Origin: Mobula hypostoma
Taxonomy: Eukaryota
Direction: 5' to 3'
Length of the DNA stretch: 64,000 bases
NCBI RefSeq assembly: GCF_963921235.1
Contig: NC_086097.1
Span: 95,110,001 to 95,174,000, forward strand
A model generated the notes under the pieces. It did not search any database, had not been told where the DNA came from, and worked only from the letters and a program-made list of their open reading frames with translations. This document shows positions 1-64,000 of this stretch, in pieces (the first letter of the stretch is position 1; the number at the start of each line of letters is the position of its first letter). The position numbers and the translations under genes are program-made.

Positions 1-1427
1 GGTGTGTGGCAGCAGCTGAGTTGGGGTGTGGGTGGGGGGGTGGGTTGAGCTGATGGGAATGTAAGGGGAAACATATAGTGCCCGTTTCTCTGCTATATGG
101 CACTTCAGATTAAACCGAAAGTGTCTGGATTTCGGAAGGTAGGAGATGAATCTCAAGAACTAAAAGCCCTGTAAGTAGCAAATGACTGAATTTTTGTTTA
201 ACTCTTATTTCCCAACAGCATATATCAAGGTGGAAAACAGAGAGCTGATCACTAGCCATTGTGAAGGGAAAATGTTTCAACTCAAACGGAAAGAGCAATC
301 AGGGAGAGAACTGCATCAACTGAGTCCCAATGGGCTGTTGACAGTTTGTCTCAGCACAGCTCTTTTAAATGAAAACAAAATCAGAGATGCTGCTTGTTTA
401 ACCGGAAGCTTGGACTCCGTAATGACCAGGATGACTTCACTGAAAAGTGCACACACACGTACACACTATAGCAAGCCCTCAGTCTGCTTATTTCAGTGTT
501 AGTATATTACAACTATCATCAGAGTCCCCGAGCAGCACTCTTGATTCCTGCTAGAAAATGGGAAATGGAAGGAGGGAGAATATCTTGAAGAAAAGCATGA
601 AATGGTTGCAGTTAAAATGCACCTACCAACACTTAGTCTCAGCTGAAGCTGTCAATCTCTCCAAGATGGTCCTGGAGTTTCCAGGAGTAAAATTTCTCGG
701 AATATTTTATTCACAGAGGAAAAGAATCAGAACATCAAAAATATTAAGCACTTACCTTACTTTTTTGAAGAAACTCAATTATTTGTTAAAAATGGATCTA
801 CAAAAACAAACCTGATCATAGAAACTCATTTTGGGTTCTGCCAAAATCACTCAGCTCTTGACCTCATTACAGCCTTAATTTAAACATTCGCAACAGAGCT
901 GAACTACAAAGGTGAAGTGAGAGGAGCAGCTCTTGACCTTAAGGCAGCACTTGATTGAGTATAGAACTAAGAATCCCTGGGTTTTTGGGAAAAATCTCTA
1001 CTGGTGGGAATCATACCCAGTGCAATGGAAGATGGTTGGAGGTCAATCACCTTTGTCATAGAACATATATGCAGGAGCTCTTCAGGGTAGTGTCTTCAGT
1101 CCAATCATCTTCAGCTGCTTCATCGATGACCTTACTTCACTTGTACGGTCAGGAGGTGGGATATTTGCTGATGATTGCACAATGTTCAACACCATTTGTA
1201 ACTTTTGAAATAATGAAGCAGTCAACATCCAAATGCAGCAAAACCTGGACAATACCCAGGCCTGGGCTGGTAGGTGGCAAAGAAAATTCACTCAAAGCTA
1301 CTGCATTCCAGTGGCAATATACAGTAAAAGAAAATCCACCTATCAACTCCTGGCATTTAATGGCATTACCATCACTGAATCCTCACTATCAATATCCTGG
1401 GAGTTACCATTGATCAGAAACTAAACT

Positions 1428-2640
1428 GAAGGACCAGAGGGATCTTGGGGTCCGAGTCCATAGGACGCTCAAAGCTGCTGCGCAGGTTGACTCTGTGGTT
1501 AAGAAGGCATACAGTGCATTGGCCTTCATCAATCATGGAATTGAGTTTAGGACCAAGAGGTAATGTTGCAGCTAAATAGGACCCTGGTCAGACCCCACTT
1601 GGAGTTCTGTGCTCAGTTCTGGTCACCTTACTATAGGAAGGATGTGGAAACCATAGAAAGCAGAGGAGATTTACAAGGATGTTGCCTGAATTGGGGAGCA
1701 TGCCTTATGAGAATAGGTTGAGTGAACTCGGCCTTTTCTCCTTGGAGCGCCGGAGGATGAGAGGTGATCTGATAGAGGTGTATAAGATGATGAGAGGCAT
1801 TGATCGTGTGGATAGTCAGAGGCATTTTCCCAGGACTGAAATGGCTAGCATGAGAGGGCACAGTACTAAGGGTCTTGAAAGTAGGTACAGAGGGGATGTC
1901 AGGGGTAAGTTTTTTACACAGGGAGTGGTGATTGCGTGGAATGGGTTGCCGGTGATGGTGGTGGAGGCGGATACAGACAGACATACTTTATTGATCCCGA
2001 GGGAAATTGAGTTTCGTTACAGTTGCACCAACCAAGAATAGAGTATAAATATAGCAATATAAAACCATAAATAATTAAATAATAATATGTAAATTATGCC
2101 AGATGGAAATAAGTCCAGGACCAGCCTATTGGCTCAGGGTGTCTGACCCTCCAAGGGAGGAGTTGTAAAGTTTGATGGTCACAGGCAGGAATGACTTCCT
2201 ATGACGCTCTGTGTTGCATCTCGGTGGAATGAGTCTCTGGCTGAAAGTACTCCTGTGCCCAACCAGTACATTATGTAGTGGATGGGAGACATTGTCCAAG
2301 ATGGCATGCAACTTGGACAGCATCCTCTTTTCAGACACCACCGTCAGAGAGTCCAGTTCCATCCCCACAACATCACTGGCCTTACGAATGAGTTTGTTGA
2401 TTCCGTTGGTGTCTGCTACCCTCAGCCTGCTGCCCCAGCACACAACAGCGAACATGATAGCACTGGCCACTACAGATGATACTATAGAGTCTTTTCAGAG
2501 ACTCCTGGATGGATACATGGAGCTCAGAAAAATAGAAGGCTATGGGTAACCCTAGGTAATTTCTAAGGTAAGAACATGTTCGGCACAGCTTTGTGGGCCG
2601 AAGGGCCTGTATTGTGTTGTAGGTTTTCTATGTTTCTATG
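1428..2640 (+). mobile_element. CR1 LINE 3' fragment with (ttctatg)n tail
   Basis: ORF 1679-2041 (LGLFSLERRRMRGDLIEVYK) is the CR1 ORF2 C-terminus. Tail tttctatgtttctatg at ~2625-2640. Confidence 0.9.
1976..2475 (-). mobile_element. Rex1/Babar-type LINE 3' fragment nested in CR1
   Basis: ORF 2126-2470 (VVCWG…RHRKSFLP) is near-identical to the copies at 35.4k and 59.8k. A GATAC duplication flanks it. Confidence 0.85.
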
Positions 2641-3386
2641 AGCCACATACACATGGCTACAGGAGCAGATCAGAAATGAGGAAAACTGCAGGGAGTAACT
2701 CATGTTCTAACGCCCCAAAGCCTGTCCACTGTGTATAAGGCTCAAGTCAGGCCTGTGATGGATTACTCTCACTTGCCTGGATGAGTGCAGCTTCAGCTAC
2801 ACTTAAGCTCAATACCAAACAGGACATAGATACCTGCTTGATAGGTACCCCATTCACAACCATTCAATCACTCCACATCTGATGCACAGTAACAGCAGTC
2901 TGTACTACCTACAGGATGCACTGAGCAATCGACCAAGATTCCTTGGACTGCACCTTCCAAACCCACGATCTCTACCAGCCAGAAGGACAAAGCATGGGGC
3001 TTGCTCTGCAAGGCACACACCATCTTGACTTGGAAATATATCGCTGCCATTTCTTCATCATTGCTAGGTCAAAGTCTTTGAAATCTCTTCCTAATAACAT
3101 TGTGGGTGTACCCACATTTCAAGGACTTGCAGTAATTCAAGAAGGCAACTCACCACAACTTCTGTAAAGCCCCTAGGGATGGGCAATTAAATGCTATCTC
3201 AGCTTGCAAAGCCAACATCCCTTGAATTAATATATAAAAAGACTACACAACGTTAGCAACACATTACACAAAAGAGCCTAACTGCTCAGTCAATGGCTCT
3301 CCACCATTTTGCCCTATTACTAACATACCATTTCATTTGTTCCACACATTGGTCTCCCCATTCTTCCTGACTTAAACTAACTTATA

Positions 3387-4175
3387 AACTCTTCTCGGGC
3401 TTCCAGCTGGGACCAGGCAGTCCCAAAAGCTATCGGCACGGCACAGTAGTTTTGTTCTGTTGAGGTCAATCCTGTGGTCATTGCGTACACAATGTTCTGC
3501 TACTGCTGATTTCTCCAGGAAACCCAACAACGAGGAGGAACCCGTCGTGACTGCCTGCCTTCACTAATTTTCCACGGTTTCTAAAAGGATCACCAGGATC
3601 CTGAAGAAATACCAGATTAATACCACCCACAAACCCGTAAGGAAGCCCAAATCCTTGCTTATGCGGGTCAAAGATGACCTGGGATTCAGGACAGCTGGTG
3701 TTTACAGGATTCCCTGCGAATGCGGAGCAGCGTATATTGACCAGGTACGGTGGAAATTTGCATCAAGGAGCACAGGAGGTGTATCTGTTTGGATTACCCA
3801 GAGAAATTGGCTGTAGCAGAACACTGTATTCGCAATTGACTTTGGTGGCACTAAAACTACTGTGTTGTACCAATGGCTTTTGTGAACACCTGGCGAAGGA
3901 AGCCACTGAAATAAGACTAGAGAATAAGAATTTTAACAAAGCCAAAGGTCTCGCTCTAAGTAAGAACTGAAATACAATTTTAAACAAGGTGGATAGTGGA
4001 AACCTGATTGTTTGAGGACTAACCAATCAAGAGGGATGGACAGTGGGAGTTGAGTATATATACCACTGGACTAGACGTGCCTGGGCATTATCCCTGATGA
4101 AAATGGTGGAGTTTGTCATCAAAATGTCAGTTGAAATCAACACCTGTACCTGGCTGGAAGCTAAAGAAGAGTTTT
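3387..4175 (+). mobile_element. Penelope-like element remnant (GIY-YIG endonuclease) with inverted termini
   Basis: GVYRIPCECGAAYI encoded at ~3697-3740. An imperfect ~26-bp inverted repeat joins 3387-3411 and 4149-4174. A decayed ctgatga…aaa hammerhead-like motif lies at ~4094-4130. Confidence 0.75.
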
Positions 4176-4844
4176 TACGTCATATATGTTGGGAAAGTAC
4201 TAGGTCCTTTTTTACACTAACTTGTTTTCTCTCCTTTTCAGTTCTGATGAAGAATCTTTGGCCTGAAACGTTAATTGTTTTTCTTTCCACAATTGCCATT
4301 TAACTGGCTGAGCTGTTAACATAGCAACATGGCCTGAGTGAGCAAGACAAGGAACAGGATGTGTCTTTTAACAATTATATTTCAGAATTGGGAAATTAAG
4401 CACATGGGCTGAGAAGAAAGCCCCAGTTTGAAGGAGTGAATTCGCTGCTAATTCAAATACAAGATAAAAAATAAGAAGCAATTGAAGTCAGAATGGAAAG
4501 GAAACTTTTTACCCTCATATTTCCCATTTTTTTAATAAACCAACAATTTGTAACACTTGAAGGAATGACATTCTAAACCTGAAATGATTAATTTTCAGCA
4601 GCTATAGTTTCTCAGCATCTATTAACCCAGTTCCTCCAGCATTTTGTGTGTGTTGTCCTGGTAACACTGCCTCCGTACAAAACTGAATAAAGAATCTATT
4701 GCACCTTTAGGCATGAAATTACTACTGCCAATAAAGATAAAGAGAATATCGTGACCTTTCAATTAGAAAAAGTACCAGATAATTTATTATTGACTATGAA
4801 AACCATTTCAGCTTATATATCTATATCAGTAGAGAAGTTCCTAC

Positions 4845-4923
4845 CTTGAAGAATAAGGCCTGAATTCTGAATGGTGAAATCAAACATGGCAAACGGAGCA
4901 AGTGGAGACTTGGCAACAATGAT
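4845..4923 (-). CDS. RAD51B: RAD51B coding exon (79 nt, equivalent to human exon 10): IIVAKSPLAPFAMFDFTIQNSGLILQ
   Basis: The peptide matches the vertebrate RAD51B C-terminal region (recalled human ILIAKSPLAPFTSFVYTIKEEGLVLQ). Acceptor is ttctttttttcag|ATC and donor is CAAG|gtagg. Its phase 0 start fits the upstream exon ending in CAG (Q). Confidence 0.95.
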
Positions 4924-5214
4924 CTGAAAAAAAAGAACAAAGGAGAAAGTAAGATGAGTTAAAGACAAAAGAGTAAGGCCAAATCTGCAGGAAGTATAAT
5001 AGAAATGGAAGCTGCTCGTAATTCCTTCTGCCACCTTCAAACTATTTTGAAAATTATGAATTTACAGTCCAGAAGAAATACCTCAATTGAACATCAGAAG
5101 AGAAGGCTTCTCATCAACAATTTAATGCAATATATGCCCACTTTTGTCCGACATCCCTGAAGACTTTTCTTCAACTAAAGTCTATTAGTTCTAGATGTAA
5201 GACTATAAATGCCC

Positions 5215-6590
5215 TATTAACAATGGCTGCACTCTGAAAAGAAGGTGCAAATTCCCTAAAGAATTCAGCATGCTCCCTTTGACCCTCACCAATTTTTATT
5301 GACGCATCACAGAGAGCATCCTATCTAGATATATCACAGGTTGGAATGGTAACTGTTCTGTCCAAAGCCACAAGGAACTATGAAGACTGTGGACACAGCT
5401 CAGCTCATCATGGAGACCAGTCTCCCCTCTGTGGTCCTTGTCTACACTTGTTGCTGCCTCTATAAAGCAGCCAGCTTAATCACAGACCCCTCCTACTCTG
5501 CACATTCTCTCTTCTTGTCTCTCCCATCGTGCAGGAGATGCATAAGTCTGTAAACACACATCACTAGATTCAAGGATAGCTTCTATCCTGCTGTGATAAG
5601 ACTAATGAATGCTCCCCTAATACGATAAAATGGACTCTTAACCTCATGATCTACCTTGTCATGGACATGCACCTGATTGTATGCCTGCACTTTATCCATA
5701 AATGTGACACTATATTAAAATATAGAACAGTACGGCACAGCATAGGCCATTCAGCCCACAATGTTGTGTTGACTCTTTTAACCTATTCCAAGATCAATCT
5801 AACCCTTCCCTCCAACATAGCCCTTCATTTTCCTCTCATCCACCTTCCCAAGAATCTCTTAAATGTCCCTAATGTTTCTGCTCGTACCATCACCCCTGGC
5901 GGTACATTCCATGTACCCTCCACTGGCTATGTAAAAGATCTACCTCTGACATCCCGTCTATATTTTCTAAAATCACCTTAAAATTATGTCTTCTTAATTA
6001 TGTCATTGCAGCCCGAGGAAAAAGTTACTTGCTGTTCACTCTTTCTATGCCTCTTATCATCTTATACACCTCTATCATATTCTGCATTACTATTATTTTT
6101 CCCTTGTACTATCTCAATGTACTGATGCAATGAAATGATCTGTATAGATAGTATGATAAACAAAATTTTTCATTATACCTCAGTATATATGACAATAATA
6201 AACCTACAGCATTTGCATGCAGGATGATTTCCAAATTTCACAGCAGAAAGACGTGCTTCACCCAGGACATGCCCTTTTCTCATTGCTACCATCAGGAAGG
6301 AGGGACAGAACCTTGAAGGCACACACTCAGTGATTCAGAAACAGCTTCTTCTCCTCTGCCATCTGATTCCTGAATGGACATTGAACCCATGAACACTACC
6401 TCACTTTTATTATATATTATTTCTGTTTTTGCACTATTTTTAATTAAACTATTCAATATACATATATATAGTTAGTGTAATTATTTATTTATTTATTCTA
6501 TATTATCTGGTATTGCATTGTACTGCTGCTGCTCAGTTAACAAATTTCATGACTCATGCCAGTGATATTAGACCTGCTCTGTTTCTGTTT
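5215..6590. mobile_element. Cluster of decayed Rex1-type (+) and CR1 (-) 3' fragments
   Basis: Shares tails with other copies in the window (aggcacacactcagtgattcag; atagaacagtac). Confidence 0.6.
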
Positions 6591-8305
6591 CACAGTACTA
6601 TTCTAGAGATAAACCCTTCGGCCAAAAGAAGAGCTATTCATTTACCTATAACTTCCATTTAATGACTTGAATATTTCAAATCACCTGTTGACCTTCTAAG
6701 TTCTACACTGCCACCTTGGTTTGTAGATAAACTCCTCATAATCCAGGACATATCTACTCTGCACTTCTTCCAATACTAATCCTTCCCAGAGTGCTGACAG
6801 TATTCCAGGTACAGTGTAACCACAGCTCTGTAGAACTGTGGAATAATTTCCAACCACTTGTCAACAGCTCTCTGTTTGCTGCAGAATGTGTTAGGAATGT
6901 TACGTTAATGCCAGTGATGCTCGGTATCATTTGTCATACTGTGGATGTTTCTTCACTTCTGGGCACAAACCATCAATGTTGCCACACAGGATTCTTCAAA
7001 AGTCAAGGACAGGAGAGTGAAAGAGCATGACAATAAACAAGATGTAGCTTCCCCTATACAGTACATCCCAGATCAACTATGGCAGTGTATTAGTATTTAA
7101 ATAATAAAGGCCCTCGCCTGGGTTTTGTGCAAGGTTCCAAACCTTATGTGTCTTAATGCGAGTCTCCAAAGTTACCCTCTACTAAAAATGTTACACTCTT
7201 GAGTTATGATCCACACCCTTCACCTATAGATATGACATTGTTGAAACAGTGTAAGCCTTTGTTTCCTTGAGATTTGACTACTTCTTAGCTAGTCTAGGCC
7301 CAGCCTTCACTCCCTGCCAATTGAACTTGTTCCACTCCTCAGTTGTGTGGCCCAACACATTCTAAATCCCCTACCCACTGATGTACAGTGGTTCCAGTTA
7401 ACTTTATACACTGTCTTACTTGCTTTCCAATATCTCCTTTCCTTATCATAGGAGAAAGATGATAAAGCAGTAAACCACTGGAACAGGTCCTTCACCCTCA
7501 GTGTTGGCGCCAACCTTGATACTAATCTAAACAAGTCCAACCTACCTGCATAAAGAACATATTTCCTGTATGTCCACATGCCTAAATGCTCCTTAAACAT
7601 TACTATCGTATCTGCTTCTATCACTTCACCTGGCAGTGCATTCCTCTTGATCATCCACGATTGCTAAGCATCAGGAGACGTGTTTTCAATTGTTAAGACC
7701 ATGATCTGCCTTTCCCACCCTTTACCTCAGGCTCTTTACCAGGTTTTACTCCATTGCGTGGAATAACAAACCCCTCATTCTATTGTATGAAAGATGCCTC
7801 CTGAGAATACAAGCTCCAGTGTGTCAACCTACTCCACATACAAAACATTAGGAGCTGGGGCTTAGGCAGCTATCAGTATGTCCCACTACCGAATCTAATT
7901 GGTAGAATCACATCTCAGAGTGATCAGATTGCTCATATCTCGTACTTATTTTTCAGGAAAGGCTGCATTTATGCTCTCAGAGCATTCTCACTAGTTTCAT
8001 TCCTCCAGTTATTTCCCTGTCACCTCCTTTTTCTCACACGCCCACCACTCCTCTGACCCTGATTCTCCACTCATCCACATACACAAGAGATAATTTAGGA
8101 GGAAATCGAGGGGGGGGCGGTGGGAGAAGAGCCACTTGTTCACAGAGAGAGGGCAGGTATCTATTTTGAGTTTATTGGGTAGGTCATCGACCTAAACAAA
8201 ATATATCTTTCTATTTGCGAAGGGTAAACTGGCACTGGTAAAATAATAAAATAATAAATTAAAATAGAGAAGACTGCACTGTCGAGTCTGGGTGTGATCA
8301 ACCAT

Positions 8306-11200
8306 AGAACATAGAATATAGAATAGTACAGTACAATACAAGCCCTTCGGCCCACAATGTTGTGCCGACCCTCAAACCCTGCCTCCCATACAAGCCCCCT
8401 CCTTAAATTCCTCCATATACCTGTCTAGTTGTCTGTTAAATTTCACTGGTGTATCTGCCTCCACCACTGACTCAGGCAGTGCATTCCACGCACCAACCAC
8501 TCTCTGAGTAAAAAACCTTCCTCTAATATCCCCCTTGAACTTCCCACCCCTTACCTTAAAGCCATGTCCTCTTGTATTGAGCAGTGGTGCCCTGGGGAAG
8601 AGGCGCTGGCTATCCACTCTATCTATTCCTCTTATTATCTTGTACACCTCTATCATGTCTCCTCTCATCCTCCTTCTCTCCAAAGAGTAAACCCCTAGCT
8701 CCCTTAATCTCTGATCATAATGCATACTCTCTAAACCAGGCAGCATCCTGGTAAATCTCCTCTGTACCCTTTCCAATGCTTCCACATCCTTCCTATACTG
8801 AGGCGACCAGAACCGGACACAGTACTCCAAGTGTGGCCTAACCAGAGTTTTATAGAGCTGCATCATTACATCGCGACCCTTAAACTATATCCCTCGACTT
8901 ATGAAAGCTAACACCCCATAAGCTTTCTTAACTACCCTATCTACCTGTGAGGCAACTTTCAGGGACTTGTGGACATGTACCCCGAGATCCCTCTGCTCCT
9001 CCACACTACCAAGTATCCTGCCATTCACTTTGTACTCTGCCTTGGAGTTTGTCCTTCCAAAGTGTACCACCTCACACTTCTCCGGGTTGAACTCCATCTG
9101 CCACTTCTCAGCCCACTTCTGCATCCTATCAATGTCTCTCTGCAACCTCTGACAATCCTCTACACTATCTACAACACCACCAACCTTTGTGTCGTCTGCA
9201 AACTTGCCAACCCACCCTTCTACCCCCACATCCAGGTCGTTAATAAAAAGCACAAAAAGTAGAGGTCCCAGAACAGATCCTTGTGGGACACCACTAGTCA
9301 CACTCCTCCAATCTGAATGTACTCCCTCCACCACGACCCTCTGCCTTCTGCAGGCAAGCCGATTCTGAATCCACCTGGCTAAACTTCCCTGGATCCCATG
9401 CCTTCTGACTTTCTGAATACACCTACCATGTGGAACCTTGTCAAATGCCTCACACATCAACTGCACTACCCTCATCTATATGCCTGGTCACCTCCTCAAA
9501 GAACTCTATCAGGCCTGTTAGACACGATCTGCCCTTCACAAAGCCATGCTGACTGTCCCTGATCAGACCACGATTCTCTAAATGCTCAGAGATCCTATCT
9601 CTAAGAATCTTTTCCAACAGCTTTCCCACCACAGACGTAAGGCTCACTGGTCTATAATTACCCGGACTATCCCTACTACCTTTTTTGAACAAGGGGACAA
9701 CATTCGCCTCCCTCCAATCCTCCGGTACCATTCCCGTGGACAACAAGGACATAAAGATCCTAGCCAGAGGCTCAGCAATCTATTCCCTCACCTCGTCGAG
9801 CAGCATGGGGAATATTCCGTCAGGCCCCAGGGACTTAGCCATCCTAATATACTTTAACAACTCAAACACCTCCTCTCCCTTAATATCAACATGCTCCAGA
9901 ACATAAACGTCACTCATATTGTCCTCACCATCATCAAGTTCCCTCTCATTTGTGAATACCGAAGAGAAGTATTCATTGAGGACCTCGCACACTTCCACAG
10001 CCTCCAGGCACATCTTCCCACCTTTATCTCTAATCGGTCCTACTTTCACTCCTGTCATCCTTTTTTTCTTCACATAATTGAAGAATGCCTTGGGGTTTCC
10101 CTTTACCCTACTCGCCAAGGCCTTCTCATGCCCCCTTCTTGCTCTTCTCAGCCTCTTCTTAAGCTCCTTTCTTGCTTCCCTATATTCCTCAATAGACCCA
10201 TCTGATTCTTGCTTCCTAAACCTCGTGTATGCTGCCTTCTTCCACCTGACTAGATTCTCCACCTCACTTGTCACCCATGGTTCCTTCACCCTACCATTCT
10301 TTATCTTCCTCACCGGGACAAATTTATCCCTAACATCCTGCAACAGATCTCTAAACATCGACCACATGTCCATAGTACATTTCCCTGCAAAAACATCATC
10401 CCAATTCACACCCGCAAGTTCTCACCTTATAGCGTCATAATTTGCCCTTCCCCAATTAAAAATTTTCCTGTCCTCTTTGATTCTATCATTTTCCATGATA
10501 ATGCTAAAGGCCAGGGAGCGGTGGTCACTGTCCCCCAGATGCTCACCCACTGAGAGATCTGTGACCTGACCCGGTTCATTACCTAGCACTAGATCTAGTA
10601 TGGCATTCCCCCTGGTCGGCCTGTCCACATACTGTGACAGGAATCCATCCTGGACACACTTAACAAACTCTGCCCCATCTAAACCCTTGGAACTAATCAG
10701 GTGCCAATCAATATTAGGGAAGTTAAAGTCACCCATGAGCACAACCCTGTTATTTTTGCACCTTTCCAAAATCTGCCTCCCAATCTGCTCTTCTGTATCT
10801 CTGCTGCTACCAGGGGGCCTATAGAATACCCCCAGTAGAGTAACTGCTCCCTTCCTGTTCCTGACTTCCACCCATGCTGACTCAAAAGAGGATCCTGCTA
10901 CATTACCCACCCTTTCTGTAGCTGTAATAGTATCCCTGACCAGTAATGCCACCCCTCCTTCCCCTTTTTCCGCCCCTCTCTATCCCTTTTAAAGCACTGA
11001 AATCCAGGAATATTGAGAATCCATTCCTGCTCTGGTGCCAGCCAAGTCTCTGTAATGGCCACTACATCATAATTCCATGTATGTATCCAAGCTCTCAGTT
11101 CATCACCTTTGTTCCTGATGCTTCTTGCATTGAGGTACAGACACTTCAGCCCTTCTACTTTACTACCTTTACACCGTTTATTCTGCTTCTCTTTCCTCAA
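8306..11200 (-). mobile_element. CR1 LINE covering all of ORF2 (APE endonuclease + RT), frameshifted, no ORF1
   Basis: LKCLYLNARSIRNK, GDFNFP, SDH, GVPQGSVLGP and FADD motifs across ORFs 8372-11314. It has a (gttctat)n tail and an apparent AACCAT TSD at 8300-8305 and 11201-11206. Confidence 0.95.
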
Positions 11201-11317
11201 AACCATCATGTACATAATCTGATATGTTCTAACAAAATTTTTAAAAATTAAAAACTTTATTAATATAGATCCAGACAAATATAAAAAGTTAAAAGCATGC
11301 AAAATCACCACCAAATA

Positions 11318-12063
11318 CAGTGGATTTTGGTTAACTGGGCCATCGGGTAATCAGGTCAGCTGTTTATTTAGGTCACTATGCTGCTTAATTGGAACAGGAG
11401 ACTTGCCGAATGGTTTCTAATCAGCATCAGTTGCATGTGCTTGTGTGGTTCAGACACCACACCGTGCTTAGAGAGAACAGTTTTTAGGGAGTGTCAGTTG
11501 TGTGTCTGTGTTCAAAAAGCAGTGATTTTTTTGTTACTGGCAGTTGGCGCAAAATAAGCAGTAAGACAATTCAGAACAGTTTTGCTCACTGCATTTCCAA
11601 GCATTGAGCTTGGAGAAGCCAGAAATGTCTGGGAGTGAAAATGAAATGATTTCACTACCTTAACAAGTTGGGAACTATGACAAATTTTAAGGTATTGACA
11701 ACCATCTTGAATGTTACAATGGAAATGAAGATTTGGAGGATACAATTGTCGAAAGCGTTGTATGAAGGCAGTCCATTATCTACACTAGGTGTCTGCACTG
11801 ATTTTGTTTACTGCAGTCAATCTAAAGAACACAGCAACTGGATGAATTCCTCTGATGATAACTATTAAGAACTAATACATATTTTTATAGTACAGTAGTA
11901 GTATTGGTAGTGTTCTAATTTGTTTTGTATTTCATTTAAATACATAATTTGTTAGTTAAACTAGTTTGTCTTTTTTATACCCTTTTAACTATTTCCATGA
12001 ATCTTCGGCTAATTGGGGCAGCCAAAATGGTCCTGGTGTGTCCCAATTACCCAGAACCCACTG
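11318..12063 (+). mobile_element. Non-autonomous Tigger/pogo-like DNA transposon (MITE)
   Basis: TA|CAGTGGATT…AACCCACTG|TA termini. Other copies lie at 38802-39603 and at 22067-22222 plus 30017-30445. Confidence 0.8.
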
Positions 12064-12760
12064 TAAATAAAACTAATCACGAATCCATTAAAAATATGCA
12101 GAATTTCAGAGATTCTGCCTAGCACTTTCCTTGATAACAAGGAGGCGAAATTTTATATTGAGTGATGCCCAGATATCACATGGCAAATAAAAAGGGATCA
12201 CTTCCTCTGAATACCAAAGACATATCCAAAATAGATGAGCTCTTCAGTGCCAGAACTGAGAGGCAGCAACGTTAACTTGGCAATGCTTTGTGCAAGCACA
12301 CACAATATAGATCCTGAAAGCACCAAGAAAGTCCTCAAATCAAGAAAGCATCAAATAAAGTCACTCCTCGTTCCATGGAATAAGGACCGAGCCAAGTCAA
12401 ACTCTCCCTATAACTGAGACCCTCTAGACCTGGCAACATCCTTGTAAATGGTCTTGCTTACTACTGCTTCTGCTTCCTGCTAAATCTTCTGTCAGCTTCT
12501 GATAGATTAGAATTTATTTAAAATCTTACATCCATCCCACAACATGAGGGGGTATAAATTTTTGCATTATGACTCCGTTGCAATGTACAGACATATGAAT
12601 TTAAAAGTCTAATGGCTTGTAGAAAGAAGCTGTCCCGTAGATCATAGAGTCACAAGCAATACAGCACAGGTACAGGCTTTTTGGCCCATTGAGTTCATAC
12701 CAACCATGGTGCCCATCCAGCCATCCCCATGTCCTGCATATAGCCCATGGCTCTCTAAGC

Positions 12761-12818
12761 TAGGGGCTTCCATCCCTTATTATGCCATGGACCCATGGAC
12801 CCCAGATTGGGAACTCCT
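12761..12818. mobile_element. Tiny hAT-like MITE
   Basis: Termini taggggcttccatc and gattgggaactcctg, flanked by an imperfect 8-bp repeat ctctaagc/ctctaaat. Confidence 0.45.
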
Positions 12819-13299
12819 GCTCTAAATTCTGCTCCTCCATATATCTATCCAGTTACTTCTTAAAATGATACTATTGTACTTGCTTCAATCACTTTGTCTG
12901 GCAACTCATTCTATATAAATTTATCACGTTCTGTGTGAATAAGTTGCCCTATAGGTCCCTTTTAAATCTTTCTTCGCTCAGTTCAAACCTATGGCCCCTA
13001 GTTTTGGATTCTCCCACCCTGGTGAAAAGACTGTTAACACCCATCTTACATATGCTGCTCGTAATTTTAAACACTTCTATAAGGTCACCCTTCATTCACC
13101 TACGTTCCAAGGAATAAAGACCTAGCTGGCCAACCTCTCCCTAACCTGGCAACTTCCTTGTAATTCTTTCTGCTTATTCCTGCTTCTGCTTTCTGTTAAA
13201 TCATTTTGATTTTTGCTCATGCGTCTTCCCAGTTATAGCCCATGGCATGCTTTGGAAAATAAATGATGGCCAGACAGTCAGAGGACTCTTTGATCCACT

Positions 13300-13607
13300 G
13301 TCTTCACTGAGCATCAGCCACCCATTTATATTAACCCGACATTAATCTCATCTTTTAAAATATTCTCTACCACATTCTCAGTAACATCCCCCAAATCCTA
13401 CCACTCACCTACACACCAAGGCCAATGTACAGTGTCTAACCCACCAACTCACACATCTTTGGGGTGTGGGAGAAAACAAGGACACACAGTGGAAACTCCT
13501 GAGATTACAGAGAAAATGTAAATATTCTATACAGACAGCACCCGAGCCCAGGATGAAACACAGGTCACTGGTGCTGTGAGGCGGCAATTCTATCAACTAC
13601 ATCACTG
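13300..13607 (-). mobile_element. HE1/V-SINE-like SINE (similar copies at ~15470-15770, 21460-21790, 52940-53210, 57840-58145)
   Basis: Recurrent catctttgg..tgtggga.gaaa..gagcacc..gaggaaa core and a tRNA-like head on the minus strand. Confidence 0.55.
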
Positions 13608-14129
13608 TAATTGGAAAGGAATTGTTAAAAGTAGGAAAGGCAGAGAAACAGACATCTCTGCAAGTCATGAACTGCAGAGGCTAATTCAAAATTGTACAAG
13701 GAATTATTTTGTGTACATGACTTCACGGACAGAAATTAGTTCAATGTAAGGATGGATAAAAACCAAATATTTATTAGGATATGTAAGACTTGATACTTCA
13801 CTGGCTGCTGAACTGAACCAGTGCTGTCACTTGCACCGAGTTTGCAGCAAAGTTTCTCCCCCTTATTTAATTATCCGAAATATCTTTTATTCCTAACTTC
13901 ATATGAAAGACAATGCCATGAGAACGTTTTACCTTTCCTTTATATTGGTTAGGGATACATTTCTTTTAATCTAGTAAGCACCTAAGTCTGAGAACTCTCC
14001 TTCCCTCATGCAGCCCACAAAGAAGCTTGTGCTGTATTCCAAAACTGGGAATATTATAATGCTGTCATTGGCCTTGGATTAAGAGGAACATCTTAGCAAA
14101 AAGAATACAGATGATCTGGTCAAAACACC

Positions 14130-14630
14130 AGGAAAGATGTGATTAAGCTAGGGGAGGTGCAGAAAAGATTCATAAGGATGTTGCCTGGACTGGTGGGTTT
14201 GAGTTATAAGGAGAGATTGGAAATGCTAGGTCTGTTTTTCCTGGAGCAAAGGAGGCTGAGAGGAGACATGATAGAGATAAATAACATTATGAGAGGCGTA
14301 GATAAGGTAACTAACCAGAGTCTGTTTCCATGGCAGGGGTGCCTAAAGCTTTGAGGGCACAGGGTTAAGGTGAGAGGGAGGAGGTTTAAAGGGGATCTGA
14401 GGGATAAATTTTTCACACAGAATGTAGTTAGTACCTGATGTGAGCTACTGGGGCAGGTATGAAGGTAAGAACAGGAAGAGCATTTAAGGGGTATCTGTAC
14501 AGGTACTTGAATAAGCAAGGCATAGAGAGATACAGAATTAATATACAAACGTAGGTAAGCATGGTTAATCTAGATGGCTGCAAAATCCGCAGTGGGCCCA
14601 TGGGCTTGTTTCAATCCTGTATAAATCCAT
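14130..14630 (+). mobile_element. CR1 3' fragment
   Basis: VQKRFIRMLPGL…LEQRRLRGDMIE. Confidence 0.8.
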
Positions 14631-17600
14631 GCCTCTGTTCTGAGTGAGGAAAACACAAGGGTTAGGGTTAGAATAGGGAATCCATCAGGAATCTGAAGGT
14701 CTGTTCAATGGGCCAGAACATCCAGCTGCTCTCTGCCAGTAACTTAGCTGACAGAAATAGCCACAGCGCTGGCTGATCGGCTACCCCCACTAAGCCTATC
14801 AAACTTCCAGAGTTCAGTGAATTTCATCTACAGCACAAGTAAAACTAGCCCCCAGCAAAAAATGATTTTTCAAATCAAGTTCAGCACCTACCTTGTACAA
14901 GTGATTGCATGGATAATTATTGCCAAATGTATAACTACGTTTCAAATAGATTGTTTAATTTGAATGGATAGAACTTTTTTTTAGCCTTTTCAGTATTTAA
15001 TTCTATTTGAATCGGAATATAACAATTATGCACAACTTCATAATTCTTTGTATGATTTTGTAGAATGAATATCACCACTTGCAGAACCAGTAAAGGACTC
15101 TGCCAATCTGTGTTGCTTTATAAATGTTATTTTTCACAGCTAAACCAAGACCTGACTGGAACAGATTTTATTGACAGGTTATTGATTTCTGTAATAAAGT
15201 AATATCAGACAGAGGCAGTAGGAACACAAGGTACTTTATGACTGCCCACAGGTAAATTTTCATGGGCAGGTGGCAATGAGTTTGAGTCCCATGGCTCTTT
15301 GTGCAGAGAATGAGCGCACACTGTCTCACCTCCAACTTCAGCACTCTGAGCAGATGCATTTCCTTTAACAAGACTTCTAACATAGCTACCCCCAACTTTC
15401 CACTGCAACACTAGCCACTTCAGAATAAGAAAGAGTTAGATTTTATATTTTTAAAGTTTTTTCCTTATAACACAAGAACAGGCCTTTTTGCTCACTGGGT
15501 CTATGCCAGCTTTTTGGCTCAAGCTCATCAGTCCCATCCCCACACTTATTTCCCTACAACCTATTGTCTCTCACATGTGCATTGACTCCTCCCCATCTCC
15601 TGCCAAACACTTCAACGAGAGTGATTTACAGTGGCTAATTTAGAACGTAGGAGGAAACATTAGCACCCAGAGGAAACCTATAGAGGGAAATCGCGCAGAC
15701 TTCACTTAGGTAGCTTCCATAGTTCGGATTGAATCCAGTTCACTGATAGCACGATTGTACCGCTGTCCTCCTCAGGTCTCACTCAGCCAGAGACCTCCAG
15801 CATTCTAACTATCAAGGTACAGTAAAAACAATGTTGGCAGTGCCCAAATCGTTGATAGTGGAGGCTGCTCGCTGGCATAAAGGTTCCAAGGGAACAGTAG
15901 AGAGAGGTTCCAAAGGTCATCCACTCAGACACCTTCTGCTCTGAAAGTAAGTGACAGCTATCACTCCATGTTGGCAGCTCTAAGGTCTTAGCTCATCAAG
16001 GAGAGTGAAGTTGAATGTCCAGACCTGCTGTCTGCCACCTTCTTACCAGTGACCACGCAAAGCATCAGCAAGTTTGCTGAACTCCTGTGCTTACAATCTA
16101 ATTCGTGTTGTTGTCCCGGTAAAAGTAGAAGAAGTTAGCACAGCCCCAGAACTGGTTCTCTGACCTCATGGGCAAGGATGACACTTGAATTTCCTTCATG
16201 AATGAGGAAAATAGAGTGAAAATAGACCAGGGTAAAGCAAGATGATAATCAAAGAGCACAAATCTGCTTGTGCCCTACATCTGAGGGGGAAAAAAAGCAG
16301 AAAATACCGGAAGCACTCAGCGCGTCAAGCAGCATCTGCAAATGGAGAAACACCAGGGCAATAACTTTCATCAGAATTGGAGAAAAGGAGAATGAGAATT
16401 ACAATCAACTTTAATATCACTGGCATATGTCGTGAAATTTGTTAACTTTACAGCAGCAATACAATGAAATACATGATAAATATATACAGAGAAATAAAAC
16501 TGAATTACATTAAATATATATGTCTATTATTAGGTTAAAATAAGTAGTGCAAAAAAAACAGAAGTAAAAAAGTAGTGAGGTAGTGTTCATGGGTTCAATG
16601 TCCATTCAGAAATTGGTTGGCAGAGGAGAAGGTGTTCCTGAATCACTGTATGTGTACCTTTAGGTTTCACTCATTTATTTTAAATTGTGCAGGAGGTTAT
16701 ACAGAACAGAGAGAATGTCCATAGTAATATGTTACAGCCCGATAATTTCCTCCATTTTCCCCACCAACTCACCCACCCACCCACACTGCCTCATTCTGGA
16801 CAGAAACAGTTAATATTTCAGGTCGATGCCCTTTCATCAGAAATGGAAAAATGAAAAATGTGCACTTTTTAAGTTGCAGAGAAGTGTTGGATTGGAGACT
16901 AAGTATGTGGTAAAATGGCGATCTATCACAGACTCTAAAATATGGGATGAGAGGGGGAGGTGCAGAGAATGCGAAAGAAACTATTCTACAGGACTCGATA
17001 ATGGTCTCTAATAACCTGTGACAGACACACACACACACACATTGATATCTCCGCCCCTCATACGCTCTGCAACTTCAAACAGGTTTGTTCTCTCACTTTT
17101 TCAGTTCTGATGAAAGGCCAACGACCTGAAATATTACCTCTGTCAACCTCTCCTCAGATGCTGCCTGACCTGCTAAGCATCAGGAGCATTTCCTACTTTA
17201 ATTTTAGCAAAGAAATATTTGATTGGAAACTTGACTTCATTTGAAATACTCAGCAGATCAGGCTGCAGCAATTTGGAAAAGCAACAGTTAACATCCCAAT
17301 GGTGGCACTGCTTTTACTTGATCCCCTCCCCCATCCTTTCTGCAAATTAACAAACTTCCTTTGTCTCTGTCTCAGATCTGACAAAAGGTTTTCAGTTTGA
17401 AACATTAACTCTGATTCTCTTTTCACAGATTCAGCCTGGCCTTCTGAGTATTTCCAACATTATCTGTTTTTTTATTGAACTAAAAGACAACTGTTATTGC
17501 AGAGAACGCCCAGGTCTTTCTTGCATAATACCCTAGGATATTCAATGTCTATCTGAGGAATAAGATGGCTTCCAGATTTAATGTCACTCACAGAAGGAAG

Positions 17601-19147
17601 GGGAGTACTGGAAGGAATGTACAAAATTTTTGATGGAACAATGGCACATTAATTAAACTCTAAATGCCACCTCACTGCAGGTAATGAAATGAGAGGATGA
17701 CTACTCGAATATCTCACTTGAAAAGAGGCACTTCTCACACTGTAGCACTCTCTCAGTATGGCATTGAAGTGTCAGCCAAGATTATACAACATTTTTCAAG
17801 AATCCCTTCTCTAAGATCATTCTGCACTAAAATATTTCCATCAGATAACAGTATCTACAGACATCGGAAAGAATTTGGAAGACTACAGCATATGGTCCAT
17901 AAAGTCCAGATTTTGGTTTCAAAGATAAAGCGCAGAAGTACAGGCACAAGCCTGCTCAGAGATGTTATGCTTGGATTGGGATCTGATGTGGTTGAAGTGA
18001 ATAAACTCTGGGAAACAGGAATGCTACATTCAGTTGAAGAATGCCTTTATCTGCACTGTGTCATTTCTGGTATGCTGCAGTGTTATCCAAAGTAACCACT
18101 CAGTGAAACAGCCAACGAGCTGGGCCAGAGTCACGTTGGGGCCTTACTAATTCAAACACTTAGATTTATGTAATCTCTTCCATAAGTTCAAGATGTTTTA
18201 TAAGCATTGAAATCTTTCTAGAGTGCATTTATAAAGCAGGGATCAGCAGCATTTTTCCATGCATTAGAAGACATTGTTTGTTTGCACAACAAAGTGCAAA
18301 CTACCAGATAATTTTAACATTTGGATTCCACAACTCAATTCAAATTTCAAATTTGGAAAGGTTATGAAATTGGGGAAATACAGCAAAGAACTCATGGCCC
18401 GTGGAGCAGGAGCATTTTGTGATGACACAGAGGACTTTGAGCTTACCCATCAAACACAGAGTTGGTGGATTCCACCTGAACCAACCACCCTATCAAAACC
18501 TAGTGCCTGTCTGTAGCAGAACCTGCTGGTCCCACATTGATCTCGTCAGCTTCCTCAGAACTGGAATGGAAACAAGTCTTCCTCAATTCCAAGGGACTAC
18601 TCAAGAAGAAAGATGAAACACCAATCTACAGCCAGTTACCAAAAGCTTGCCACTTGTTCTTAAACAGGTCAGTCGCTATTCCATTATTTTCATTAATCAT
18701 AGAGTGGCACAGGACAGAAAACGGCCCTTCAGCTCGCTGACTGTATTGTACATCCATATTAATCCTATCTGCCCTCATTAGATCTGTATCTTTCAGTGCC
18801 TTCCTATATCAGGGTCTGTTTAAATTCCTGTTAAACATAGTAATTGCATCTGATTCATCACATTTTCTGGGTGCAATTTCTGCCTGTTACAACATGATGC
18901 GGCCAACAGTCACATCTTCACCTCTTCTCACCTTTCTGTATTTTGCAGGGACTGCTCACTCTGTGACTCACTGGGCCCCTCTCTGTTACTACGCACCACT
19001 TCCCATCCATGGCACTTGCAGATGTTCCACCTCCCTTTCACCTCTTTCCTACACCTTCATCCAAGGACTCAACAGTCATTCCAGACAAAGCAGCAATTCA
19101 CTTGTACTTCTCCCAACCTCGTCAAGCCAACCATATGATCTTAAGTC

Positions 19148-19840
19148 AAACAACAGGAATTCTGCAGATGCTGGAAATTCAAGCAACACACATCAAAGTT
19201 GCTGGTGAACGCAGCAGGCCAGGCAGCATCTATAGGAAGAGGTGCAATCGACGTTTCAGGCTGAGACCCTTCGTCAGGACTAACTGAAGGAAGAGTGAGA
19301 AGGGATTTGAAAGCTGGAGGGGGAGGGGGAGATGCAAAATGATAGGAGAAGACAGGAGGGGGAGGGATAGAGCCGAGAGCTGGACAGGTGATAGGCAAAA
19401 GGGGATACGAGAGGATCATGGGACAGGAGGTCCGGGAAGAAAGATGGGGGGGGGTGACCCAGAGGATGGGCAAGACGTATATTCAGAGGGACAGAGGGAG
19501 AAAAAGGAGAGTGAGAGAAAGAATGTGTGCATAAAAATGAGTAACAGCTGGGGTACGAGGGGGAGGTGGGGCCTAGCGGAAGTTAGAGAAGTCAATGTTC
19601 ATGCCATCAGGTTGGAGGCTACCCAGACAGAATATAAGGTGTTGTTCCTCCAACCTGAGTGTGGCTTCATCTTTACAGTAGAGGAGGCCGTGGATAGACA
19701 TGTCAGAATGGGAATGGGATGTGGAATTAAAATGTGTGGCCACTGGGAGATCCTGCTTTCTCTGGCGGACAGAGCGTAGATGTTCAGCAAAGCGGTCTCC
19801 CAGTCTGCGTCGGGTCTCACCAATATACAAAAGGCCACAT
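19148..19840 (-). mobile_element. Penelope-like element 3' part (GIY-YIG C-terminus), present in the left arm only
   Basis: ORF 19573-19830 (YIGETRRRLGDRFAEHLRSV…EEQHLIF). The empty site is at ~51140-51155. Confidence 0.88.
19246..19285 (-). ncRNA. Minimal type-I hammerhead ribozyme motif (Penelope-associated)
   Basis: agtc-CTGACGA-agg gtctcag cct-GAAA-CGTC-gatt, with a palindromic ACGU stem III. Confidence 0.7.
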
Positions 19841-22066
19841 CACTCTGTGCTTTGAAAACTCTTCACCCAGGTCTGAGGAAACTTGATTATCCCAAAAAAT
19901 TGACTACTTTCCCTTTCCACAGATGCTGCTTGACTAGCTGAGATCTTCCAGCGTTTTCTGCTTTTCTTTCAAAATTCTATCAGGTCCTTGGGATTTTCCT
20001 GTTTTCAGGCCTATGAACTTATGTATCTAGTAGTTTTTCTTTAATGGTACTAATCTCTTTCACTTTATAAGTTCTGGATACTTGGTTTTCTGATACTTCA
20101 AAAGATTTTGGTGATTTCTGGGAAGATAATACAAATTATTTATCTAATTCCTCTGTTATTTTTTTCTATCTTCATCTATAAGGAATATTAAATTGTACAC
20201 TTGTACTTTCACTTTTACATACTTACGGAAGCTCGTGTTGACTGTTTAGTCTCATATACTTTTTTTTTCTTCCTTTATCAATTTCTTGGTCATTTCTTCA
20301 ACGAATTCAAAAACAAATGTGGTCTGTGGACTTCCTATTTTGCCTGAAAACTTTATAAGTATTTTCATTAGATTTGATATTCCCTCCGCTTCTATGTACT
20401 AGCCACCTATCAGTTCCCAGCCTCTGTCTCACAGCTTCCTTTCACTTCATGGTCATTCTCCCCCTGCATTCTCAGCCCTAATGCAGGGCTTTGACCCAAA
20501 ACATTGACTTTCCTTTTGCCTCTACAATTGCTTCGTCACCCATTGACTACTCTCTAGCAGTTTATCTTTTCCTCTGGGTTCCAGCACCTGCTGCCTCTTT
20601 GGTCTCCTGGACCACTTGTGTTTCTGTAAAGAGATATATTTTTGTTGCAAAGCACATCATATTTCTGGAAAAGATGGTCCTTGTCTTTCCACTTTTCCCA
20701 GTCTGCCATTCATGCCTTTGGTTTCCTTTGTTTGGGTTGAAAGCCTGAGCACATGATTCTATCCCTTGAACCCAATAATATTTTGCCAAAGCTTTGGCTT
20801 TGGGTAGGCCATTACTTACCCATAAATGAACACAGCTTGATTACAATGGATAGGTCACAAAATATTGAAGTTAACGCTAATTTCCCAAAATTTTGATAAA
20901 TTGCTGCATAAAATTTTGTGCAACAGGTTAAACCAATAAATTATGAGCAATTCTCAAACCACTGGAGGAATGAAATGAATCACAGCAGCATCTGTGGGGG
21001 GAATTGGACATGTGATGTTTTGGGTCAAGTCTGTTATTCTGAACTGAAAGATATAGGGAGATGGTCAGTAGAAAGAGGAGGAGGAAGGGGTGGGGTGAGA
21101 GCTGGCAGGTGATAGGTGGATCCATGTAACTGGGGGTGATAGAATAGGGCTAGAAGCTGGGAGCTGATTGGTGGAGGTGACAAGGGCTGAATATGATGGA
21201 ATTTGATAGGAGAGGAAGGTGAATCATGGGATAAAGAGAGGAGTGTGGGAGAGCAGAGGGGAATAGAACAGAGGGAAGCCAGTATAATGAGTTGTGGCAT
21301 AAGGGGCAGATGGAGAGAGTGGAGTGGAAGGAGACATGGTGACAGGGGCCAAGTGTTGCAGGTGTTGTTTTGTTGCATCTGTAGTCTTTTGTTGTTTCTA
21401 AACTACAGGCAATTCCAGGGTAGATTCCAAATATCTCCTCAATTTTGTGCTCTCTGCCATAGAGTCATAGAGAGATATGGCATGGAAACAGGAGCCTGGG
21501 CCCACTGAGTCTACACTGAACATCAGCTACCATTTACACTAATCCCCACATTCACATCAATGCACTTATCTTCCACCACATGCTGAAACACTCAAGGAAA
21601 TATACAGTGGCCAGTTAACCCACCAACCTGCATATCTTTGGGGTGTAGGAAGAAATCAGAGCCCACTGAGGAAATATATGTGGTGACAGGGAAAACATGT
21701 TAACTCTCAACAGAGGTACTGGAGGCCAGGACTGAACCCAGGTCTCTGGATTTGTACGGTAGAGGCTCTATTATCTACACCACTGTGCATCGTTGACTTC
21801 AACACCACTGGGTTAGTGATGGAGAAGTAGCATCCAGGCCTCACAACCCAGCCACTCACCTGTGAATGCTGCTGGAAAATGCAGATGCATTGGGGTTGAC
21901 TGCAGTGTACTCTTCTAAGGATACCTTTGACATAGCGAACAAACAGTGTTTGTGATGTACAGCAGGATTTCCAGTCTGGGAAAAGTGAGAATCTTATACA
22001 AGGTGTTAATCGTAACCTCAGAATGACTTACTGGCACTTTGCAGACGTTGAAGTACTTTTGAAATA

Positions 22067-22222
22067 CAGTGGATTCCAATTAATTGGGACCAGTATATTT
22101 TGTTCCACTTGTGCAGCCGCCCCAATTATCTGAAGTTTCATAGAAATAGTTTAAAAGGTTTAAAAAAGACAAACTGAGAAACAAATTATGTAGTTAAATG
22201 AAATACAGATCAAATTTGAACA
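22067..22222 (-). mobile_element. Tigger-like MITE, first part (continues at 30017-30445 after a 7.8 kb nested insertion)
   Basis: TA|CAGTGGATTCC terminus. Joining gaaca|ttaccaatac restores the sequence seen in the intact copies. Confidence 0.8.
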
Positions 22223-22223
22223 G

Positions 22224-22542
22224 CAGCCAATCAAGAGATTGGGAGCGAGAGAAGAGGTGACTCTCACAATCGGTGAGTGTGCATTAAAAAGCATTGCTTC
22301 ACTGGAACTTCAGTGTTTGCACAGCAGTCAGTCAGAGATTGTGAGCAAGAAAAGAGGTGACTCACACATTTGCATGGGTGCAGTAAAAAGCAGCACTTTG
22401 TGGAAGTTTCAGCGTTTGAACAACCACCAATCAGAAACTGAGAGTAAGGGAAGAGGTGACTCACATAGGTCTTATGGTCTTGTGAAATGCATTAAAAAGT
22501 AGTGCTTTGCAAGAGTTTTGCCAGTTGAACATCGATCAATCA
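22224..22542 (+). repeat. Three diverged ~100-115 bp tandem monomers with CCAAT / TGACTC / TATA-like motifs
   Basis: cagccaatca…gaagaggtgactc…gcattaaaaag…gtttgaaca recurs three times. Confidence 0.75.
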
Positions 22543-23500
22543 GAATCAGGTACAGTATCACCATATTTCGTGAAATTCATCATCTTAGCGGCAGCAGTAC
22601 AATTCAATGCATGATAATATAGGGAAAAAATAAATAAGTAAATCAATGACAGTAAGTATATCTATGCACATTAAATTTAAAAATGTGCAAAAACAGAAAT
22701 AATAAAAGTGAGGTAGTGTTCATGGGTTCAATGTCCATTTAGAAATCAGATAGCAGAGGGGAAGAAACTGTTCCTGAATCACTGAGTGTGTGCCTTCAGG
22801 TCCTTCCTACCTGATGGTAACAATGAGAAGAGGGCATGTCCAGAGGGATGGGGGTCCTTACTGATGGACGCCACCTTTCTGAGGTACCACTCCTTGAAGA
22901 TGTCTTGAATACTAAGGACCCAAGATGGAGCTGACTAATTTTACAACTTTCTGTAGCTTCTTTCAATCCTATACAGTAGCTCCCCATACCAGACAGTAAT
23001 GCAGGCTGTCAGAATGCTCTGCACAGTACATTTGTAGAAGTTTGATTGTCTTAGGTGATAAATCAAATCTCCTCAAACTTCTAATGAAATACAGCCACTG
23101 TCTTGCCTTCTTTATAGCTGCATCAGTAGGTTGGTCCCAGGATAGATCCTCAGCGATATTGAAACCCAGGAACTTAAAATTGCTCACTCTCCCCACATCT
23201 GATCCCTCTATGAGGACTGGTGTGTGTTCTCACTCTTTCTGAAGTCCATAATCAACTCTTTAGTCTTACTGACAGTGAGTGCAAAGTTGTTGCTGTGGCA
23301 CCACTCAACTAGCTGGTATATCTCACTCCTATATGCCCTCTCGCCTCCATCTGAGATTCTGCCGACAATGGTTATATCATCAGCAAATTTAGAGATGGCA
23401 CTTGAGCTATGCCTAGCCACACATTCATGGGTAGCTCACACATTCAGCTCAAATCCCTGAGGTGCACCAGTGTTGATTGTCAGCAGGGAAGAGATATTAA
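22543..23500 (-). mobile_element. Rex1/Babar LINE 3' half
   Basis: KFADD and FKFLG motifs (ORFs 23208-23420 and 22969-23196), with a (ctgatt)n tail. Confidence 0.85.
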
Positions 23501-23625
23501 TACCAATCCACTCAAAGGTTTCAAAGATACATTTAATATCAGAGAAATATATACAATATACATTTTGAAATTCTTTTCCTTTGCAAACATCCACGAAAAC
23601 AGGAGCGCCCCAAAGAATGAATGAC

Positions 23626-24030
23626 AGTGAGGTCTCACGAGTGCTTTATCGAGTCTCAACATCACAGCCCTGCTCTTATATTCTATACCTCTAGAAATGA
23701 ATGCCAACATTGCATTTGCCTTCTCCACCACCGACTCAACTTGGAGGTTAACCTTTAGCGTATCTTGCACAAGGACTTCCAAATCCCTTTGTATCTCTTC
23801 ATTTTGAATTCTCTCCCCATCTAAATAATAGTCTGCCTGTTTATTTCTTCCACCAAAGTGTATGACCATACACTTTCCAACATTGTATTTGATTTGTCAC
23901 TTCTTTGCCCATTCCCCTAAACTATCTAAGACTCTCTGCAGGCTCTCTGCTTCCTCAACACTGCCCACTCCTCCAACTATCTTTGTACCATCGGCAAATT
24001 TAGCCACAAATCCATTAATCCCATATTCCA
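23626..24030 (-). mobile_element. CR1 RT fragment
   Basis: HFGGRNK…QRDLEVLV…LAFISRGIEYK. Confidence 0.8.
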
Positions 24031-25864
24031 AATCAGATGCCAGGCAGGATAGATGAGGTCTCCTTTTGCAGGATGTGGAAAGGCAGGGGGAACTCCAGTG
24101 TCCTTGATGATTTCATCTGCACGATGTGGTACATATAGGTACCAAATACAAAGATAGGAAGAGGCACGAGATTCTGCAAAGTGAGTGCAGGGAGTTAGGT
24201 CCTAAGTTGGAAGGCAAGATCTCTAGGGTTGTGATCTCAGGATTGAGGCCAGAAATAGGAAGATCATACAGTTTAACACATAGCTAAGGAGTTCGTGTAG
24301 GAGGAAGGGCTTCAGATTTTTAGATCATTGGGCTCTCTTCCAGGGAAGGTGGAACATGTACAGAAGGGATAGTTTGTATCTTCGCTGGAGGGGGGTCTAA
24401 TATCCTAGTGGGAGGGATTGCTAGCACTGTACAGAGTAGGATAAACTAGGGGGATGGGAAGCAGAATGCCAGATCAGCTAGCAGCTGTGGAGGCTAATGT
24501 TGGTAAGACCTCAGACAAAGTCAGGAATCAAACGGTTGAGCATGGTGCGACTAGTGTCCTGAGCTGAAGATTATTGAAGGCAGGTGTGCTCAGGTCATGG
24601 ATCAACACATGGATTTATGATACTGGAGCCATCAGTGAGACTTGGTTGTAGGAGGGGTAAAACTAGTAGCTCAATATACAGGGGATCCGTTGTTTTAGAT
24701 GTGATAAGAGTGGGAAGGGGTGGCATTACTAGTCAGGGAAATTGTCAGGCAGTGCTCAGTCAGAACCTACTTGAGAACTCGTCTAGTGAGGCTTTATGGA
24801 TGGAAATGAGGAATAAGAAAGAGAGTGCGCGATACTTGATCTGCTATGAGGGAATGATACAGGGCAGGTGACAGAAGTTTGTGTAGGGGAATATTTTGCC
24901 TATAGTGACCATAATGCTATTAGCTTCAAGGTATGGAAAGGAGTAGGTCTGGACCTCGGGTTGAGATTCTAATTGGAGAAAGGCCAATTTTGATGGTATC
25001 AGAAAGGACTGGGACAGGCTGTTTTCTGGAAAAGATGTACTTATTAAGTGGGAGGCCTTTAAAAGTGAAATTTTGAGACTACAAAGCTTGCATGTGCCTA
25101 TCAGCATAAAAGGCAAAGATAACAGGTTTTGGGAAACCCTGGTTTTCAAGCGATATTAAGGCTCTGGTTAAGAAAAAAAAGGAGGTGCATAGCAAGTATA
25201 GGCAGATAGGAAGAAATGAGGAGCATAAGAAATGCAAGAGAAGGAAATCAAATCAGGAGAGCTAACACAGGGCATGTGGTTGCTCTAGCAGACAAGATGA
25301 AGGAGAACCCTAAGGGCTTCCACAGACATGTTAAGAGGAAAAGGGACAAAATTGGTCCCTGGTAGACTAGAATGGTAATCTATGCATGGAGCTGAAAGAG
25401 ATGGGGAGATCTTAAATAGATATTTTGCATCTGTATTTACTCAGAAGATGGTCACGGAGGTTATAGAAGTGAGGCAAAGCAGCAGCGAGGTCATGGACCC
25501 TAAACAGAATACAGAAGAGGAGGTGTTTGCTGTCTTGAGGCAAATTAGGGTGGACAAATCCCTTGGCCCAGGCAAGGTGTTCCCTCAGATCCTGAGGGAG
25601 GCAAGTGCTGGGGCCCTAGCAAAGATATTTAGATCATCCTTGGTGACAGGTGAGGTGCTGGAGGATTGGAGGATAGCCAGTGTTTTTTCCGCTGTTTAAG
25701 AAAGGCTCTCAGAATAAACCAGAAAACTGTAGGCCTGTGAGCCTGACCTCAGTAGTGGGAAGGTTACAGTGACTATAAAAAGTATTCACTCTCCTCCCCT
25801 TGGAAGTGGAAAAGTTACTGGTAAGTATTCTAAGAGAACAGATATATGAGTATTTGGAAATACC

Positions 25865-28031
25865 TATAAATACAAATACCTATGTCAGGATGCTACTTTT
25901 TGACTATGGCTCAGCATTTAACACCATCATTCCCACAGTCCTGATCAAAAAGCTACAGAACCCAGGCCTCTGTACCTCCCTCTGCATCCGGATCCTTCAC
26001 TTCCTAACCGGAAGACCACAATCTGTGTGGATTGGAAATAACATCACCACCTTGTTGACAAATAACACTGCCGCTGCACAGGGATGTGTGCTTAGCCCAC
26101 TGCTCTACTCTCTCTACACTCATGACTGTGTGGCTAGACTCTTACACTGAACGTCAACAAGACCAAAGAGCTGATTGTGGATCACAAAGAGGGTAAAACG
26201 AGGGAACACAAACCAATCCTCATAGAGGGATCAGAAGAGTGAGCAATTTCAAGTTCCTGGTCAATACCTGGATGCAACACATTGATGCAGCTATAAAGGA
26301 GGAAAGACAGTGGCTATATTTCATTAGGAGCTTGAGGAGATTTGTTTCTTTAACTAAAACACTCAAAAACTTCTACACATGTACTGTGAAGAGTATTCTG
26401 ACAGGCTGCATCACCATCTAGTATGTGTGGGGCTATTGCACAAGATCAAAGTAAGTTGCAGAAATTTGTAAATTTAGTCATCTCCATCATGGGTACCAGC
26501 CTCTGTAATATCCAAGTCATCTTCAAGGAGCAGGGCCTTAGGAAGGCGGCATCCATCATTAAGAATCTCCACCACCCAGAACGTGCCCTCTTCACATTGT
26601 TACTGTTGGGAAGGAGGTACAGGAGCCTAAAGGCACACACTCAGTGATTCAGGAACAGTTTCTTCCCCTCTGCCATCCCATTCCTTGGACATCGAACCCA
26701 TGAACACTACCCCACTACATTTTTTATTTCTGTTATTCTGCACTACTTATTTTAACCTAACTACGGTGGCATGCAAAAGTTTGGGCACCCCGGTCAGAAT
26801 TTCTGTCACTGTGAATAGCGAAGCGAGTAAAAGATGGCCTGATTTCCAAAAGGCATAAGGTTAAAGATGACACATTTCTTTAATATTTTAAGCAAGAAAA
26901 CTTTTCTATTTCCATCTTTTACATTTTCAAAATAACAAAAAAGGAAAAGGGCCCGAAACAAAAGTTTGGGCACCCTGCATGGTCAGTTCTTAGTAACACC
27001 CCTTTGGCAAGTATCACAGCTTGTAAACGCTTTCTGTAGCCAGCTAAGAGTCTTTCAATTCTTGTTCGGGGGATTTTCACCCATTCTTCCTTGCAAAAGG
27101 CTTCTAGTTCTGTGAGATTCTTGGGCCGTCTTGCATGCACTGCTCTTTTGAGGTCTATCCACAGATTTTCAATGATGTTTAGGTCGGGGGATTGTGAGGG
27201 CCATGGCAAAACCTTCAGCCTTCAGCTCTTGAGGTAGTCCATTGTGGATTTTGAGGTGTGCTTAGGTTCATTATCCTATTGTAGAAGCCACCCTCTTTTC
27301 ATCTTCGGCTTTTTTACAGACGATGTGATGTTTGCTTCCAGAATTTGCTGTTATTTAATTGAATTCATTCTTCCCTCTACCAGTGAAATGTTCCCTGTGC
27401 CATTGGCTGCAACACAAGCCCAAAGCATGATCGATCCACCCTCGTGCGTTACAGTTGGAGAGGGTTTTTTTCCATAAAATTCTGCACCCTTTTTTCTCCA
27501 AACATACCTTTGCTTATTGCGGCCAAAAAGTTCTATTCAAAAGGTTCAAAGGAACATCTAAACAAGCCTGATGCATTTTGGAAACAAGTCCTGTGGACTG
27601 AAGAAGTTAAAATAGAACTTTCTGGCCGCATTTACAAGCTGTGATACTTGCCAAAGGGGGTGTTACTAAGTACTGACCATGCAGGATGCCCAAACTTTTG
27701 CTTCGAGCCCTTTTCCTTTTTTGTTATTTTGAAAATGTAAAAGACGGAAATAAAAAAGTTTTCTTGCTTAAAATATTAAAGAACTGTGTCGTCTTTAACT
27801 TTATGCCTTTTGGAAATCAATTCATCTTTTACTCGCTTAGCTATTCACAGTAACAGAAATGTTGACTGGGGTGATCAAACTTTTGCATGCCACTGTATTT
27901 AATAGACATATATACACTTAATGTCACTCTGTTTTTCACTATACTTACTTATTATGTATTTCATTTTTCTGCTGCCGTAAAGTTAACAAATTTCATGACG
28001 TATGCCAGTGATGTTAAATCTGATTCTGATT
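25865..28031 (+). mobile_element. Rex1/Babar LINE (RT to 3' tail) nested in CR1; hosts a Tc1 derivative
   Basis: [12 protein letters not shown] and [16 protein letters not shown] motifs, with a ctgattctgatt tail. Confidence 0.85.
26764..27895 (-). mobile_element. Non-autonomous Tc1 element with ~265-bp inverted ends
   Basis: TA|CGGTGGCATGCAAAAGTTTG…CAAACTTTTGCATGCCACTG|TA. ORF 26919-27209 contains WPSQSPDLNIIENLW, the C-terminus of a DD34E transposase. Confidence 0.9.
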
Positions 28032-28234
28032 GTGGATAGACAGGGACTGATTAGGGATAGTCAGCATAGCTTTGTGCATGGTAGGTCATGTCTAACCAAT
28101 CTTACAGAGTTTTTCAAGGCAGTCACCAGTAAAGTTGATGAAGGTAAGACAATTGTTGTCTACATTGACTTCAGCAAGGCATTTGACATGGTTCCGCATG
28201 GCAGATTGGTCAAAATTCAGTTGATTGGAATTAT

Positions 28235-28912
28235 ATTAGATTAGATTGTGAGGACAATCAGTCCTCGTTTATTGTCATTTAGAAATGCATGCATTAAAAA
28301 ATGATACAATGTTCCTCCAGAATGATATCACAGAAACACAAGACAGACCAAGACTAAAACTGACAAAAACCACATAATTATAACATATAGTTACAACAGT
28401 GCAAAGCAATACCATAATTTGATAAGAGCAGACCATGGGCACGGTAAAAAAAAAGTCTCAAAGTCCTGATAGCCCCAACATCTCACGCAGACGGTGGAAG
28501 GGAGAAACTCTCCCTGCCATGAGCTTCCAGCTCCACAAACTTGTCGATGCAGCACCCTGGAACCAGATCACAGTCCGACTCTGAGTCCATCTGAAAACTT
28601 CGAGCTTCCGACCAGCCCTCCGACACCGAGCACCGAGCACCATCTCTGCCGAGCGCTTCGACCCCGGCCCCGGCCGCCAAGCAACAGGCAAAGCCGAGGA
28701 TTCGGGGCCTTCCCCTCCGGAGATTTTGGATCACACAGTAGCAGCAGCAGTGAAGCAGGCATTTCAGAAGTTTCACCAGATGTTCCTCCGTGCTCTCACG
28801 TCTGCCTCCATTAAATCAGGATTGTGAATGGCCTCCTACTTGACAGATTACAGATATTCATCACCAGAGAGGCTGTGCATGCTGCGTCGCGCCACCATCT
28901 TCTCCTCCTCCC
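28235..28912 (-). mobile_element. Short non-autonomous retroelement with (aatct)n tail nested in CR1
   Basis: Interrupts the CR1 RT. It has an attagattagatt tail, a GC-rich body and a 5' aagatggtgg motif. Confidence 0.55.
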
Positions 28913-30016
28913 AACGTGCAAAGTGATGTAGCAAATTGGATTGGACATTGCCTTTGCAGGAGAAGCCAGAGAGTGGTAGTAGATGGTAGTAGAGTTGCCT
29001 CTCTGACTGGAGGTCTGTGACTAGTAGAGTGCCACAGGGATTGGTGCTGGGTCTATTGTTGTTTGTCATCTGTATCAACGATCTGGATGATAATGTAGTG
29101 AACTGGACAGCAAAGAGAACTATCAAAGCTTGCAGCGGGATCAGGACCAGCTGGAAGAATAGGCTAAAAAATGGCAGATGGAATTTAATGCAGACAATTG
29201 TGAGGTTTTACACTTTGGGAGGACCAACGAAGGTGGGGCTTACGCAGTGAATGGTAGGGCACTGAGGAGTGCAGTGATACAAAGATATCTGGGAATACAG
29301 GCCCATAATTAATTGATAGTGGCGTCACAGGTAAATACAGTCAAAAATAAAGTTTTTGGCACATTGACCTTCATAGATCAAAATATTGAGTACAGGAGTT
29401 GGGATGTTACGTTGAAGTTGTGTAAGACATTGGTGAAGCCTAATTTGGAGTATTGTGTGCAGCTTTAGTCACCTACCTACAGGAAAAATGTAAATAAGAT
29501 TGAAAGAGAACAGAGAAAATTTACAAGGATGTTGCCAGGAATGGAGGGCCTGTGTTATAAGGAAAGATTGAATAGGTTAGAAGTTGATTCCCTAGAACGT
29601 AGAAGATTGAGGAGAGATTTGACAGAGGTATAAAAATTACAAGATGTACAAGATCTGATAGGGGTATAGATAGGGTAAATGCAAGCAGGCTTTTTTCACT
29701 GAGGGTGTGTGAGACTACAACTAGAGGTCATGGGTTAAGGGTGAAAGGTGAAATGTTAATGGGAACACGAGGGGAAACTTCTTCACTCAGAGAGTGGTGT
29801 GACTGTGGCACAAGCTGCCAGCACAAGTGATGGATGCAATTTTGATTTCAACCTTTAAGAGAAGTTTGGATAGGTACATGGATACAAGAGGTATGGAGGG
29901 CCATGGTCTGGGTGCAGATCGATGGAACTAGGCAGCTTAAATGGTACAGCAGAGACTAGATGGGCTGAAGAGCCTGCTTCTGTGTTGTACTTCTCTATGA
30001 CTCTATGGTTCTATGA

Positions 30017-30445
30017 TTACCAATACTAGTACAGTTCTACAAAACTGTGCATTAGTTCCTAATAGTTATCGACAGAGGTATTCATTCAGTGTACGCTGAC
30101 GTGTTCTTTTGATTGATTATAAATGAACAAAACCAGCCCAGGTACCTAGTGCAGATAGTGGACTGGCTTTAAACACTGCTTTCAACAATTGCATCCTCTA
30201 AATCTTCATTTCAATTGTAACATTCAAGATGATTGTTGATACCTTCAGATTCTTATTGAAGTAGTGAAATCGTTATATTTTCACTCCTGGCCGTTTTTGA
30301 CATCTCCAAGCCTGAATGCTTGAAATCCCAGTGAGCAAAACAGTTTTGAATTGTCTATATTTAATACTTGCCAACTATCAGTGACAAAAGTTACCATTTT
30401 TTGAACACAAACATGCAAGTTATACTATTTAAAAACTGTTTGCTC
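30017..30445 (-). mobile_element. Tigger-like MITE, second part
   Basis: Reverse-complement similarity to 11480-11915 and 39020-39435. Confidence 0.75.
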
Positions 30446-31289
30446 GATGTTCAATGCCTCTTAGATATTGCAACTGTATCCACATCAGCCACTTCCTGTA
30501 AAATTAGCAGCACAGAAATTTAAGTAATGATTAACATTTGTCCTCATGTAAATCCTGAAAGCAAATACGATACTGAAATAACCTTTTTATGAAAAGCAAA
30601 AGACAAACTGTAATACAATATCCAACACTGGGAAAAACAGCACCGCAGAACACAAAGTCCTACAATATATTGAGGGTCTTCTGCATTCCAAACAGAAATT
30701 GATTCATAAACTATTTCATCTACCTCTGCAGAAATACTCAAGTACAAAGTAATTGCATTCATGTTCTCACATTCAATCTGTTCCTTTTTTCTTCTTTTGC
30801 CCGTTCCGCTGCTGGCGTTCAGGGCAGCATTGAAGGTTTTCCATCTCTGGCAGCGTTCACTGCTTCCTTCATGCCTGTAGCTTCCCCTCAGTTTCTCTAC
30901 TGTCAGTCATGCAAGTCCCAGGTAGAGACTCAGGAATACCGTTGCACTCAGATGTAGATGGATTCTTCATTGCTATTTCTGCAACAGTTGTGTTTGACCA
31001 ATCAGGGTTGTTAGCCCTGAGCTGAAACTCTGTCCATTTAATGTAACAGAAATATAAACAGAATATATACAGTGCAGTACACTGAGTGTAGGAATAGAGT
31101 TTATTTTGTGAATTTGAAAGGTGACCCATTTACAATCTCCAGCTAAACAAGGTCTTGATGAGCTAATTACTTAAACTGCACATAATGTTGTTAGAATGAG
31201 TTGCTAGTTTTTTTATGCAAACACCTACTACAAGATAAAAATGCACGGTGAATGACTGGTCTCTCTTTAAAGTTGCTTTTTATGTTACA

Positions 31290-31760
31290 AAGGTGGGCAG
31301 AGCAATGGCTGATGGAATTTAATTCCATTAAACGTAAACTGGTGCATTCTAGAAAGACATGCATTGTGTATGTCCTGTACTGTAGTAGGGCCTACAATAC
31401 AAGAGCATGGAGGTAATAATATACCTTTTTGTTGGCCACAATTGGAGTTGTGGCTTCAATTCTGGATGTCATTGTCTAGGAAGACATGATACACTTGAGA
31501 AGGCAGAACAAATTCACCATTATGTTGCCAGGGCTGGAGCATTTATGCACCAAGAACCACGGGATAGGCTAGGTTTGTTTCCTTGATGTAGATGAGACAG
31601 AGAGCGACCGGACAGAGGTAAACAATATTCTGCAGTGAACAGATAGGACAGATGATTCAAGACTTTACCCCATAGCAGTAATGTCTAAAACAAGAGAGGA
31701 AAGATTGAGACAAGGGTCAGGAGATTTACAGGGCAGCTGAGAATTATTTTTCTCCCATCT
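31290..31760 (+). mobile_element. Highly decayed CR1 3' fragment
   Basis: tggctgatggaatttaat…, gttgccagggctggag motifs. Confidence 0.55.
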
Positions 31761-33099
31761 TTTTTCCTGTCAGCAGTATTCCAAGGCTTCTTTGACAGCA
31801 CTCCGCAAATTTAACACCATCATCTCTTGCTAAATCCAAAAGGAAGCAAAGTGTATGGAAATACCACAATCTTCCCCTGCCATGGAAATTTTTATCTGTT
31901 TTAACACTGAAGGAATCCGGACACTCCCCAGTTAATAGCATTGAGACAAACATATTAAATGACACAGATCAACATGTTGTCTCACCCCCAACTCTGTGAA
32001 ATTAGAAGTACACAATTCTTCACTGTCTTGCCAGTAATCCCCACATCCTAAGACTGAATTTAAGACAAATCCAATTTGAGAGGGAAGTTCGGCATGGTTA
32101 GGGTGTCTTTTACACTAAACTTACAAAATCAGCAGAAATTATTTCCATCAAGATTTAGTCAATATTTACCAGCAATAATGGTGTAACACCTTTCACACAA
32201 GGGTCAATTCCATCTACAACAGTTGTCCTGTCTTCAGGTTAAATTACTGTGTATCCAGATTGGCAGCTTTGAAAGTGTGGGCAGGGAAATGTTTTAAAAA
32301 GTCATGAAAATACATCAGGCAAAGGTCAGTAATCTGAAGCCCGAGGATTGCAGATACACACAAAAGCGGAGCCCAAAGTACTTGAACAGAGCACAGAAGA
32401 GGCTCAGGGAGAAGGGAATCTGCAAATTGGAAAATTATACATCCTGCCTCTGCTCTGGTTTGTCTAAAACCACATAACGATGTTTAACAGTGAAATTTAT
32501 ATGAATCTCATTTATCGTCATAATACTGGCTTGCTGGCATCCACAAGTAGATGTACAGTACCCTAGTTATTATTGTGGGTTGGATGGATGAACCATATGG
32601 TTAAAGTGCTACCACAAGAAGTTTGAAAGACAATAATCTGAATAATACATCGGGTTTTATCATGATAATGTATCAGACTTGACTTAGAGCCAAGGGTAAC
32701 AAAATGTCAGTAGACTGTGGCTGATAAAATGTCCCTGAAATATCAAGTATTTGACTCCAGAGAAAATTGGTGTCTTCATTTAAGTAAGAACAGATATTTT
32801 AAATTGCAAACACACTGTTTTTAGACATCACTACTGAATTTAAATGATTAGAAGGTGATTTCTAAGATAGGGAATGATCTGAGGCCAAGTGCTGGAAAAT
32901 GGAATTAATATGGATGGATACCCACCAGCCAGTCTAGGCGTAATGAGCTGAATGGCATGTCCCTGTGCAATATGAATCAAAAGGGCTACTTACAAAAGAT
33001 GATCACATGGAAATAATTCTTACATAACCAGGCTTTCTTGCATAACTCCCAGTGATTACCATGTGTTTTGCACTTATTTTCTGCTCTGTGCTGTGAAGA

Positions 33100-35209
33100 T
33101 ATTATTGGAAAATGTCAAAAAGGCCTGCAGTTACCCCTTGGGGTAAATGAAAAGAAAAAGAGGAAGCATTTATGTTTATCGATAACACACAAAGTCAAGC
33201 TGTTGGTAAAACTTGACAGCAGTGTAAATGTGAAGCATCTGACAGAGGAGCGAGCACTGTAAGGGTCATGTTTTTTGACTTCTCCAGTGCGTTCAACACC
33301 ATCCGCCCTGCTCTGCTGGGGGAGAAGCTGACAGCGATGCAGGTTGATGCTCCCCTGGTATCATGGATTCTTGTTTACCTGACTGGCAGACCACAGTACG
33401 TGTGCTGGCAACACCGTGTGTCAGACAGAGCATCAAGTGTACCATCAAACTTTACAACTCCTCCCTTGGAGGCTCAGACACCCTGAGCCAATAGGCTGGT
33501 CCTGGATTTATTTCATAATTTACATATTACTATTTAACTATTTATGGTTCTATTACTATTTATTATTTATGGTGCAACTGTAATGAAAACCAATTTCCCC
33601 TGGGATCAATAAAGTATGACTATGACTATGACTATGGTGTAGGTATGACCACCATCTTGGACCCAAAGGGACAGAAGGACAACTGTTAAAGTTCTCTGTT
33701 GAAAGTAATGAACAGAAGTTAATAAAAAATAGAAAAACACTGCATAAAGTGAAAAATGAAGATCTTGATCGTGTTTGAAAGAGTGGATTAGTCAGCGTCG
33801 GAGTGAACTGCTTAACATTATGCTGATCATGAAACAAGCCAAGATCCATCACAATGAACTGAAAATTGAAAGTAATTATGAATATTCAGCAGGCTGGTTG
33901 CAGAAATTTAAGAAAAGGCACCGCTTTAAACTCTTAAAGATTTGTGGTGATCACGAAGCAGCAGAGAAACTTACTGATGACTTTGTCAAGATCTTAGCTG
34001 ATGAAAATCTAATGCCAGAGTAAGCCTGATGTTCCTCCTCATAATGATGATGTACAATGTGGTTCTCACATTGATGTGGTTGTAGTGTTTGGTGCTGCAT
34101 TTGTCCCCTTTAGTAAGTGAAGATCTTTATATTGTTTGGCAATTACAAAACATTATTTTTGCATGAAATCTAAATTTCATCTCCACTGAAAATCCCAATT
34201 TGAGTGTAACGTGACCAGCGTCATTATTGCGTTAAAAATAAAATGTTGACTTTTTCAGAGTTTTTATTACATTCACCTGTGACTAAATTCCATCTTGTTT
34301 TTATACCTGAACATAAAACCTGAAATAAAAAGGTAAACTACAAATACAGTGCACTTCTAATCAATAGAAGTGCATCATAGGTGGAGACTGAAAACCTGTC
34401 ATTTTTGTTATTCAACAGCTGATTCAGGTTTTCTCTCCCCATGCTGCTGTGCTCCTTCTGTTACCCTGCACACATTATAGCTTCACTATATTAATGGTAT
34501 GGAATCATTTTTATCATTAAGTATATATGTCTGATGAACAAGTGTAAGACAAAGACTGCTTACCAGTAGCACATAAATTCAGAGTTGGGAATAATGGTGA
34601 TGCCAAACAGCCACTGACTGTCCACCTGAGCGGCCAAGGTAGTGATAGATTACCTTTCTGATGGTTCAATGTACACATTATCGTTTCATGCACAAAATTG
34701 TTAAAAACATTTTGTATGAAACTACCTTCAGGTATATGTATAAACTGTACATGTAATGTGATTCTTCCATCAGGAAGGAAGTACAGGAGCCTGAAGGCAC
34801 ACACTCAGTGATTCAGGAACGGCTTCTTCCCCCTCTGCCATCTGATTCCTAAGTGGACATTGAACCCATGAACACTACCTCATTACTTTTTCATTTTTTA
34901 CTTTATTTTGCACTACTTACCTTAATTTAACTATTTAATGTACATATATATACTTAATGTGATTCTGTTTTTTCCTATATTTCTCATGTAATGCATTGTA
35001 CTGCTGTTGCAAAGTTAACAAATTTCACAACATATGCCTGTGATATTAAACCTGACTCTGTTTTTCTGATCCTGGGATTTACATGGGTTTTGTGCTTAGA
35101 CTTGGGTCCCATCCCCAAGGTATCTCATTACGTAGATGCAAATATTTCAAAATCTGAAATCTGAAACACTTCCAGATGCAAGCATTTCAGATGAGGGGTG
35201 CTCAACCTG
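33100..35209 (+). mobile_element. Tigger/pogo (CENP-B HTH, jerky-like) transposase remnant with right TIR
   Basis: KRKHLCLSITHKVKLL and LKEWISQRRSE…SAGWLQKFKKRH. TIR-like atttcagatgaggggtgctcaacctg at ~35184-35209. Interrupted by Rex1 pieces. Confidence 0.75.
33250..33632 (+). mobile_element. Rex1/Babar fragment with internal deletion
   Basis: MFFDFSSAFNTIRP joined almost directly to the 3' end and a (gactat)n tail. Confidence 0.85.
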
Positions 35210-35408
35210 CAATTCCATTAGTGCTCAGTTGTTCCGGCTATAACAGTACATCAGCTAGAATTCACTTCCCATAGCATTGCTCATGGACAGAAACTTAAAT
35301 CAAAAGATGCTGTTGTTTATTATGTTGTCTGCATTTGAGAAAAAAGGCATTAAAGCATATATATTAAACACACTGAGCCAAATAAATTCATTATTAAACC
35401 CTACAACA

Positions 35409-37757
35409 CATAGCCATAGTCATACTTTATTGACCCTGGGGGAAATTGGTTTTCGTTACAGTTGCACCATAAATAATTAAATAGTAATAAAATCATAAAT
35501 AATTAAATATTAATATGTAAATCATGCCAGGAAATAAGTCCAGGACCAGCCTATCGACTCAGGGTGTCTGACCCTCCAAGGGAGGAGTTGTAAAGTTTGA
35601 TGGCCACAGGCAGGAATGACTTCCTATGACGCTCTGTGTTGCATCTCGGTGGAATGAGTCTCTGGCTGAATGTACTCCTGTGCCCAACCAGTACATTATG
35701 TAGTGGATGGGAGACATTGTCCAAGATGGCATGCAACTTGGACAGCATCCTCTTTTCAGACACCACCGTCAGAGAGTCCAGTTCCATCCCCACAACATCA
35801 CTGGCCTTACGAATGAGTTTGTTGATTCCGTTGGTGTCTGTTACCCTCAGCCTGCTGCCCCAGCACACAACAGCAAACATGATAGCACTGGCCACCACAG
35901 ACTCGTAGAACATCCTCAACATCGTCCGACAGATGTTAAAGGACCTCAGTCTCCTCAGGAAATAGAGACGGCTCTGACCCTTCTTGTAGACAGCCTTAGT
36001 GTTCTTTGACCAGTCCAGTTTATCGTAAATTCGTATCCCCAGGTATTTGTAATCCTCCACCATGAAAACACTGACCCCCTGGATGGAAACAGGGGTCACA
36101 GGTGCCTTAGCTCTCCTCAGGTCTACCATCAGCTCCTTAGTCTTTTTCACATTAAGCTGCAGATAATTCTGCTCACACCATGCGACAAAGTTTCCTACCG
36201 TAGCCCTGTACTCAGCCTCATCTGCCTTGCTGATGCATCCAACTATGGCAGAGTCATCAGCAAACTTCTGAAGATGACAAGAGTCTGTGCAGTAGTTGAA
36301 GTCCGAGGTGTAAATGGTGAAGAGAAAGGGAGACAAGACAGTCCCCTGTAGAGCCCCAGTGCTGCTGATCACTCTGTCGGACACACAGTGTTGCAAGCAC
36401 ACATACTGTGGTCTGCCAGTCAGGTAATCAAGAATCCATGACACCAGGAAAGCATCCACCTGCATCGCTGTCAGCTTCTCCCCCAGCAGAGCAGGGCGGA
36501 TGGTGTTGAACACACTGGAGAAGTCAAAAAACATGACCTCACAGTGCTCGCTGGCTAATCCAGCTGGGTGTAGACACGGTTCAGCAGGTAGACGATGGCA
36601 TCCTCAACTCCTAGTCGGGGCTGGTAGGCGAACTGGAGGGGATCTAAGTGTGGCCTGACCATAGGCTGGAGCAGCTCCAGAACAAGTCTCTCCAGGGTCT
36701 TCATGATGTGGGAGGTCAATGCCACCGGTCTGTAGTCATTGAGGCCGCTGGGACGCAGCGTCTTCAGCACAGGGACGAGGCAGGACGTCTTCCACAGCAC
36801 AGGAACCCTCCGGAGCCTCAGGCTCAGGTTGAAGACATGGCGAAGTACTCCACATAGCTGAGGGGCACAGGCTTTGAGCACCCTGGTTCTGACACCATCC
36901 GGTCCTGCAGCCTTGCTTGGGTTGAGACGTTTCAGCTGCCTTCTCACCTGTTCAGCTGTGAAGCCCACTGTGGTGGTTTCATGTGGGGAAGGGGTATAGT
37001 CATGAGAGCAGGGTGGGGGACTGTGAGGAGGGGTAGGAGGAGAGAGTGGAATATGTGTTGGTTGGGGGCCGACAACAGATGACTCATGTGGAGGATGGGC
37101 AATGTCAAATCTGTTAAAGAACAGGTTAAGTTCGTTGGCCCTGTCCACACTGCCTTCAGCTCCTCTGTTGCTAGTTTGCCGGAACCCAGTGATGGTCCTC
37201 ATCCCACTCCAGACCTCTCTCATGTTGTTCTGCTGGAGTTTCCACTCAGGCTTCCTCCTATACCTGTCTTTAGCCTCCCTGATCCTGGCTTTCAGGTACT
37301 TCTGTATTGCCCTCAGCTCCACCCTATTTCCATCTCTAAACGCCCTCTTTTTAGCATTCAGGATGTCCTTAATGTCCTTTGTTACCCATGGCTTGTTACT
37401 TGAATAACAAAGGACAGTTCTTGTCGGAACATTGCAGTCCACACAGAAGTTGATGTAATCCATGATGCACTCTGTGAGCCCATCAATATCCTCTCCATGT
37501 GGCTCACAGAGTGCCTGCCAGTCTGTCACCTCAAAACAACCCTGGAGCACCTCATAAGCTTCCTCCAACCATTTCCTCACTGTCCTTGAGGTTGCAGGTT
37601 TACTCTTCACCAGAGGCACGTAGCAGGGTTTTAGATGCACCAGGTTGTGATCTGACCTTCCCAGTGGGGGGAGGGGAGAGGAGCTGTATGCATCCTTAAC
37701 GTTAGCATACATCAAATTCAGAGTCCTCTCCCCTCTGGTTGTATAGCTCGCATACTG
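35409..37757 (-). mobile_element. Young 5'-truncated Rex1/Babar LINE (end of EN + RT)
   Basis: ORFs 36555-37715 and 35551-36534 (SDH, DYRPVALTS, QGTVLSP, FADD) and a (actatg)n tail. Confidence 0.92.
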
Positions 37758-37972
37758 AGATCATAAACAGAGATCCAGTAAATGATTAAAGGAAGCAATC
37801 TTTCTTTTGAAAGAGCTGACCATTACCTACTGACTTGTTGGATTCCACTGTGAGCAGAGGTTCAGTGGTACCACTCTTGCTTCTAAATCAAGGTCAGAAG
37901 TTGTAGCCCAACTCCAGAGACTGGGAGGATGACTGAAGTTGAAACCGGTGCAGTACTGAAGGAGTACTGTAT

Positions 37973-38619
37973 GAAAGTTGCTGGTGAACGCAGCAGGCCA
38001 GGCAGCATCTCTAGGAAGAGGTGCAGTCGACGTTTCAGGCCGTGACCCTTCGTCAGGACTAACTGAAGGAAGAGTGAGTAAGAGATTTTAAAGTTGGAAG
38101 GGGAGGGGGAGATCCAAAATGACAGGAGAAGACAGGAGGGGGAGGGATGGAGCCAAGAGCTGGACAGGTGATAGGCAAAAGGGATACGAGAGGATCATGG
38201 GACAGGAGGTCCGGGAAGAAAGACAAGCGGTGGGGGGAACCCAGAGGATGGGCAAGGGGTATATTCAGAGAGACAGAGGGAGAAAAAGGAGAGTGAGAGA
38301 AAGAATGTGTGTATAAAAATAAGTAACAGATGGGGTACAAGGGGGAGGTGGGGCATTAGCGGAAGTTAGAGAAGTCGATGTTCATGCCATCAGGTTGGAG
38401 GCTACCCAGACGGAATATAAGGTGTTGTTCCTCCAACCTGAGTGTGGCTTCATCTTTACAGTAGAGGAGGCCGCGGATAGACATGTCAGAATTCCACATC
38501 CCACTCCCATTCTGAAACGTCGACTGCACCTCTTCCTAGAGATGCTGCCTGGCCTGCTGCGTTCACCAGCAACTTTGATGTGTGTTGCTTGAATTTCCAG
38601 CATCTGCAGAATTCCTGTT
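37973..38619 (-). mobile_element. Penelope-like insertion with an inverted terminal segment
   Basis: 11-bp TSD GAGTACTGTAT at 37962-37972 and 38620-38630. The body is minus strand to ~38490, then the terminus flips to plus. Confidence 0.88.
38025..38064 (-). ncRNA. Minimal hammerhead ribozyme motif
   Basis: agtc-CTGACGA-agg gtcacgg cct-GAAA-CGTC-gact. Confidence 0.72.
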
Positions 38620-38801
38620 GAGTACTGTATAAGGTGCCTTTTTTTGGATGGGACGTTAAACTGGAGCCTCGGACTGAGTGAAGAAGACCCCACACAGAAA
38701 TAATACTTAACCCTTAAATGACATCATTTAAAGCACAGGTTGTGGTTTATGGGAGCTTGCTGTGTACACAGGAACAGTGGAATTTCTCACATTACAATCC
38801 A

Positions 38802-39603
38802 CAATAGATTCTGGTTAATTGGGCTATTGGTTAATCAGGGCAGCTACTTATTCAGGACAAATTTTAAAGAACAAAAACAAAGCAAGAAAATAGCTGGGAT
38901 TTCCTTCATTTATTTGGGACACTATGCTGCTTAATTGAGGCAGGAGACTATTGCCGAACGTTTTCTAACTAGTGTCAGTCACATGCACGTCATGTGGCCA
39001 TTAAATATTACATAGTGTTTAAAGCAAGCAGTTTTTAAATAGCATTGGTAGCATGTTTATGTTCAAAAAGCAATGATTTTTGTCACTGATAGTTGACGAG
39101 TAATAAACCATTAGATAAATTACTCTCTGCTTTTTCATGTATTCAGGCTTGGAATGCCAGAACTGGCATTTTACTCCTTCAACAAGTTAGGCACTATGAA
39201 GAATTTGAAGACATTGACAATCATCTTGAATGTTACAATGGAAATGAAGATGTGGAGGATACAATTGTCCAAAGCATTGTATGAAGGCAATCCATTATCT
39301 GCAATAGGTGTCTGCTCTGACTTTGCTCATTTATAATCCATCAAAAGAATAAGTCAGTGTACAATGATTGAATTCCTCTGTCAATAACTATCAGGAACTA
39401 ATACACAGTTTTATACTGCTCTACCAGTATTGGTCATGTTCTAATTTGTTCTGTATTTCTTTTAACTACATAATTTTTTTTACACAGTTTGTCTTTTTAT
39501 ACCTTTTTAACTACTTCCATGAAACTTCGGCTAATTGGGACAGCTGCTTATTGGAACAAAATATACTGGTCCTGAGTGTGTCCCAATTAACTGGAATCCA
39601 CTG
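38802..39603 (+). mobile_element. Tigger-like MITE
   Basis: caatagattctggttaattggg…cccaattaactggaatccactg|TA. Homologous to 11318-12063. Confidence 0.8.
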
Positions 39604-40236
39604 TATTTCAAAAGTATTTCTGTCTCTGCAAAGTGCCAATAAGTCATTCCGAGATTACGATTAACACCTTGTATAAGATTCTCACTTTTCCCAGACTGGA
39701 AATCCTGCTGTACATCACAAACACTGTTTATTCTCTATGTCAAAGGTATCCTTACAAGAGTACACTGCAGTCAACCCCAATGTATCTGCGTTTTCCAGCA
39801 GCATTCACAGGTGAGTGGCTGGGTTGTGAGGCCTGGGTGCTACTTCCCCATCACTAACCCAGTGGTGTTGAAGTCAACGATGCACAGTGGTGTAGATAAT
39901 ACAGCTGCAGTCCAGAGACCTGGGTTCAGTCCTGGCCTCCAGTACTTCTGTTGAGAGTTAACATGTTTTCCCTGTCACCACATGTATTTCCTCTGTGGGC
40001 TCTGCTTTCCTCCTACATCCCAAAGATATGCAGGTTGGTGGGTTAACTGGCCACAGTAGAATGACTTGAATGTTTCAGCATGTGGTGGAAGCTAAGTGCA
40101 TTGATGTGAATGTGGGGATTAGTGTAAATGGTAGCTGATGTTCAGTGTAGACTCATTGGGCCCAGGCTCCGGTTTTCATGCCGTATCTCTCTATCACTCC
40201 ATGGCAGAGAGCACAAAATTGAGCAGATACTTGGAA

Positions 40237-42429
40237 GCCCTCACTTCGGGAAGTCTGATCACCTGGCTGTACTTCTACTCCCTGAGTAAAGGCAGAGATT
40301 GAAAACTGCAGCACCAGCAATGAGGACCAAGAAGGTATGGACAAGGGAAGCACAGGAGCACCTACAGGACTGCTTTGAATCGGTGGACTGGGCTGTATTC
40401 AGGGATTCATCTTTGAATCTGGATGAATATGCTGCAGTTACCGACTTCATTAAAACCTGTGTGGATGAGTGTGTGCCTACAAAGACTCACTGAACATTCC
40501 CAACCAAAAGCCCTGATGAACCAGGATGTTCGTCGTCTGCTAAAGGATTGATCTGTGACATTCAAGTCTAGCAACCCAGGTATGATTTGCGGAGGGCTAT
40601 TCAAGGGCAAAGAGACAATTTTGAATGAGGTTAGAGGTGATATCAGATGCATGGCAACTCTGGCAGAGTCTGCAAAACATTACTTCCTACAAAGCGAAAC
40701 CCAATAGTATGAATGGCAGCTATGTTTCACTACCAGATGAACTCGATGCTTTCTATGTACGCTTTGAAAGGGAGAACACAACTACAGCTGTGAAGATCTC
40801 TGCTACATCTGATGACCTTGTGATCTCCGTCTCAGAGGCTGATGTTAGACTGTCTTTAAAGAGAGTGAACCCTCACAAGGCAGAATATCCCGATGGAGTA
40901 CCTGTTCCAACCAACTAGCGGGAGTATTCAAGGACGTTTTCGCCTCTCACTGCTACAGGCAGAAGAACCCACTTGTTTCAAAAAGGCAACAATTACACCT
41001 GTGCCTAAAAAGAATAATGTGAGCTGCCTTAACGACTATCGCCCGGAAGCACTCACTTCGACAGTGATGAAAAGCTTTGAGAGGTTGGTTATGACTAGAC
41101 TGAACTCCTGCCTCAGCAAGGACCTGGACCCATTGCAATTTGCCTATCATCACAATAGGTCAGCGGCAGATGCAATTTCAATGGCTCTCCACACAGCTTT
41201 ACACCATCTACGTCAGGAAGCTTTTATTGACTACAGCTCAGCATTTAATACCATCATTCCCACAATCCTGATTGAGAAGTTGCAGAACCTGGGCCTCCGT
41301 ACCTCCCTCTGCAATTGGATTCTCGACTTCCTAACCGGAAGACAACAATCTCTGGGGTACTGCAAGCCTGTGTTCAGAATCTGTGTGGATTGGTGATAAC
41401 ATATCCTCCTCGCTGATGATCAACACTGGTGCACCTCAGGGGTGTGTGCTTAGCCCTCTGCTCTACTCTCTGTATACACATGACTGTGTGGCTAGGCATA
41501 GCTCAAATACCATCTATAACTTTGCTGATGATACAACCATTGCTGGTAGAATCTCAGGTGGTGACGAGAGGGTGTACAGGAGTGAGATATGCCAACTAGT
41601 GGAGTGGTGCCACAGCAACAACCTGGCACTCAATGTCAGTAAGACGAAAGAGCTGATTGTGGACTTCAGGAAGGGTAAGACGAAGGAACACATACCAATC
41701 CTCATAGAGGGATCAGAAGTGGAAAGTGTGAGCAGCTTCAAGTTCCTGGGTGTCAAGATCTCTGAGGATCTAACCTGGTCCCAACATATCAATGTAATTA
41801 TAAAGAAGGCAAGACAGCAGCTATACTTTATTTGGAGTTTGAAGAGATTTGGCATGTCAACAAATACACTCAAAAACTTCTATAGATGTACCGTGGAGAG
41901 CATTCTGACAGGCTGCATCACTGTCTGGTATGGAGGGGCTACTGCACAGGACAGAGAGAAGCTGCAGAAGGTTGTAAATCTAGTCAGCGCCATCTTGGGC
42001 ACTAGCCTACAAAGTACCCACGACATCTTTAGGAAGCGGTGTCTCAGAAAGGCAGCGTCCATTATTAAAGACCTCCAGCACCCAGGGCATGCCCTTTTCT
42101 CACTGTTACCATCAGGTAGGAGGTACAGAAGCCGGAAGGCACACACTCAGTGATTCAGGAACAGCTTCTTCCCCTCTGCCATCCGATTCCTAAATGGACA
42201 TTGAACCCTTGGACACTATCTCACTTTTTTTTAATATACAGTATTTCTGTTTTTGCATTTTTCCCGTTTATTCCATATACATAATTGATTTATTAGTTTA
42301 TTTATTATTATTATGTTTTATTTTGTTTAATATTATGTTTTCTCTCTGCTAGATTATGTGTTGCAATAAACTGCTGCTTCGAAGTCAACAAATTTCACGT
42401 CACATGCCAGTGATAATAAACCTGATTCT
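40237..42429 (+). mobile_element. Rex1/Babar LINE (5'-truncated), present in the right arm only
   Basis: [26 protein letters not shown] and FADD motifs. The empty site ttggaa|tctaccc is at ~21420-21430. Confidence 0.92.
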
Positions 42430-43020
42430 GAATCTACCCTGGCATTGCCTGCAGTTTAGAAACAAGAGACCACAGATGCAACAAAACAACACCTGCAACA
42501 CTTGGCCCCGGTCACCATGTCTCCTTCCACTCCACTCTCTCCATCTGCCCCTTATGCCACAACTCATTATACTGGCTTCCCTCTGTTCTATTCCCCTCTG
42601 CTCTCCCACACTCCTCTCTTTATCCCATGATTCACCTTCCTCTCCTATCAAATTCCATCATATTCAGCCCTTGTCACCTCCACCAATCAGCTCCCAGCTT
42701 CTAGCCCTATTCTATCACCCCCAGTTACATGGATCCACCTATCACCTGCCAGCTCTCACCCCACCCCTTCCTCCTCCTCTTTCTACTGACCATCTCCCTA
42801 TATCTTTCAGTTCAGAATAATGGACTTGACCCAAAACATCACATGTCCAATTCCCCCCACAGATGCTGCTGATTCATTTCATTCCTCCAGTGGTTTGAGA
42901 ATTGCTCAGCATTTATTAGTTTAACCTGTTGCACAAAATTTTATGCAGCAATTTATCAAAAGTTTAGGAAATTAGCATTAACTCCAATATTTTGTGATCT
43001 ATCCATTGTAATCAAGCTGT

Positions 43021-43239
43021 TGTGGCGACCCACTTTCTACACAAGCGAACCGGCTCACAAAATAGCCTGCGTGCAGGGAGAGACTTTTGTAATGCACCTC
43101 TGACGTCATTTCCGCCCAGAGAGGGCTGGAAGGGAACTGCTTAAAAGCCAGTGCCGCGAAGTTTGAATAAACGAATCTCGAGTGCGACTTACAGACTGCG
43201 TGTCGTTATTTCTAGCTCTGTGTGTAGCACATCACTACA
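43021..43239 (+). repeat. 5' LTR (219 bp)
   Basis: Direct repeat of 49912-50129. Contains TGACGTCA and AATAAA. Confidence 0.95.
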
Positions 43240-43240
43240 T

Positions 43241-43254
43241 TGGTGACCCCAACG
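43241..43254 (+). promoter_or_regulatory. Primer binding site, tRNA-Trp-like
   Basis: TGGTGACCCCAACG just after the LTR, compared with the tRNA-Trp PBS TGGTGACCCCGACG. Confidence 0.8.
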
Positions 43255-43278
43255 GTCCAAACGGAATTTGGACCAAAG

Positions 43279-43977
43279 ATGATCGACTCTTCATCTGTTC
43301 ACACAGTTTTGCTAAAACTGCCAACTTTCTGGACGCTGCGACCACACACGTGGTTTGACCAAGCAGAAGCCCAGATTCGGCAGATATCTTCTGATTCCAC
43401 ACGTTACTATTACGCGGTGAGCTCCCTTGACCAGGAGACAGCCGCACGGGTTGGGGATTTCATACAGCCACCCCCTGAAGAAGGCAAATATGCAGCATTC
43501 AAAGCGCTGCTCATAGAGACCTTTGGCCTCTCATGGTATGAGCGAGGTGCCCGCTTGCTGCACCTGGACTGTTTGGAAGACAGGCTGCTGTCAGCATTAA
43601 TGAACGAGATGCTGGCCCTGGCTGAAGGACACAAGCCCTGCCTCATGTTTGAGCAGGTGTTCCTAGAACAACTGCCCGAGGACATACATCTGCTGCTGGC
43701 CGATGCAGATTTCAGTAACCCCCGGAAGGTGGCGGCCCGGGCAGATGTGCTGTGGAAAGCCAAGAGGGAGAGCGGGGCGTCCATCGGACAGATTACCAAG
43801 CCACACGCCCAACAGCAGGCCAGATCAGGCCCAGCAACGGAGCGCACACAACCCAGAGGCAGGAGTGAGGAGGCCAATGGACAGTGGTGTTTCTACCACC
43901 AGCGGTGGGGCACAGAAGCTCGCCATTGTCGCCCGCCCTGCAAGTTCCCAGGAAACGCCAGGGCCAGCCGCCGCTAA
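43279..43977 (+). CDS. gag: Gypsy Gag (intact ORF) with a Cx2Hx9Cx3C knuckle
   Basis: LKLPTFW…WFDQAE at the N-terminus and CFYHQRWGTEARHCRPPC at the C-terminus. Confidence 0.85.
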   Translation: MIDSSSVHTVLLKLPTFWTLRPHTWFDQAEAQIRQISSDSTRYYYAVSSLDQETAARVGDFIQPPPEEGKYAAFKALLIETFGLSWYERGARLLHLDCLEDRLLSALMNEMLALAEGHKPCLMFEQVFLEQLPEDIHLLLADADFSNPRKVAARADVLWKAKRESGASIGQITKPHAQQQARSGPATERTQPRGRSEEANGQWCFYHQRWGTEARHCRPPCKFPGNARASRR

Positions 43978-45657
43978 TGGCTACGGGACAAACAGTCGGG
44001 ACGCCGGTTCTTGGTCAACACCGGAGCGGAGATCAGCGTCGTACCCCCCGACGGGGTATGACACCCACAACAGGGCGACGGGACCCACCCTGAAGGCCAC
44101 AAACAGCAGCACGATTCGGACCTACGGCACCCGCACAGTGCAGCTAAAGTTTGGCGCCAGCCAGTTCACGTGGGACTTCACACTGGCCGCAGTGGCCCAA
44201 CCACTCCTGGGGGTGGACTTCTTGCAAGCCCACAGCCTGCTGGTTGACTTGCAAGGGAAAAGACTGGTTCATGCCTAGACTTTTCAGACATTCTCCCTGG
44301 GTGAAGCCAAGTTGCCGGCCCCACACCTGGACTCCATCATGCTGTCTGACAATGAATTCATCAGAATCCTGGCGGACTTTCCATCGGTTCTGGCACTGCA
44401 GTTCACGGCAGCCATGACCAGACACAGAGTACAGCACCACATTCCGACCCAGGGACCACCCCTCCACACCCACGCATGAAGGCTCCCCCCGGACAAGCTC
44501 CGCCTGGCGAAGGAGGAGTTCAAGAGGATGAAGGAATTGGGAATCGTACGGCGGTCCGACAGCCCATGGGCCTCCCCCTTGCACATGGTGCCCAAAGCAG
44601 CCAGGGGCTGGAGACCATGTGGCGACTACCGCAGACTGAACGAGGCTACAACTCCAGACTGCTATCCCGTGCCGCACATACAGGACTTCACAGCAAACCT
44701 GCATGAGGCAAGCATCTTTTCCAAAGTAGACCATGTCCGGGGGTACCATCGAATCCCGGTACACCCTAAAGACATCCCCAAAACAGCACTCATCACCCCG
44801 TTCGGCCTGTTCGAATTCCTCCGAATGTGGTTCGGCCTGAAGAATGCCACACAGACGTTCCAGCGACTAATGAATGCGGTGGGTCGTGACCTGGACTTTG
44901 CATTCATCTATTTGGACGACATCCTCATAGCCAGCAGTAGTTGTCAGGAGCATCTGTCCCACCTCTGCCAGCTCTACTCCCGCCTGAGTGATTTCGGCCT
45001 CACGATCAACCCAGCCAAATGTCAGTTCAGACTCGACACCATCGACTTCCTGGGCCACAGGATTACCAAAATACGGGGCAACACCTCTGCCCGCCAAGGT
45101 AGACGCGATCCGCCACTTTGCCCGGCCCAACACAGTCAAAGGCCTGCAGGAGTTTGTTGGTATGGTGAACTTCCACCACCGCTTCCTCCCCTCAGCAGCC
45201 CGTATCATGCACCCTTTGTACACCCTGATGTCGGGTAAAGGCAAGGACATTACTTGGGACGAAGAGGCCGCGGCCACGTTCATTAAAGCCAAGGTAGCCT
45301 TGGCAGATGCCACGATGCTGGTGAACCCCAGAACGGATGTTCCAACTGCCCTCACAGTGGATGCATCCAACACAGCAGTCGGTGGGGTGCTGGAGCAACT
45401 CATTGAGAGGCACTGGCAACCCCCGCCATTCTTCAGCAGGCACCTACAGCCACCCGAACTCAAGTACAGTGCTTTCGACCGGGAGCTGTTGGTACTATAT
45501 CTGGCAATCCGGTATTTCAGGTACTTCTTAGAAGGCAGGCCGTTCACCGCGTTCACAGACCACAAACCGTTGACCTTCGCGTTCACGAAGGCGTCCGATC
45601 CCTGGTCAGCCCACCAGCAGTGACATCTGTCCTACATCTCCGAGTACATGACGGACA
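43950..45657 (+). pseudogene. pol: Gypsy pol (protease, RT, RNase H) with stops and frameshifts
   Basis: FLVNTGAEIS (protease, catalytic D changed to N), SPWASPLHMV, YLDD, TVDAS, YSAFDRELL and TDHKPL motifs. Confidence 0.92.
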
Positions 45658-48556
45658 TAGAACATAGAACATAGAACAGTACAGCACAGTTCAGGCCCTT
45701 CGGCCCACAATGTTTTGCCAACCCTCAAACCCTGCCTCTCATATAAGCCCCCACCTTAGATTCCTCCATATACCTGTCTAGTAGTCTCTTAAAATTCACT
45801 AGTGTATCTGCCTCCACCACTGAAGGCAGTGCATTCCATGCACCAACCACTCTCTGAGTAAAAAACCTTCCTCTAATATCCCCCTTGAACTTCCCACCCC
45901 ATACCTTAAAGCCATGTCCTCTTGTATTGAGCAGTGGTGCCCTGGGGAAGAGGCGCTGGCTATCCACTCTATCTATTCCTCTTATTATCTTGTACACCTC
46001 TATCATATCTCCTCTCATCCTCCTTCTCTCCAAAGAGTAAAGCCCTAGCTCCCTTAATCTCTGATCATAATGCATACTTTCTAAACCAGGCAGCATTCTG
46101 GTAAATCTCCTCTGTACCCTTTCCAATGCTTCCACATCCTTCCTATAGTGAGGTGACCAGAACTGGACACAGTACTCCAAGTGTGGCCTAACCAGAGTTT
46201 TATAGAGCTGCATCATTACACGCAACTCTTAAACTCTATCCCTCGACTTATGAAAGCTAACACCCCATAAGCTTTCTTAACTACCCTATCCACCTGTGAG
46301 GCAACTTTCAGGGATCTGTGGACATGTACCCCCAGATCCCTCTGCTCCTCCACACTACCAAGTATCCTGCCATTTACTTTGTACTCTGCCTTGGAGTTTG
46401 TCCTTCCAAAGTGTACCATCTCACACTTCTCCGGGTTGAACTCCATCTGCCACTTCTCAGCCCACTCCTGCATCCTATCAATGTCTCTCTGCAATCTTTG
46501 ACAATCCTCTACACTATCTACAACACCACCAACCTTTGTGTCATCTGCAAACTTGCCAACCCACCCTTCTACCCCCACATCCAGGTCGTTAATAAAAATC
46601 ACGAAAAGTAGAGGTCCCAGAATAGAACCTTGTGGGACACCACTAGTCACAATCCTCCAATCTGAATGTACTCCCTCCACCACCACCCTCTGCCTTCTGC
46701 AGGCAAGCCAATTCTGAATCCACCCAGCCAAATTTCCCTGGATCCCATGCCTTCTAACTTTCTGAATAAGCCTACCGTGTGGAACCTTGTCAAATGCCTT
46801 ACTAAAATCCATATAGGTCACATCCACTGCACTACCCTCATCTATATGCCTGGTCACCTCCTCAAAGAACTCTATCAGGCTTGTTAGACATGATCTGCCC
46901 TTCACAAAGCCATGCTGACTGTCCCTGATCAGACCACGATTCTCTAAATGCCTATAGATCCTATCTCTAAGAATCTTTTCCAACAGCTTTCCCACCACAG
47001 ACATAAGGCTCACTGGTCTATAATTACCCGGACTATCCCTACTACCTTTTTTGAACAATGGGACAACATTCGCCTCCCTCCAATCCTCCGGTACCATTCC
47101 CGTGGACAACGAGGACATAAAGATCCTAGCCAGAGGCTCAGCAATCTCTTCTCTCGCCTCGTGGAGCAGCCTGGGGAATATTCCGTCAGGCCCCGGGGAC
47201 TTATCTATCCTAATGTATTTTAACAACTCCAACACCTCCTCTCCCTTAATATCAACATGCTCCAGAACATCAACCTCACTCATATTGTCCTCACCATCAT
47301 CAAGTTCCCTCTCATTGGTGAATACCAAAGAGAAGTATTCATTGAGGACCTTGCTCACTTCCACAGCCTCCAGGCACATCTTCCCACCTTTATCTCTAAT
47401 CGGTCCTACCTTCACTCCTGTCATCCTTTTTTTCTTCACATAATTGAAGAATGCCTTGGGGTTTTCCTTTACCCTACTTGCCAAGGCCTTCTCATGCCCC
47501 CTTCTTGCTCTTCTCAGCCCCTTCTTAAGCTCCTTTCTTGCTTCCCTATATTCCTCAATAGACCCATCTGATCCTTGCTTCCTGAACCTCATGTATGCAG
47601 CCTTCTTCCACCTGACTAGATTTTCCACCTCACTTGTCACCCATGGTTCCTTCACCCTACCATTCTTTATCTTCCTCATCGGAACAAATTTATCCCTAAC
47701 ATCCTGCAAGAGATCTCTAAACATCAACCACATGTCCATAGTACATTTCCCTGCAAAAACATCATCCCAATTCACACCCGCAAGTTCTAGCCTTATAGCC
47801 TCATAATTTGCCTCTCCCCAATTAAAAATTTTCCTGTCCTTTCTGATTCTATCCTTTTCCATGATAATGCTAAAGGCCAGGGAGCGTTGGTCACTGTCCC
47901 CCAGATGCCCACCCACTGAGAGATCTGTGACCTGACCTGGTTCATTACCTAGTACTGCATTCCCCCTGGTCAGCCTGTCCACATACTGTGACAGGAATCC
48001 GTCCTGGACACACTTAACAAACTCTGCCCCATCTAAACCCTTGGAACTAATCAGGTGCCAATCAATATTAGGGAAGTTAAAGTTACCCATGATAACAACA
48101 CTGTTATTTTTGCACCTTTCCAAAATCTGCCTCCCAATCTGCTCTTCTGTATCCCTGCTGCTACCAGGGGGCCTATAGAATGTCCCCAGTAGAGTAACTG
48201 CTCCCTTCCTGTTCCTGACTTCCACCCATATTGACTCAAAAGAGAATCCTGCTACATTACCCACCCTTTCTGTAGCTGTAATAGTATCCCTGACCAGTAA
48301 TGCCACCCCTCCTCCCCTTTTTCCGCCCTCTCTATCCCTTGTAAAGCACTGAAATCCAGGAATATTGAGAATCCATTCCTGCCCTGGTGCCAGCCAAGTC
48401 TCTGTAATGGCCACTACATCATAATTCCATGTATGTATCCAAGCTCTCAGTTCATCACCTTTGTTCCTGATGCTTCTTGCATTGAGGTACACACACTTCA
48501 GCCCTTCTACTTTACTGTCTTTACACTGTTTATTCTGCTTCTCTTTCCTCAAAGCC
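45658..48556 (-). mobile_element. Young CR1 LINE inserted in the Gypsy pol; nearly intact ORF2 (EN+RT), no ORF1
   Basis: ORFs 46216-48603 and 45725-46225, with a (gttctat)n tail. Removing it restores the Gypsy sequence …TDIQHVSGKDNIVVDALSR. Confidence 0.95.
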
Positions 48557-48561
48557 GTGTC

Positions 48562-49850
48562 TCCAGCATGTCTCAGGAAAGGACAACATCGTGGTGGACG
48601 CACTCTCCAGACCAGCTATCCAGGCCCTGTCCCAGGGGGTGGACTATGCAGCACTAGCGGAAGCGCAGCAGGCAGACGATGAGATGTCCAGCTACAGGAC
48701 CGCAGTCTCGGGTTTGCAGCTGCAAGACTTCATCGTAGGCCCAGGTGAGAGGACCCTCCTGTGTGACGTAGCTACCGGCCAACCTCGCCCCATCGTCCCG
48801 GCAGCCTGGTGGCGGCGAGTTATTGACTCCATACACAGCTTGGTGCATCCATCTATCAGGACAACCGTCCGATTGGTCTCCAGCAAATTTGTGTGGCACA
48901 GACTTCGCGAACAGGTCAGCAAATGGGCCAAAACATGCACGCAGTGCCAAACGGCCAAGGTGCAGCGGCACACCAAAGCCCCGCCGCAGCGGTTCGAACC
49001 CACCCGCCGGAGGTTCGACCACATTCGTGTGGATATCGTGGGGCCCCTGCCAGTGTCGCGAGGAGCGCGGTACCTCCTAACTATGATAGACCGGTTCACC
49101 AGATGGCCAGAGACAGTCCCGCTCACCGACACCACCTCCGAATCCTGCACCCGAGCACTGATCGCAACCTGGGTAGCACGCTTCAGGATACCGGCCCACA
49201 TTACCTCCGACAGGGGCGCCCAGTTCACCTCCAGCCTGTGGTCGGCTATGGCCAGCCTGTTGGGAACACAATTACACCACACAACTGCCTACCACCCACA
49301 GTCGAACGAACTGGTGGAACGCTTCCACCGTCACTTAAAGTCGGCTCTCATGGCCCGCCTGGAGGGGCCTAACTGGGTTGACGAACTTCCCTGGGTCCTG
49401 CTTGGAATCCGCACGGCACCCAAGGAGGATCTGCACACCTCGTCGGCCGAGTTGGTGTACGGCACACTCCTGGTCGTCCCAGGAGTGTTCATACCAGCCT
49501 CAAGGGGGCAAGAGGAAGAACCCGCAGCAGTCCTGGACAGACTATGCTAAAGGCTCGGCAACCTGGCCCCTGTACCAACTTCACAGCATGGACAAATCCT
49601 GACCTGCGTACCCAAAGACCTGCAGAACTGTAAGTTCGTATTCGTATGACGGGGCAGACACCGGGCACCACTACAGCAGCCGTACGAGGGGCCATTCAAC
49701 GTGATCAGTAACAACGGGTGCACGTACGTTCTGGACATTGGGGGGCAAGAGGAGGTTTTCACGGTGGACCGACTAACACCGGCCCATGTGGACTTGGCAC
49801 AGTCAGCCGAGGTTCAGGCACCGTGGCGCAGAGGCAGACCACCCAAACAG
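48562..49850 (+). pseudogene. Gypsy integrase (HHCC zinc finger, DDE core, GPY/F-like tail)
   Basis: H-x3-H…CTQC, VDIVGP, ITSDRGAQF and VERFH motifs; YEGPF at ~49683. Confidence 0.92.
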
Positions 49851-49911
49851 AGACTGATCCAGACTGTGGACATTGGGGGTGTATCGCCGGCTCTGGGGGT
49901 GGCGGGGGTGT

Positions 49912-50129
49912 TGTGGCCACCCACTTTCTACACAAGCGAACCGGCTCACAAAATAGCCCGCACGCGGGGTGAGACTTTTGTAATACATTTCTGACGTCAT
50001 TTCCGCCTGGAGAGGGCTGGAAGGGAACTGCTTAAAAACCAGTGCTGTGAAGTTTGAATAAGCGAGTCTGGAGTGCGACTTACAGACTGCGTGTCATTAT
50101 TTCTAGCTGTGTGTGTACACATCGCTACA
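49912..50129 (+). repeat. 3' LTR (218 bp), preceded by a G-rich PPT
   Basis: Direct repeat of 43021-43239 with about 20 substitutions and 1 indel (hand count). Confidence 0.95.
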
Positions 50130-53100
50130 CTGTGTTCATTTATAGATAAGTAATGGCCTACCCAAAGTCAAAGCTTTGGCAAAATATTATTGGGTTCAAG
50201 GGAAAGAATCATGTGCTCAGGCTTTCAACCCAAACAAAGGAAACCAACAGCATGAATGGCAGACTGGGAAAAGTGGAAAGACAAGGACCATCTTTTCCAG
50301 AAATATGATGTGCTTTGCAACAAAAATACATCTCTTTACAGAAACACAAGTGGTCCAGGAGACCAAAGAGGCAGCAGGTGCTGGAACCCAGAGGAAAAGA
50401 TAAACTGCTAGAGAGTAGTCAATGGGTGACGAAGCAATTGTAGAGGCAAAAGGAAAGTCAATGTTTTGGGTCAAGGCCCTGCATTAGGGCTGAGACCATG
50501 AAATAAAAGTGAAAGGAAGCTATGAGACAGAGGCTGGGAAGTGATAGGGGGCCAGTACATAGAAGCAGGAGAGAGTATCAAATCTAGTGAAAATACTTAT
50601 AAAGTTTTCAGACAGAATTGCAAGTCCAGAGACTGTAATTATTTTAGAATTACTTTAAGGAATGACTAAGACATTGCTTAGGGAAGAAAAAAACGTTTAC
50701 GAGACTAAACAGTCAACATGAGCTTCTGTAAGTTATGTATTGGTTGAAGTACAAGTGTGCAATTTTAATATTCTTTATAGATGAAGATAGAAAGAAATTG
50801 CAACTGAAATAAAGAAATAACAGATGAATTAGACAAATAATTTGTATTATATTCAAAGAAGACACAAAAACTTTCTGAGATACCCGAGATCCAAGAGTCA
50901 AGAGCATGTAAAGTGAAAAAAAATTAGTGCCATTAAAGAAAAACTACTAGATACATCAATTCCTAGGTCTGAAAACAGGAAAATTCCCAAGAACATGATA
51001 GAATTTTGAAAGAAAATCAGAAATGCTGGAAGATCTCAGCCAGTTAAACAGCATCTGTGGAAAGGGAAACCAGTCAATGTTTGGGACAATCAAGACTCTT
51101 CAGACCTGGGCACAGAGTTTTCAAAGTATAGCTGGGTGACAAGTGAATTGCAAGACTTACAATCATATGGTTGGCTAGACTAGACTGGAAGAAGTACAAG
51201 TGAATTGCTGCTTCACTTGGAATGACTATTGAGTCCTTGGCTGGTGGGGAAGGAAAGAGGGCAGTTGGAACATCTCCTCCAAATGCATTGGGAAAATGCC
51301 ATGGGATGGGCAGTGGCGGGTAGTAACAGAACGTGGACCAGAGAGTCACAGAGTGACTGCAAAATGCAGAAAGTCAAGGAGAGGGGAAGATGTGACTGGT
51401 AGCCGGAAAATATTGTAACAGGCAGATATTGCAAAGCAATTGCTATGTTGAAAGCAATAGCTCACGGGGTGAAAGCTGAATATCAGAGAACCTCTGTCCT
51501 AGCAGAGAGGGGATGAAAATAGATATGCAGGAAATAGAAAAAATGTGGTTTAGAGCTCCATCTACTATGGTAAAGAGGAAGCAATGTTTCAATAAGAAGA
51601 AAGCCATTCAGAGCCACCTGGGGGAAGGCTAGATGTTCCTTAAATGAGAGTAACTCTCTCCATCACCTCTTCAGGTAGCACAATTCAGTCATTCAGACCC
51701 TATCCCTCTGTATGAAATAGTTCCCCTCAGACCTCCTCTAAACCTCTCACCTCTCATCTTAAATCTATATTGTACCTGCAGATCACAGAGCTGTCAAGAA
51801 TGGAATTAGTTTCACACTCTATTTGTATCCTGAAACTTTCCTTCACTCAAGGGATTTTGGTGATGGAACCTGCTTTTATCATTGTATCTCCAGTTGAGTT
51901 CTGCTTCATTTTAGAGACGCAGCAGTACCTCCTCCACCTCACTTATATAAACAGTACGTTGAGAAAAGCGTAGTCTCTGTTAAGAAACAGCAATCTTCTT
52001 GAGGATTAGACAACTAAATGTGGATCTGGGAAGTAATGTTTGCTGCCAAAGTAGAAGGTTGGTGATCTCACATCCACGGACAGGCATGGGAGTTGGTCTA
52101 TTAAAACAGCTCTCTCAGCAGGCCCAAGCTCTACATGTGGTGGACCACCAACAGCTCCGAAGCGCTAAGCAATTTGGAGCATTGCACTAGGGGCTCCCTA
52201 CAGCCAAAACGCTAGAGAAAAAAATCAAATATAAACAGGGAATATTGGAAAAGATTCAGCATGTCAGGCAGCATCTGTGTGATGAATAAGACCCTTTGAT
52301 AAAATGAGAAAGAGAGAAAACAAGTTAGTCTTCAGCAGGGTAGAAGGTAAGGGAGAGATGGGTAGGGTACAGGGAATATCTCTGCTGGAGTGAGGCCACA
52401 TGAGGTAATGTGGTAGTCAGAAGCAAACTATGCTCCTTTCTGCTAATGGCAGGGCTGTGGGGCATGTCCAGCATTCCGCAGCATAATAATGGTGATAAAT
52501 AAACTGAGCTTGAGAGAACAATTCTGCTCCTCTCCTCTGTTGATCTACTCCATTCTTTTTCTCGGTGTCTCAGTTTAAAGGCCTTTCCTCTAACACTGCA
52601 ACAGTGCCTCAGCCTTGTACTGGATCTCCAGATGAGTTTGTGGTCAGGTTGTTTGGAGCAGATTTTGAACTCCTGCCCATCTGACCCAGAGGCGAGATTG
52701 GTAGAAAATGAGCCACAATTTACATCAGACAGAGCTAAAGAATTGTTAGGTAAATATTGCAATAAAGATATTAAATAATGTTAGAATGAGCCATGAGACA
52801 ATTCAGCCAATTCCTTCTGACCAGCAATTGATTTTATATACAATTTTGAAGGAGTGGAATGAAAGGAATGGAAACCTCATAACTAAGTAATTCCTCCTAT
52901 AACCTTAGGCTACTACAAAGTGTTTTTTATTTTTTATTAATTTAGAAATACAGCACAGAACAGGCTCTTCTAGTCCAACAAGCTGCACCACTCAGCCACC
53001 CAGCTATTTAACCCTAACCTAATCACAGCACAATTTACAATGACTAATTAGCCTATTAACTGGCACATCTTTGGAATGTGGGGGGAAACCAGAGCACCCA

Positions 53101-53414
53101 GAGGAAATCCACACATCAACGGGGTGATTGTACAAACTCCTTAGAGACATGCTGGAATTAAACCCCGAACTCCGATGCCCAGAGCTGTAATAACACTGCG
53201 CTAACCACATTTTATTGCGCAGTCACTGTTGTAACATAGAATCTGTGACACTCAACAAGGGACTGACAAACGGGAATGAATCAGATGAAGGGTTCATGAA
53301 TGCTGGTAAGAAGTAAATGGAAGGAACCTGACTTCCCTTCCCTATCTTCAGAGTACACGTCCAGAAAGGGAGGACAGAGCTCCTTCAGCACTGAAATAGA
53401 ACTTCAGCCTTCAA

Positions 53415-56400
53415 TATACTCAAAATTTCAAAGTTAATTTATTACCAAAGTACAAATATATCACCATGTACAACCCTGAGATCTGTTTCCTTGCAGGCAC
53501 ACACAGTAAATCCAAGAAGCACAATAGAACCAAAGGTCACACTCAACAAGACAGACAAACAACCAACGTGTAAAAGACAACAAAATCTGCAAATACAAAA
53601 CAGAAAAAAAGAAAAAAATAATAATAAATGAATAAGCAATAAATATCAAAAACATGTGATGAAGAATCCTTGAAAGTGAGCCTATAGGTTGCGGGAACAG
53701 TTCGGTGACTGGGCGAGTGAAGTTATCCCCTTTGGTTCAAGAGCTAGCTGGTTGAGGGGCAATAACTATTCCTGAACTTGGTGGTGTGGGTCCTGATGCT
53801 TCTGCACATTCTTCTGATGGCACAGTGAGGAGGGAGCACAGCCTGGATGGTGGGGGTCCTTGATGATGGATATTGCTTTCCTGCAACAGCTCTCCAAGTA
53901 GGTGTGCTCAGTACTGAGGAGGGCCGTATCCCCTACTTTTTGTAGGATTTTCAGTTTGAGGGCATAAGTGTTTCCATACTAAGCCATGATGCAACCACTC
54001 CATATGCTCTCCACCTCACATCTATAGATTTTGTCAAAATTTTAGAGGTCATGCCAAATCTTGGTAAACTTCTAAGGGAGTAGAGGCACTGCGTGTTTTC
54101 TTCATAATTGCACTTACGTGCTGGGCCCAGGACAGGTTCTTCCGAAATGATAATACCAAGAAATTTAAAGTTGCTGACCCTCTCCACCTCTGATTCTCCC
54201 GAAGAGTCCTGGCTCATGGGCTTCCAATTTCCTCCTCCTGAAGTAACCAGTCAACTCCTTGGTCTTGCTGACATTGAGTAAGAAGTTACTGTGGCACCAC
54301 TCAGCCAGTTTTTAAATCTCCCGCCTACATTCTGATTCATCACCACCTTTGATTCATTCAACGACAGTGGTGTTGTCAGCAAACTTAAATATGGCATTGG
54401 CGCTGTGCTTAGCCACACAGTCATAAGTATAAAGCATGAAGAGCAGGGGGCTAAGTATAAACCCCATTTCCAGAAAAGTTGGGATATTTTCCAAAATACA
54501 ATAAAAACAAAAATCTGTGATATGTTAATTCACATGAACCTTTATTTAACTGACAAAAGTACAAAGAAAAGATTTCCAATAGATTTACTGACCAACTTAA
54601 TTGTATTTTGTAAACATACACAAATTTAGAATTTGATGGCTGCAACACACTCAACAAAAGTTGGGACTGAGACATGTTTACCATTGTGTTACATCATCTT
54701 TCCTTTTAATAACACTTTTTAATCATTTTGGGACTGAGGATACTAATTGTAGTAGATTTGCAATTGGAAATTTGTCCATTCTTGCTTGATATAAGACCTC
54801 AGTTGCTCAACAATCCGTGGTGTCCGTTGTCTGATTCTCCTCTTCATGATGCGCCATACATTTTCAATAGGAGATAGATCTGGACTGGCAGCAGGCCAGT
54901 CAAGCACACGCACTCTGTGTCTACAAAGCCACGCTGTTGTAGCCCGTGCAGAATGTGGTCTGGCATTGTCCTGCTGAAATAAGCACGGACGTCCCGGGAA
55001 GAGACGTCGCCTTGATGGCAACATATGTCTCTCTAAAATCCTAATATACACCTCAGAGTCAATGGTACCTTCACATACATGCAACTCACCCATGCTGTGG
55101 GCACTGATGCACCCCCATACCATCACAGATGCTGGCTTTTGCACCTTTCGCTGATAACAATCTGGATGGTCATTTTCATCTTTGGCATGGAGAACTCGAC
55201 GCCCATTTTTTCCGAAAACTAGCTGAAATGTGGACTCATCTGACCACAGCACATGGTTCCAGTCTTTCGGTCCATCTGAGATGAGCTCAGGCCCAGAGAA
55301 CTTGCCGGCGTTTCTGCATAGAGTTGACGTATTTGTTCCTCCTGGCATAATACAGTTTCAAGTTGCATTTCTGGATGCAGCAATGGACTGTGTTGAATGA
55401 CAATGGTTTTCCGAAGTACTCCCGAGCCCAGGTGGCTATAATTGTCACAGTAACATGACGGTTTCTTAGGCAGTGCTGCCTGAGGGCTCGAAGATCACGC
55501 GCATTCAACAGTGGTTTTCGACCTTGCCCTTTACGCACTGAGATGTCTCTGAATTCTCTGAATCTTTTCACAATATTATGTACTGTAGATGGTGAAAGAC
55601 CTAAATTCTCTGCAATCTTGAGTTGAGAAATGTTCCTTTTGAACTGACTAAAAATTCTCTCACTAATTTGGCACAAAGGGGTGAGTCACGACCCATCCTT
55701 GCTTGCAAAGACTGAGCCTTTGATGGACGCTACTTTTACACCCAGTCATGATACCTCACCTGCTACCAATTAGCCTGCTTAATGTGGAGTCTTCCAAACC
55801 AGTGTTACTTGAATATTCTGTGCACTTTTCAATCTTATTTTAACTCTGTCCCAACTTTTGTTGAGTGTGTTACAGCCATCAAATTCTAAATTTGTGTATA
55901 TTTACAAAATACAATTAAGTTGGTCAGTAAAACTATTGAAAATCTTTTCTTTGTACTTCTGTCAGTTAAATAAAGGTTCATGTGAATTAACATATCACAG
56001 ATTTTTGTTTTTATTGCATTTTGGAAAATATCCCAACTTTTCTGGAAATGGGGTTTGTACATAGACTCCTGATTTATGCATCTTTGCTGTCCAGATGTTC
56101 CAAGATTGAGTGAAGAGCCAATAAAATGGTATCTGCCATGGACCTGCTGTGCTGGTAGGCAAATTGGAGCAGATCTAAGGCATTTCTCAGGCAGGAGTTG
56201 ATATGTTTCATCACCAACCTCTCAAAGCACTTCATCACATTGGATGTAAATGCTACCAGACAATAATTATCCAGGCAGGTTACCATGTTCTTCCTTAACA
56301 CCTGTAAAATTGAAGTCTGCTTGAAGCAGGGGGGTACCTCAGAGTACGGAAAGAGGACACTAAAGATGTCAGTGAACACTCCAGCCAGTTGATCAGCACA

Positions 56401-57540
56401 GGCTTTTAGCACTCAGCCAGGAACTCCATCTGGGCCGGATGCGTTCCGTGTGTTCATCCTACTGAAGGCTGCTTTCACGTCGGCCACAGAGACTGAAATT
56501 ACAGGGTCATTGGCGGATGTGGGAGTTAATGATGGTTCCTCCAGGTTTTGACGGTCAAGGTGAGCACAGAAGGCATTGAGCTCAACTGGGAGCGAAGCCT
56601 TGTTGTCACCAATGTCACCTTGGTTTCACTTTGTGAGAGGTAATAGCATTCAAGCCCTGCCACAGATGTCAAGCATCTTCAGTTATTCAAGTTTAGTCCA
56701 GAATTGCCACAACATAGTGAGATCGTTTTCTGGAGATTGTATCTGAACCTCAGCAGATTATGGATCTCATGGTTCATTCAGGGCTTCTGGTTAGGGAAGA
56801 CTCTGAATGATTTTGTGGGGACACGGTCATCTAAGATTGTTCTTATGAAGTCCATGACAACTTCATTCAGATCCTCTGACGAGTCCTTGAACGCAGCCCA
56901 GACCACTGACTCAAAACAAGCCCGTAGCTGCTCCTCTGCCTCCCACGACCACCACTTTGTTGTCCTTATCTCTGAAGCCATGTCCTTTAGCCTCTGCTGG
57001 TATGTAGGTCGGAGAAGGACAGCCAAGTGATCAGATTTCCTGAAAAGCAGTCAAGGCATGGAATGCTAAGCATTCCTTATTGTAGTACAGCAGTGGCCAA
57101 GTATGTTGTGACCTCTGGTGCTACAGGTTATTTGCTGATGGTACTCGGCCAGGGATTTCTTCAAACAAGCTTGGTTGGACTGTTTCTTGTTTGGTGATAG
57201 CAGTATTCGATGTCTCAAATGCCTGATCAATGTTGGCTTTTGGTGATACTGGGTAGAAGATCTTGCATTGATTGGTCTTTTAGTTTGGCTTGGAGTCCAC
57301 TGCTCCCCCCCAGCCACTTAAAGGTGCCGTACCTGTATGCTTGAGAGTTAAGCCCGCGGAGTCCTTCAGAAGACCCTGAAATTTCTAGTTCACTGAGACG
57401 GTACAAAAGTATGTTGCTTAAAGGTAAATTACATGCTGCAGATTGCAGTGAGCGTAATTCAAGAGAGGTATATTTAGAAGTTGTGTAAGCAGCTTGTAAT
57501 ATATCATCGTGGTTCAGGGGTTCACCAGCACCATCTTGTT
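53415..57540 (-). mobile_element. Degenerate, long Rex1/Babar LINE interrupted by Tc1
   Basis: LKACADQLAGVF, FKFLG and SDHLAVLL remnants, a (ttgaa)-type tail, and a 5' caagatggtg motif. Confidence 0.8.
54458..56057 (-). mobile_element. Full-length 1.6-kb Tc1 transposon with ~210-bp TIRs and a frameshifted transposase
   Basis: TA|TAAACCCCATTTCCAGAAAAGTTGGG…CCCAACTTTTCTGGAAATGGGGTTTG|TA. Motifs VLWSDES, QQDNARPH and SPDLSPIENVW (DD34E), plus an N-terminal HTH. Confidence 0.95.
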
Positions 57541-58545
57541 CAGTTGGATATAAGGTTCAAATCCACAGACTGCTGACTCATAGTGCATGGTGTCATGGAA
57601 TCATACAGCCGGGCAAAAGGCCCTTGGCCCAACTTGTCCACGTCAACATAGATGCCCATCTAAACTAGTCCATTTGACTGCTTTTGGCCCATATCCTTCT
57701 AACCATGTGTCTGCCCGAATGCTTAATGACATCTATGCTTTAACAGGGCAGCCAAAACTATATTTCACGTCCGACCTTACTGTCACTTTTTTACAAATAA
57801 CTTGAATGAGAACACTGTACAGTTAGAGCTTGGAGGGGAAAGACACTGCACAGAAACGGTCCCTTTGGCCTATCGACTGTGCCTATCCATTTACATTAAT
57901 CCAATATTCTTCCCATTTTTCATTCTCCCCACATTTTTACCAGATTCTACCACTCACCAACAACACAGGGGCAATTTACAGTCATTAATTTACCTATCAA
58001 CCTGTATGTCTGTGGGATGAGGGAGGAGACCTTTGTGGTCACAAGGAGAACATGGAAATTCCATTCAGCACCCAAGGTCAGGATTGAACCCAAGTCTGTA
58101 GTGTTGTGAGGCAGCAGACCTAGGAGCTGTGCACTGTGCTGCCCAGTATGCGAGGTCTCCTCCTCCTGTTTTAAAATTACTATGCTAGTCATTCTAAAAC
58201 TGAGAACATGAAATATGTTTGTGTTATTCTGAGATGCACGGTCTTTGAGACAGAGGAGAGAACGGGGGTCAGTCAGAAACCTGCAGCACACACACCTGAT
58301 TAATGTGCTGCTGTGTGCTACAAAGGAAGTGGATAAATAGTAATTTGGGCTGATAGAGAAGCAACTAGCTTTTACAGTTTTTTTTGCAAACTATTACCAA
58401 CAGCTTCTCTTCACTCTTACTGATTGGAGCTCTGCATACTGCCCCTGTGGTCAAGATCTTTAACCTCGTGTGGCAACCCACATATTGAAATGGAGGCTTT
58501 GTTTCTTCTGCCGCCGCTCTGGCTTGCAGCCCCTGAGAGTCTCAC

Positions 58546-58664
58546 CTGCCTGCTGTGGTAGTCCAGATACTGCATAATGAGCCTGGTGTTGACACTGTGG
58601 CTCCACGTGTTTCCCAAGGCTGCAGTTGCATAGCCCGTTTCTCCATCAGGGCTAACCCCACAAC
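58546..58664 (-). CDS. RAD51B: RAD51B coding exon (119 nt, equivalent to human exon 9): (G)CGVSPDGETGYATAALGNTWSHSVNTRLIMQYLDYHSRQ
   Basis: Contains the RAD51B motif AALGNTWSHSVNTRL. Acceptor is ttgctcttgcttgcag|GT and donor is CAG|gtgag. It splices in frame to 4845-4923, giving …RQ|IIVAKSP…. Confidence 0.95.
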
Positions 58665-59753
58665 CTGCAAGCAAGAGCAAAGCACAGAAAGTAATTTAGC
58701 AGAAAGTGACAAAGCAAACTTCATTTATTGCTGACGTTTTGTGGTGGTGAACCTAATCAACAGTGGGGCTGAAATACCTTTATCAAGTACTCCTCAGCAA
58801 ACCTGTAGAACAGGGTAGAACAAAGCAAAAGAATTAAGTATTGTATATCTGAAGCATTTTCACATTTGCATTGTAGTAAATGCAGCAGCCAATTTATGCA
58901 CAGCAAGCTACCACAAACAGTAACCAGGCTTTTTTAGTGCTAAATTCTGGTCAGGAGGCCTGAGGTAGACAGCCATGCTATTCATTGAATAGTGCCAGAG
59001 GATCTTTCAAGTTCAGCCTGAGGAGAGAGACGGGTTTCAAATGAGCCTCACATTGAAAAGATAGCATCTGCAAAAGTACAACAATCCCTCAGTTGTGCAC
59101 TGGAGGATTATAAAAAATCGCCTATTCCAGTCTCTGGAAAGAAAGTTCAAAGTTCAAGTTCACAGTAAATTTATTATCAAAGTACAAATATGTTACCTAT
59201 ACTACTTTGAGATTCATTTTCTTGCAGGCACGTTTGAGAAAAAAAAAGTAGTAGAATTTTACAAACAACTATATATAAACAGAAACTAGCAAACAACAAT
59301 GGCAAAAGAAGACAAAATAACACTGAAAAAAAGAGCCCTTGAAAGTGAGTCTGTAAGTTACAGAAACAGTTCTGAGTAGTGGTGAATGAAGTTATCCGTG
59401 CCGGTTCAAGAAGGGTACTAACTTCCGGTAAGGTGGCGGCTTCTACAGGGTTAACCAAAGGTGTTATTGTCCTTTTAAACTGTATTTATTATGATTGCAA
59501 GACCCTGCTGGACATTAAGAACTTATAGTATTGCAGGTCTGCCCTATCAGCGAGTTGCTTGTTGGTTTAGAAACTGAAAGAGCTGGTCGGTGCGGACCAT
59601 GGTGCTGCCCATGACACAGAGGCGTCGGTGCGTGAAAGAGGAGTGCTGTCAAACAGTAAGTGATTGTCTTAGTCGCTTTTCTTGCTATTGCAAGAAATGT
59701 TGGATATTCACGGTGTGGAATGCTGCAAGTCCAATTCATTGGTTTATTGGCAA

Positions 59754-62668
59754 ATAGTCATAGTCATACTTTATTGATCCTGGGGGAAATTGGTTTTCAT
59801 TACAGTTGCACCATAAATAATACATAGTAATAGTAATATTACTATTAGTAAATAGTAAATAGTAATAGTCATGGAAATAATAAATAGTAATAGAATAGTA
59901 ATAGAAAATAGTAATAAATAGTTAAATAGTAATATGTAAATTATGCCAGTAAATTATGAAATAAGTCCAGGACCAGCCTATTGGCTCAAGGTGTCTGACT
60001 CTCCAAGGGAGGAGTTGTAAAGTTTGATGGCCACAGGCAGGATTGACTTCCTATGACGCTCTGTGCTGCATCTCGGTGGAATGAGTCTCTGGCTGAATGT
60101 ACTCCTGTGCCCACCCAGTTCATTATGTAATGGATGGGAGACATTGAACAAGATGGCATGCAACTTGGACAGCATCCTCTTTTCAGACACCACCGTGAGA
60201 GAGTCCAGTTCCATCCCCACAACATCACTGGCCTTACGAATGAGTTTGTTGATTCTGTTGGTGTCTGCTACCCTCAGCCTGCTGCTCCAGCACACAACAG
60301 CAAACATGATAGCACTGGCCACCACAGACTCATAGAACATCCTCAGCATCGTCCAGCAGATGTTAAAGGACTTCAGTCTCCTCAGGAAATAGAGATGGCT
60401 CTGACCCTTCTTGTAGACAGCCTTAGTGTTCTTAGACCAGTCCAGTTTATTGTCAATTCGTATCCCCAGCTATTTGTAATCCTCCACCATGTCCACACTG
60501 ACCCCCTGGATGGAAACAGGGGTCACCGGTACCTTAGCTCTCCTCAGGTCTACCACCAGCTCCTTAGTCTTTTTCACATTAAGCTGCAGATAATTCTGCT
60601 CACACCATGTGACAAAGTTTCCTACCGTAGCCCTGTACTCAGCCTCATCTCCCTTGCTGATGCATCCAACTATGGCAGAGTCATCAGCAAACTTCTGAAG
60701 ATGACAAGAGTCTGTGCAGTAGTTGAAGTCCGAGGTGTAAATGGTGAAGAGAAAGGGAGACAAGACAGTCCCCTGTGTAGCCCCAGTGCTGCTGATCACT
60801 CTGTCGGACACACAGTGTTGCAAGCACACGTACTGTGGTCTGCCAGTCAGGTAATCAAGAATCCATGACACCAGGAAAGCATCCACCTGCATCGCTGTCA
60901 GCTTCTCCCCCAGCAGAGCAGGGCGGATGGTGTTGAACACACTGGAGAAGTCAAAAAACATGACCCTCACAGTGTTCGCTGGCTTATCCAGGTGGGCGTA
61001 GACACGGTTCAGCAGGTAGACGATGGCATCTTCAACTTCTAGTCGGGGTTGGTAGGCGAACTGGAAGGGACCTAAGTGTGGCCTGACCATAGGCCGGAGC
61101 AGCTCCACAACAAATCTCTCCAGGGTCTTCATGATGTGGGAGGTCAATGCCACCGGTCTGTAGTCATTGAGGCCGCTGGGGCGTGGCGTCTTCGGCACAG
61201 GGACGAGGCAGGATGTCTTCCACAGCAGAGGAACCCTCCGGAGCCTCAGGCTCAGGTTGAATACATGGCGAAGTACTCCACATAGCTGAAGGGCATAGGC
61301 TTTGAGCACCCTGGTACTGACACCATCCGGTCCTGCAGCCTTGCTTGGGTTGAGACGTTTCAGCTGTCTTCTCACCTGTTCAGCTGTGAAGCCCACCGTG
61401 GTGGTTTCACGTGGGGAAGGGGTATAGTCATGAGAACAGGGTGGGGGACTGTGAGGAGGAGTAGGAGGGGAGAGTGGAATATGTGTTGGTTGGGGGCCGA
61501 CAACAGATGGCTCATGTGGGGGATGGGCAGGGGTCACAATGTCAAATCTGTTAAAGAACAGATTTCTCTCCCAGTAAAATGCGTGGTCTCCCAGTAGCCA
61601 CGCATTTTAGTTCTGCGTCCCATTCCCATTCTGACGTGTCTATCCATGGCCTCCTCTACTGTAAAGATGAAGCCACACTCAGGTTGGAGGAACAGCACCT
61701 TATATTCCGTCTGGGTAGCCTCCAACCTGATGGCATGAACATCGACTTCTCTAACCTCCGCTGATGCCCCACCTCCCCCTCATACCCCATCCGTTATTTA
61801 TTTTTATACACACATTCTTTCTCTCACTCTCCTTTTTCTCCCTCTGTCCCTCTGACTGTGCCTCTTGCCCATCCTCTGGGTCCCCCCCACCCCCGTCTTT
61901 CTCCCCGGACCTCCTGTCCCATGGTCCTCTCGTGTCCCCTTTGCCGGTCGCCTGTCCAGCTCTTGGCTCCATCCCTCCCCCTCCTGTCTTCTCCTATCAT
62001 TTTGGACCTCCCCATCCCCCTCTCACATCTCTTACTAACTTCTTCCTTCAGTTAGTCCTGACGAAGGGTCTCAGCCTGAAACATCGACTGTACCTCTTCC
62101 TAGAGATGCTGCCTGACCTGCTGCGTTCACCAGCAACTTTGATGTGTGTGGCCTGAAACGTCGACTGTACCTCTTCCTAGAGATGCTGCCTGACCTGCTG
62201 CGTTCACCAGCAACTTTGATGTGTGTTGCTTGAATTTCCAGCATCTGCAGAATTCCTGTTGTTAGCACTGATAAAGAACAGGTTAAGTTCATTGGCCCTG
62301 TCCACACTGCCTTCAGCTCCTCTGTTGCTAGTTTGCCGAAACCCAGTGATGGTCCTCATCCCACTCCAGACCTCTCTCATGTTGTTCTGCTGGAGTTTCC
62401 ACTCAAGCTTCCTCCTGTACCTGTCTTTAGCCTCCCTGATCCTGGCTTTCAGGTCCCTCTGTATTGCCCTCAGCTCCTCCCTTTTTCCATCTCTAAACGC
62501 CCACTTTTTAGCGTTCAGGATGTCCTTAATGTCCTTTGTCACCCATGGCTTGTTACCTGAATAACAAAGGACAGTTCTTGTCAGAACATTGCAGTCCACA
62601 CAGAAGTTAATGTAATCAGTGATGCATTCTGTGAGCCCATCAATATCCTCTCCATGTGGCTCACAGAG
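59754..62668 (-). mobile_element. Young Rex1/Babar LINE (same family as 35409-37757) interrupted by Penelope
   Basis: ORFs 62204-62683, 60470-61537 and 59978-60349. An (aatagt)n expansion lies in the 3' UTR. Confidence 0.92.
61562..62271 (+). mobile_element. Penelope-like insertion with a tandemly repeated 3' terminus
   Basis: 10-bp TSD TAAAGAACAG at 61552-61561 and 62272-62281, a GIY-YIG C-terminus, and a ~77-bp terminal duplication. Confidence 0.88.
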
Positions 62669-62695
62669 GCAGGGGAGGCACAAATGGCAGGGGAG

Positions 62696-62948
62696 CTGTG
62701 AGGCCTTGGTCGTAGCAAGGACTAGGCCTCAAACCACGGTGTCACCTGTGAGGCCTTGGTCGTAGCAAGGACTAGGCCTCAAACCGCGGTGTCACCTGTG
62801 AGGCCTTGGTCGCAGCAAGGACTAGGCCTCAAACCGAGTGTCACCTGTGAGGCTTTGGTCGTGGCAAGGACTAGGCCTCAAACCGCGGTGTCACCTGTGA
62901 GGCTTTGGTCGTGGCAAGGACTAGGCCTCAAACCACGGTGTCACCTGT
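62696..62948. repeat. 50-bp GC-rich minisatellite, about 5 copies
   Basis: Unit ctgtgaggccttggtcgtagcaaggactaggcctcaaaccgcggtgtcac. Confidence 0.95.
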
Positions 62949-63479
62949 TTGCAGCCGCCCAGGGGGAGGCAGTGCGGCGCAGGCTCTATGCTGGAGTCGG
63001 TGCTGCCCCCCTCGCCCCACCCCACCACAGTGTTCACCTGGCAGAACACAAGCTGTTATCACTGATCGCATTTGATATAACATTGCTTATTCTCCGCCCT
63101 CAGTTAACTTCACGTACCCTAGAGGTTGCTTTTCATTCTGAGCTTTGTAAATGACATACATGATGAAACTTAGTAAATAAACACAATACCTATTCAACAG
63201 TGGGACTGATTATACTGACTGATTATATTCACTGATTATACACTGTATGCAAGTCTGCTATCTGGTCCATGCAGGAAATATTCTCCATCACCATTCATAG
63301 ATGCACAGAGTGTAAGATAAATTGATAAACTCACTTGGTAAGGATGCACACATGAGTAAATGAAGGTCCTTCTACTAGAACACTGCACACCCCTCCCTCT
63401 ACCCGTTCTAGCACTGACACCAATCACCATGAAGTGCTTTGAATGGCAGATAATGGCAAAAGTCCATTCCTGCCACATT

Positions 63480-63825
63480 GGATACTCACCAAAATGCTGA
63501 TTGACAAGTTCGCTGATGACACAACAATGGTAGGGCTCCTCACCAACAATGATCAGACGGCCTACAGTGTGGAGGAGGAAGAGCACGAGGCCACAACACC
63601 AACCATCACTACTTTATTATTTCCTGTCAGTCACCTAATGTACAGCCTAGAGTCACTTTATGGACATACAATCAATGTACAGTATATAAGCTATCTTATA
63701 TATCTATATTTACACTTTTTTATTACTGTGTTCATTATGGCTTTTTTGTGCTGCATTGGATCCGGAAGAATAATTATTTTGTTCTCCTTTACACTTGTGT
63801 ACAGTAAAATGACATTAAACCATCT
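63480..63825 (+). mobile_element. Internally deleted Rex1-type fragment
   Basis: KFADDTTMVGLL followed by a LINE-like 3' UTR. Confidence 0.6.
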
Positions 63826-64000
63826 CAAATCTGCCCTCACCCCTGCTTATTAGAGTACATCAAAACCCTGTCTGGTCTAGCACCTGATGCCTCTCTTTCT
63901 GCTTGTGTAGCACATAACTCCTGTCTGCTCTAGCACTGTACCAATTCCTCCTACCTGTTCTAGCACCACACAGTTCTACTGCCTGTTCTAGCAAATCCTG

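Follow-up and report, generated by a model that had tools for sequence, protein, structure and literature searches.

The palindromes of Y chromosomes undergo arm-to-arm gene conversion. In the primate palindromes described by Jackson et al. (2021, PMC8327919), the arms are inverted around a spacer and are alike within a species; they span 8-140 kb, reach 99.99% identity and, in 21 of 26 cases, contain protein genes. FLNA-EMD/HsInv0389 and other human cases (PMC3961182, PMC8327919) and the flip/flop region of yeast chromosome XIV (PMC9731477) likewise involve inverted repeats that lie 20-30 kb apart, are homogenised within species and predate a species split. The duplicates treated by Fawcett and Innan (2011, PMC3924837) combine low divergence within species with continued divergence between species; according to that study, the copies must share a few hundred similar bases for conversion to proceed, and TE insertions or large indels bring it to a halt. 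The inverted arms described here resemble these cases in layout and in their probable homogenisation within a species. A literature search, with subscription papers largely outside its coverage, found no paper on this locus.

Within a 64,000-base stretch of DNA, likely from a ray (the window; organism A), decayed repeats amounting to approximately 3.1 kb minus insertions are duplicated in inverted orientation, with colinear arms in both self-BLAST and arm alignment, in agreement with a reading of the sequence only, made without database searches, which had described about 3 kb of local decayed repeats duplicated inverted and in the same order. The left arm consists of 18872-19147, 19850-22222 and 30017-30444, and the right arm of 51433-50134, 43020-42430 and 40236-39023. 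Two minus-strand exons of the window, 58546-58649 and 4845-4923, which were located by short motifs and confirmed against PDB, encode consecutive residues (292-319 and 320-345) of the DNA-repair protein RAD51B, and both arms, as the sequence-only reading had proposed, therefore lie inside one 53.6-kb intron with no coding exon between them, although non-coding or alternative exons may still exist there. The features are listed below by position in the window, with the strand where one applies.

4845..4923, minus strand: next RAD51B coding exon, 79 nt (PDB RAD51B chains, E 1.2e-4; AG/GT ends)
18872..20469: old outer layer of the left arm; 14-16% divergence from right 51433-50496; starts abruptly inside a decayed Penelope-like ORF; interrupted by 19148-19849
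19148..19849, minus strand: younger Penelope-like insertion, left arm only; GIY-YIG-like ORF 19573-19839
20470..20715: apparently homogenised tract 1; pairs with 50495-50250; 2 differences in 246
20716..21033: presumably unconverted; surrounds the Gypsy empty site (20832-20835); 16 of 316 sites differ
21034..21381: apparently homogenised tract 2; partner 42820-42473; 1 of 348 sites differs; 310 bp without any mismatch; purine content 72%
21382..22065: left arm, middle layer; about 5%, about 9% beside the Rex1-like site
22066..22222: start of a TIR-ended non-coding transposon; insertion junction common to both arms; 10-11%
22223..30016: nest of CR1-like and Rex1-like LINE fragments, left arm only (tblastn with window ORFs); empty site in right arm
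30017..30444: remaining part of the left transposon copy, which is truncated; as far from the right copy as from the third
39023..40236: right arm, inner piece; transposon copy continues to its second terminal repeat near 38801
40237..42429, plus strand: Rex1-like LINE, right arm only; RVT_1 and PF09004; a contig of organism B also ends at its junction
42430..43020: right arm, 591 bp flanked by the two insertions; contains tract 2
43021..50129, plus strand: broken Ty3/Gypsy-type LTR retrotransposon; Pfam order RT, RNase H, integrase; LTRs 43021-43239 and 49912-50129
50130..51433: right arm, outer piece; contains tract 1; Penelope-like ORF runs past 51433 to about 51607
58546..58649, minus strand: RAD51B coding exon upstream of the intron (phmmer of 58546-58647 against PDB RAD51B chains, E 5.5e-9; AG/GT ends)

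The divergence between the arms is layered: the outer parts differ by about 15%, the middle by about 5%, and the two tracts at 3 of 594 bp. The partners of the tracts lie 21.1 and 29.5 kb apart, a correction to the 18-30 kb of the sequence-only reading. This mosaic has its edges at an indel cluster (20448-20469), at the Gypsy site and near the Rex1-like site. The hand counts of the sequence-only reading were exact (1 mismatch per 348 in 21034-21381, 8 per 366 in 20470-20835), and the lower identity that it saw beside the Rex1 junction (4/40 and 8/96 mismatches) and the abrupt drop beyond 20470 (14-16% mismatches) were both recovered; the single uniform core that it described, however, is actually two tracts (2/246 and 1/348) around a zone with 16/316 differences at the Gypsy site. 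The tracts differ from this zone with p=1e-5, their boundaries having been set post hoc, after inspection. In 100000 shuffles of the 68 events in the 1587 sites of 20470-22065, a perfect run of 310 bp was reached twice and a second run of 145 bp 194 times; a penalised change-point fit recovered three layers only (15.2, 3.7 and 15.7%) and did not split out the tracts. Other searches of the arms were largely negative: Pfam has no domain in 42353-42817, 18741-19205 or 19288-19776, and at the right outer end finds nothing in three of four frames and a weak zinc-finger below the cut-off in the fourth; the tracts contain no canonical G-quadruplex motif, and metagenome contigs gave 0 matches to a 24-base pattern from the core.

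Insertions private to one arm were also part of the earlier reading, and for the Gypsy element, the Rex1-like element and the left nest the empty sites hold. The Gypsy element, which contains a nested CR1-like LINE (45656-48556, minus strand), is flanked by a 4-bp target duplication, and the same four bases are single-copy at left 20832-20835. The family label of the 40237-42429 element, Rex1, comes from the earlier reading and is presumed here. The left insertion 22223-30016, previously taken for one CR1, is resolved by tblastn into CR1-like and Rex1-like fragments, and the empty site of the Penelope-like insertion is not clean, with 27 extra bases in the right arm. The latter insertion is 89-98% identical to other copies within the window and 95% to a named ray protein; several of its protein matches carry PF26215, while the Pfam GIY-YIG match has an E-value of only 0.015, below the cut-off.

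The LTRs of the Gypsy element differ at 20 of 218 positions (9.2%), in line with the earlier figure of about 9%. Without CpG sites, this divergence falls to 8/182 (4.4%), indistinguishable from that of the 316-site zone around the element (13/312, p=1.0), whereas the tracts are clearly lower (2/590, p=2.4e-4). The corresponding comparisons give p=0.04 for the whole core (15/902) and p=0.18 for 20470-20835 (8/364). The previous claim that the core is younger than the Gypsy element thus stands for the two tracts only; for the rest, the 9% figure overstated the age gap, and the non-CpG LTR divergence is as low as that of the surrounding zone. Judged from these substitution counts, only the two tracts appear clearly younger than the Gypsy element.

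The boundaries of the arms mark the right arm as the native copy at both ends. On the right, tblastn follows the decayed Penelope-like ORF beyond 51433 (51607-51290, E 1.9e-8), whereas on the left four of the five queries with a match there start at 18872-18917 and one reaches weakly to 18710 (12 of the 20 proteins matched by the Penelope-like insertion were used in these searches); the ORF stops at one and the same residue in the two arms. Aligned as DNA to the young Penelope-like copies of the window, the arm ends yielded only noise. At the other end, the right arm carries a complete TIR transposon and the left arm a cut one. The truncated remainder at 30017-30444 is a candidate part of the duplication: 30018-30440 is as close to a third copy of the same transposon as to the right arm, and the three copies carry 35 (left), 37 (right) and 41 (third) private changes in 384 sites. 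After a single flip the native ends would alternate; the number of flips in this haplotype is therefore zero or even. An origin by staggered-break inversion was rejected since the native ends do not alternate, and a target-site duplication at the left copy was also rejected, the flanks sharing only 32 of 50 columns, too few for the age of the duplication.

The second organism, B, was seen as short-read contigs from one sample of a separate study, in which bubbles are collapsed and the arms unphased; contigs of runs X2 and X5-X7 were compared over 20300-21500, and copy number rests on that interval. The fraction of sampled window words that is present is 0.40-0.45 in B as against 0.87 in A (runs X9-X11 had none of the words and were excluded), which roughly corresponds to an A-B divergence of about 2.1-2.5%; a direct count on the left outer contig gives 3 letters in 144. 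There is one left-type and one right-type outer contig in B, one contig breaks exactly at 20832 (run X6), and a right-type contig stops matching at 21425 (X7). Because B has both arms and contig breaks at both right-arm insertion sites, the duplication and both insertions predate the A-B split. Right-arm alleles at 20490, 20716/17, 20868/75/86 and 20942 occur in some B runs, and at least 6 of the 16 differences in the Gypsy zone also exist in B.

Without conversion since the split, the tracts would be expected to differ at about 12.5 sites, whereas 3 differences are observed (p=0.0016; 0.0002-0.01 for A-B divergence of 2.5-1.7%); against the same clock, tract 2 alone gives p=0.006 and tract 1 alone is not significant (p=0.11). 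At six positions in or beside the tracts (20535, 21003, 21096, 21135, 21136 and 21252), the arms of the window share one letter and three of three B runs have another; four further B-specific sites are mixed among runs. Unanimous clusters make up 5 of 9, against 1 in 7 expected for one-arm bubbles when bubble choice follows our own coin-flip model (p=0.005, and 0.018 in the worst case that was tried), with two of the five (20535, 21096) being CpG sites at which parallel change is possible. The count leaves aside 20815 (near the Gypsy junction, where only the left path was assembled), 20714 (inside a shared arm bubble) and 21409, 21419 and 21457 (outside the core), and five differing letters in the long contigs of B could not be placed. 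In X5, a bubble has two 61-bp branches and neither agrees with the window, the departing position most likely being 21096. The six A-B sites show no strong GC bias. Between species the tracts change, and meanwhile the two arms remain alike, which argues for concerted evolution as opposed to artefact, young element or plain conservation; this is the cross-species pattern, here from unphased B contigs, that the sequence-only reading had expected under conversion. In S1, possibly the source sample of the window, the left-type contig most likely has the right-arm letter at 20490, as read indirectly via contig overlap, which makes this site a candidate for conversion still segregating.

On this evidence, non-crossover ectopic gene conversion between the arms probably keeps the 246- and 348-bp tracts matched, and exchange would have persisted past the A-B split from a duplication some six times as old; the arm-to-arm conversion suggested earlier thus gains support from the pattern in B. 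The right locus would have been copied in inverted orientation to 18872-30444, most likely by templated DNA repair, possibly primed between two copies of the TIR transposon. The outer parts, now about 15% apart, would have escaped conversion early, and a 1.6-kb middle block would have stayed matched until about 5%; the Rex1-like and Gypsy insertions into the right arm would then have split it. The two pieces long enough to pair would then have kept converting after the A-B split, leaving unconverted flanks of 120 and up to about 200 bp on the sides of the Gypsy element, and insertions and indels likely shut conversion off elsewhere in the arms. Theory predicts such a state, with tract identity kept by conversion between inverted repeats and interrupted by insertions. 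As the copies are inverted and no exon lies between them, exchange would cost nothing and no function need be invoked.

Recurrent inversion, in which crossovers within the tracts repeatedly flip the 21-30 kb between them and the associated conversion homogenises the tracts, is compatible with this explanation and has the required substrate, the 246- and 348-bp tracts being inverted, nearly identical and separated by no exon, as well as precedents in human inverted repeats (11 of 16 analysed; PMC3961182) and the 24-kb flip/flop region of yeast (PMC9731477). None of the contigs compared spans a tract with phased sequence on either side of it. However, the right arm runs into its flanking sequence without a break at either end and the haplotype shows no net inversion; this alternative, also raised in the sequence-only reading, is accordingly unsupported and seems unlikely. 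Selection for complementary or conserved tracts, such that the arms pair in the pre-mRNA and loop out 21-30 kb, is less plausible still. Both arms do lie in one transcription unit, a 310-bp perfect duplex would form, and each arm has a weak internal inverted match (20403-20563 with 20956-21119, 62%), but the transcribed strand has no preference for G·U (19 G·U versus 18 A·C in 20470-22065, p=1.0; 8 versus 5 in the core alone, p=0.58), and Rfam has 0 matches in the 64000 bases of the window. Near-zero mismatch goes beyond the demands of an RNA stem; moreover, the tracts overlap a common repeat-tail sequence (hundreds of short contig matches) and their A-B change, about half the flanking rate or more, speaks against conservation. 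A composite scenario is highly improbable: a perfect 310-bp stem in RAD51B pre-mRNA, looping out 21-30 kb of an intron of 54 kb, would be maintained by conversion, would undergo editing or aid splicing, and would be under selection although it consists wholly of dead transposon tails; the inverted arm would have arisen when two independent copies of one small transposon recombined, with copying of 2.7 kb of flank.

The two remaining explanations deny the homogenisation itself. Collapse or polishing during assembly could have faked the identity of the tracts, and the depth of the A contig, 1.37 times that of the flank versus 1.58 predicted from the window, would fit this. Yet a 913-bp contig of X2 spans exactly 20470-21382 with only two other letters, at 20761 and most likely at 20490, both of which are right-arm alleles of the window, whereas hidden differences between the arms would appear as new letters; the arms of B also merge here (from 20414), at 1.2-1.4 times single-arm depth. 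Such an artefact is very unlikely. Independent insertion of a young multi-copy element at both places, consistent with pieces of up to 60 bp of both tracts that match the common repeat tail in hundreds of contigs, is effectively refuted: 20628-20955 forms a single contig path at 88% likeness in each of 4 runs, the match runs colinearly into the 5% and 15% layers, and the arms share the end of the Penelope-like ORF and the transposon junction.

The arms are likely a case of a known process, homogenisation by conversion, without sign of function; they reveal no new mechanism. Their interest lies in preserving, in a likely cartilaginous fish, a clean natural record of what is probably ectopic conversion without genes. 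At one locus, pieces of 250-350 bp apparently still convert across 21-30 kb, and next to a 7-kb insertion dated by its LTRs a zone of 120-200 bp has apparently stayed unconverted; the arms offer a useful test case for minimum pairing length and for models of barriers, and they caution against dating repeats by their identity. Compared with palindromes, the likeness drawn in the sequence-only reading extends to the mechanism and not to size, identity or gene content: the arms are 3.1 kb long, mostly 85-95% identical and gene-free, and less than 600 bp is still matched. Unlike the human and yeast inversion cases, in which gene-bearing segments flip and both orientations are known, the spacer here is exon-free and there is no net inversion. 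Unlike the duplicates of the Fawcett and Innan study, these arms are non-coding intronic debris, and they combine three layers of divergence with an LTR-dated barrier in one locus.

Both arms of the inverted duplication lie within a single 53.6-kb intron of RAD51B, with no coding exon between them, because the flanking exons match residues that are consecutive in RAD51B (PDB chains):

58546-58649, minus strand, RAD51B coding exon with AG/GT ends (PDB RAD51B chain residues 292-319)
4845-4923, minus strand, RAD51B coding exon with AG/GT ends (PDB RAD51B chain residues 320-345)

With the insertions private to one arm excluded, self-BLAST and global alignment yield a colinear inverted match of about 3.1 kb, the pieces of which pair inversely:

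18872-19147, 19850-22222 and 30017-30444, left arm
51433-50134, 43020-42430 and 40236-39023, right arm

The right arm carries a Gypsy-type element with matches to reverse transcriptase, RNase H and integrase, in this order, a nested CR1-like LINE, and two LTRs:

43021-43239, right arm, Gypsy-type LTR
49912-50129, right arm, Gypsy-type LTR

Its 4-bp target duplication has a single counterpart at left 20832-20835, which bears out the sequence-only reading that Gypsy inserted into an already duplicated right arm. As that reading had it, 22223-30016 is private to the left arm, but it consists of nested CR1-like and Rex1-like fragments rather than a single CR1, and the claimed empty site for Penelope in the right arm is not clean, with 27 extra bases there. 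The names Rex1, CR1 and Penelope are presumptive, backed by domain and homolog matches; one Penelope-like ORF in the window has its closest named relatives in Mobula (95%) and Hypanus (90%), so that the source animal is likely a ray. At 8303-11204 and 45656-48556 lie two 2.9-kb CR1-like elements that run the same way, end at matching points and are 4.3% apart (3.3% non-CpG); one, nested in Gypsy, has a 799-codon open frame, and the pair gives a second clock, near the LTR age. Other repeats in the window include Rex1-like copies at 35474-37511 and 59888-62668 (94-95% alike), the latter interrupted by a Penelope-like insertion (about 61565-62267) with a tandem tail of 77-bp period; a DNA transposon at 54444-56071 that carries a DDE_3 frame (54746-55357) and is bounded by terminal inverted repeats of 228 bp and 95% identity; and tandem arrays at 22215-22465, the start of the left-arm LINE nest (99-bp unit, 2.5 copies), and at 62696-62948 (50-bp unit, 5.1 copies, 94% match).

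Divergence between the arms is layered.

Arm mismatches over aligned sites, left-arm coordinates (non-CpG counts in brackets)
18872-19147: 42/263 (34/249)
19850-20150: 43/298 (40/293)
20151-20469: 43/305 (36/295)
20470-20715, tract 1: 2/246 (2/244)
20716-20835: 6/120 (6/120)
20836-21033: 10/196 (7/192)
21034-21381, tract 2: 1/348 (0/346)
21382-21520: 12/136
21521-22010: 24/481 (22/475)
22066-22222: 17/155
30017-30444: 69/393

The earlier hand counts (1/348 and 8/366 between the arms, 20/218 for the LTRs) were reproduced exactly. CpG sites account for 12 of the 20 LTR mismatches, and the remainder, 8/182 (4.4%), equals the divergence of the Gypsy-site zone (13/312, p=1.0), is marginally above that of the whole core, 20470-21381 (15/902, p=0.04), and far exceeds that of both tracts (2/590, p=2.4e-4). 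Hence, with CpG excluded, the proposal that the core is younger than Gypsy holds for the two tracts and fails for the Gypsy-site zone. Because the tract limits were chosen after inspection, the 68 events across 20470-22065 were shuffled; of 100000 shuffles, 2 produced a run of at least 310, and 194 a second run of at least 145. By contrast, a penalised change-point fit returned three segments only (15.2, 3.7 and 15.7%) and did not separate out the tracts. Each arm core also contains a weak internal inverted match joining both tracts (20403-20563 with 20956-21119; 62%, E 9e-6) and a small self-inverted stretch (20879-20952); tract 1 is rich in pyrimidines, and purines make up 72% of tract 2. 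These features may attract breaks.

The left arm is present in eight short-read runs, four from one sample (S1) of a closely matching organism A (sampled-word share 0.86-0.87) and four from one sample of a diverged organism B (0.40-0.45); contigs of one A run and three B runs were aligned to 20300-21500. In A, the arms merge exactly where the window arms match: a single 913-bp contig covers exactly 20470-21382 at depth 18.5, versus 13.8 and 13.2 in the flanks (ratio 1.37 versus 1.58 predicted). Its two differing letters are right-arm alleles of the window, one at 20761 and the other most likely at 20490; thus, merging is as predicted, and no hidden arm differences were seen in this contig, from a sample that may be the source of the assembly. 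The left-type outer contig of A has one other letter and shares 20470-20499 with the merged contig, so that 20490, at which the left arms of the window and of B share the other letter, most likely has the right-arm letter in a left arm of S1. This site is a candidate right-to-left conversion that is still segregating.

In B, the left-type outer contig departs from the window at 3 of 144 letters, and a 2.5-kb right-type contig carries the right alleles of the window. The Gypsy target site, 20832, coincides exactly with a contig break in one run (X6), and in another (X7) a right-type contig matches no further than the Rex1-like site at 21425; it follows that the duplication, the Gypsy and the Rex1-like insertion predate the A-B split (2.1-2.5%, from word shares). 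Had exchange ended by then, about 12.5 differences would be expected in 594 tract sites, and the window has 3 (p=0.0016; taken separately, p=0.11 for tract 1 and p=0.006 for tract 2). Left or right alleles, varying by run, occur in B at the 20448-20469 indel, 20490, 20716/17, 20868/75/86 and 20942. B differs from both window arms at 12 sites within 20470-21381, six of them in all three runs (20535, 21003, 21096, 21135, 21136 and 21252; five clusters, two of which are CpG sites) and four mixed (20680, 20750, 21081 and 21177); the other two were set aside from the unanimous/mixed tally, 20815 for lying near the Gypsy junction where only the left path assembled, and 20714 for lying inside a shared arm bubble. 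Under our own coin-flip model, applied to one sample with unphased arms, random one-arm bubbles would leave 1/7 of visible ones unanimous, versus 5/9 clusters seen (p=0.005; worst case tried, 0.018). Five B contig differences are masked by repeat depth. Run X5 has an unresolved bubble whose two branches (61 bp, depth 5.4 per branch) both differ from the window, most likely at 21096. The tracts are still changing between the organisms, that is, they are not frozen.

At both ends the left locus is a copy of the right one, given that Penelope-like protein alignments continue beyond the outer limit of the right arm as far as about 51607 (E 1.9e-8 and 1.5e-4) and that, at the inner edge, a TIR transposon is whole in the right arm and truncated at 30444 in the left. 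At the left outer edge, four of five matching Penelope-like queries begin at 18872-18917; one reaches weakly to 18710. Native ends would alternate after a single crossover, so the number of flips in this haplotype is zero or even; an origin by staggered-break inversion also predicts alternating ends and is rejected. Over 30018-30440 (384 sites), private changes number 35 in the left copy, 37 in the right and 41 in a third copy (11476-11909); this segment may have inserted independently and then primed the copying or, alternatively, the duplication may have occurred soon after the transposon family spread. The left-copy flanks 18820-18870 and 30450-30499 are alike as a direct repeat in 32/50 columns, too few for a target duplication of equal age.

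The arms most probably exchange sequence by non-crossover ectopic gene conversion, which would act across 21.1 and 29.5 kb, the distances between the paired tracts, sustain itself at high identity and be stopped by indels and insertions; Fawcett and Innan (PMC3924837) describe conversion behaving exactly so. A young multi-copy element is ruled out as the nature of the core because 20628-20955 forms a single contig path in every aligned run; the common repeat tail is matched by pieces of at most 60 bp. Selection on an RNA stem formed by both arms, which do lie within one pre-mRNA, is possible, but transitions between the arms do not favour G·U (19 G·U versus 18 A·C), the tracts vary between organisms, and the whole 64,000-base window has no Rfam match.

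The inverted duplication is real, gene-free and unusually well documented, and the process is of an established type; our literature search found no publication on this RAD51B intron locus. The arms operate like primate palindrome arms, yet differ from them in arm length, identity and genes, the primate arms being 8-140 kb long, up to 99.99% identical and gene-containing in 21 of 26 cases (PMC8327919). They also resemble the inverted repeats of recurrent inversion in humans and yeast, as described in PMC3961182 and PMC9731477, respectively, although flipping has been documented for those repeats.
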